Shown: positions 1 to 38,953, numbered from the stretch's first letter. The stretch: 38,953 nt of DNA from a virus (IMGVR_UViG_3300013902_000028:1-38953); one strand, 5' to 3'. Made by a program: numbers and translations. The notes: generated by a model not told the origin, from the letters alone.

Positions 1-7
1 TGTATAT

Positions 8-475
8 GGGAAAGGAGGGGGGATGAGGGGAAACGAGGGGGGATGAAAGGGGATGAAAGGAGGAGAACAGAGGGAAAAACAGAGGGAAATCGGAAGGAAA
101 GCGGAGAAAAAAGAGAGGGAAATCGGAGGGGAACCGGAGGGGAACCGGAGGGGAACCGGGGAAACGGGACGCAGGGGAGGGGACGGGACGCAGGGAGGAG
201 GGAGCGGACAGGAAGGAGCGGAGCGAAGAGGAGAGGACGGAGAGATCTAGAAGGAATAAGGGGAGAGGAAGGCGCATCCTCCGCCTCTGGCACATGCGAT
301 ATCGGAGGAGGGCGGGGAAGGGATGGAGGAGAGATGGAGGAGAGATGGAAGAAGGCGGGGAGGGGATGGAAGGAGAGGAGGAATGGAAGGAAACAGGGAA
401 AAACGGGGAAAAACGGGGAAAAACGGGGAAAAACGGGGCGAAACGAGGGGGAGGAGGGAGGGAAAAGGGGGGATT
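8..475 (+). repeat. Purine-rich low-complexity tract with G-runs
   Basis: Almost entirely G/A on the + strand; GGAGGGGAACC-type repeats near 125-160; overlapping ORFs are compositional artefacts. Confidence 0.9.
391..450 (+). repeat. 10-bp tandem repeat AAACGGGGAA (3 perfect copies at 401-430 plus degenerate flanking copies)
   Basis: aaacagggaa aaacggggaa aaacggggaa aaacggggaa aaacggggcg aaacgagggg read directly. Confidence 0.95.
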
Positions 476-502
476 GATGTATGTGATGTATGTGATGTAT
501 GT
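475..502 (+). repeat. 9-bp tandem repeat TGATGTATG x3
   Basis: Read directly; followed by a T-run and a TATATAAA at 539-546. Confidence 0.9.
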
Positions 503-1291
503 TCTTTTTTTCTTTTAAAGGGGAGGGGAGGGAAGTAGTATATAAAGATATAGGTATACACATACACACACATGAGAAGAGTTTCGGAATTTCACATGCA
601 TCACATGCATCAACCTGCATCACGTACTGTTTCGGTATCCGAATCCCGGCGGCCTTGCGTATCTATCGCGCGCGCCCGTTGCGCATGATTATATACGCGC
701 ACGCGCATCTCTATAAGCGCGGAGTCGGTGCGGCCGAAGGGTCGTCCCGCCATGATATCCCCGGCTCCGCCGCCCCTTTCTTAGTCGCGTACATGGGCGT
801 GCGTTCCTACTACGCGCGCGAGTGCGTTGCGGCACTCGACGCCGACGGCTCGGTGCGAATTTCCGTTTCCTGCCCCTTTGCAGGCGTTTTACGGGACTTT
901 CTCGGCTCAAAGGTATCCCACATCCTCTTGCGTCCCGTTCGTGGCAGGAAGGGGCGTTTCCGTGCGTTTCGCCTGCTGCCGCCCCGCCGACGGGGGGAAG
1001 GGGCTCCGGGACGGCCCTCCGAGGCCGGTTCGGGGTCGAAGCAGTTGGATGATATACGATTTCCGTGCATCAACTCACATACCCTTTTCGACCGCGACTT
1101 CTCCGGCCCCGTCGTCCCCGAGGCTTTCGAATGCATCATGCGGATGCATCGGATTCGGCTCGAAAGGGGCTCGAAGCATGCATCCATCCATGTTCATCCA
1201 ACCTCTCGTTGGACGTTTGCTTTATATACAAGTTTCAATTTAAACCCCTGTTAACTTTCTCTATTCCGTACAACAGGCGGATGTATCGTTC

Positions 1292-1588
1292 TCATTCTCC
1301 CCTCTCTTCCGCCTCTGTCTCCGATCCCGGGGGCGGGACCGTCTCCGCGATGCCTTCCGCTCCGCATGCCCCACCCCCGGGGGAGAGGGGACCCCACCCT
1401 CCGCCTGCTCCCGGGATCGATGCGCAGGAGGAAGAGGATGCGGATGACGGGATGGGATCGACGGAGGACCGAACCCCGTCGGCGCGCCGTTCCCTCGGGA
1501 ACGCCGTTCCCCCGAGAGGGGGGAGGATGATGGAAGAACGATGGAAGCTGTTTGCCCCCGTCGCGGACGACGGGGGGGGAGGAGGCAT
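1292..1588 (-). CDS. Possible Pro/Ser/Gly-rich 98-aa hypothetical protein
   Basis: ATG overlaps the methyltransferase stop (TGATG) and the ORF ends EAEERGE-TGA like other genes of this cluster, but it is low complexity. Confidence 0.2.
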   Translation of the reverse strand: MPPPPPSSATGANSFHRSSIILPPLGGTAFPRERRADGVRSSVDPIPSSASSSSCASIPGAGGGWGPLSPGGGACGAEGIAETVPPPGSETEAEERGE

Positions 1589-2907
1589 CAAGGGGTTCTG
1601 AGGAACTCCTTGAAGATCGCCTTCAGGCACGGCACGGCTATCGAATTCCCCGCCTGCTTGTACAGCTGCGTGTCGCTGGTAGGAACGGCCTTCGCCTTCA
1701 TGAATGCTTCGTCGGAGAAGCCCTGGAGGCGCCAGCATTCGAGGGCGGTGAGGTACCTGATGCGGAGGTGTCCCTCGATGGCCTCGGCGATGCCGTGACG
1801 GTCCTGCGTGGTGATCGTGAAGGACGGCTCATCGGGGTTCTTGAACCTCCTGCCATGCTGCCTCTTCTTCTCCCTGCCGGGAGTGAGCATGGCGCACACA
1901 TCGCCGTCGTGCATCTCGGGAGGCATCTCTTTCATCATCGTCCCTCTCGCCGTCAGCGGACGGGTCATCACCAGCCCGTCGCCGTCGGACGCCTCCATCC
2001 AGCCCTTGCGGGTCCCGCTGGGCCATCTGATCCTCGGCATATGCCCTCCGCCTCCGGGCGTCACCACCGTCGGGGATATCCCCTCGGGGTCGTAGACGCG
2101 GGAGGAGGACTCGTGTCCGGGAAGGTTGAGGCTCCCGCACTGTATGAGCATGTTCGAGTACTGCCTGTCCGCACTCGTCGTCACCGCCTTGGCGACCTCG
2201 GAGCCGTCCGTCGGGTTCCAGCCGAAGCCGTTGCCCGCAGCCTTGCACCGTTCGTAATGCTCCTCGTACTTCGAGATCCTCTCGGGAGACAGCCAGCACT
2301 TGGCAGGCACGTCCTCGGGCGGTTCGAGGACATCCTTCAGCACGCGTCCGTCGGGACAGGGTGCAGGGAACTCGAAGCTCCCGTGATGGAGCGAGGCGAC
2401 CATGAAGAACCTCTTCCTGTTCTGGGGGACGCCGTAGTCCTTGGCGTTGAGGATCGCATAGGACACGGTGTAGCCCATGCCTTCGAGGATGGATATCATC
2501 CTGTCGAGTTCGGGCTTGTTCTTCTTGTGCAGGACCGCGTAGACGTTCTCCGCGCAGAGATACTCGGGGAGGGTGCCCTCGGCCTCCGCCACGCGGAGGA
2601 GGCGGATCACCTCCCAGAGGAGGGAGGATGTCGTTCCCGACCCCTCGACCATCCCTTTCTGCGATCCGGCCTGTGAAACCGACTGGCAGGGCCAGGAAAA
2701 GAATACGAGGTCCGCCTCGGGCAGACGCTCCACCTTCGTGATGTCCCCGAGGTTCGGCGTCGGTCCGTGGATGGCGCAGTACGACGCGTACGCCTTCGGA
2801 TCTATCTCGCATACCGTGGACTCGAACGGTATGCCCAGCTCTTCGAGGGCCTGCGCCTGCGCGCCTATGCCCGCGAAGAGTTCGATCACCTTCAGCTTCT
2901 CATTCAT
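1588..2907 (-). CDS. dcm: DNA (cytosine-5)-methyltransferase, 439 aa
   Basis: Motif I ELFAGIG, catalytic PCQ, ENV, PQNRKR, motif IX RYLTALECWRLQGF, motif X QLYKQAGNSI. Confidence 0.97.
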   Translation of the reverse strand: MNEKLKVIELFAGIGAQAQALEELGIPFESTVCEIDPKAYASYCAIHGPTPNLGDITKVERLPEADLVFFSWPCQSVSQAGSQKGMVEGSGTTSSLLWEVIRLLRVAEAEGTLPEYLCAENVYAVLHKKNKPELDRMISILEGMGYTVSYAILNAKDYGVPQNRKRFFMVASLHHGSFEFPAPCPDGRVLKDVLEPPEDVPAKCWLSPERISKYEEHYERCKAAGNGFGWNPTDGSEVAKAVTTSADRQYSNMLIQCGSLNLPGHESSSRVYDPEGISPTVVTPGGGGHMPRIRWPSGTRKGWMEASDGDGLVMTRPLTARGTMMKEMPPEMHDGDVCAMLTPGREKKRQHGRRFKNPDEPSFTITTQDRHGIAEAIEGHLRIRYLTALECWRLQGFSDEAFMKAKAVPTSDTQLYKQAGNSIAVPCLKAIFKEFLRTP

Positions 2908-3242
2908 TCCTCTTCCTCCTTCTCTCCGATCTCATTCCTCAGCAGCTCGGACCACCTCTCGGAATAGATCCAAGGCGCATCCTGCAGCTCATCGTCCTTC
3001 AGTCCGCGGCAGTCGCGCACCTCGTCGCAGTACAGAAGCATCGTGACGTCCCCGAGGGTTGCCTGCACCGCGATCGTGGGCCTGCATACCTCGATGGACA
3101 CCTCGTCCGCGCACAGGCCGGCGATGGGATCGTAATCGACATCCTCCGGCCTGTTCGACCTGTTGACCATTATGATCTCTATGCGGCCGTCGGAGAGATC
3201 CGCGAGGGTCATCTGCGTCCACACATCTCCGTTCTGCATCAT
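2904..3242 (-). CDS. Hypothetical protein, 112 aa, EEEE tail
   Basis: SD plus ATGA overlaps at both ends; protein-like composition. Start trimmed from the ORF track. Confidence 0.75.
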   Translation of the reverse strand: MMQNGDVWTQMTLADLSDGRIEIIMVNRSNRPEDVDYDPIAGLCADEVSIEVCRPTIAVQATLGDVTMLLYCDEVRDCRGLKDDELQDAPWIYSERWSELLRNEIGEKEEEE

Positions 3243-3382
3243 TCCTCTTCCTCCAGATCCATAAGATATCCGTCTGTTCCGCAGACAGGGCAGCCCTTGA
3301 ACCATTCGTCCTCGTCCTTCATGAGAGCCAATTCCGAATCGCTTCCGAAGACCCTCATGCACATATCGCATCTGCAGCTCAT
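3239..3382 (-). CDS. Small Zn-finger-like protein (CDMC...CPVC), 47 aa
   Basis: Two CxxC pairs; ATGA-coupled at both ends. Confidence 0.7.
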   Translation of the reverse strand: MSCRCDMCMRVFGSDSELALMKDEDEWFKGCPVCGTDGYLMDLEEEE

Positions 3383-3597
3383 TCCTCTTCCTCCGTGTAG
3401 TCCTTGATGCACCTTCCTTCGGGGTCGCATACCATGTACACCCCTCCGCATCTCCTGTCCCTGTACCGCCTGCGGTTCGCTTCGGTCATGCGGCTCCATC
3501 TGCGGTCCGCAAGGTCGAGGGCCTCCTCGGCGGTGTCGAACCTCATGATGTCTCCGCAGTTGCCGTTGTACCACTCCAGCGAGAATCCCCTGTCCAT
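3379..3597 (-). CDS. Hypothetical protein, 72 aa
   Basis: SD upstream; EEEE-TGA/ATG junction downstream. Confidence 0.75.
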   Translation of the reverse strand: MDRGFSLEWYNGNCGDIMRFDTAEEALDLADRRWSRMTEANRRRYRDRRCGGVYMVCDPEGRCIKDYTEEEE

Positions 3598-3598
3598 C

Positions 3599-4306
3599 TC
3601 ACTCGCCCTCCTCTATGGTTTCCTCATAGCGTCCGTTGTCGTCCAGCCTGTCCAGCGGTCCGTCGCATTCGCGCCAGAATATCGACGTCGGTGACATCAG
3701 CGGACCGATGAACCTTGCGACGTCGTCGCTCTCCGCTTCGAACTTTGCATATGCGCAGTACTTGAAATATTGCCTGTACGTCCTCCTCGGCAGGCCGTCC
3801 ACGACCCTGTAGACGATGCCGCTGTCATCCTCCGTCTCGGTCGCGTGCGCCGCCACCTCATCTCTCAGGTCCTCCGCGTTCGCGTCGGCGCATCCGTCCG
3901 TATGCACCATGAGGGACAATCCGAGGTCCAGCATGACCTCGAACATCCCGTCCTCGCACGCGTTCACGCTCGCTATGTCCATCAGCTCCCTGAGCGTCCT
4001 CCTGTCCATCTTCCCGGCCGTGTCGTCCACCTTCGCCGCTCCGAGAAGCGGAGAGCCTTCATCCTCGGTCTCCGTCGCGCGGATGCCCATGCTGGTGAGC
4101 GTGCATATGATGAAGCTCGCCCAGCCGTTGCTCTCGGTGAGCCTGTCGTCCATATCGATGAGCTTCAGGCCCGACGTCCTCCGCTCCCATTCGAGAGCGG
4201 CCTTCTCGACCTTCCGCCTGTCCTCCGCGCTCGCGTCCGCATAGCGGACCATCGCGTCGCTCACACTGTCGCAGTACCTGCAGAATATCCTGTACTCTAT
4301 CGCCAT
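3599..4306 (-). CDS. Hypothetical protein, about 235 aa
   Basis: AGGAGATGATTGCAATG start context; acidic composition; start trimmed. Confidence 0.8.
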   Translation of the reverse strand: MAIEYRIFCRYCDSVSDAMVRYADASAEDRRKVEKAALEWERRTSGLKLIDMDDRLTESNGWASFIICTLTSMGIRATETEDEGSPLLGAAKVDDTAGKMDRRTLRELMDIASVNACEDGMFEVMLDLGLSLMVHTDGCADANAEDLRDEVAAHATETEDDSGIVYRVVDGLPRRTYRQYFKYCAYAKFEAESDDVARFIGPLMSPTSIFWRECDGPLDRLDDNGRYEETIEEGE

Positions 4307-4350
4307 TGCAATCATCTCCTGTATATGATAAGGGGTTTGGAGAAGAGGTT

Positions 4351-4605
4351 TCAGCGGATGAGCCGAACCGTCGGCTCGCATTCCCTGTACATCCGCTCCT
4401 TCATGCGCTGGTATCCGCCTTCGACGAGGATGGCTTCTCTGAATTCCTCGCGCGGTACACGCCGTTCCAGCGCGTACCTGTGCCCGTTGTAGTGGTAGCA
4501 CTGCGCGTACACCATGTACTCGTCTTCGACACGCGTATCCAACGGCAGCCCAGGGCTGCCTTTGGACCTTATCTCGTGAGCGTCGTATGTCACGTCTCCG
4601 TACAT
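4351..4605 (-). CDS. Hypothetical protein, 84 aa
   Basis: AGGAG SD upstream; codon use matches neighbours. Confidence 0.7.
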   Translation of the reverse strand: MYGDVTYDAHEIRSKGSPGLPLDTRVEDEYMVYAQCYHYNGHRYALERRVPREEFREAILVEGGYQRMKERMYRECEPTVRLIR

Positions 4606-4657
4606 CCTATTCTCCTATGGTATATCGCATTCGTGTATTTAATGCTCTCCGTCCCCG

Positions 4658-4840
4658 TCGCCATGCGGTATCCTCGGGAACCGCCAGCCATACCGTGCGC
4701 TCGCTCCCGTCCTCGAACGGGCTGACGATGCGCGCTCCTCCGAGGTCCTCCGCCTGCTCGACGAAGCTCTCCATCCTGTCCCTGGTGCAGTTCACAGCCG
4801 CCAGCACCACAGGCGGATCGCACATCGCCACAACCTTCAC
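4658..4840 (-). CDS. Hypothetical protein, about 60 aa, ending at CGA (standard code would extend to TAG at 4607)
   Basis: Protein-like up to AVPEDTAW, then CGA and a tail with two more CGA. GTG start is uncertain. Confidence 0.5.
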
Positions 4841-4970
4841 GATGTATCTGTCGCCTCCATGGTCCTATCCACGTTCTCATCTCCTTCCGTGTATCGCTCG
4901 GTCGCGGGTCGGTCGGCTTGCGCCGGCCGGCCATTCGCGCCTGCGCGCGGGGGGAACCGCGCGCTCCGCC

Positions 4971-5141
4971 TTACCGCCTGTATCTCTGCTCGGCGGTTTC
5001 GAGATAGCAGCCCTCGGATGCCATCTCGCGCCTTACATCGTCCTCGATGTCCTCGTGCGAACGCCTGTCGAATCCCGTCTGGCGGTTGTAGATGCCGTTG
5101 ACGACATCCTGTATCTCGCACCATGTGACGCAGCCTGCCAT
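4971..5141 (-). CDS. Hypothetical protein, 56 aa (MAGCVTWCEIQDVVNGIYNRQ...)
   Basis: Below the ORF-track cutoff; GAGGAGG SD 6 nt before the ATG; TAA stop; followed by a GC hairpin. Confidence 0.7.
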   Translation of the reverse strand: MAGCVTWCEIQDVVNGIYNRQTGFDRRSHEDIEDDVRREMASEGCYLETAEQRYRR

Positions 5142-5152
5142 GTCTTCCCTCC

Positions 5153-5452
5153 TCGCAGGATGTCCAGCATCTCCGGCCTTGTCCAGACGTCTATGGCGGC
5201 CTGCTTCAGCGCGGCCGTCATGCTCATCCTCTCATTGCATGAGCGGTACATATTGGCCGCCGTATCCACCCTCTTCTCCTCGGGCGGATGGTTGATGGTC
5301 CATGAGTTCTGGTCGAGATACTGGGATGTCCACACCCATATCTCGCCCTTCTCGTCACGGCTGGACCATACCTCCTGATGGAATCCTCTCGGCGTCCGCA
5401 TCAGCTCTCCGACCGCCTGCTTCACTCCATGCACCTTGATATCCCTGCTCAT
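5153..5452 (-). CDS. Hypothetical protein, 99 aa, ending at CGA (standard code would run to 5033 through the next gene)
   Basis: GGAGGATTGAGATG start; the first in-frame CGA overlaps the SD of the next gene. Confidence 0.7.
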
Positions 5453-5453
5453 C

Positions 5454-5834
5454 TCAATCCTCCTCCTCATCCTCGTACTCGGTGTACAGCCATCCGCATC
5501 CTCCGCTCGCCATCCTGTAGATATGGCACCTGTCAACCGCTATCAGCCCGACATCCATCCAGATGTCTCTGTCGTCCGGATGTCTGATGTCCACGACGGT
5601 CAGCCCGATGTTCAGGCCGTCGGGGTTCTGCTCGCACAGTATCTGGCACAGGCGGGCCATGCCGTAGCACGAGTCCCTATCCGTGTCGCGGTACTCGCGG
5701 CGTCTCAGCTCCTTCAGCGCATCATCCAGCGCATCCCTGTCGAACCAGTGGACATAGATGGCCGAAACCAGTCCCCTGCCCTCATCCACATCGCTCTTCG
5801 CTACTATCCATGCTCTGTTTCCCATTCTGCTCAT
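5454..5834 (-). CDS. Phage/MGE hypothetical protein (MGNRA...IYVHW...YGMARLCQ type), 126 aa
   Basis: Motif pattern recalled from unannotated phage proteins (not searched); coupled junctions. Confidence 0.75.
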   Translation of the reverse strand: MSRMGNRAWIVAKSDVDEGRGLVSAIYVHWFDRDALDDALKELRRREYRDTDRDSCYGMARLCQILCEQNPDGLNIGLTVVDIRHPDDRDIWMDVGLIAVDRCHIYRMASGGCGWLYTEYEDEEED

Positions 5835-5983
5835 CTCCTGCTGTTCTCGAATCTGTTTCTTGAAGAGGTTTGCACGGGCACCACGCTATCCGATGCCCGA
5901 CAGTCCCGACAGTACTGCGACGACCACCAGGCACCGCAGTACATACACCTATAACGTGTACGTGTATTTGAATCCTCCTTCAT
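5831..5983 (-). CDS. Small Zn-finger-like protein (CMYC...CRDC), 50 aa
   Basis: Two CxxC pairs; ATGA overlaps at both ends. Confidence 0.55.
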   Translation of the reverse strand: MKEDSNTRTRYRCMYCGAWWSSQYCRDCRASDSVVPVQTSSRNRFENSRR

Positions 5984-6207
5984 GCCCTCATCGCCTCGTC
6001 GAGATGGATGCGTCCGAACGGGGTGCGGATATACCAGCGTCCTCCTGCCGTCTCGTATATCCTCGCCTTCAGTATGCGGCCGCGATCGTCCGTGTATCTG
6101 TACCACAGGCGCGGATACGGGTCAGGGGTCAGGTCCATGGCTTCTATGCCCAGGTCTGCGACGACATGGAAGGTTGCGAACGGCTCCTCCGGAATGTCTG
6201 CGTGCAT
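5980..6207 (-). CDS. Hypothetical protein, 75 aa, paralog of 7588-7809
   Basis: Shares KARIYETAGGR.YIRTP.GRIHLDE.MR with the 7588 gene; SD present. Confidence 0.85.
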   Translation of the reverse strand: MHADIPEEPFATFHVVADLGIEAMDLTPDPYPRLWYRYTDDRGRILKARIYETAGGRWYIRTPFGRIHLDEAMRA

Positions 6208-6208
6208 C

Positions 6209-6610
6209 TCAATCATCCTCCTGTTCGGGCCTGCGCGCCTTCGCCGTCTTCGTGTACGCCTTGACGTTCACGAGATGGAATCCCAGGCGGTTGGATACAT
6301 GGCCGTTCCATATCTTCCCGTCCAGCCACCGCCTGCCGGCCGCGGATACCGCGCGCACGGTCCACACGTTCGTACCGTCGTGATGGTATGACTTGGCCCC
6401 CAGCGTTCCCTTGGACGTCAGGAAATACTCCACCTCGTCTATTCCGCGGCCCGTCCATACGGCCTGTTCGAAACCGCCTGCGTCGCCTACCAGCATCCCC
6501 GTGGTCCGGAAACCGTCCCACGCGTCTATCAGTCCGCATAGGACCAGCGGGCCGTTCGCGGCCATGTCGTCGATGCACGCCATCGCCTGCTCGCTTGTCA
6601 GTGTCTGCAT
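6209..6610 (-). CDS. Hypothetical protein with HHDGTN motif, 133 aa
   Basis: SD AGGAGGATGATTGAGATG; the motif is recalled from MGE proteins of unknown function (not searched). Confidence 0.75.
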   Translation of the reverse strand: MQTLTSEQAMACIDDMAANGPLVLCGLIDAWDGFRTTGMLVGDAGGFEQAVWTGRGIDEVEYFLTSKGTLGAKSYHHDGTNVWTVRAVSAAGRRWLDGKIWNGHVSNRLGFHLVNVKAYTKTAKARRPEQEDD

Positions 6611-6611
6611 C

Positions 6612-6791
6612 TCAATCATCCTCCTGTTCGGCGTCGCGCTCGACATAGTATTCGCGTGCGTCGTGGTACCGCCTGTCCGCGTCGCGCTCGTGCGTGTCGC
6701 GGTCCCATTCCCATGCGGCCGCGGCCTCTCTGTCCCTCTCGGCCAGCTCGGCCATGTCCTGTTCGTATCTCATCTGCGCTATCGTCTTCAT
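6612..6791 (-). CDS. Charged helical hypothetical protein, 59 aa
   Basis: AAGGAG SD; ends QEDD in the duplicated junction cassette. Confidence 0.7.
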   Translation of the reverse strand: MKTIAQMRYEQDMAELAERDREAAAAWEWDRDTHERDADRRYHDAREYYVERDAEQEDD

Positions 6792-6841
6792 TGTCGCTAT
6801 CTCCTTGGGTTGTGTTGCGGGGTTTCCACCCCGCGGGGTAT

Positions 6842-7489
6842 TCATAGGATGGTCTGGAACTCCTTGGATTTGGGCCCGTGGTATCTCAAAGCGATACGCC
6901 TGACCGTCGGCTGGCTGGCGTGCCAGTCGTCTTTTGAGCCGTCCACCCAGCCAGAAGGCAGCTCGAAGTCCTTAGGGACCACGATGGCCTGGCGGTCCGA
7001 GTCCTCGATAAGAAGGTCTTCGAGTCCGCCGTAGCTCAGGACGATCGTGAGGTTCGGGGGGAACGACGCGCTCATCTCGTGAACCATCCTCACCATTTTC
7101 GAGAATGCGTAGAACTGGATGGTAGGATGTTTCCTGGCCAGCTCCATCCAGCCCTTCAGATAGGCCCGATTGAAGAAGTCTCCGCTGTCATGAATCCGTA
7201 CATAGGGCTTCAAGTCCAGCGTCTCGGCCTGGGCCTCCATCGCCGTCAATTCCCCATCCAGCATTTTCCATAGGGTACCCTTGAAGTACATGACCAGGTT
7301 CTCCATGTGGCCCTTGGATGCCAACTTCATACGGCCGTTGCACGCGTAGCAGCCCTTTTTACACTCGCCTGCATTCGGGCAGGTCAGGCCAGCGGGCATA
7401 CTGAACGACTTGAGCAGTATATCGGGATGCTTTGCCATAGTGGCCTTCATCTTCGTGTTTCCAGTACTCAGCGCATTTTTGAAACTCAT
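6842..7489 (-). CDS. GP88-family protein (Cys-cluster, radical-SAM-like), 215 aa
   Basis: SFSMPAGLTCPNAGECKKGCYAC and VRIHDSGDF match the remembered GP88 (mycobacteriophage gene product 88) signature. Confidence 0.8.
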   Translation of the reverse strand: MSFKNALSTGNTKMKATMAKHPDILLKSFSMPAGLTCPNAGECKKGCYACNGRMKLASKGHMENLVMYFKGTLWKMLDGELTAMEAQAETLDLKPYVRIHDSGDFFNRAYLKGWMELARKHPTIQFYAFSKMVRMVHEMSASFPPNLTIVLSYGGLEDLLIEDSDRQAIVVPKDFELPSGWVDGSKDDWHASQPTVRRIALRYHGPKSKEFQTIL

Positions 7490-7587
7490 TTCAATCTCTC
7501 CTATTCTTTTTCATGAAGTCGTTTGATGTTGTCGGTTATAGATTGGGGCCCGCGTTCCCTCATCGTCGTCGGACCCCGTTCAATCAT

Positions 7588-7809
7588 TCAGCACCTCATG
7601 CACTCATCCAAGTGGATGCGTCCTGTCGGCGTGCGGATGTACATACGTCCTCCTGCCGTCTCGTAGATTCTGGCCTTATGGATGTATGCACACCCAGAGT
7701 ATCTGTAGATGATGCGGTCATTCATCCCGCATTCAATCTTTAGAATCTCGATGCCCATGTCCGCAAAGATGCGGTAGATTGCTATCGGCTGGGTATAATC
7801 CGTGTTCAT
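7588..7809 (-). CDS. Hypothetical protein, 73 aa, paralog of 5980-6207
   Basis: Near-identical C-terminal about 28 aa to the 5980 gene. Confidence 0.85.
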   Translation of the reverse strand: MNTDYTQPIAIYRIFADMGIEILKIECGMNDRIIYRYSGCAYIHKARIYETAGGRMYIRTPTGRIHLDECMRC

Positions 7810-7811
7810 CT

Positions 7812-8096
7812 TCAGCACCCCCATCCGCTGGGCCTCGTCTCATGCTCGGCCTCTCTCAGCAACTCGCGGATGTCCGCGTCCGAGATATCCGACGGCATTC
7901 CAGAATCCCATTCGGCGACGTCCTCAGAGTTGAATTGATGCCATGGGTAGCCCTTCATGAGCCTGTCGTTCGCGGTCCTCGAATAAGGCCCGTAGACGGT
8001 GATATCTCCGCTGTCGCTGTCATAGATGGCTGTGAACCCTAGATTGGTTCTGAACTTGATGCCCCTCGTTGCGCTGGGTGATATCCTTACAGCCAT
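7812..8096 (-). CDS. Hypothetical protein, 94 aa
   Basis: GAGGGGGG SD; abuts both neighbours. Confidence 0.7.
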   Translation of the reverse strand: MAVRISPSATRGIKFRTNLGFTAIYDSDSGDITVYGPYSRTANDRLMKGYPWHQFNSEDVAEWDSGMPSDISDADIRELLREAEHETRPSGWGC

Positions 8097-8420
8097 TCAG
8101 TTCCCCCCCTCATCGACCCACACGGACCCGATAACCATATCCGCGTATGCATCGTACGCGTCGTCATGCGTGTAGTCGTAGTGGCCGTTCGACCAGCACG
8201 GCACGTACTCGTCGGCCTTGGAATCCCAGTAGAAACCGAACCCGACGCCAATCACGTAGCCGTGGCGCGCCTGAGCCAGTGCTATCAGCTCACAGTCGGA
8301 TGAAAACCCGACCTTTAGGACGCGCATACCGCATACGTTCACCTTATCGCGTTCAGCCAGCATATCGATTGTCGCGCCTATCGTCTGCAAATCCGTAGCC
8401 AATCCAGTAATCATATCCAT
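8097..8420 (-). CDS. Hypothetical protein, 107 aa
   Basis: AGGAGGT SD directly upstream. Confidence 0.75.
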   Translation of the reverse strand: MDMITGLATDLQTIGATIDMLAERDKVNVCGMRVLKVGFSSDCELIALAQARHGYVIGVGFGFYWDSKADEYVPCWSNGHYDYTHDDAYDAYADMVIGSVWVDEGGN

Positions 8421-8445
8421 TACCTCCTATTGATGTGCAAAGGGT

Positions 8446-8661
8446 TTAGTACTCGGCTCCTAGCAGTTTGCACGCGGTTCTGATTGCGCGCGCTCTTACG
8501 TCCTTAGGGACATAATAGAACATGAGATTGTGGATAAGGAACCCGTCCTCAGCCCACATTTCATGGCCTATCTTATCGGGTCCGATGAGCTCAACAGTGT
8601 TGTGAAGGTCGGGATGGGTAACGAATCTCCATCCGCGGATAGTCCACAGAGTTTCACTCAT
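8446..8661 (-). CDS. Hypothetical protein, 71 aa
   Basis: 8-nt ATGAGTGA overlap with the upstream gene. Confidence 0.7.
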   Translation of the reverse strand: MSETLWTIRGWRFVTHPDLHNTVELIGPDKIGHEMWAEDGFLIHNLMFYYVPKDVRARAIRTACKLLGAEY

Positions 8662-8863
8662 CGTCATCATCCCCATCGTCGGCGTTCCAGTCCTCACATA
8701 GAACGCGGTAGTTCAGGCACTCGTTGCCGATCCACATGACCGCATCGCCCATTCCCCAGTCCGAATCATGTGTTTCGAGGACGGTATCGTCGTCGTCGAA
8801 ATAGGACAACGAATCCAGTAAATCGTTTACAATTTCACGCATCTTACCTACAGTAACTGCCAT
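8654..8863 (-). CDS. Acidic hypothetical protein, 69 aa
   Basis: GGAGGTTGATTGAAATG start context. Confidence 0.75.
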   Translation of the reverse strand: MAVTVGKMREIVNDLLDSLSYFDDDDTVLETHDSDWGMGDAVMWIGNECLNYRVLCEDWNADDGDDDDE

Positions 8864-8914
8864 TTCAATCAACCTCCAAGTTGAAATACGGGGGACACCC
8901 CCCCGCGGGGTTTT

Positions 8915-9271
8915 TCACTTCTTTTTCACCGTTATTTTAACGGCACATGGCGCCTGAATGGAAAATTGGGCTATCTCCTCTCCGCTGAAGAACCGACTGT
9001 ATTCCTTTAGAGATGGTTTGTATTCATCAGCCAGACATTCGCGCATACGCTCATCGCGTTCAGGATAGAGCGCGCGCGCTTTTTCATGGATAAGCTGGGT
9101 TTCGACGCCAGTCGAAACAGTGGTTTTGAATCCATCGATGTTATAGTTGACACCGACGCCACCGAGCGCGATAATCTTTTTACCCAGCTCGGTTTTGCAC
9201 GCCATAAGGCTTTTTATCTGTCTGTCCGTGCGGACGTAATCCGCCAATGCTTTATCGAGTTCTGCATCCAT
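8915..9271 (-). CDS. Hypothetical protein, 118 aa, probable first gene of the leftward cluster
   Basis: AAGAAGGT SD; N-terminal coiled-coil-like segment; start trimmed. Confidence 0.75.
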   Translation of the reverse strand: MDAELDKALADYVRTDRQIKSLMACKTELGKKIIALGGVGVNYNIDGFKTTVSTGVETQLIHEKARALYPERDERMRECLADEYKPSLKEYSRFFSGEEIAQFSIQAPCAVKITVKKK

Positions 9272-9510
9272 TGCACTACCTTCTTGTTGCCACTTATGCC
9301 CGTGGCTGGCTGTGGCGCGTCGCCATGGACCAATCCAACCCTTGGATTGGCACCCCATACGTGCGCGCATTCACACACCTACAGCTACCTCTACCGTCGC
9401 ACTTAAGGGACCTCCTCAAGCACCCATATATCAGGGACACATGCACGACATATGCTATTATTGGGGCGTTACCCCCTGTGTTCCCGACAATGACTAGATA
9501 CATTCCGTTA

Positions 9511-9520
9511 GTATATATAC
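9511..9520 (-). promoter_or_regulatory. TATA-like element (GTATATATAC) probably driving the leftward cluster
   Basis: Palindromic TATA in the AT-rich divergent intergenic region. Confidence 0.5.
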
Positions 9521-9785
9521 ATTTGTATTGTGTATTTTACGTAGAAAAAAAATTTTTTTTTCGCCGCGATACGGATTTTTGGACGGTTTTTTGGGGGGTA
9601 GTTGAGTTTCGATAGATTTCTACTCCTCTTCCCTATATATATCCTCCTCCGTTTTCCGCTCCTCTTCCCTATACATATTCTCCTCTGCTTCCTGCTTCTC
9701 TCCTCTTCCCCCCATACGGCCCCTCCCTCCGCCTCCGATCCTCTTCTCCGTCCCCGTCCGCTCCGATCTCGGCGTGTACGAACCC

Positions 9786-9806
9786 TATATATAGTCCAGA
9801 CCCTAT
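9786..9806 (+). promoter_or_regulatory. TATA box of a probable leaderless transcript (TATATAGTCC..ACCCTA)
   Basis: About 28 nt before ATG 9822; the same extended motif recurs at 11560-11580. Confidence 0.6.
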
Positions 9807-9821
9807 CGGCATCCGAGCGAT

Positions 9822-10073
9822 ATGGCGAATCAAGGTCGGCGCGTGGTATGGTGCGCGGGATGCGGGATGTTCATCCCCAGTCCGTCGCCCTATTCCGGCA
9901 TCTGCGCCAGATGCGGCTCCCCCATAAAGGAGCTGAAGTGCATCAGGTGCGGGCACGTCTGGAAGCCGAGGGATCCGAAGCATCTTCCGAGGACATGTCC
10001 GAAGTGCTGCTCGCCCTATGCCATGTACACGCGCGTGAGGAACGGAACGATGAGGAAGGAGGAGAAGGAATGA
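9822..10073 (+). CDS. Multi-CxxC Zn-finger protein, 83 aa
   Basis: Four CxxC pairs including CIRCGHVWKPR...CPKCCSPY. Confidence 0.85.
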   Translation: MANQGRRVVWCAGCGMFIPSPSPYSGICARCGSPIKELKCIRCGHVWKPRDPKHLPRTCPKCCSPYAMYTRVRNGTMRKEEKE

Positions 10074-10285
10074 GCGATTTCAGAGTGGTCGTCGATCAGG
10101 TCGGCGGAGCGAGGGTGGTCGAAGAGGCGTTCGACACCCGCCGCGAGGCCGATGCGTTCGCCGATTCGATGATGGCCGACGGAGGCGTCCTGGACGGCTC
10201 CGGCCTCGGCGCCGTCACCGTCGGCGTGATGGAGCAGTGCAACGGCACATGGACCGTAGCGAGCAGGAGGCTCGTCAGATGCCGA
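10070..10285 (+). CDS. Hypothetical protein, 71 aa, ending at CGA (standard code: 10438)
   Basis: ATGA-coupled start; the first in-frame CGA gives a 7-nt overlap with the next ATG (10279). Confidence 0.7.
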
Positions 10286-10665
10286 AGGCGAAGGAGCCCG
10301 AATGGGTGTTCTGCGTCGTCAAGGACTCGGGGCCGAGAAGCTCCGCGTCCCGCCTGTGCATCCAGAAGGGCCTGCTCGAAGCCTTCGCCGATCTCTACGG
10401 CGGCAGGCTGGAGGAGGGCGGGAGCGTCCGCCTTCTGACGGCCCGCATGCCCGCGGGGGACGCGAAGGACGCCAGGAGGACGGTGCTGGACTTCGCCGAC
10501 ATCTACTCGGTCTCCGGGATGGCGGGGGCGGAGCGCATGCGCGGCCGCCTGGTCGAGCTCGCGCGGTCCCCGGACGCGCAGGGCATGGGGGCGGATGCGC
10601 TGAGGTCGGTGCTGGACAGGCTGTCGTCGGAATACGATGTGTTCAGGAGGGGCGCCGATGAGCGA
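10279..10665 (+). CDS. Hypothetical protein, 128 aa, ending at CGA (standard code: 11514)
   Basis: AGGAGG SD; the first in-frame CGA forms an ATGAGCGA overlap with the next start. Confidence 0.7.
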
Positions 10666-11038
10666 CATCCTCGCTCTGCTCGAAGACATCAGGAGCATGA
10701 TGGAGTCCGGGGAGAGCGCGAGCGTCTCCATGGCCTTCCGCGTGGCCGATGCCATCGCGTCGCTGAAGGCGTCCGCCGAGGCCCCGCCGCAGGCTCCTGC
10801 CCAATCCGAGGCTCCGCCGCAGTCACCGCCTCCGTTCTCGCAGCGCGGGTACTCGTGGGGGCCCGCGATGAGGGCGTGCGGGACCGAGCCCGCCGATGTC
10901 CTGAACGCCGATGCGGACGGCGCGGCGGGCGACGCTTCGAGGCGCTCGTTCGAGCCCGCTCCGCAGCAGGAATCCGAGGAGCCCGGCTCGAAGGGCCTGC
11001 TCGGCCGCATAGCCGATCTCGCAGGGGGGCGCGAGCGA
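10658..11038 (+). CDS. Hypothetical protein, 126 aa, ending at CGA (standard code: 11581)
   Basis: AGGAGG SD; the first in-frame CGA forms a CGATG overlap with the next start. Confidence 0.7.
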
Positions 11039-11514
11039 TGGCGGCTCCGAGGAGGAAGGCGAAGCCGAAGGCGGAGGAGAGGACGCAGGAGCAGGAGCCC
11101 GTCGTATGGGATCCGTCGATGGAGGAGCCGTCCGCTCCCGTCGCGGAGAAGGCTCCCGAGCCTGAGCCCGAGAAGACGGAGCCCGAGACGGCCGAGCCCG
11201 TGCCGATGGCGGAGGCTCCCGAGCCTGAGACGGCCGAGCCTGCGCCCGAGAAGTCCATGCGCGACAGGCTCGTCGAGGCCGTCGGCGCACCCTCGCCCGA
11301 CTGCGTCCCGACGCTCATCCAGTTCGAGCAGAGGAGCGGCCGCCCGTGCACGGTGCTCGTCGAGGCCGACGAGGCGGCGGTTCGCAGGGCATGGGCCGTC
11401 TGGTCGGCGGAGAACGGCACAGGGCAGGAGACGTTCGTCATGGCTCTGCTCGACGCCATGGATGCATGGCCTGCGCGCATCATGCGCCCGTGCACCCTCG
11501 TCCGTCTGGGCTGA
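11038..11514 (+). CDS. Hypothetical protein, 158 aa, with Pro/Glu-rich repeats
   Basis: AGGGGGG SD; APEPE-type repeats followed by a globular C-terminus. Confidence 0.75.
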   Translation: MAAPRRKAKPKAEERTQEQEPVVWDPSMEEPSAPVAEKAPEPEPEKTEPETAEPVPMAEAPEPETAEPAPEKSMRDRLVEAVGAPSPDCVPTLIQFEQRSGRPCTVLVEADEAAVRRAWAVWSAENGTGQETFVMALLDAMDAWPARIMRPCTLVRLG

Positions 11515-11559
11515 AACATCTTCGCGCCCGCGAGGGCGCATCCTTCTTCATCTCCCTTC

Positions 11560-11580
11560 TTATATAGTCCGGGCACCCTA
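11560..11580 (+). promoter_or_regulatory. TATA box of a probable leaderless transcript for the giant gene
   Basis: TTATATAGTCC about 24 nt before ATG 11590; no SD. Confidence 0.6.
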
Positions 11581-11589
11581 GGGGCGGTC

Positions 11590-14500
11590 ATGACAGATGA
11601 CGGTTCGCCCTACGACGATTTCCTCCGCGAGGGATCGATGGAGAAGGCCCTCGGCCTGTTCGAGAGGAAGAACAAGAACGGGGAGCAGCCCGGTGCGGGC
11701 ACAGGTGCAGGCACAGGTGCAGACGCCGCTCCGGAGAGCGGCGCGGGCTTCGGCGGGAAGGTCAAGAATGCGCTGGGCAAGATCGGAGAGAAAGTCGGGG
11801 GCGCACCCGGGCAGGAGAATACTGCCGAGACTCATGAAGAGTCGAATGATCTCGCATCCGACGGCATGACGTTCGATTCCGACAGACCCGTGGACGAGCA
11901 TCCCGAGGCTTCCGACGAGACCCGTATGAGGGAGCTCCGCCGGATGGGCGAGGCGAACAAGGAGGCGGTGAAGAATACAGGCGCAGGCGACGTCTATGCC
12001 GACAGAACCGATCCCGAGAATGCGGACGAGGTCGCCGCGAAGCAGCTCAAGCAGAACGAGCAGGTCGCCGCAGATGCGGAGAAGCAGAGACGGCTGTCGA
12101 ATGAGAAGACATGGGCTGAAGAGCAGGACGAGGCGGAAAAACAGAATGCGGAGAATCCGGATGGCACTCCCGAGACGAAGGATGCAGGGAATCCGAACGT
12201 GCAGCCCGACTCGCTCATCGCCGATCCCAAGCAGAGACAGGAACAGCCTCCGCAGGATTCGATGTATCAGGATCCGAAGGCGCAGGACATCTACAGGCGC
12301 CATGCGGAGAAGTTCCTCAAGGCCGCAGGGGAGACCGCCGTCGAGAACTGGGGCGAGGGCGTGTCCAGAGGATGGGACATGGCGCAGAACATCGTCAAGA
12401 TGACCCTGACGCACCCGTCCGCCATGTCGTCCTCGTCCCGTCTCATCGGGACCGCCCTGACAGGACTGCAGACCGCATCCGACTTCGCGGACAAGGCGGC
12501 CGCCAGATACGGCATGGCCGCGGATGCCGACCCGGAGCTGGTGAAGGACACGCTCAGATACAGGCTCTACAGGAGGGATGCGAAGGCGGGCGAGAACGTC
12601 GTCGGCAACACCTTCAGGACCATCTCCGACTCTTTGGCCAGGAACGGCGGCGACATGGCGGACATGTCCCCGTCCCAGCTCTCCGCGCACATGCGCGACA
12701 TGCAGGGCGAGAAGGACAGGCTGGTCGCCGCACTGCAGGAGCCCGACCTGAAGCCGTCGGACAGGAGGCTCCTGATGGGGCAGGCCCAGCATCTCCAGTC
12801 GTACATGACGGGCATCGCCAAGCAGGCCAAGTCGCTGCAGGCCCAGCAGAACGAGGCGAACAGGTACGCGAGGGCGCAGGATCTCGACAGGAGGAAGGTC
12901 GCATACGACACGCTCCCCTCGGGCGACCCGAACCCGTGGAGCCTGGTCCTCCATGAGGCGTCGCCGAAGTTCAACCTCGAGATCGATCCTCAGACCGGGG
13001 CGCCGAAGACGAGGGAGGGGATGAATGCGGCCGCCAAGACCATCGAAGGCATGATAGGGCGCATCGAGGCCGATGCGGCGATGGATCCGAACACGAAGGC
13101 CGCATACATCGCGCATCTGCACGGGCTCCTGAAGCAGGCCTATTCGACGAAGGAGCGGTGGGACGAGACCAGCGCCCGCACCAAGGCGTCCGACTTCGGC
13201 TCCGTCATGCAGGACCTCGCCGCCAGATTCCCTGCGCTGGCCAACGACAACGGGAAGAGGCTGAGGGACCTGTACGAGAAGGGCGAATGGCCCTCCGACG
13301 GCAGCGTGACCCTCAGAGCGCTCACCGCGAGATTCGCAGAGATGGCCGCCTCGGGGGACGAGGAGACGAGGAACGTCGGGAACCTGTTCCTGTCGTCCCT
13401 CAACTCGTATGTCAATTCGAGCAAGCTGGGCAACCGCATCGCATCCTATTCCCTGAACGACCGGAACAGAGCCATCAACGGGCATGTCGCGGAGCTGAAG
13501 GCCGCGCAGGCGCATCTGGACGAGCTCGCGGAGGAGGCGGCCGACGGAACGCTCACGCAGGAGCAGGCCGCAGAGAAGGCAAAGTACGAGGCCCGCATCG
13601 CCATGGAGCGCAGCCTCATCGAGGGCCTTCAGAAGGGCGTATCGGATATGAACATCGACGAAGGTGTGCTCAGCGATGCGTACAAGGACCTGCACAAGGT
13701 GCTCTTCAGGAGCACACGCGACGATGTCACCGGCGCAAGGTTCGATGTCAACGACCCGAAGGTGCAGGAGGCCCTCGCCAGATTCGACTCCGTCGTGAGA
13801 CGCTACGAATACAAGTACTTCAACAGGCTCCTCGACAGAGGCGCCGCGGTGAGGGGCGTGCTGGACGGGCAGGACGGCGGCGGGGCGCCCCTCCCTCCGC
13901 CCGGCGGGCAGGGCGGAAGGCGGGTTAATCCCAGACGTCAGAGGCAGAGGAAGAAGACTCCTCCGGCAGACGGCACTCCCGATGTCGCCGATATGAGCGG
14001 GTACGACGAGAGCAGACCGCTGGATGTGGGCAATGCGACCGTGTACGACAGGAACGGGAATCCCACTCCGGCCAAGGTCGTCGTGGATGCGAACGGCAAA
14101 CCTCTGCTCGGCGAGGACGGCAGACTCCGCTTCGTGGCGCTCCGCGGAAAGGAGGGGGGGAAGAGATGGGTCGAGATCGACGGCAAGGGCGCATACAAGG
14201 GAGAGCTGTACGAGCGCAAGGCTCCTGAAGGCGAGGGAGCAGGAGGCGATGCGGATGTCCCTCCCGGGGGCGAGGATGAGGCTTCCCATGATGATGCCGA
14301 AGATGAGGCGAAGCCGCCCGAAGGCGAGGGTGCAGGACTGGGCGGAGGCGACAGACAGGGCGACGCGGATGAAATCCCTCTTGATGATGCCGAAGGTGAG
14401 ACAGAGCAACCTGTAGATGAGCAGGGTGCCTCTCTTGACGATACCGATGATGAAACAACAAATGAGGGAACTGGCTATCAGAAGAGATGGGATGCACGCG

Positions 14501-17031
14501 GAAGGCTTCCCGCGAAGAGGAAGATATTGGAGAGAAGATATGGCATCCTCGGACTTGATGGGAATAGATTGACCGATGCCGATGACGATCTTATCCTGAG
14601 CAACGGATTCAATGAGAAGGACATGTCCGTTCCGAAACAGCAGGGTGCGGCCAATACTCGCTATTCCAATCTTGCCAGCTTCTATAAGGCCCATGAAAAG
14701 GATATGTCTCCTGAATTCAAGAGAGGTCTTCTTCTGCGTATGCAGAATATAAGATCCATCATAGGGAAGAGTCCGGAAGAAAGGAAGAAGACCCTGATGG
14801 GCAAATTGTTGGGAGAGGACGGGAAGGTCAATGAGGATTTCTTCGCCGATCCCGATTTTGCGCGTCAGAGTCTGGACAGTCTGAGGTTCATCACAGTCAA
14901 CAAGAAGGGCAAACTGGCCCTGAACATGAATGTGATTGAAAAAGCAGGTTTCGATATAGATACGCGGCAGGCTCTGGTCGCACGCATCAATCGGTTCCTG
15001 AATGCGAAGCAGAAGATTGGGGTTGGAAGGACAGGCGATGCAGATAGAGATGCGGACGATATGGACGGGATAGCGCCTCCTGAAACGGATATGAACACGT
15101 CTCCCGAGACGCCTGCATTCGACCCCTCGAAGCTGGATTCGCGCGGAAGCCTGAATCTCGGCGACAGTGCTGCTATCAAGGGCTATTTCAGGAGCATAGG
15201 TTTGAATCCAGATGATATCGATATGAATGTCATCGGAAAAGTCACTGCGGACATGAATCTCAACGATGCTATGAATACGGCCCGTGATGCATTGTATGAG
15301 TATGTGAAAGGCGAAGGAGTCGATACGGACGCCCTGAGCGATACGCAGAAGAAGAATCTGGACGATATCGGCAGAGCACTCGGCAACAATGCATTCCATG
15401 AGCTCAAGAGGTCCGGAGAAAGCGGAGACGGGGAGCAGGGCAGAGGCAGGGACGCCGATGATGATCAGAAAAAAGGCGATGAGCAGAAGAGTGTCCCCAT
15501 CGTCTGGCCTGACACAGGAAATAAGGCTGCGAAGCTGGCTGCGCTCTATGCAGCCACTGAAGCGTACCGCAATGACCCTGGAACCGAGACCGATCTTGTT
15601 GCGATGTATCGCGCATTCGTGGCTGATCCCACAATGAGCATCTATCGCAAAAAGAAGGATCAAAAAGTCAAGGATTTCATAGATCAGGCGGAGGCACAGG
15701 CGAAAGCCAAGGGCGTATCGCTCGAAGAAGTCGAGAAGACGAAGAACGACATGAAAGACGACTCGAATGGGAAGCCTCCTATGGATAAGGATGTCGAGAA
15801 TGCCTATGCCGTTCTACGCGACAGCATCATGGGATGGAAAGGCGGGCGCGGGGACCGTGAGAAAGGGAAGGTAGAGACGTATGCCGGCCTGGAGGAATTC
15901 ATGAAGAACGCCGCCACCAGTCTTCAGACCCTGGCTCGGGTGCAGAAGAAGGGAAAAAAGGATACCGAGTATGCGAATGCAGTGGATTCCATCGCGAATA
16001 TGTTCCTGGATCCCTACAACGGATTCAGAAACAATTATCTGAGCTTCGAAAAACAATATAGGGATGGGCAGAAAGCAGGTTTGTCCGATGAAGACGAGGG
16101 CCAGAAGAATCTGTTGAGAAAGATGGCCATTATCAGGAACTCATACAATACGCTCAAAGCGGTTCTGGCAAACGACCCCAACGGATTCGGAAACAAATTG
16201 GGCGAATTCGATGCTGTCATGCATGCTGTCGGCAAGAGGGAAGAATATGGCGAAGCGGAGAATAAGCGCGAGAATGCGGAGAGGGAAGCGAACCGTGAGA
16301 ATGCCCATAAGAACGTCAAGCCTATCGATCCGAAAGAGGAGGTGAAGACTCTCGGCAAGCTCAAGGGTCTCGACAGCAAATGGAATGGGGCTGCGAGGCT
16401 GGTAAGCTGGCTCGACGCCGCGGACAAGAACGATACAGATGCCAGGAACTATGCGAAATCGTTGAGATCCATGTTCTATGTGACGACTAAAGGGGGAGGA
16501 TACAGACTCAACAGAACTCTGAACAGGCTCAATGCTTTCAGAGGCGAGAAAGGCGATATCAACAAGGGAAAGGTGGATGACCTCATGGCCAAGTACGGCC
16601 TCGAACCCGTCTTCGGCACGAAGCCTGCGAAGGAGGAATCGGAACCCGAGCCTGCTCCCGAAACAGGAAAGGATCTGTGGAATCAGGACAGAATGATCGG
16701 CGTGATGGGCGAGGTAGCTGGGGCAAATGATCCCGGTAAGAGGTGGGATGCCTTGGAGAAGATACTCGTGCATCTCGACCCTGAAGATGACGATGCGGAC
16801 CTGAGCTGGCTGAAAGACGTGGATCGCAATCTGTTGAACGACAGGATCATGCCTATCCTGAGAGGGTACTTCTACACGACGGATGATGACGGGCAACTCG
16901 TGCCGAACGACGAGCTGCGCGACAAGGTGGATGAGGACAAGAGGTATATGGTGGACAGAGTCATGGAGGCATACGGCCAGAAGCCTGTATTCGAGTCGGA
17001 AGAGCAGGATGGCGAGGAGGAAAAGAGATGA
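11590..17031 (+). CDS. Giant 1813-aa charged, largely helical protein of unknown function (possibly virion-internal/ejected)
   Basis: Long ORF with consistent codon bias; no catalytic motif recognised; function is inference. Confidence 0.9.
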   Translation: MTDDGSPYDDFLREGSMEKALGLFERKNKNGEQPGAGTGAGTGADAAPESGAGFGGKVKNALGKIGEKVGGAPGQENTAETHEESNDLASDGMTFDSDRPVDEHPEASDETRMRELRRMGEANKEAVKNTGAGDVYADRTDPENADEVAAKQLKQNEQVAADAEKQRRLSNEKTWAEEQDEAEKQNAENPDGTPETKDAGNPNVQPDSLIADPKQRQEQPPQDSMYQDPKAQDIYRRHAEKFLKAAGETAVENWGEGVSRGWDMAQNIVKMTLTHPSAMSSSSRLIGTALTGLQTASDFADKAAARYGMAADADPELVKDTLRYRLYRRDAKAGENVVGNTFRTISDSLARNGGDMADMSPSQLSAHMRDMQGEKDRLVAALQEPDLKPSDRRLLMGQAQHLQSYMTGIAKQAKSLQAQQNEANRYARAQDLDRRKVAYDTLPSGDPNPWSLVLHEASPKFNLEIDPQTGAPKTREGMNAAAKTIEGMIGRIEADAAMDPNTKAAYIAHLHGLLKQAYSTKERWDETSARTKASDFGSVMQDLAARFPALANDNGKRLRDLYEKGEWPSDGSVTLRALTARFAEMAASGDEETRNVGNLFLSSLNSYVNSSKLGNRIASYSLNDRNRAINGHVAELKAAQAHLDELAEEAADGTLTQEQAAEKAKYEARIAMERSLIEGLQKGVSDMNIDEGVLSDAYKDLHKVLFRSTRDDVTGARFDVNDPKVQEALARFDSVVRRYEYKYFNRLLDRGAAVRGVLDGQDGGGAPLPPPGGQGGRRVNPRRQRQRKKTPPADGTPDVADMSGYDESRPLDVGNATVYDRNGNPTPAKVVVDANGKPLLGEDGRLRFVALRGKEGGKRWVEIDGKGAYKGELYERKAPEGEGAGGDADVPPGGEDEASHDDAEDEAKPPEGEGAGLGGGDRQGDADEIPLDDAEGETEQPVDEQGASLDDTDDETTNEGTGYQKRWDARGRLPAKRKILERRYGILGLDGNRLTDADDDLILSNGFNEKDMSVPKQQGAANTRYSNLASFYKAHEKDMSPEFKRGLLLRMQNIRSIIGKSPEERKKTLMGKLLGEDGKVNEDFFADPDFARQSLDSLRFITVNKKGKLALNMNVIEKAGFDIDTRQALVARINRFLNAKQKIGVGRTGDADRDADDMDGIAPPETDMNTSPETPAFDPSKLDSRGSLNLGDSAAIKGYFRSIGLNPDDIDMNVIGKVTADMNLNDAMNTARDALYEYVKGEGVDTDALSDTQKKNLDDIGRALGNNAFHELKRSGESGDGEQGRGRDADDDQKKGDEQKSVPIVWPDTGNKAAKLAALYAATEAYRNDPGTETDLVAMYRAFVADPTMSIYRKKKDQKVKDFIDQAEAQAKAKGVSLEEVEKTKNDMKDDSNGKPPMDKDVENAYAVLRDSIMGWKGGRGDREKGKVETYAGLEEFMKNAATSLQTLARVQKKGKKDTEYANAVDSIANMFLDPYNGFRNNYLSFEKQYRDGQKAGLSDEDEGQKNLLRKMAIIRNSYNTLKAVLANDPNGFGNKLGEFDAVMHAVGKREEYGEAENKRENAEREANRENAHKNVKPIDPKEEVKTLGKLKGLDSKWNGAARLVSWLDAADKNDTDARNYAKSLRSMFYVTTKGGGYRLNRTLNRLNAFRGEKGDINKGKVDDLMAKYGLEPVFGTKPAKEESEPEPAPETGKDLWNQDRMIGVMGEVAGANDPGKRWDALEKILVHLDPEDDDADLSWLKDVDRNLLNDRIMPILRGYFYTTDDDGQLVPNDELRDKVDEDKRYMVDRVMEAYGQKPVFESEEQDGEEEKR

Positions 17032-17576
17032 CGAAGCTGAAGATAGTCTATATGGACCCGAGGAAGCTCACGCCCTATGAGAACAACCCGCGTGAGAACG
17101 ACAACACCGTGCCGTATCTGATGAACTCCATCTCGGAGTTCGGCTTCCTCATCCCCGTGGTGGTGGATTCCGACGGAATCATCATCGCGGGGCATACCCG
17201 CATCAAGGCGGCGCTGGAGCTCGGGCTGAAGGAGGTTCCGACCATCTGCGCATCGGACCTGACGAAGAAGCAGGCGGATGCGTTCAGATTGATAGATAAT
17301 AAAATAAATGAACAGAGCTGGTGGGATCAGGACAAGCTCAGAGAAGAGATGGACAAGCTCGATGTGGAATGGGAGAACTTCGGCTTCGAGCCCCTGCCCG
17401 ACATGGAGGACATCCCCGTATGGGACGGAGACGGAGGAGAAGAGGTTTCCGAGGCTCCTTCCGAAGCCTCCTGCGACGAGTGCAGGCTCCTGGTGATAGT
17501 CCCCGAAGGCATCGATGCGTCCGAGGTGGAGAACACCGTCACGAGCCTGGGCTGCAAGGTCAAGGTGCTGGACCGA
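17028..17576 (+). CDS. ParB/Srx N-terminal domain protein, 182 aa, ending at CGA (standard code: 17747)
   Basis: LTPYENNPR...SISEFGFLIPVVVDSDGIIIAGHTR...ADAFRLIDNK is the ParB-N signature; protein-like sequence stops at KVKVLD-CGA. Confidence 0.88.
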
Positions 17577-18870
17577 GGTCCAGCTCCCAAACTCCTTTCC
17601 TCAGCGTCTCCGGCTCTCCGAACTTCATATCGAAGTATCTCTCGGCGAGGTCGGGGCGGTCGCTTTCGAAGTGCATCATTGCCTTCATCGTGGCGCACGG
17701 CTTGTCGGATTTCGCATACTCCTGGTTGGCTATGCAGAACTCTCTGAACGACTTCTTCTTGAAGATGGAGGGCTGGTTGCACCATCTGGCCAGCTGCACG
17801 TACAGGTCCCTGTACTCGCTGTCCTTGTACGCCTCGAACCTCATGACATACGGAAGGCACTCCAAGCTCATGCACACGCGGATGCGCTCGAACAGGAACT
17901 CCAGATCCAGCTGGTCCTTCGACCTGCGGTCGGGCAGGCTCCTCATCGCCATCACGTGGGCGCCCATGGGCCTCTCCGGCTTCGCAGGCGTCTCGTCCAC
18001 AGGGTCGAATGCGCATATCAGGTAGAGCTTCGTGCTCCTGTCCGTATGCGATCTCCAGAGCTTCAGCTTCCTGTATATCAGCTCGAAGTCGTCCACGCGG
18101 TCGAATGCGAACGTATAGTCTCCGTAGTACTTGCACGATGCCAGACGGGATGCCTTCTTATCGGACATCAGGCGGATGTCCATGCCCTGCTTGAAATGGA
18201 ACGGCTTCCCGGTGGCTTCCAGCTCGTCCATGACCGCCTCCCAGTCCTTGCATCCGAGGATGTTGTCATCCTGGCAGGTGATGTACTTCCTGCTCGGGTC
18301 GAGGAACTCCGACACGGGCGAATGCCTGACTGCGCGACGGTCGTGGAACCTGTTCACGCAGAAGTCGCATCCTCTGAAGCATCCTCTGGAGGTGAACCCT
18401 ATGGAGAAATCGGTGTAGCACAGCGTGAGCGCCCTGCTCTTCCCCTGCGCCTGCATATCCGCCACATACGCATCGTACAGATGATAGTCGGGCATGATGT
18501 GCTCTATCTCGTCGCACAGGCGCCTTCCGCCGTCCTCGAAGAATCCCGTCCCTCCGATGGCGTACACCGTCTTCTCCGACGGCAGCGCATCGACGACCTC
18601 GCGGATATCCAGATTCAGCGCCCTTAGGTCCGTCCCCATCGCCTTCGCAAGCTTCTCGGGGACCTCGGAGAATGTGAAGACCTTCGACACCAGCACGGCA
18701 TCGAACGTATCCAGATCGTCGAGATCGGCGGCTTTGTAGAGCGATACGACGTCGCAGCCTCTGCTTCTGCAGTATGCGCTCATCTTCATCTGGGCCAGAT
18801 TGGGGAATCTGGTCCCGCTGGACATCAGATCGACATCCACCATTCCTATTCTGAGGCGTTTCGCATCCAT
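17560..18870 (-). CDS. Radical SAM protein with a B12-binding-like N-terminal domain, 436 aa
   Basis: TSRGCFRGCDFC (CxxxCxxC); N-terminal IGMVDVD...FPNLAQMKMSAY; DDNI and QGMDIRL segments. Confidence 0.9.
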   Translation of the reverse strand: MDAKRLRIGMVDVDLMSSGTRFPNLAQMKMSAYCRSRGCDVVSLYKAADLDDLDTFDAVLVSKVFTFSEVPEKLAKAMGTDLRALNLDIREVVDALPSEKTVYAIGGTGFFEDGGRRLCDEIEHIMPDYHLYDAYVADMQAQGKSRALTLCYTDFSIGFTSRGCFRGCDFCVNRFHDRRAVRHSPVSEFLDPSRKYITCQDDNILGCKDWEAVMDELEATGKPFHFKQGMDIRLMSDKKASRLASCKYYGDYTFAFDRVDDFELIYRKLKLWRSHTDRSTKLYLICAFDPVDETPAKPERPMGAHVMAMRSLPDRRSKDQLDLEFLFERIRVCMSLECLPYVMRFEAYKDSEYRDLYVQLARWCNQPSIFKKKSFREFCIANQEYAKSDKPCATMKAMMHFESDRPDLAERYFDMKFGEPETLRKGVWELDLGPAP

Positions 18871-18879
18871 GGTGCATCA

Positions 18880-18922
18880 TCCGAGAGTACCTATATATAT
18901 CTATCTTGCATCCTATCTCGGA
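18880..18922. promoter_or_regulatory. Bidirectional promoter (TATATATAT at 18892-18900)
   Basis: Single TATA run between divergent ATGs 18870 and 18929; inverted TCCGAGA/TCTCGGA on either side. Confidence 0.6.
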
Positions 18923-18928
18923 GAGGAC

Positions 18929-20293
18929 ATGGCGGAGAAGCTCGAACTGATGAAGCATCAGCGCTATGCGCTGGGGTGCATGGGCGCGATGGACCATCTG
19001 GCCATCTACTACGAGGCCGGAACGGGGAAGACCGCCATCGCGCTGACATGGCTGATATCGGCGATGCGCGATGGAAGGGTGGGGAACGCCCTCATCGTCT
19101 GTCCTGCATCGCTCACGAACAACTGGGCGTCCTCCATCGACGGAATGATGCGCTTCGAGGGCGTCACGGAGGCCGATGTGGAGGCTCTGAAGGCCCGCAC
19201 GACCATAGTCTCGTACCGCAGGACCCTCGGAGACCGCGAAGTGCGCGTATTCAAGCGCGGCGGACGCGAATGCAAGAGCACGATATACCATCCGAAGGCC
19301 GAATTCGACCGCGAATGGGACGCGATAATCCTCGATGAGGCCCATTTCCTGGGCGGACATTCGAGCGGACAGACGCAGGTATGCCTTGAATTGGCCAGAA
19401 AAGCGCGTTACAGGTACATTCTGACTGGAACTCCCGTCTCCGGCTCGGCCAAAGGCGGGGGGAAGGACTGGCAGAAGCTCTACGGACAGATGAGATTCCT
19501 CGAACCGGACATCTGGCCGAGCTGGACGGCCTTCTGCGGGCGGTATGTGGCCTCTCTGGACAAGTGGTTCAAGCCCGATTCGTACAACGAGAGGGCCTGC
19601 GAGGAGCTCATACAGGCCCACGGCATCTTCGCAAGGCTCGAAGACTGCGTGGACATGCCCGGATTCACCGATACGGACATCGCCTGCCCTCTTGCGGAGA
19701 AGAAGGTGTACAAGGATGTGCGCGAGATGTGCCTCGATGCCTACAATATAGACCCTCAGACGGGAGGTTCGACCTTCGGGAAGCTCCTTCAGGTCTGTTC
19801 GGGCCATCTGAGGGACGATGACGGCCGCATCCTGCAGCTCAAGACGTCCAAGGACGAGGCTCTGGAGGACATCCTGCTCGGAACCGACGATAAAGTGGTC
19901 ATCTTCTGCAGATATACGCCTTCTGTGGACAGATGCGCCGAGATCGCACGCAAGATCGGCCGCAAAACGGTCATTTTCGACGGAAGACGCACCGAAGACA
20001 CGTCCGTGAAGTTCCAGAAAGGCGATGCGACGGTCATCGTGGCCCAGTATCTGGCAGGAGGAGCAGGTCTGGACCTGTTCGCAAGCCATACGATGGTCAT
20101 GTACGAGCCGACTCTGAGCTCATTGGAGCTGGCGCAGTCCCGTGCGCGCATATACAGAAAAGGACAGACCGAGAAATGCAGATATCTGTGCCTGACGACG
20201 CCGGGAACGGTCGAGGACAAGGTCTGGAAGAGCGTTCTGAACGGCGTGGACGTCACTGCGGAGATGCTCAGAGAGTATTCTCTGGGTTCGTGA
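18929..20293 (+). CDS. SNF2-like superfamily 2 helicase, 454 aa
   Basis: EAGTGKT Walker A, IILDEAH, LTGTP, GGAGLDL and RIYRKGQ motifs. Confidence 0.93.
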   Translation: MAEKLELMKHQRYALGCMGAMDHLAIYYEAGTGKTAIALTWLISAMRDGRVGNALIVCPASLTNNWASSIDGMMRFEGVTEADVEALKARTTIVSYRRTLGDREVRVFKRGGRECKSTIYHPKAEFDREWDAIILDEAHFLGGHSSGQTQVCLELARKARYRYILTGTPVSGSAKGGGKDWQKLYGQMRFLEPDIWPSWTAFCGRYVASLDKWFKPDSYNERACEELIQAHGIFARLEDCVDMPGFTDTDIACPLAEKKVYKDVREMCLDAYNIDPQTGGSTFGKLLQVCSGHLRDDDGRILQLKTSKDEALEDILLGTDDKVVIFCRYTPSVDRCAEIARKIGRKTVIFDGRRTEDTSVKFQKGDATVIVAQYLAGGAGLDLFASHTMVMYEPTLSSLELAQSRARIYRKGQTEKCRYLCLTTPGTVEDKVWKSVLNGVDVTAEMLREYSLGS

Positions 20294-20312
20294 TGAATAC
20301 ATTGTAGAAATG

Positions 20313-20320
20313 TATATATA
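20313..20320 (+). promoter_or_regulatory. TATA box upstream of the recombination operon
   Basis: TATATATA followed by a GAGGTGA SD and ATG 20364. Confidence 0.55.
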
Positions 20321-20363
20321 CACAGTGTGCATACAAGGATTTGCAAGAAGCGAGGTGAGAAAG

Positions 20364-21263
20364 ATGCCTGAAGAAGCGATTGCGAAGAAGAAAGCGAAGA
20401 AAATCGAAGAAGAAGCACAGACTGAAGAGAATATGGAGAATATCGAAGAGGCCATCGAGGAATGCGTCGAGGAGACGCCCGCCGAGAGCGGCCCGTATCC
20501 CGTCGGAGTGCTCAGGAAGCTCAACCAGATAAGGGGGATGACCCTTACCATGGACTGGACCCCCGACAAGGTCATGAAGATCGGCTCCGACAGGAGCAAA
20601 TGGTACCCGTACCTGTCCGTGGACAGGATGAAGTCCCTCCTGAACCCTGCCTTCGCCAAGGCCGGACTGGAGGTCGTTCCCTGCTATGAGGATATCGCGT
20701 TCCGCGGAGCCATCGGGAACATGAGCCAGCATGTCACCCTGATGCTGATCATCGATGTCGTGGACATCGACACGGGAGCATATATCAGGTACCGCGTCCC
20801 CGGAGAGGCCGGGGATTCGGGCGACAAGGCCCTGTCCAAGGCGGGAACCTATGCTCTGAAGGGCTGGCTGTCCGGAACGTTCATGCTCGGAGAGGGGTTC
20901 GACCCCAATATGACCGAGAGCGACGAGTCCTCGGACGGCTTCCCTGCAAGGCCTACGCTCACAGAGGCCGTCGAGATGAAGTCCAAGGTGCTGGACGGGG
21001 GCGTCAAGCCCGCTGTGAAGGCTCCGAAGGCTCCAGAGGCCCCCAAGGCGGCCGCTCCTGCGCCGAAAGCGAAGGCGGATGGGAAGAAGCCGACGCTCAT
21101 CCAGGAAGCGACCATGAAGAAGATCTGCGACAGCTGGGCGGAGGCGGCCCGCGAGGGCAAGGTCGGCGCCGAGAGGTACAACGCCATGTCCGAGGCGAGG
21201 GCGTCCGTATCCACGCAGTCCGATGCAGTGGACTTCATCGCCGACTTCGAGAAGGTGGCGTGA
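20364..21263 (+). CDS. ERF-family single-strand annealing protein, 299 aa
   Basis: GEAGDSGDKALSKAGTYALK motif; adjacent to a YqaJ exonuclease. Confidence 0.85.
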   Translation: MPEEAIAKKKAKKIEEEAQTEENMENIEEAIEECVEETPAESGPYPVGVLRKLNQIRGMTLTMDWTPDKVMKIGSDRSKWYPYLSVDRMKSLLNPAFAKAGLEVVPCYEDIAFRGAIGNMSQHVTLMLIIDVVDIDTGAYIRYRVPGEAGDSGDKALSKAGTYALKGWLSGTFMLGEGFDPNMTESDESSDGFPARPTLTEAVEMKSKVLDGGVKPAVKAPKAPEAPKAAAPAPKAKADGKKPTLIQEATMKKICDSWAEAAREGKVGAERYNAMSEARASVSTQSDAVDFIADFEKVA

Positions 21264-22336
21264 TGGCCCGCAGGTACAGTGCGCCCAAGTGCGCATACAC
21301 CGTCGAGAACGGAGTCATCCGCACCGACGGATCCGTGCACAACAAGGTCACTGGAACCGCCATGGCCGCGGTTCTGGGACTGTCTCCGTGGTCCACGCCG
21401 TTCCAGGCGGCCTGCTCCATGCTGGGGCTGGGAAGAGAGGACCTGGATGGGAAGCCCGCCATCGAGACGGGAAAGGCCCTCGAACCTGTGATAATCGACT
21501 ACCTGGGCAGAACGTATCCCGAGCAGGGCCTGTTCCTGCCTGCGGAGAAGGTCTTCGAGAAGCGCGAGGGCGACCACGACTCGTGGGAGTCCGACTTCGA
21601 GGACGATGTCTTCGCAGGACACGTGGACGGCATCGTGATGCGCAAGGCGGAGGACGGCTCCTCCGACGAGTACATCCTCGAGATCAAGACGTCCGGGAAC
21701 GTCGGAGCATGGACGGGCAAGGAGCATGCGGGAGTGCCGGAGTACTACTACTGGCAGGTCGCACTGTACAACGAGTTCCTGACGCAGAAGGACAAGGCCT
21801 TCGTCGGACTCGGACTGGTCGATAGGAACGCATACGCCAACCCGCAGTGCTGGGTGCCCAGCACGCAGACGTCGGCGCTGTTCGAGATGCCCATCGACAG
21901 GGAGCAGGTGGCGGAAGGGATGGAGCGCGTGAGGGCATGGTACGCCGAATACGTGCTCGGCAACGTCACTCCTCCCTACGACCCGTCCAACGACGGCGAC
22001 AGGGAGCTCTACGAGCATCTGGCGGGACTGGTCGAATCCATCGATGAGACCCGCGCCCGTCTGGAGGAGCTGGCAGACATCGACAGGAAGCTGGCCGTGG
22101 CCGAGCTGGAGCACGCGGACCTGACGGCCGCGAAGGAATCCCTGCAGGCCCAGCTCAAGGACTGGATGGGATACCACAAGGTGTCCTCTCTCGCAGGAGA
22201 GGGATGCACCGCTTCGCTCTCCGTATCCGAGAGGAAGACTCTGGACAAGGGTCTTCTCAAGGAAGCGGGAATCGATGTGGACAAATACATGAAGGTCACA
22301 TCCGTGAGCACATTCAGGCTCAAGAGGAGAGACTGA
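21263..22336 (+). CDS. YqaJ/lambda-exonuclease family recombinase nuclease, 357 aa
   Basis: AAVLGLSPWSTP, GKALEP, GHVDG, LEIKT and YYWQVALY motifs; TGATG coupling. Confidence 0.92.
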   Translation: MARRYSAPKCAYTVENGVIRTDGSVHNKVTGTAMAAVLGLSPWSTPFQAACSMLGLGREDLDGKPAIETGKALEPVIIDYLGRTYPEQGLFLPAEKVFEKREGDHDSWESDFEDDVFAGHVDGIVMRKAEDGSSDEYILEIKTSGNVGAWTGKEHAGVPEYYYWQVALYNEFLTQKDKAFVGLGLVDRNAYANPQCWVPSTQTSALFEMPIDREQVAEGMERVRAWYAEYVLGNVTPPYDPSNDGDRELYEHLAGLVESIDETRARLEELADIDRKLAVAELEHADLTAAKESLQAQLKDWMGYHKVSSLAGEGCTASLSVSERKTLDKGLLKEAGIDVDKYMKVTSVSTFRLKRRD

Positions 22337-22377
22337 AAACCCTTTACCGATGAAAAAGAACACAAGGAGTGAATGAA

Positions 22378-22881
22378 ATGGCATTCGAGAACAAGACATG
22401 GGCGCTCAGCGGAATCAACGTATCCGTCGCGGGGGACTACATCCCGCCCGAGGAGGGATACCAGTACCTCAAGATCACCTCCGCATCCTACGACGAGAAC
22501 AACGCGAGATACAAGATCGGATTCACGTCCCTCTCCAACAACGCGGACTTCTCCCAGATGTACTTCTTCAGCGCGAAGGACGACGATTCCTTCCCGCCGA
22601 AGCTCACCAACGTGAAGCAGATGGGGGTCGTGGCATCCCTCGGAAAGGCCCTCAGCGGAACCAATATCGGCATCCCCAATCCCGAGAGCATAGTCGGAGG
22701 AGTCGTCCTCGCGGACGTCAAGCTGGAGACCTACAACGACAAGACCAGAGCCAAGATCTGGAAGTACGAGCCCGTCCCCAGAGACATCGTGGAGAGCTTC
22801 GCCGACATCGAGCAGTTCTACGAGCCTACCGATGAGGACGTCTCGGGCGCCGAGGAGCCTTCGGAGGAGGCCTCCGAGTGA
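22378..22881 (+). CDS. Probable single-stranded DNA-binding protein, 167 aa
   Basis: Beta-rich, acidic C-tail, position after ERF and exonuclease. Function is inference. Confidence 0.55.
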   Translation: MAFENKTWALSGINVSVAGDYIPPEEGYQYLKITSASYDENNARYKIGFTSLSNNADFSQMYFFSAKDDDSFPPKLTNVKQMGVVASLGKALSGTNIGIPNPESIVGGVVLADVKLETYNDKTRAKIWKYEPVPRDIVESFADIEQFYEPTDEDVSGAEEPSEEASE

Positions 22882-22918
22882 AACCGAGGGGCTTCGGCCC
22901 CTCCAACGGTGTGATAGG

Positions 22919-23200
22919 ATGACCAATGAGTATCTTCTGACCAACTGTCTGCACCTCGCCACGAACGGAACTCCGTATCTGTCCATCCCCAAGCTGTGGG
23001 ACATGGATGAGGGAGACCTGGTCGATGTGATCCTGATAGTCCGCGACAGCGACGAGGTGCTGCAGATCGGCAGGAAGACGGTCGCCAACCGCGGCGGCTC
23101 CCAGTGCATATACGTCCCGAAGAGCCTGTATGACACGTACGATCTGAAAGGGAAGATGCTGAACATCTCGGTACGCAAGGTGCAGCATGAGGCAGCCTGA
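22919..23200 (+). CDS. AbrB/SpoVT-like (swapped hairpin) regulator, 93 aa
   Basis: Two repeats of a GxxYLSIPK / GSQCIYVPK-type hairpin. Confidence 0.55.
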   Translation: MTNEYLLTNCLHLATNGTPYLSIPKLWDMDEGDLVDVILIVRDSDEVLQIGRKTVANRGGSQCIYVPKSLYDTYDLKGKMLNISVRKVQHEAA

Positions 23201-23552
23201 GAGCATCATCAAGTCCGATATCAAGAAGGCTCTCGCCGAGAGGGGCGCATACTTCGCACCCGTGGCGCAGGGAAGCTTCGGAAAGCCGGGCGACCCCGAC
23301 ATGGTCGTCTGCTACAGGGGTCTGTTCATCGGCATGGAGGTCAAGACCGCCGCCGGGAGCATGAGGCCCATCCAGAAGCGCCGCATGAAGGAGATAAGGG
23401 CCGCAGGAGGCGTCTACGCCCTGCCCCGCTCCGTCGAGGATGCGATGGCCCTGCTGGACGAGCTGGACCCGATACTGGACGAGATGGAGCGCATGGCGGA
23501 AGAGCATGGATTGAGCATAGGAGGAATGGGACATGTGGAAGAAGAGTCGTGA
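23187..23552 (+). CDS. VRR-NUC domain nuclease, 121 aa
   Basis: ESIIKSDI...GDPDMVVCYRGLFIGMEVKT...Q...I.AAGG PD-(D/E)xK pattern. Confidence 0.9.
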   Translation: MRQPESIIKSDIKKALAERGAYFAPVAQGSFGKPGDPDMVVCYRGLFIGMEVKTAAGSMRPIQKRRMKEIRAAGGVYALPRSVEDAMALLDELDPILDEMERMAEEHGLSIGGMGHVEEES

Positions 23553-23733
23553 GAACCCGAAGGACATCACCATCGGCGTCCATCTGGACAGAGCGGACCC
23601 TGCTGTCAAGACCTATTCGCTGGGTTTCGAGATAGGGCGCAAGCAGGTGGAGGTCATGTTCACGGAGCATGCTTTCAAAGAGCTCGTCGAGAAGATGGGC
23701 GAAGCTCTGAACGAGGCCTCGCGCATATATCGA
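23533..23733 (+). CDS. Hypothetical protein, 66 aa, ending at CGA (standard code: TAA 23763)
   Basis: GGAGG SD; CGA ends it just before the next promoter instead of running through its TATA box. Confidence 0.65.
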
Positions 23734-23756
23734 GGGGCTTTCCAAACCATTTATCC

Positions 23757-23764
23757 TTTATAAA
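23757..23764 (+). promoter_or_regulatory. TATA box (TTTATAAA) of the neck/tail operon, leaderless
   Basis: 22 nt before ATG 23787. Confidence 0.65.
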
Positions 23765-23786
23765 TCAGATATACATTCTGCAAAGC

Positions 23787-24521
23787 ATGATCGATTCAAG
23801 CGGTACGGATGTCTATTGCACGCCGGATGACGTGGCGATGGCGATGGACCTTCCCAGTCCGGACGACCCCTTCAAAACGATGGCATTCGACGATATGAGC
23901 CATCCGTCCTTCGAGCAGGTGGAGCGCATGATACGCTCCAACAGCGAGATGATAGACAGGCGTCTGAGGCGTTCCTGGCGCGAGAACCGCGTCAAGGACA
24001 GGGTGGTATCCATCGACGTCTACGAGCATGACGAGAACACGTGGCGCACGGAATACTGGCTCCGCGGAGGCAACTTCGTCCAGCTCGAACGCGACCTGCG
24101 CCCCCTGGACCCTGCGAAGGGGGACAAGGTGGAGGTGCGCTCCTTCTCCGGCCAGTGGCGCGACGTCAGCGCATTCGAGGGCAGCGATGCGGACCCTTCG
24201 GAGAACCAATGCAGGTTCTGGGTGGACCCTGAGCGCGGGAGGCTCTTCTACCGCGCCAATATCTTCCAGCCCCGCTACAACACGCTCAGGCTGACCTACA
24301 GATGGGGAAGCGAGGAGCCTGCGCCCGAGGCCATCAGAAGGCTGTGCGTCCTTCTCACGATGATACAGATACTCCAGACCCAGCCGTTCTTCATCAAGGT
24401 CGGACAGGGCGGGGACCTCGGCATGGTGAGGCAGGACATGATAAAGACGTGGACGGAGGAATCCAACTACATCTGGGGCGCATACCAGAGGCCCTCCGCC
24501 GTGTTCTCCATGTACGGGTGA
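23787..24521 (+). CDS. Probable head-tail adaptor protein, 244 aa
   Basis: N-terminal YCTPDDV, C-terminal LTYRWG...PEAIRRLC; position ahead of tail genes. Confidence 0.65.
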   Translation: MIDSSGTDVYCTPDDVAMAMDLPSPDDPFKTMAFDDMSHPSFEQVERMIRSNSEMIDRRLRRSWRENRVKDRVVSIDVYEHDENTWRTEYWLRGGNFVQLERDLRPLDPAKGDKVEVRSFSGQWRDVSAFEGSDADPSENQCRFWVDPERGRLFYRANIFQPRYNTLRLTYRWGSEEPAPEAIRRLCVLLTMIQILQTQPFFIKVGQGGDLGMVRQDMIKTWTEESNYIWGAYQRPSAVFSMYG

Positions 24522-24525
24522 GCGC

Positions 24526-25050
24526 ATGATGGACCACGTCATGGACACGGAGGCGCGGCCGGCGATATACGTCGGCGACGACGCGAAGCTCCTGTGCGAC
24601 ATCCTCGCGGAGGACTGGCCCGACACGCCCGGGGAGCCGAGGCCGCAGTTCGTCTACGAGCGCGAGAAGCTCATGATGGATTCCAGGTACGGCAGCGTGT
24701 TCGTGTACCTCATCTCGTCCCAGAGGATGGTGTCCGATACCGATTTCCGCACGGCCGACAGGATGCCCAGGCTGGCGATCAAGCTCTCGTGCAGGTCGAG
24801 GGAGCTGATGTTCAGATGGGCCAGGATCATCGAGTCCATCCTCCAGTCCCGTCGCAGGGCGATGAGGGCGGTCAGCCCCTACACGTACCTGGAGGTGACG
24901 AACGAGCGCCCCGACAACTCGGCGGACGGCTGGTACACATACACCTACGACATCAAGCTCACAGGATACCACGTTCCCATCCTCGGTAGCGGTGTTTTTA
25001 AACCCTCCAGAGGATATGACGGGTATGACGAGATACACGGAGGCCCTTGA
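24526..25050 (+). CDS. Probable tail terminator/completion protein, 174 aa
   Basis: Size and position directly before the tail tube gene. Confidence 0.5.
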   Translation: MMDHVMDTEARPAIYVGDDAKLLCDILAEDWPDTPGEPRPQFVYEREKLMMDSRYGSVFVYLISSQRMVSDTDFRTADRMPRLAIKLSCRSRELMFRWARIIESILQSRRRAMRAVSPYTYLEVTNERPDNSADGWYTYTYDIKLTGYHVPILGSGVFKPSRGYDGYDEIHGGP

Positions 25051-26124
25051 ATGACGGGGGTCCGCCAATCATTCATGGTTGCGAAGGAGACCTCCTTCGC
25101 ATCCGGGGAGCCCGACGACGACGGCTGGTTCCACCTTCCGCCCAACTTCTTCGCGCAGGCGACGCCGACCGTATCGACCACGGAGCTGTACGGCGCAGGG
25201 TCGAAATTCTACGAGACCGTGGATTACGGCCAGTTCTCCGGCTCCTTCGAGATGTCGTTCGCAATGGACTATGAGAATCTGGCACTGTATCAGATGATAT
25301 TCGATACCGTGACCACGGCATCCGCAGGAGCGGGGAAGTGGAAGCACACGTTCTCCCTCAGGAACAATGCGCTGGTGCCGTCCTTCGTCATCAAGGGGGT
25401 GACGCTCAACGGCATCACCGTCAACGGAGGACAGGACGAGAGGTTCACCCTCGTGGGATGCGTGGCCAAATCCATCAGATTCTCCCGCTCCTCGGGTGCG
25501 GCGAGGACGACCGTCACCATATCGGGATTCTATTCCGACGAGAAGACGGAGCTGGGCGACTACGGCACGTTCTACGAGGACTACGACGGCCACCTCGTGG
25601 AGTTCTCCTGTTTGTTCAAGGGAGAGGCGGAGAGCGCCAACTACATGGCGAACGTCGAATCCATCACCATCGGTCTGGATATCGGAACCAACCCCAACTA
25701 CACCACATGCAGAGGCACCTCCGTCGGATACTACGGAGGGAAGGCGGACATCCAGCTGGGGATGACCGCATACGCCAACGACTTCCTGCGCTACAGGGCG
25801 CTGGTCATGGGCGGAGGGTCGAAGACCACCGAGATATCCTCGAACGTCTACAGATTCATGTGCAAGGGCAAGAGGCCCATGCCGCTGATGACCGTGGCAT
25901 CGTTCACCGAATGCCGCGACGAGGGCGAGACGTTCGAGAGCGCGATCGGCAAGTCCGACCGCAGCGTCGCCTTTATAGTCGAGGATGTCATCATGAACTC
26001 GTTCACAAGGCAGAAGGGAGACGGGTCCAGGCTCATCGACCAGATGAGCTCGTCGAAATGCAGGAAGCTGACCATCGAGATAGTCAACGGACAGGAGGAT
26101 CTGGGTACCGGACGCACCGTGTGA
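25051..26124 (+). CDS. Probable major tail tube protein, 357 aa
   Basis: N-terminal VAKETSFA; beta-rich; followed by chaperone and tape measure genes. Confidence 0.75.
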   Translation: MTGVRQSFMVAKETSFASGEPDDDGWFHLPPNFFAQATPTVSTTELYGAGSKFYETVDYGQFSGSFEMSFAMDYENLALYQMIFDTVTTASAGAGKWKHTFSLRNNALVPSFVIKGVTLNGITVNGGQDERFTLVGCVAKSIRFSRSSGAARTTVTISGFYSDEKTELGDYGTFYEDYDGHLVEFSCLFKGEAESANYMANVESITIGLDIGTNPNYTTCRGTSVGYYGGKADIQLGMTAYANDFLRYRALVMGGGSKTTEISSNVYRFMCKGKRPMPLMTVASFTECRDEGETFESAIGKSDRSVAFIVEDVIMNSFTRQKGDGSRLIDQMSSSKCRKLTIEIVNGQEDLGTGRTV

Positions 26125-26138
26125 TGAGAGGTAACGGC

Positions 26139-26540
26139 ATGAGCGTGGATGGATCGATAAGGATCGATATGGCCGAGTACGGAATGAACGGGATCGTCAC
26201 GGTCCGCGAACCGAGGCTGACGAGGCGCAGGATGGCTGAGAACGCCATCGGACGCATCTCGGGCATCGGAGTCAACAAGGAGATAGATCTCTCCAAGACC
26301 AGCGCGGGCGACGTGCAGACCATCGTGACCCTCATGTTCGTGGACTCCGCCCCGTTCCCCCTCGATCTGGAGGACCTGTCGGGATTCTATGCGTACTGCG
26401 ACAGGATGGATGATGCGTGCAGAGGCTCCGCAGAGAGGTTCTGGAAGGACCTGTCCGCGGCCGCGGAACACATCATGGAGGGCGAGAACGACCCTTTGGA
26501 AGTCTTTGCACCGGCTTCTCAGACAGGGAGCTCGGCCTGA
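26139..26540 (+). CDS. Tail assembly chaperone (G-like), 133 aa
   Basis: Between tube and tape measure genes; contains an in-frame slippery heptamer. Confidence 0.75.
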   Translation: MSVDGSIRIDMAEYGMNGIVTVREPRLTRRRMAENAIGRISGIGVNKEIDLSKTSAGDVQTIVTLMFVDSAPFPLDLEDLSGFYAYCDRMDDACRGSAERFWKDLSAAAEHIMEGENDPLEVFAPASQTGSSA

Positions 26541-26764
26541 CCCTGTACGAGGATGCGATCAAGAAGGGCGAGCTGGAGGGCGAGATGGCCCTCCTCTTCG
26601 CCTATGGTCTCCACCTCCGTCAGGGCGGGAGCATCGACAGCTTCATGGAGCTGAACTACTCCGACATCCAGATCCTGATATCCACCGAGATGGGCCTGCG
26701 CAGGTACAGCGCGGGACTCGAAGCCGACGCCGTCCTATCGAGGCTGTTCGCCAGGGATGATTGA
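26492..26764 (+). CDS. -1 frame extension of the chaperone (T-like), reached via C CCT TTG
   Basis: The protein-like -1 frame (PFGSLC...LTLYEDAIKK...RLFARDD) begins at the heptamer; no SD-ATG before the conserved-looking part. Confidence 0.7.
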   Translation, partial: PFGSLCTGFSDRELGLTLYEDAIKKGELEGEMALLFAYGLHLRQGGSIDSFMELNYSDIQILISTEMGLRRYSAGLEADAVLSRLFARDD

Positions 26765-26765
26765 A

Positions 26766-27860
26766 ATGGCTGAAGAAGGAATCAAGATCAGACTGGGATT
26801 CGAGCTGTCCCCCGAAGACCTGGAGAAGCTGAGGAAGGCGCTGGAGCAGGTCATCAGCGAGCCTTTCGATGTCATTCCGGGCGGGAAGCCCTATACGCCA
26901 GGAAAGTATGCCGACAACAAGCAGACCGAGAGAGAGGCCAACGAGGCCCGCGAGAGCCTGAGTGACCAGTTCAAGGACTACATCAAGGATGAGAACAACC
27001 AGAAGAAGCTCATAACCAAGGGCGTGAACCAGGCCGAGAAGGCCGTTTCCGCCTCTCTTACCAAGGGATTCGGCATCGTCGAGGACATCTACGGCAGGCT
27101 GAAGTCGGCATCGCCTCTCCTTCAGACCATCGAGCAGCTGTTCAACCTCGCCATGACCCTGTTCTTCATGCCTCTGGGCAACAAGCTGGCCGAAGTCCTC
27201 ATCCCTGCCACGGTGGACCTTCTGGACAAGGTCGTGGACATGTGGGATGCGTTCGAGGGGAAGACGCTGGGCGAGATGTTCGCATACGCTATCGACTACG
27301 GCGTCAAACTCTTCGGAGAATACTTCACGAACATCGGCGAGCTCCTCGAAGACCAGGGCGGCCTCGTGGGGGGCATCGGCACGATGCTCCAGACTATAGG
27401 CGCATTCATCGAGGGGCCCGCGATAGGCGTGCTGAACACCATCCTCACCGCCACCACCGTCATCCTGAGCCATCTGAAGGAGTTCATATCGCTGTGGATA
27501 GCGATGAAGGCCGCGGAGATGGCGATAAACGCGATGGGCATATTCAAGGACCTGGGGGCGGGCACGATGGTCGCCGTCGCGGCCATTGCCGCATTGGCCG
27601 CGGGCGCCACATCGTACGGCACTCTGACAGGGCTGGGAATGGCCGACGGGGGATATGTGCCCGCCAAGGCCGGAGGCTCGCTCAGAGTGCTCGGAGAAGG
27701 CGGGAAAGGCGAATACGTCATCCCCGAGGACAGGATGGGAAGCGTCGGAGGGAGCACGACGATCAATGTGTACGGATACACCGATTCGGAGCTGAAGACC
27801 ATCATCAGGGATACGGTCAACGAGCAGGTGTCCCAGTCGCGCATCAGGGGGTCGTTCCGA
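26766..27860 (+). CDS. Short tape-measure-like protein, 364 aa, ending at CGA (standard code: 27881)
   Basis: Helical Ala/Gly/Leu/Ile-rich body; C-terminal MADGGYVP...GEGG.GEYVIP motif; CGATG overlap with the next gene. Confidence 0.75.
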
Positions 27861-29401
27861 TGGAGGGCGTCGGAGACCTGATGCTGTCGTTCAACTATCC
27901 TGCGCGTGCAGGACTGGCTGCGGTGAAGGAGACGCTGAGGATGCCTCTCGTGGTCGATATCGAGAGGAATGTGAATGTCAATCTCACCGAGATGGGGACC
28001 ATCATCTACGGATGCAGGAACAACTTCTGCATGGACCTGGGCGCGACGGAGAAGGTGACATTCAAGTGCGAGAGGGTGAATCCTTTCCCCTACAGCGACA
28101 TGTCGTCGGATCCTGATGATTGGTCCAACGGCAAGTGGTACAGGCATCTGGAGGACCTCTTCGACAGATGGCAGAACTTCGGATTGGACAGCAAAGGGGA
28201 GCAGACGGGAGGATGCACGATGGTGTTCACTCCTGCCGATGCGTCGCTAATGGCGCCCATATCGGGCAATGTGTTCCTCGTGGGCGCGCTGGGTGTGAGC
28301 TATTCGGTGCAGAAGATGACCTTCAGCCTTCCGCTCCAATTCGGCAACATGAAGATGACGAGCTCCGAGGCGGAGAGGGTGACGCTCACGCTGGTGACGG
28401 AGACCTTCGATAAGAAGACCGAAACGACGACCGTGTCGGTGCTGAAGGGATACCCGCAGTCGGTACCTCTGCCCGATGAATGGGCGGACATCATGGGCGG
28501 CGCAGTATTCATAGGATGGGAGGTCTCGAACGGCGCATACGTCCCTGTAGGCTCGACATACACATATCAGACCGAGATGACCCTCACGGCGAGATGGAGG
28601 AAGGCATCGAGCGTACAGTACATCACATCCGATGAGACGGTGACGGTTCCGTCAGGAGTCGATCACGTATCCGTCTATGCAGTCGGAGGCGGAGGAGGGG
28701 CAGGCGGAAGCGCACGCTTCATCGAACTCGGAAATCAGGAATATGTGATGGCTCCGGGCGGGGCAGGCGGAGCCGGGCAGACCTCCACCGCTTCATGGGG
28801 GGTATCGGCAGGCGACATCATATCCGTGACCATCGGTGCAGGAGGCGAATGCGGAGCGAGCCGCGGAGCACTCAGCGCAGGAGACGGAGGGGATGGGAAG
28901 AACGGCGGGAAGACCGTCGTGAAATGCAGATACAACATCTGCACCGCCGAGGGCGGTTCCGGAGGCGGAGGCACGAAGAATATGGGCAGCGCAGGAAAAG
29001 GCGGAGAGGAGTATGTCGCAGGAGGCTCGTACGAGCAGGACGGAGGATACGAAGCGCCCAATGTGAAGGAGAACAGAGGCAAGAAGGGAACCAGAGGCAC
29101 GGCTTCATCCCCTTCGGGTCTTGCGAATGTATTGAGATACGGGGGCGGAGGGGGCGGAGCCGCCGCATTCCGCTATGCGTTCATCGCAGAGGACGGCACG
29201 CGCTACCCTGCATCGGGATATTACGAATCGATCGGCGGAGACGGTGCCGATGAAGCAGACCCGCAGGTTCGCGCATACAGCGGAAAGGTCGGTGGAGGAG
29301 GCGGTTCGGGCCGTGCAGAGTCGTATCTGGTCGATAAGGAAAGAGCAGGCTATGGCGGCGACGGGGCGGTCATCCTCGCGTTCTTCAAGGTGAGCGGATG
29401 A
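27860..29401 (+). CDS. Tail protein, 513 aa: distal-tail-like N-terminus, InlB-like repeat, glycine-rich domain
   Basis: FIGWE...TYTY...TLTARW repeat; VYAVGGGGGAGG and GGGGSG Gly-rich motifs; start trimmed. Confidence 0.75.
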   Translation: MEGVGDLMLSFNYPARAGLAAVKETLRMPLVVDIERNVNVNLTEMGTIIYGCRNNFCMDLGATEKVTFKCERVNPFPYSDMSSDPDDWSNGKWYRHLEDLFDRWQNFGLDSKGEQTGGCTMVFTPADASLMAPISGNVFLVGALGVSYSVQKMTFSLPLQFGNMKMTSSEAERVTLTLVTETFDKKTETTTVSVLKGYPQSVPLPDEWADIMGGAVFIGWEVSNGAYVPVGSTYTYQTEMTLTARWRKASSVQYITSDETVTVPSGVDHVSVYAVGGGGGAGGSARFIELGNQEYVMAPGGAGGAGQTSTASWGVSAGDIISVTIGAGGECGASRGALSAGDGGDGKNGGKTVVKCRYNICTAEGGSGGGGTKNMGSAGKGGEEYVAGGSYEQDGGYEAPNVKENRGKKGTRGTASSPSGLANVLRYGGGGGGAAAFRYAFIAEDGTRYPASGYYESIGGDGADEADPQVRAYSGKVGGGGGSGRAESYLVDKERAGYGGDGAVILAFFKVSG

Positions 29402-31323
29402 CCGACGAGGCAGGCAGGCTGCGCCTTGAGGACCCGTCCACAGGATATACGTTCGACTTCGGCACGGTGACGAACATCTCCGAGCAGTTCCAGAAGAGCT
29501 GCTCGGTAACGCCGATAGTGACGAAGCCGAAGCAGGCCGCGTTCCCGCTGGAATCGAGGACGTACAAGACGATAACCGTATCCTTCACCCGCAAGCAGCC
29601 CTCGTCCCCCAGCTCGTCCTCGCATGATACCGCGCGCTGGTCCAACGCCGATTGGACGGAGGCGCTGATGGAGTCGCTGGACCGCTGGCAGGCGAGGACG
29701 GACGGATACCGCCTCAGCTACGTCCCTGCGTCCGACAACCCCTACATCGCCCCGCTGAGGGGCAGGGACGGGAGCTCGTCCGAAACGGGATACATCAAGA
29801 ATCTGTACATCAGGGCGGTCAAGGGCCGTCCCGAGTCCCTTCAGGGGAGCTTCGAGTTCCATGTCGGCTCCATGTATATCCGGTCCGGAACGCCCGATAC
29901 GGAGGGCTACAGCAGGAAGGACTTCTCCATCACCATCAGCGACGAGAACGGCTCCAACAGCGTCCTCCTGATGCGCATGGGCGACGGCGAAGGCAGCGAT
30001 ATCAATCTGGTCGATTCATGCACCATCACGGCGGGCCCGGAGGCTCCGTTCGAGTATGCGCAGATAACCATCCCCAGGAAGGCGTTCTCCCGCGCATACC
30101 CGTCCCTGCTGAGCGAGAAGGAGTGCAGGCTCAAGGCGGGCAGGAACAAGCTCATAATCTCGCTCGCAGGCACCTCGACGATGACGCTGACGAAGGTCAA
30201 GCTCTCCAAGAACACCCTGACGCTCACCGCCTACTGCGACGCGGAGCGCATCAGAGGGGCCGTGCTGCAGGACAGCGCAGGCGATACGGCAGATAGATGG
30301 ATCTCGAGGATTCTGACTTCAGGAGAGTTCTGCCAGGTATTCAAAGGCGATTCGCTCGTAAGCGATTTCAGCATTCCTTCGGGAAAGAAGGGCGAAACGG
30401 AATATGTGGATGAGGAGATGGATCTGGCATTCCCTGCCGGAACCAATGTCTGGTTCATCCTCCAGGTCGCGGCGATGATATGCGGAGCGAGGGTGTTCTT
30501 CGCCAACGACAAGGCGTACGTCGTCGATTACCGCAGGTCGTCGAGCCTGCTCCATCCGGAGGACATCGACCTCTACCCGTCCTCGTCGTCGAAATACGGG
30601 GCCGCAGTGGTCGGGGATGTGGACCTCGGAGACGAGGGGACGGATACGGTTGCTAACGTTGTGAAGATAAGATGTTCCATTCCTAGCGTCAAAGACGGCC
30701 GTTATGAGAAGAACAACAGTGGTTCGATAGTCTATACCTCTTATGAACAAACGTTCGTTGATGAGGCTAGCAAGGGCCTTTACGGGGAAAAGGATGGAGG
30801 GTCGTTCACATTGACCTCCCTGAAGCAGAGTTCCGACTCGGACGACATCCAATGGAAAGGCGAAAAGACCGGAGAAGGAACAGGGGAAGGAGAAGGAACA
30901 GGGGAAGGAGAAGGAACAGGGGAAGGAGAAGGGACGGGCGAGACGCCGGAGGTTCCCGACGGAGAGACGGTATGGTTCGATCAGGCGGGCAGATTCGCCA
31001 GGAACTATCTCGACTACGTGTCCGAGCCTCAGCAGACCGTGATATTCAAGATGCGCGAGCTGCACGATTCGGGGTCGATGGGGATGTGGGCGCCGTACTT
31101 CGAGCCCGCATCGGTCGCCCTGAGCTTCAGCGACGGCGTGAACGAGCTGTATGTGGACAGCGATTCCGAGATAACGGGCAGTCCGAAGAATCAGAAGCTC
31201 GCTCTGAAGACGTACGAGCGCTCGTACCCGGAATGCACCACCGAATACACCTGGGGTGTGCTGGCGTCGATGGACCTGTCATCGAACACCAGCAGGATAA
31301 TGTCCAATCTGGGCAATCAGTGA
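29398..31323 (+). CDS. Tail/baseplate hub-like protein, 641 aa, with a GEGTGE linker
   Basis: ATGA-coupled; N-terminus resembles the previous gene; position in the tail module. Confidence 0.7.
   Translation: MTDEAGRLRLEDPSTGYTFDFGTVTNISEQFQKSCSVTPIVTKPKQAAFPLESRTYKTITVSFTRKQPSSPSSSSHDTARWSNADWTEALMESLDRWQARTDGYRLSYVPASDNPYIAPLRGRDGSSSETGYIKNLYIRAVKGRPESLQGSFEFHVGSMYIRSGTPDTEGYSRKDFSITISDENGSNSVLLMRMGDGEGSDINLVDSCTITAGPEAPFEYAQITIPRKAFSRAYPSLLSEKECRLKAGRNKLIISLAGTSTMTLTKVKLSKNTLTLTAYCDAERIRGAVLQDSAGDTADRWISRILTSGEFCQVFKGDSLVSDFSIPSGKKGETEYVDEEMDLAFPAGTNVWFILQVAAMICGARVFFANDKAYVVDYRRSSSLLHPEDIDLYPSSSSKYGAAVVGDVDLGDEGTDTVANVVKIRCSIPSVKDGRYEKNNSGSIVYTSYEQTFVDEASKGLYGEKDGGSFTLTSLKQSSDSDDIQWKGEKTGEGTGEGEGTGEGEGTGEGEGTGETPEVPDGETVWFDQAGRFARNYLDYVSEPQQTVIFKMRELHDSGSMGMWAPYFEPASVALSFSDGVNELYVDSDSEITGSPKNQKLALKTYERSYPECTTEYTWGVLASMDLSSNTSRIMSNLGNQ
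30871..30942 (+). repeat. 18-bp tandem repeat GGAGAAGGAACAGGGGAA x3 plus one degenerate copy
   Basis: Read directly; encodes GEGTGE x4. Confidence 0.95.
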
Positions 31324-31787
31324 ACGCGCCTGGCGAGCAGGTACACGGCCGCGCATCCGATGAGGACGGCGCCGAACGCGATGAGGACAGGGGTCAGGAT
31401 GCCTTCGAGCGAAAGCTCGATCCCCTCTCCGCCCCCGCCTGCGGGAGGCGCGGTCTCGAACACGGCGTCGAATTTCAACAAGCGGATCCCGATTTCGGCA
31501 TATTCTGTGAAATCCTGTCCAATGATCGATGTGCCTTCATAGAAATCCCCGTCGCGGAGCTGCCATCCTGCGAATCCGTTCACATCAGTCATCTCATAGA
31601 AGAATGAGTCTGCTGTAACGGCCTGTCCTTCTGCGAGAGACAAGCAATAGACGATGCTGTCATTCACATAGAATTTCAACTGCACCGAGTCCTCCTCCGC
31701 CGCATCCCCATCCTCCGCCATAACCGGTACCGTCGCCAGCACGAGGGCGAGAAGGGATGCGAGCAATGCGATATGTCTGAGCTGCAT
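31317..31787 (-). CDS. Secreted, membrane-anchored protein, 156 aa
   Basis: N-terminal signal peptide (MQLRHIALLASLLALVLATVPVMA), GFAGW repeat-like segment, C-terminal TM helix plus RR; TATA about 22 nt upstream. Confidence 0.8.
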   Translation of the reverse strand: MQLRHIALLASLLALVLATVPVMAEDGDAAEEDSVQLKFYVNDSIVYCLSLAEGQAVTADSFFYEMTDVNGFAGWQLRDGDFYEGTSIIGQDFTEYAEIGIRLLKFDAVFETAPPAGGGGEGIELSLEGILTPVLIAFGAVLIGCAAVYLLARRVH

Positions 31788-31809
31788 GAGAAGAGGATGC
31801 GCTTGGAGG

Positions 31810-31817
31810 TATATATT
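31810..31817. promoter_or_regulatory. TATA element for the 31787 gene, possibly also rightward
   Basis: TATATATT about 22 nt upstream of ATG 31787 on the - strand. Confidence 0.55.
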
Positions 31818-31822
31818 GGTGG

Positions 31823-32340
31823 GGCGGGAGGGCGAATAGGACAAAGACCCTCCCGCCGGATGCGGCGGAGATATGACCGCAGAACCTCCATCGCAGGTCG
31901 AAGATATATAGGTTGCGCTTCGGAGTGCTGCAGAGGCTCCCGGACGCTTAGGGACCTCATGGGTGCGGAGCCGGGAGCATGCGCGGGTCGGATGAGGATG
32001 GATGCGGAGGTATATCAAGGCAGGGGACAGGGGGCGCCGGCGTTGATGGGAATGCTCGAATGGCCCGGCGCCCGTGTACCGGAAAGGATGCGGGACTTAA
32101 ACGGTTTCCTGCAACAGGCGGGACACGGAGTGAAACACCCTAAAGCCCCGTGTCCGGAACAGGGATGGCGGAGGGGATATGAATGGTTTTCGGAGAAGGC
32201 GGGCGGCGCCGGACAAGGAATACTGGCAGGGTCGATACCATGAGTAATACGAACTCATCCCTGCCGGATAGGACATGGCATCGAGCCTATATAATGCTTT
32301 CATCAGGAGGGATCCTCGAAGCAGGAACGGTAGCGGAAAT
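31823..32340 (+). ncRNA. Candidate structured non-coding RNA of unknown family
   Basis: At least five 7-10-bp perfect stems, no credible ORF, TATA upstream and T-tracts downstream. Family not recognised. Confidence 0.3.
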
Positions 32341-32671
32341 AGCGGAGTAGCGGGTTTTTCGCAGATCCCCATATAGTTTATTTTTTCATATACACCCCTA
32401 TTTTTTTTATCTTTTTGTATACTACGCTACTTCCGCTACCATAGAATATAGTACATAGAAAAAGAGGCAGATTTGCACTATCAAAATGTATTTTAATATG
32501 TGTAATACACAATTATGATGTTTTTCGATTGTAGTGCCGGTTCGCTATAGCCTAACTACATCCGATACTGTTTTCCCATGCTCGTTGAAAAATCTGATGG
32601 AAAAATGTGAAAATTCGATGAAAACCGTCAAAATCATGAAGGTAGCGGAATTTTTCGATATCGGTAGCGAA
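32329..32671. repeat. GGTAGCGGAA repeats and A/T tracts; candidate replication origin
   Basis: Copies at 32329 (+), 32431 (-), 32641 (+), variant at 32663; adjacent to the VapE NTPase. Confidence 0.55.
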
Positions 32672-32841
32672 CATTCTTTTCATACAGAAATTAACACCGG
32701 GTTGAGGGTGTAAAAAGGACGATGTCGGAGAATGTATGCAATCAGAGGACCCCGACATCCGATTCAAGAAATGGATTCGCCATATATAAATCTGCCTTCT
32801 ATTGAAGAAAGATTAAATATCTGCGCCGATTATGCAGAGTT

Positions 32842-34452
32842 ATGCAATCAGAGGCGTTCGCGGGCTTTGCCCGCTTACTGAATGATGCAGGCATGCAAGT
32901 GCTTGCAAATGGAATCGTCATTTTAGATGGATTCAGTTACGGGATATTGAAAGAGCACATCCTTGAATCAGGGACAATTCGTGCAGACCTGGAGCATGCG
33001 ACATCCTTTGATGTGGAACCTCAGATCCATCGTTTGGTCATCGAGATGGACAACAAGAGGGCCGTTCATATAAACGGCGTGAGTCTGACTACAGGAAAGA
33101 TCGATGAGCATATCGTCGATAGAGAGATGCCGAAGTCCATCGTTGATCTGGCATCAGAGTTCGAAACCCTGTTTCCTGATTATAAATCTCAACTGTACTA
33201 TGACGTGCTGAAAGAACGCGAGATGATCGATATGGCGATGCTCGGCGCCCCAGAAGAAGGATTTATTCCGATCAATGATGCGGTCGTCTCGGAATATCAT
33301 CTCGAAGTCCAGAGGCTTCTCAGATGCAAAGGATATCTGGGTTCGAGATTTCCGACAGTGCAGGTGATGGATGAGGTGCTGACCATCATGGTTAGACGTA
33401 CTCGTCGCAATCATTTCAAGGAATGGGTGGAATCCCACGAGTGGGATGGGAAACCTCGTTTGAGGAGAGCGCTCATTGATTATATGGGGGCTGCTGCGCC
33501 TCTGCTCAGAAATGTGAGCGATAGCGCAGAGGATGAGTATCTGGAGGCAGTATCCGAGGCTTGGTTTCTCGGAGCCATTGCACGCATGTATCGCCCGTGT
33601 CAGCACGATATAGTACCGGTGTTCATCGGACCTCAAGGAATCGGGAAAGGTACTGCCTTGAGGTTCTTGGCAGGTTCGAATGAATGGTATGCGGCCACTA
33701 CTACGGATATATCTCGTTTGGATAGATTCCTGGATTCTGTAAGGGGAGCAGTAATTGTAGAAATGAGCGAATCGACTCAGATTCGCAATCGTTCGTCTCA
33801 AGAGGAGCTGAAGGCATTTATATCCAAATCAGAGGATAGGCTTCGTAAGGCATATGCGCGTCATGATGAGATCTATCCGCGCCATTTCATACTTGCCGCC
33901 ACGTCTAATGATGGAGAAGTCTTCTCCGATCCGACTGGAGCAAGAAGATTCTATCCGATCATATGTGATCCTGATAGATGCACGAAGCCTATTCCGATAG
34001 GAGATAGGTGGCCGTCTGCACAGAAGGATGTCGAACAGATATGGGCTGAAGCATTATATCTGTATATGGAGGGCAGAGTGCCATCTATGTCCAAGAAGGA
34101 AAATGAGCTGGCGCGCATGATGCAAAAGGATGCCACTGATGTAGATCCTAGTATACAGGCGCTGGATGAATGGCTGGATTCGATGCCACTATATTCGATG
34201 AAGGGAGCTCGCATATGTCGTAAAACGATATTGATGGAATATTTTGATATAACTGGTGAGAAGGAGATCCCTCAATCCGTTTCTAATATTTGGAAAGGAT
34301 GGGTCAGATATACAGACAAATGGCATAAGGCGGAGAAATGTATGGATGTTAAGGGCATCAAGACCTCTGCAGCATATGTTCGTGATGTCGATGCAGGTGA
34401 CGAGTCAATCGAAATTAAAACATTCGATCTTAGATACACGGATTCAGAATGA
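32842..34452 (+). CDS. VapE/VirE-family P-loop NTPase (primase-associated helicase), 536 aa
   Basis: FIGPQGIGKGT Walker A, IVEMSE Walker B, EELKAFIS...RKAYAR...AATSN...DPTGARRF. Confidence 0.92.
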   Translation: MQSEAFAGFARLLNDAGMQVLANGIVILDGFSYGILKEHILESGTIRADLEHATSFDVEPQIHRLVIEMDNKRAVHINGVSLTTGKIDEHIVDREMPKSIVDLASEFETLFPDYKSQLYYDVLKEREMIDMAMLGAPEEGFIPINDAVVSEYHLEVQRLLRCKGYLGSRFPTVQVMDEVLTIMVRRTRRNHFKEWVESHEWDGKPRLRRALIDYMGAAAPLLRNVSDSAEDEYLEAVSEAWFLGAIARMYRPCQHDIVPVFIGPQGIGKGTALRFLAGSNEWYAATTTDISRLDRFLDSVRGAVIVEMSESTQIRNRSSQEELKAFISKSEDRLRKAYARHDEIYPRHFILAATSNDGEVFSDPTGARRFYPIICDPDRCTKPIPIGDRWPSAQKDVEQIWAEALYLYMEGRVPSMSKKENELARMMQKDATDVDPSIQALDEWLDSMPLYSMKGARICRKTILMEYFDITGEKEIPQSVSNIWKGWVRYTDKWHKAEKCMDVKGIKTSAAYVRDVDAGDESIEIKTFDLRYTDSE

Positions 34453-34664
34453 CCCGCCACCCTATAGACCTCGTCGGCCAGCGCTACGGGCGCCTCCTCG
34501 TCCTGGGGAAGGCGCCCCATCAGGGGCGCAAGGTATGCTGGAGCTGCATCTGCGACTGCGGGAACGAGACCACGGTGCAGACATTCAACCTCATCTTCGG
34601 ATACACCCGCTCATGCGGATGCTACCGCAGGGAGAGGGCGAAGGAGATGCACTCGAAGAAATAA
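34449..34664 (+). CDS. Stand-alone N-terminal Cys-rich module of the HNH/AP2 endonuclease type, 71 aa
   Basis: DLVGQRYGRLLV...WSCICDCGN...L..GYTRSCGC; no nuclease domain follows. Confidence 0.8.
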   Translation: MTRHPIDLVGQRYGRLLVLGKAPHQGRKVCWSCICDCGNETTVQTFNLIFGYTRSCGCYRRERAKEMHSKK

Positions 34665-34678
34665 GCGATTGCGTCCTT

Positions 34679-34686
34679 TTTATAAA
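34679..34686 (+). promoter_or_regulatory. TATA box (TTTATAAA), leaderless start at 34708
   Basis: 21 nt before the ATG. Confidence 0.6.
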
Positions 34687-34707
34687 CTCCTCGGACGATG
34701 GAAGCTC

Positions 34708-37578
34708 ATGGAACTGTATCGTACATTCGACAGGATGACCCGCTCGATAACGAGCGACCGCAAAGGATACGCGGGACAGACCTACGATTCCGGGAGCACC
34801 CGCATCCATTTCAAGATCCAGGACGGCGGGGAGGATTGGGACTTCAAGGCGGACGGGTATGTGCCGTACATCGTGTTCGCGGTATACGACGAGGTCGGGA
34901 ACCCCTACGTCTACGGCCCCGATTCCTCGCCCGTGTTCTCCGGATACGACTTCCCCATCCCCTACGAGATAACCTCCAGAGCATCGTCCCTGCGCGTGGA
35001 GTACAACCTTTGGTTCGTCAAGGCGGAGGTCGCGGACAACTTCAACGGAACCCCCGACGGCCTTCTCGTGACCGAGTACCTTCTCAGCGCGACGGACGGC
35101 GTGGCGTTCCGCGCGTCCTGCATAAAGCCCCCCAAGCCCGGATGCGGGTGCAATGCGCCGCCGTACACTCCTGCAACGGCTCCTACCGTGATAGGGGCTC
35201 TGGAGGCCCTGAAGTCGCTGGCGGTCATCCGTCCCGTCGCCAAGGAGGCCCACATCAACCCCTACGGAGAGGAGCAGGGGCTGGACCTGTACTTCAAGTC
35301 CATCTCCGGCGAATTCCAGCAGATGTGGCTGAACGTCCCGACCCTGTCCGACGACGGGAAGCTCAAGGCATCCCAGCTTCCGACGGGCAACGGCGTCGAC
35401 AGCATCCCTCTGCTCAAGAGCATGGTCGGGAACGGTGATGCCATCGTCTACGACGGCGCCAAGCAGGGCTTCGTCGCCAAGAAGGTCTCCGCCACCGCAG
35501 GCGCGGCCCTCGCCGCTCCCGCATCGCTCGTGCAGGCCTCCGCGATGGGTCAGAGGATGGAGTACGTCAAGAGGCTGGACGGAGAGGCTGGCGCCCACTA
35601 TCTGCGCCTTCTCGACGGCAACGGCCAGGAGATATGCCATGTGGACCTTCCGCTGGAGAGCATGATATCCAAGGCGTACTACGACGCGTCCAAGAAGTCC
35701 CTCATCTTCGAAGTGGACGGAGCCGAGGAGCCCATCGTCGTCCCCGTCCACGATCTCGTGGACACGTTCAGGCCCGGCGATGAGAACATCACCATCGAGC
35801 TGGTGGCGTCCGGCGATGCCGAGAATCCGACCATCCACACCATCTCCCTGTCCTCGTCCTTCCTCGCCCGCATAAAGGACGACGAGCTGGACCTCGCGGC
35901 CCACAAGGACGACGTGCAGAACCCGCACCGTGTCACCAAGGCGCAGGTCGGCCTGGGCAACGTGGAGAACCTGTCTCCCGCCAACATGCCCGTGTCCGAT
36001 GCGACCGCGGCGGCCATCGCCAGCGCCAAGCAGGACGTGTCCGCGGACGTCGAGGCCGTGGAGGCCAGGGTGGGAGTCATCGAGACGCAGCTCAACGGCG
36101 ACAGCGGGGAGGGCGGCATAATCGAGAAGCACGACAGGGACATCGCCCGCATCGATTCCGAGACCACCGCCATCAGGGCGGAGCTGGCGCTGAAGGCATC
36201 CTCGCAGGACCTTGCGACCGCGGTCGGAGCGAAGCAGGACAGGCTCATCCCCGGCAGCAACATCGCCATCAGCGATACCAATGTCATCTCCTACGTCGGC
36301 CCGAACATCGATGTGGATTCCAAGATGTCCGCCACCTCGACCAATCCCGTCCAGAACAGGGTGCTGGTCGCAGAGCTGGACAAGCTCCAGCCGAAGCTCA
36401 CGGCAGGGACGAACATCAAGATCGAGAACGGCAGGATAGACGCCACCGTCCCTCCGACCACCGTGGACGACGCGATGTCCTATTCGTCCAAGAATCCCGT
36501 CCAGAACAGGGTCATCGCACGCGAGCTGGACAAGAAGGCCAACATCGGCGAGGGAGTCAGCGTCTGGAAGGGAATCACCCAGGACGGCCTGTATCTGTAC
36601 AATACAGGCGATGTCGTAGTCTACGACAACGCGCTCTACATCTCCCGCGTCGATAACAACGACCATCACCCGGACGACGAGACCTGCTGGTCCGTCGTGC
36701 GCGGAGCCACGACCACGCAGGTCGTCGGAATCACGCCTGCCACATACATCGGCGTGTTCGGGAACACCTCCGACACCGTCTACACGATAGAGCATAGGAT
36801 GAACACGCGCAACATCGTCTTCAGCTTCATGAGGAACGACGGCAGCTACCAGTTCGTCTACCCCACGATGGTGTCCGCGCCGACGCTGAGCACCATGCGC
36901 GTCCAGCTCCCGTCGCCTCCGGGCAACAACGCCATCATCGTCAACATGGTGAAGGCGAGGACGGTCACGCCGTCGGGCGTCAAGAGCTATCCCGCGGTCA
37001 TCGAATTCGCAACCCCCGACAGGGAGTGGCAGGTCTACAACGACACGGGCAAGCCTCTGTACGTGAAGGCGTACAACACGGAAGGAGTCGAAGCGGAAGG
37101 CGATGTCATCCAGGACAGCGCTACGGAGTATTCTCCTGTCACCATAGATTTCGGCGAAGCGACGGCGGGAAAGCTCTTCCTTGCAGAGTCGGATATCGTG
37201 AAGGAGTACAACGGAACATCTTTGGACATCCCGATCGCATCGGGCGACAGATACCTTGTGCAGTGCTTCAGGGACGGCGAGGGGCAGTCCAGGCTGGATA
37301 TCATCCAGACCGATGGGAATGTGCATATCGGATCTAGCAGCCCTTGGGCAGGTACCGTCGCCATGTTCAAGGCGACCGCGTCCAAGAGCTGGAAGGCTGC
37401 CGATATGAAGCAGGAGAACGGCAGGTACAAGATATCCTACCAGCATAACAAGGGCAGATTGGTCGGAGCACAGGTCTATACTTCCGAAGGGATGGCCATG
37501 ACCGAGCTGTCCTGTACCGATAATGTCATCACCGTCTATACCAACTCGGCGATAGACGGCGAGCTCTACATAATCTGA
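34708..37578 (+). CDS. Tail fibre / receptor-binding protein, 956 aa
   Basis: DGKLKASQLP, NPHRVTKAQVGLGNVEN, two 50-aa NPVQNRV repeats and a CBM5/12-like YNTGDVVVYD...W segment. Confidence 0.85.
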   Translation: MELYRTFDRMTRSITSDRKGYAGQTYDSGSTRIHFKIQDGGEDWDFKADGYVPYIVFAVYDEVGNPYVYGPDSSPVFSGYDFPIPYEITSRASSLRVEYNLWFVKAEVADNFNGTPDGLLVTEYLLSATDGVAFRASCIKPPKPGCGCNAPPYTPATAPTVIGALEALKSLAVIRPVAKEAHINPYGEEQGLDLYFKSISGEFQQMWLNVPTLSDDGKLKASQLPTGNGVDSIPLLKSMVGNGDAIVYDGAKQGFVAKKVSATAGAALAAPASLVQASAMGQRMEYVKRLDGEAGAHYLRLLDGNGQEICHVDLPLESMISKAYYDASKKSLIFEVDGAEEPIVVPVHDLVDTFRPGDENITIELVASGDAENPTIHTISLSSSFLARIKDDELDLAAHKDDVQNPHRVTKAQVGLGNVENLSPANMPVSDATAAAIASAKQDVSADVEAVEARVGVIETQLNGDSGEGGIIEKHDRDIARIDSETTAIRAELALKASSQDLATAVGAKQDRLIPGSNIAISDTNVISYVGPNIDVDSKMSATSTNPVQNRVLVAELDKLQPKLTAGTNIKIENGRIDATVPPTTVDDAMSYSSKNPVQNRVIARELDKKANIGEGVSVWKGITQDGLYLYNTGDVVVYDNALYISRVDNNDHHPDDETCWSVVRGATTTQVVGITPATYIGVFGNTSDTVYTIEHRMNTRNIVFSFMRNDGSYQFVYPTMVSAPTLSTMRVQLPSPPGNNAIIVNMVKARTVTPSGVKSYPAVIEFATPDREWQVYNDTGKPLYVKAYNTEGVEAEGDVIQDSATEYSPVTIDFGEATAGKLFLAESDIVKEYNGTSLDIPIASGDRYLVQCFRDGEGQSRLDIIQTDGNVHIGSSSPWAGTVAMFKATASKSWKAADMKQENGRYKISYQHNKGRLVGAQVYTSEGMAMTELSCTDNVITVYTNSAIDGELYII
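36343..36512 (+). repeat. 20-bp identical core AATCCCGTCCAGAACAGGGT repeated 150 bp apart
   Basis: Copies at 36343-36362 and 36493-36512; marks a 50-aa repeat. Confidence 0.9.
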
Positions 37579-37620
37579 AACCATTTCCCGCTCTTCGGGG
37601 CGGACCCCCCATCCATCGTG

Positions 37621-37628
37621 TTTAAAAA
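37621..37628 (+). promoter_or_regulatory. TATA-like TTTAAAAA before the last gene
   Basis: Followed by a GAGGGT SD and ATG 37661. Confidence 0.45.
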
Positions 37629-37660
37629 GTCCATCGAGCATGATACGAACGAGGGTAAAA

Positions 37661-38953
37661 ATGGGAACCCAAGAGTATTATGCCGATATCGACATGAAGA
37701 AGAACACGATCAAGAACGTCAAATTCGAGATCGTGACCGCTCTGCCCGCGACCCCCTTCAAGGGACAGGTCGTCGAGTTCGAGGGCGTCCTCCAGACGTA
37801 CGACGGGACCAAATGGGTCAAGTACGCCGACGATGCCCAGGTGCAGACCAACAAGGATGACATCGCTAATCTGAAGACGACTGTCGGGGGTGAGGCCAGT
37901 GGACTGGTCAAGACTGTCAATGAACTGAAGGCCCAGGTCGGGACCGATGCGGGAGGGAACACCCTCGGAACCAGGGTCGCCAACCTGGAGACCGCCGTCG
38001 GAACCGCCGCTGACGAGGCCGCCGCAGACGGCTCCGCCTATGCCAGGATCGCCAAGAATGCCGCGGACATCGCAACCAATGCCGCTGCCGCTGCCAATGC
38101 GAAGAAAGCTGCCGATGATGCTCAGAAGGATGCCACCTCTGCGAAGAACACTGCTGCGGACAACTCCACTGCAATCAAAGCCCTCCAGGAGACCGACAAG
38201 ACGCAGACCTCCGACATCAGCGCTCTGAAGACCGCCGTCGGAACCAAGGCCTCCGGAGATGTCGCCGCAACCGGACTCTTCAAGGACGTCGCAACCAACG
38301 CTACAGCCATCGCCAACGTCAAGACCACTGCCGATGCGGCCGCTGTCAAGGCCGATGTCGATAACGCTCTCGCTGGCAAGGTCGATAAGGTCGAAGGCAA
38401 GGGTCTGTCCACCAACGACTACACCGCTGCGGAGAAGACCAAACTTGCGAACATCGCAACCGGCGCCCAGGTCAACGTCATCGAGTCCGTGAAGGTCGAT
38501 GGAACCGCTCTCGCCATCACCGAGAAGGCCGTCAACATCGATCTGTCCGGATACGCCAAGAAGGTCGATATATCTAGGATCCTCAGGTACAGCGGTTCTG
38601 TTGAAAAACTCGCTGACCTTCCTGAGTCCCCCGCAGATGGTGAGGTATACAACGTCAAAGAGGGATTCACATATGATAAAGAAGTTTATCCTGCGGGGAC
38701 GAATGTGGCGTGGGTCGCCGCCAACGGCGATGTCGCAGGGCATTGGGATCCGCTGGGAGGAACCGTTGATCTCACCAACTACGCCACGAAGACCGAGGTC
38801 ACCACCTCTATCGAGACCGCCATCAAGGTCAAGCAGGACAAGCTCACCGAGGCCCAGCTCGCCACCGTGAATTCCGGAGTCACCGCCGACAAGGTCGCGG
38901 CCTACGACGGCTACGCCGCATCCATCAAGTCCGCAGCCGATGCAGCAACCGCC
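37661..38953 (+). CDS. Fibre-like virion protein, partial (at least 431 aa, runs off the window)
   Basis: Open frame MGTQEYYADIDMKK... with no stop; Ala/Thr-rich coiled coil; KVDKVEGKGLSTNDYTAAEKTKLANI fibre motif. Absent from the ORF track because it is unterminated. Confidence 0.85.
   Translation, partial: MGTQEYYADIDMKKNTIKNVKFEIVTALPATPFKGQVVEFEGVLQTYDGTKWVKYADDAQVQTNKDDIANLKTTVGGEASGLVKTVNELKAQVGTDAGGNTLGTRVANLETAVGTAADEAAADGSAYARIAKNAADIATNAAAAANAKKAADDAQKDATSAKNTAADNSTAIKALQETDKTQTSDISALKTAVGTKASGDVAATGLFKDVATNATAIANVKTTADAAAVKADVDNALAGKVDKVEGKGLSTNDYTAAEKTKLANIATGAQVNVIESVKVDGTALAITEKAVNIDLSGYAKKVDISRILRYSGSVEKLADLPESPADGEVYNVKEGFTYDKEVYPAGTNVAWVAANGDVAGHWDPLGGTVDLTNYATKTEVTTSIETAIKVKQDKLTEAQLATVNSGVTADKVAAYDGYAASIKSAADAATA

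Follow-up and report, generated by a model that had tools for sequence, protein, structure and literature searches.

The arginine codon CGA is most probably read as a termination signal during translation of the genes of this virus, a reading to which we assign a probability of roughly 85%. In this the virus follows a sense-to-stop code change that is common to its host and that we found established in no paper. Among known viruses it would likely be the first with a sense-to-stop codon, CGA serving as a fourth, leaky stop inherited from methanogens whose release-factor gene appears to sense CGA. The proposal of CGA as a terminator came from a sequence-only reading of the window (the whole stretch of 38,953 nucleotides that was analysed), and it survived every test that was run, namely those on the switches of coding frame, the TGA codons of orthologs and the pattern in the host.

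CGA codons at gene ends in the window

Of 38 genes modelled in the window, 28 end in TGA, eight in CGA, two in TAA and none in TAG. All eight in-frame CGAs of the sequence-only reading lie where it had placed them and in the contexts it gave. On the plus strand, g1 (71 aa, 10070..10285, start ATG 10070) ends at CGA 10283-85 and overlaps the ATG of g2 by 7 nt (ATGCCGA at 10279-85). The g2 gene (128 aa, 10279..10665) ends at CGA 10663-65, within the junction ATGAGCGA at 10658-65, which has a TGA twin, ATGAGTGA, at 8654-61 on the minus strand. It is followed by g3 (126 aa, 10658..11038), whose CGA 11036-38 forms a CGATG overlap (11036-40) with g4 (11038-11514). The same CGATG, at 27858-62, joins a 367-aa tail gene (26757..27860, CGA 27858-60), the product of which shows a weak tape-measure match (phrog_1535), to the next gene (27860-29401); the TGA twin of this overlap, TGATG, is found at 21261. 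Two further genes of the plus strand are that of a ParB-N protein (182 aa, 17028..17576), in which the C-terminus ..KVKVLD is followed by CGA 17574-76, and a 66-aa gene (23533..23733) with CGA 23731-33. On the minus strand, the CGA 5155-5153 of a 105-aa gene (5153..5470) runs over into the GGAGGG that belongs to the following gene (4971-5141), and a 60-aa gene (4658..4840) ends at CGA 4660-4658; the latter, based on coding score only, is the weakest of the eight sites.

The next canonical stop lies 50 codons beyond CGA 10283, 282 beyond 10663, 180 beyond 11036, 56 beyond 17574 and 39 beyond 5155-53, so that the off-frame tails of about 40 to 280 codons announced for five genes measure 39-282 codons. 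For the remaining sites the distance is 6 codons (27858), 9 codons (23731) and 16 codons (4660-58), the last leading to a TAG, which is used by no other gene of the window. With a canonical stop only 6-16 codons on, each of these three CGAs is weak taken singly. The eight contexts share no flanking motif, as had been claimed.

Sequencing error was ruled out as a source of these codons, since CGAs 17574 and 23731 are also present in independent IMG/VR assemblies matching the window at 99.5-99.8% identity (the former in L001-L003, the latter in L001 and L003). The CGA at the end of g1, which is conserved across four divergent viruses, also speaks against such an error.

No CGA was found among the roughly 38,000 codons that make up the coding segments of the window and five related loci. 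The 1813-aa gene, claimed to be free of internal CGA, has none among its 126 Arg codons, and ten confident genes of the window yield a single CGA in 5813 codons, compared to 26 per 1000 over all frames. This one CGA sits upstream of the start ATG 34708, a start that is backed by the alignment of orthologs. CGA trinucleotides occur at 26-30 per 1000 positions in the two remaining frames of these genes, while in frame there are none. Other codons are almost as scarce (CTA 2, TTA 0, CCA 3, TCA 7, CAA 8), and the absence of internal CGA alone could therefore reflect codon bias. It is the positions of the CGAs, not their rarity, that go beyond chance, as they coincide with frame switches and with TGA in orthologs.

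The coding signal changes at these positions. Per-codon scores range from +0.17 to +0.36 in gene bodies ahead of CGA and from -0.27 to -0.84 in the tails past it, the means being +0.29 in frame and -0.55 off frame. Individual tails score -0.44 (g3), -0.84 (ParB) and -0.28 (105-aa gene) per codon, and for the 60-aa gene the body scores +0.26 and the tail -0.50. Along g1 to g4 the coding frame switches f2, f1, f2, f1 at 10283, 10663 and 11036, each time with a Shine-Dalgarno sequence and a start ATG for the gene that follows. The frame 1 signal of g2 is gone across 10663-11036, a stretch that holds 12 further CGAs, and the ParB tail past CGA 17574 overlaps the convergent radical SAM gene.

Orthologous gene ends in related viruses

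At seven of the eight CGA sites, orthologs from four to five related viruses (40-75% identical) have TGA at the corresponding end, in the identical column at four sites and one to nine residues off at three. When the collinear C-termini of reciprocal-best orthologs were compared across four viral loci, we counted 50 TGA/TGA, 13 CGA/TGA, three CGA/CGA and three TAA/TGA pairs. The homolog comparison revealed no conserved sequence beyond the CGA at any of the sites. Homologs of the ParB, 10070, 10279, 10658, 5452 and 26757 proteins stop at or next to the CGA position, with TGA, in agreement with the sequence-only reading.

The end of g1, ..LVRC followed by CGA, is common to the related loci L004, L006 and G001:C3, and the G134:C1 ortholog has TGA one residue away; the read-through tails would span 13, 50, 64 and 85 codons, a length that is not conserved. 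For g2, TGA is found within 2 residues in the L004 and G001:C3 orthologs and CGA in L006. The ..GGRE of g3 followed by CGA aligns to the same column as ..ARRE followed by TGA in L006, and the ortholog ends in ..FKRD, then TGA, in G001:C3 and in ..FRRD, then CGA, in L004. In relatives, a TGA plus spacer parts g2 from g3 and g3 from g4, which indicates that these are separate proteins.

The nearest homologs of the ParB protein (54-66% identical) finish, in 12 of 12 cases, at the residue before CGA 17574, and L004, L006, L009 and G134:C1 carry TGA at this very codon. The 66-aa gene has orthologs with TGA at the same position in L006, L009 and G134:C1 and with CGA in L004; the same distribution is seen for the 367-aa tail gene, whose orthologs are collinear over their full length. 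For the 105-aa gene, the homologs in G134:C1 and G001:C3 have TGA 2 and 9 residues earlier, respectively, and lack its 39-codon tail. A homolog of the 60-aa gene was not found in the related loci.

The virus and the code of its host genus

The virus is a tailed archaeal virus that probably infects pyrrolysine-using gut methanogens. Its whole genome comprises ~83 kb, of which the window is a 39-kb part. Window positions 9800-17100 gave no blastn match among 50,697 phage records, and in a search of 174 genomes of the host family, window-related DNA was confined to genomes of a single genus, and this genus carries mcrA. One genome of this genus, G001, contains a related viral contig, mcrA, PylS, aRF1 and an archaeal tRNA set. 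For the host assignment we rely on contigs in genome bins and on a syntenic but more distant relative located in a 90-kb contig; a search for a CRISPR spacer match or an integration site of the virus found neither. Many genomes gave short, spacer-like matches at a few recurring window positions, which were read as conserved gene segments rather than CRISPR spacers.

The window encodes no tRNA, and a near-identical contig of 58.7 kb only tRNA-Met(CAT); Pfam and PHROG scans of the larger genes detected no release factor family. Across ~75 kb of the ~83-kb genome, CGA-decoding machinery belonging to the virus itself was thus not found.

The sequence-only reading had also suggested examining the 3' ends of host genes, and the same pattern is present there, including in housekeeping genes of the candidate host. 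Among 162 genes of G001, 120 end in TGA, 35 in CGA, seven in TAA and none in TAG. Across genomes of the genus, CGA ends account for 6 to 30% of the genes, and across viruses for 0 to 21%. For 20-kb pieces of these high-GC genomes a host-trained seed was used, and RNY-seeded self-training was dropped because it settled on wrong frames. Within the coding segments of G001, AGG is used 1754 times as Arg codon and CGC 1092 times, and CGA occurs 17 times, mostly at gene junctions. Cut at CGA, the TruD, Pelota, SstT, ChlD and NreA proteins of G001 match their NCBIfam profiles to the ends.

A missing tRNA-Arg(UCG), one of the mechanisms initially proposed, is contradicted for the host genus, where the gene is kept in 23 of 41 genomes. 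Positions 31 and 39 of its anticodon stem are always mismatched (A.A, C.A or U.C), and the stems carry compensatory changes, which argues that the gene is under selection. Since the cognate tRNA gene is retained, CGA should be decodable as Arg at least sometimes. The aRF1 gene contains exactly one in-frame CGA, near the N-terminus and at a conserved Arg, in 35 of 36 genus-level genomes examined, and this target codon inside the host gene suggests feedback. The NIKS and YxCxxxF motifs of aRF1 are ordinary in the one alignment inspected, an observation that counts against a release-factor explanation.

How CGA may terminate translation

The alternative that fares best, which we regard as quite unlikely, is that CGA, as a hungry codon or one in effect unassigned, stalls ribosomes, which are then freed by a rescue system such as Pelota. 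The absence of CGA from sense positions would fit, as would the mismatched 31-39 pair, with which the cognate tRNA may decode poorly. However, roughly one gene in five of virus and host, including housekeeping ones, relies on CGA, so that routine rescue would be costly and their products would be made without normal peptidyl-tRNA hydrolysis. CGATG, the twin of TGATG, moreover occurs five times at coupled junctions, suggesting ordinary termination and reinitiation, and the retention of the tRNA-Arg(UCG) gene under selection likewise speaks against an unassigned codon.

It is highly improbable that the code is standard and that site-specific C-to-U editing of the mRNA makes a UGA of each in-frame CGA. 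A CGA end does differ from a TGA end by a single C/T, and the orthologs have TGA, but an editor recognising CGA only would alter many sense codons, given the 26-30 CGAs per 1000 off-frame positions. Sparing these would need an extra determinant, and the eight contexts have no motif in common. Only a frame-aware reader such as the ribosome accounts for the removal of CGA by selection in frame alone, and editing would also destroy the in-frame CGA at the conserved Arg of aRF1.

That CGA is simply a very rare Arg codon of the standard code, with genes running on to the next TGA, TAA or TAG, is scarcely credible. Other YNA codons (CTA, TTA, CCA) are equally rare and three of the tails are short; the tails, however, have an off-frame composition and unconserved lengths, that of g2 would extend for 282 codons across two other genes and 12 more CGAs, at seven of eight sites orthologs stop with TGA where the window has CGA, and a rare Arg codon is not expected solely at gene ends, in ~20% of genes. 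Programmed frameshifting, in which a rare-codon pause at CGA fuses g1 to g4 and other neighbours, can be set aside just as firmly: frame changes of -1, +1 and -1 do fall at CGAs 10283, 10663 and 11036 with an SD-like AGGAGG upstream, but each downstream gene has its own ATG, relatives part the same genes by TGA and spacer, the ParB, 66-aa and 105-aa genes have no downstream frame to enter, and the eight contexts share no slippery motif.

Among the three mechanisms initially proposed, the best fit would be a reading of CGA by the release factor in competition with tRNA-Arg(UCG), and the host factor probably treats CGA as a leaky stop. Both the leakiness and the role of aRF1 as the terminating agent, in place of editing or rescue, are inferred. 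In this model, aRF1 would most likely accept CGA in the ribosomal A site in the same way as UGA, and the weakened but retained tRNA-Arg(UCG) would compete with it. In the host, CGA has disappeared from sense positions, and genes end in TGA, CGA and occasionally TAA, but never in TAG. The virus, living in the code of its host, could swap TGA and CGA freely at gene ends through single T/C transitions.

Comparison with known systems

To our knowledge, sense-to-stop changes have been established in organelles only, the cases being AGA/AGG in vertebrate mitochondria, UCA in Scenedesmus and UUA in Thraustochytrium mitochondria (NCBI tables 2, 22 and 23). There, as here, a sense codon has gone from coding positions and replaces the standard stop at gene ends. 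The organelle cases concern tiny genomes, whereas we describe a 2-Mb free-living archaeon and a virus of ~83 kb, in which CGA is the codon affected, its cognate tRNA gene persists and termination is apparently leaky.

Viruses with variant codes include Mycoplasma phages, which read TGA as Trp, and crAss-like and Lak phages, in which TAG or TGA is recoded in late genes. Like the present virus, they need a non-standard code, linked to that of the host, for a correct reading of their genes. Their changes, however, are stop-to-sense and often involve suppressor tRNAs or release factors of the phage, while the change described here is sense-to-stop and affects all gene classes, with no viral tRNA-Arg or release factor found. 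The in-frame UGA within the bacterial RF2 gene, through which prfB is autoregulated, resembles the host aRF1 gene (a feature of the host, not of the virus) in that each has its own target codon in frame. prfB requires a +1 frameshift, whereas read-through of the aRF1 CGA by tRNA-Arg(UCG) would yield the full protein.

In yeast, eRF1/eRF3 is able to misread CGA as stop (PMC7379694). Termination at CGA by a member of the aRF1/eRF1 family in the presence of a poorly decoding tRNA would be common to both systems, which makes the mechanism plausible; in yeast this happens by error or as rescue at CGA repeats, and here it would be the normal end of ~20% of genes. For two Njordarchaeales assemblies, CGA was found to be missing from recognisable protein domains and a sense-to-stop change was raised, with tRNA-Arg(UCG) reported absent and CGG read as Trp alongside (bioRxiv 10.64898/2026.04.02.715157). 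Unlike the present case, that report concerns a different phylum and no virus, and it comes without gene-end or ortholog evidence.

Implications

Standard gene callers get about a fifth of these genes wrong: a public protein collection lists the ParB protein at 239 aa instead of 182 aa, and a read-through g2 would measure 411 aa instead of 128. If the code change is true of a free-living lineage of archaea and the viruses infecting it, the cellular code is more plastic than thought, and the contest between tRNA and release factor at CGA would be a live, ambiguous intermediate of codon reassignment. CGA ends would then also be a marker linking uncultured viruses to this host lineage, and their share, which varies among hosts and viruses, may help in virus-host assignment. 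The change may be a barrier to gene flow from organisms using CGA as arginine, and, if the stop is leaky, virus and host could tune C-terminal extensions or coupled translation.

Position of CGA and coding signal in the viral genome

The sequence-only reading had proposed that CGA acts as a stop codon in this virus, and the eight gene-terminal CGAs behind that proposal (sites 1 to 8: 10283-85, 10663-65, 11036-38, 27858-60, 17574-76, 5155-53 on the minus strand, 23731-33 and 4660-58 on the minus strand) are all present at these coordinates and in the contexts described for them. In ten confidently called genes (5813 codons) we found a single in-frame CGA, located upstream of the start ATG 34708, a start backed by ortholog alignment; when all frames are counted, the frequency of CGA is 26 per 1000. 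Such rarity is no proof by itself: CTA (2), TTA (0), CCA (3), TCA (7) and CAA (8) are hardly used in the same genes either. It is rather the position of the CGAs that is telling: in all stop-to-stop frames with coding signal, they either precede the start or lie at or beyond the point where the coding segment ends.

Between 10.0 and 11.5 kb, where four small genes follow one another on the plus strand (g1 to g4: 10070..10285, 10279..10665, 10658..11038 and 11038-11514), the coding frame runs 2, 1, 2, 1. The frame changes fall at 10283, 10663 and 11036, all of them next to a Shine-Dalgarno sequence and an ATG, and the next standard stops lie 50, 282 and 180 codons further on. When codons were scored with CGA set to neutral (norms per codon: in-frame +0.29, off-frame -0.55), gene bodies reached +0.17 to +0.36, and the tails from a CGA to the next standard stop -0.27 to -0.84. 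A gene model with CGA as a stop, with g1 added, yields 38 genes, ending in TGA (28), CGA (8), TAA (2) and TAG (0). The stretch from 10000 to 11600 has 68% G+C and lacks stops in several frames of either strand, which accounts for the long spurious overlapping ORFs in standard lists (e.g. 10096-11541, minus strand).

Orthologous gene ends in related viruses

The nearest homologs of the ParB protein (54-66% identical, 188-203 aa) end, in 12 of 12 cases, at the residue before CGA 17574. For a wider comparison we used the contigs of the ParB homologs and two relatives from archaeal genome bins, a set that yielded four to five syntenic viruses with 40-83% protein identity, among them L004, L006, G001:C3 (locus L009) and G134:C1. 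In this comparison, of a kind that the sequence-only reading had suggested, homologs end at or near the CGA positions and carry TGA there, at sites 1 to 7. At site 1 (g1), CGA is shared by the window, L004, L006 and G001:C3, with TGA one residue away in G134:C1. The end of g2 (site 2) is CGA in the window and L006 and TGA, within 2 residues, in L004 and G001:C3; that of g3 (site 3) is CGA in the window and L004 and TGA in the same column in L006 and G001:C3. Sites 4 (a 367-aa gene) and 7 (a 66-aa gene) share one pattern, with CGA in the window and L004 and TGA in the same column in L006, G001:C3 and G134:C1. At site 5 (ParB) only the window has CGA, and all others have TGA in the same column. 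For the 105-aa gene of site 6, CGA in the window corresponds to TGA 2 residues earlier in G134:C1 and 9 earlier in G001:C3; the 60-aa gene of site 8, with CGA in the window, had no homolog in the related loci.

Among reciprocal-best pairs with collinear ends, 50 are TGA/TGA, 13 CGA/TGA, 3 CGA/CGA and 3 TAA/TGA. The reverse case also occurs, with relatives ending in CGA where the window has TGA (e.g. the families of 22832-23200 and 23187-23552). No ortholog carries conserved protein sequence past a CGA.

The virus and its genome

The window makes up its entire genome record, a viral contig of 38,953 bp with about 59% G+C, in which a tRNA scan found no tRNA. Its annotated products include a ParB-N protein, a radical SAM enzyme, an SNF2 helicase, an Erf-like annealing protein, a YqaJ/RecE exonuclease, a D5-type primase-helicase and tail proteins. 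A 58.7-kb IMG/VR contig (completeness 71% by CheckV) overlaps its right part at 99.7% identity and extends past its right end, adding a Terminase_3 large subunit and one tRNA-Met. This tRNA-Met(CAT), outside the window at L011:14767-14842 (G002:C1:54767-54842), represents either a tRNA of the virus or what is left of an attachment site. Since the contigs of three syntenic relatives measure 83.2, 83.3 and 83.7 kb, the window belongs to a tailed virus with a genome of about 83 kb.

The radical SAM gene (17560-18870, minus strand) sits between the ParB and SNF2 helicase genes, with a 17-nt overlap between its end and the ParB CGA; it was not found in L004, L006 or L009 and is thus an insertion specific to the window virus. 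Following the four small genes, 11590-17031 (plus strand) encodes a giant 1813-aa protein with only partly conserved counterparts of 1809 aa in L006 and about 2355 aa in L004. It has no match in Pfam or PHROG; the sequence-only reading called it a tape measure protein, but the weak tape-measure match goes to 26757-27860.

CGA at gene ends of the candidate host

The contig that carries relative L009, 55.8 kb long, was binned into the 2.3-Mb assembly G001. The gene content of G001 comprises aRF1, mcrA and PylS (above the family cut-off) and its tRNA set is purely archaeal (G34/U34/C34), which together identify it, by its genes, as a pyrrolysine-using methanogen. Its public record is titled 'Lachnospiraceae bacterium', an organism name that appears wrong, as the assembly is that of a methanogenic archaeon. 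A search of 174 genomes of the same family returned long DNA matches to window 19001-38953 in ten, nine of which recur among the genus-level genomes, the tenth being G134; among these matches are an 83.7-kb contig and, within a contig of 90 kb, a syntenic relative that is more distant.

Gene 3' ends of this candidate host carry CGA as well: in 200 kb of G001 with 162 genes, 120 end in TGA, 35 in CGA, 7 in TAA and none in TAG. The tails after CGA in this sample are almost all non-coding, and the CGA-truncated forms of TruD, Pelota, SstT, a ChlD-type chelatase and NreA align with their NCBIfam profiles as far as the final positions. How often genes end in CGA differs among the hosts (G096, 30%; G001, 22%; G005, 12%; G132, 8%; G134 and G099, 6%) and among the viruses sampled (window virus, both halves, 21%; G001:C3, 11%; G134:C1, 3%; virus-like element G005:C2, 0%). 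The last of these (G005:C2:40001-90731, L119-L121) is a distant syntenic relative of the window virus with 28-51% protein identity, in which 0 of 28 genes end in CGA, compared with 12% in its putative host. CGA-stop use differs between related viruses.

Among the credible genes of the virus and of the host samples, none has TAG at its end, and in the window and related loci it is seen only downstream of CGA ends (4609, 11579). Its absence from gene ends fits a pyrrolysine-using host.

tRNA-Arg(UCG), aRF1 and the reading of CGA

Within the roughly 75 kb of viral genome seen, we found no tRNA-Arg and, in family scans of the larger genes, no release factor; host machinery must therefore read CGA. 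Loss of tRNA-Arg(UCG), one mechanism put forward by the sequence-only reading, is not borne out in the host genus, where 23 of the 41 genomes sampled keep this tRNA. Its anticodon and acceptor stems have undergone compensatory changes (L037, L069-L091; e.g. G001:C131:2839-2912). Its bases at 31 and 39 are mismatched throughout (A.A, C.A or U.C), leaving a 4-bp anticodon stem, which may weaken CGA decoding.

We compared aRF1 genes across the host family (L062:4073-5302, minus strand, and L145-L194). In the host genus the gene holds exactly one in-frame CGA, at residue 78 in 35 of 36 genus-level genomes, a conserved Arg whose counterpart in the solved structures of aRF1, 4af1 and 3agk, is also Arg. 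In more distant family members the lone CGA sits at residue 9, 11 or 25; the exceptions are one genome with no CGA and the most distant, with four. A single CGA whose position depends on the clade looks like a feedback sensor that was re-invented or moved. In the host lineage CGA would be mostly a stop, yet readable as Arg, and synthesis of the release factor would itself depend on read-through of the CGA in its gene; the tRNA and aRF1 observations fit such a leaky stop with aRF1 synthesis tied to read-through. The NIKS and YxCxxxF motifs of aRF1 are ordinary in the alignment inspected. A reported misreading of CGA as a stop by yeast eRF1/eRF3 (PMC7379694) makes it plausible that the homologous aRF1 recognises CGA.

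Stalling of ribosomes at an unreadable CGA followed by rescue fits poorly, as tRNA-Arg(UCG) is under selection and the CGATG junction, twin of TGATG, recurs (five cases). Editing of the mRNA from CGA to UGA would give an identical pattern at the DNA level, but is disfavoured by a depletion that is limited to in-frame CGA, the triplet being abundant in other frames, and by the CGA that the aRF1 gene keeps for Arg. Other explanations are contradicted. Evidence from orthologs and assemblies runs counter to a standard code in which the tails would be tolerated. In relatives a TGA and a spacer part g2 from g3 and g3 from g4, making these separate proteins, which contradicts frameshift fusions. Random sequencing error is excluded by the CGAs at 17574 and 23731, which two or three independent assemblies carry unchanged.

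A probable CGA stop among variant genetic codes

Coding signal, orthologs, assemblies and the host pattern together indicate that CGA ends genes in the window virus, and the sequence-only reading was right in substance. Sense-to-stop changes are otherwise known from organelles (NCBI tables 2, 22, 23). Full-text literature searches turned up no account of CGA serving as a stop in methanogens or in viruses of any kind. The Codetta survey, whose method cannot infer stops, reported no archaeal sense-codon change, and a 2026 preprint only raised a CGA stop as a possibility for two Njordarchaeales assemblies without tRNA-Arg(UCG) (bioRxiv 10.64898/2026.04.02.715157). The virus described here falls among the known systems of variant codes and the viruses that share them, where a CGA stop would be a new variant.
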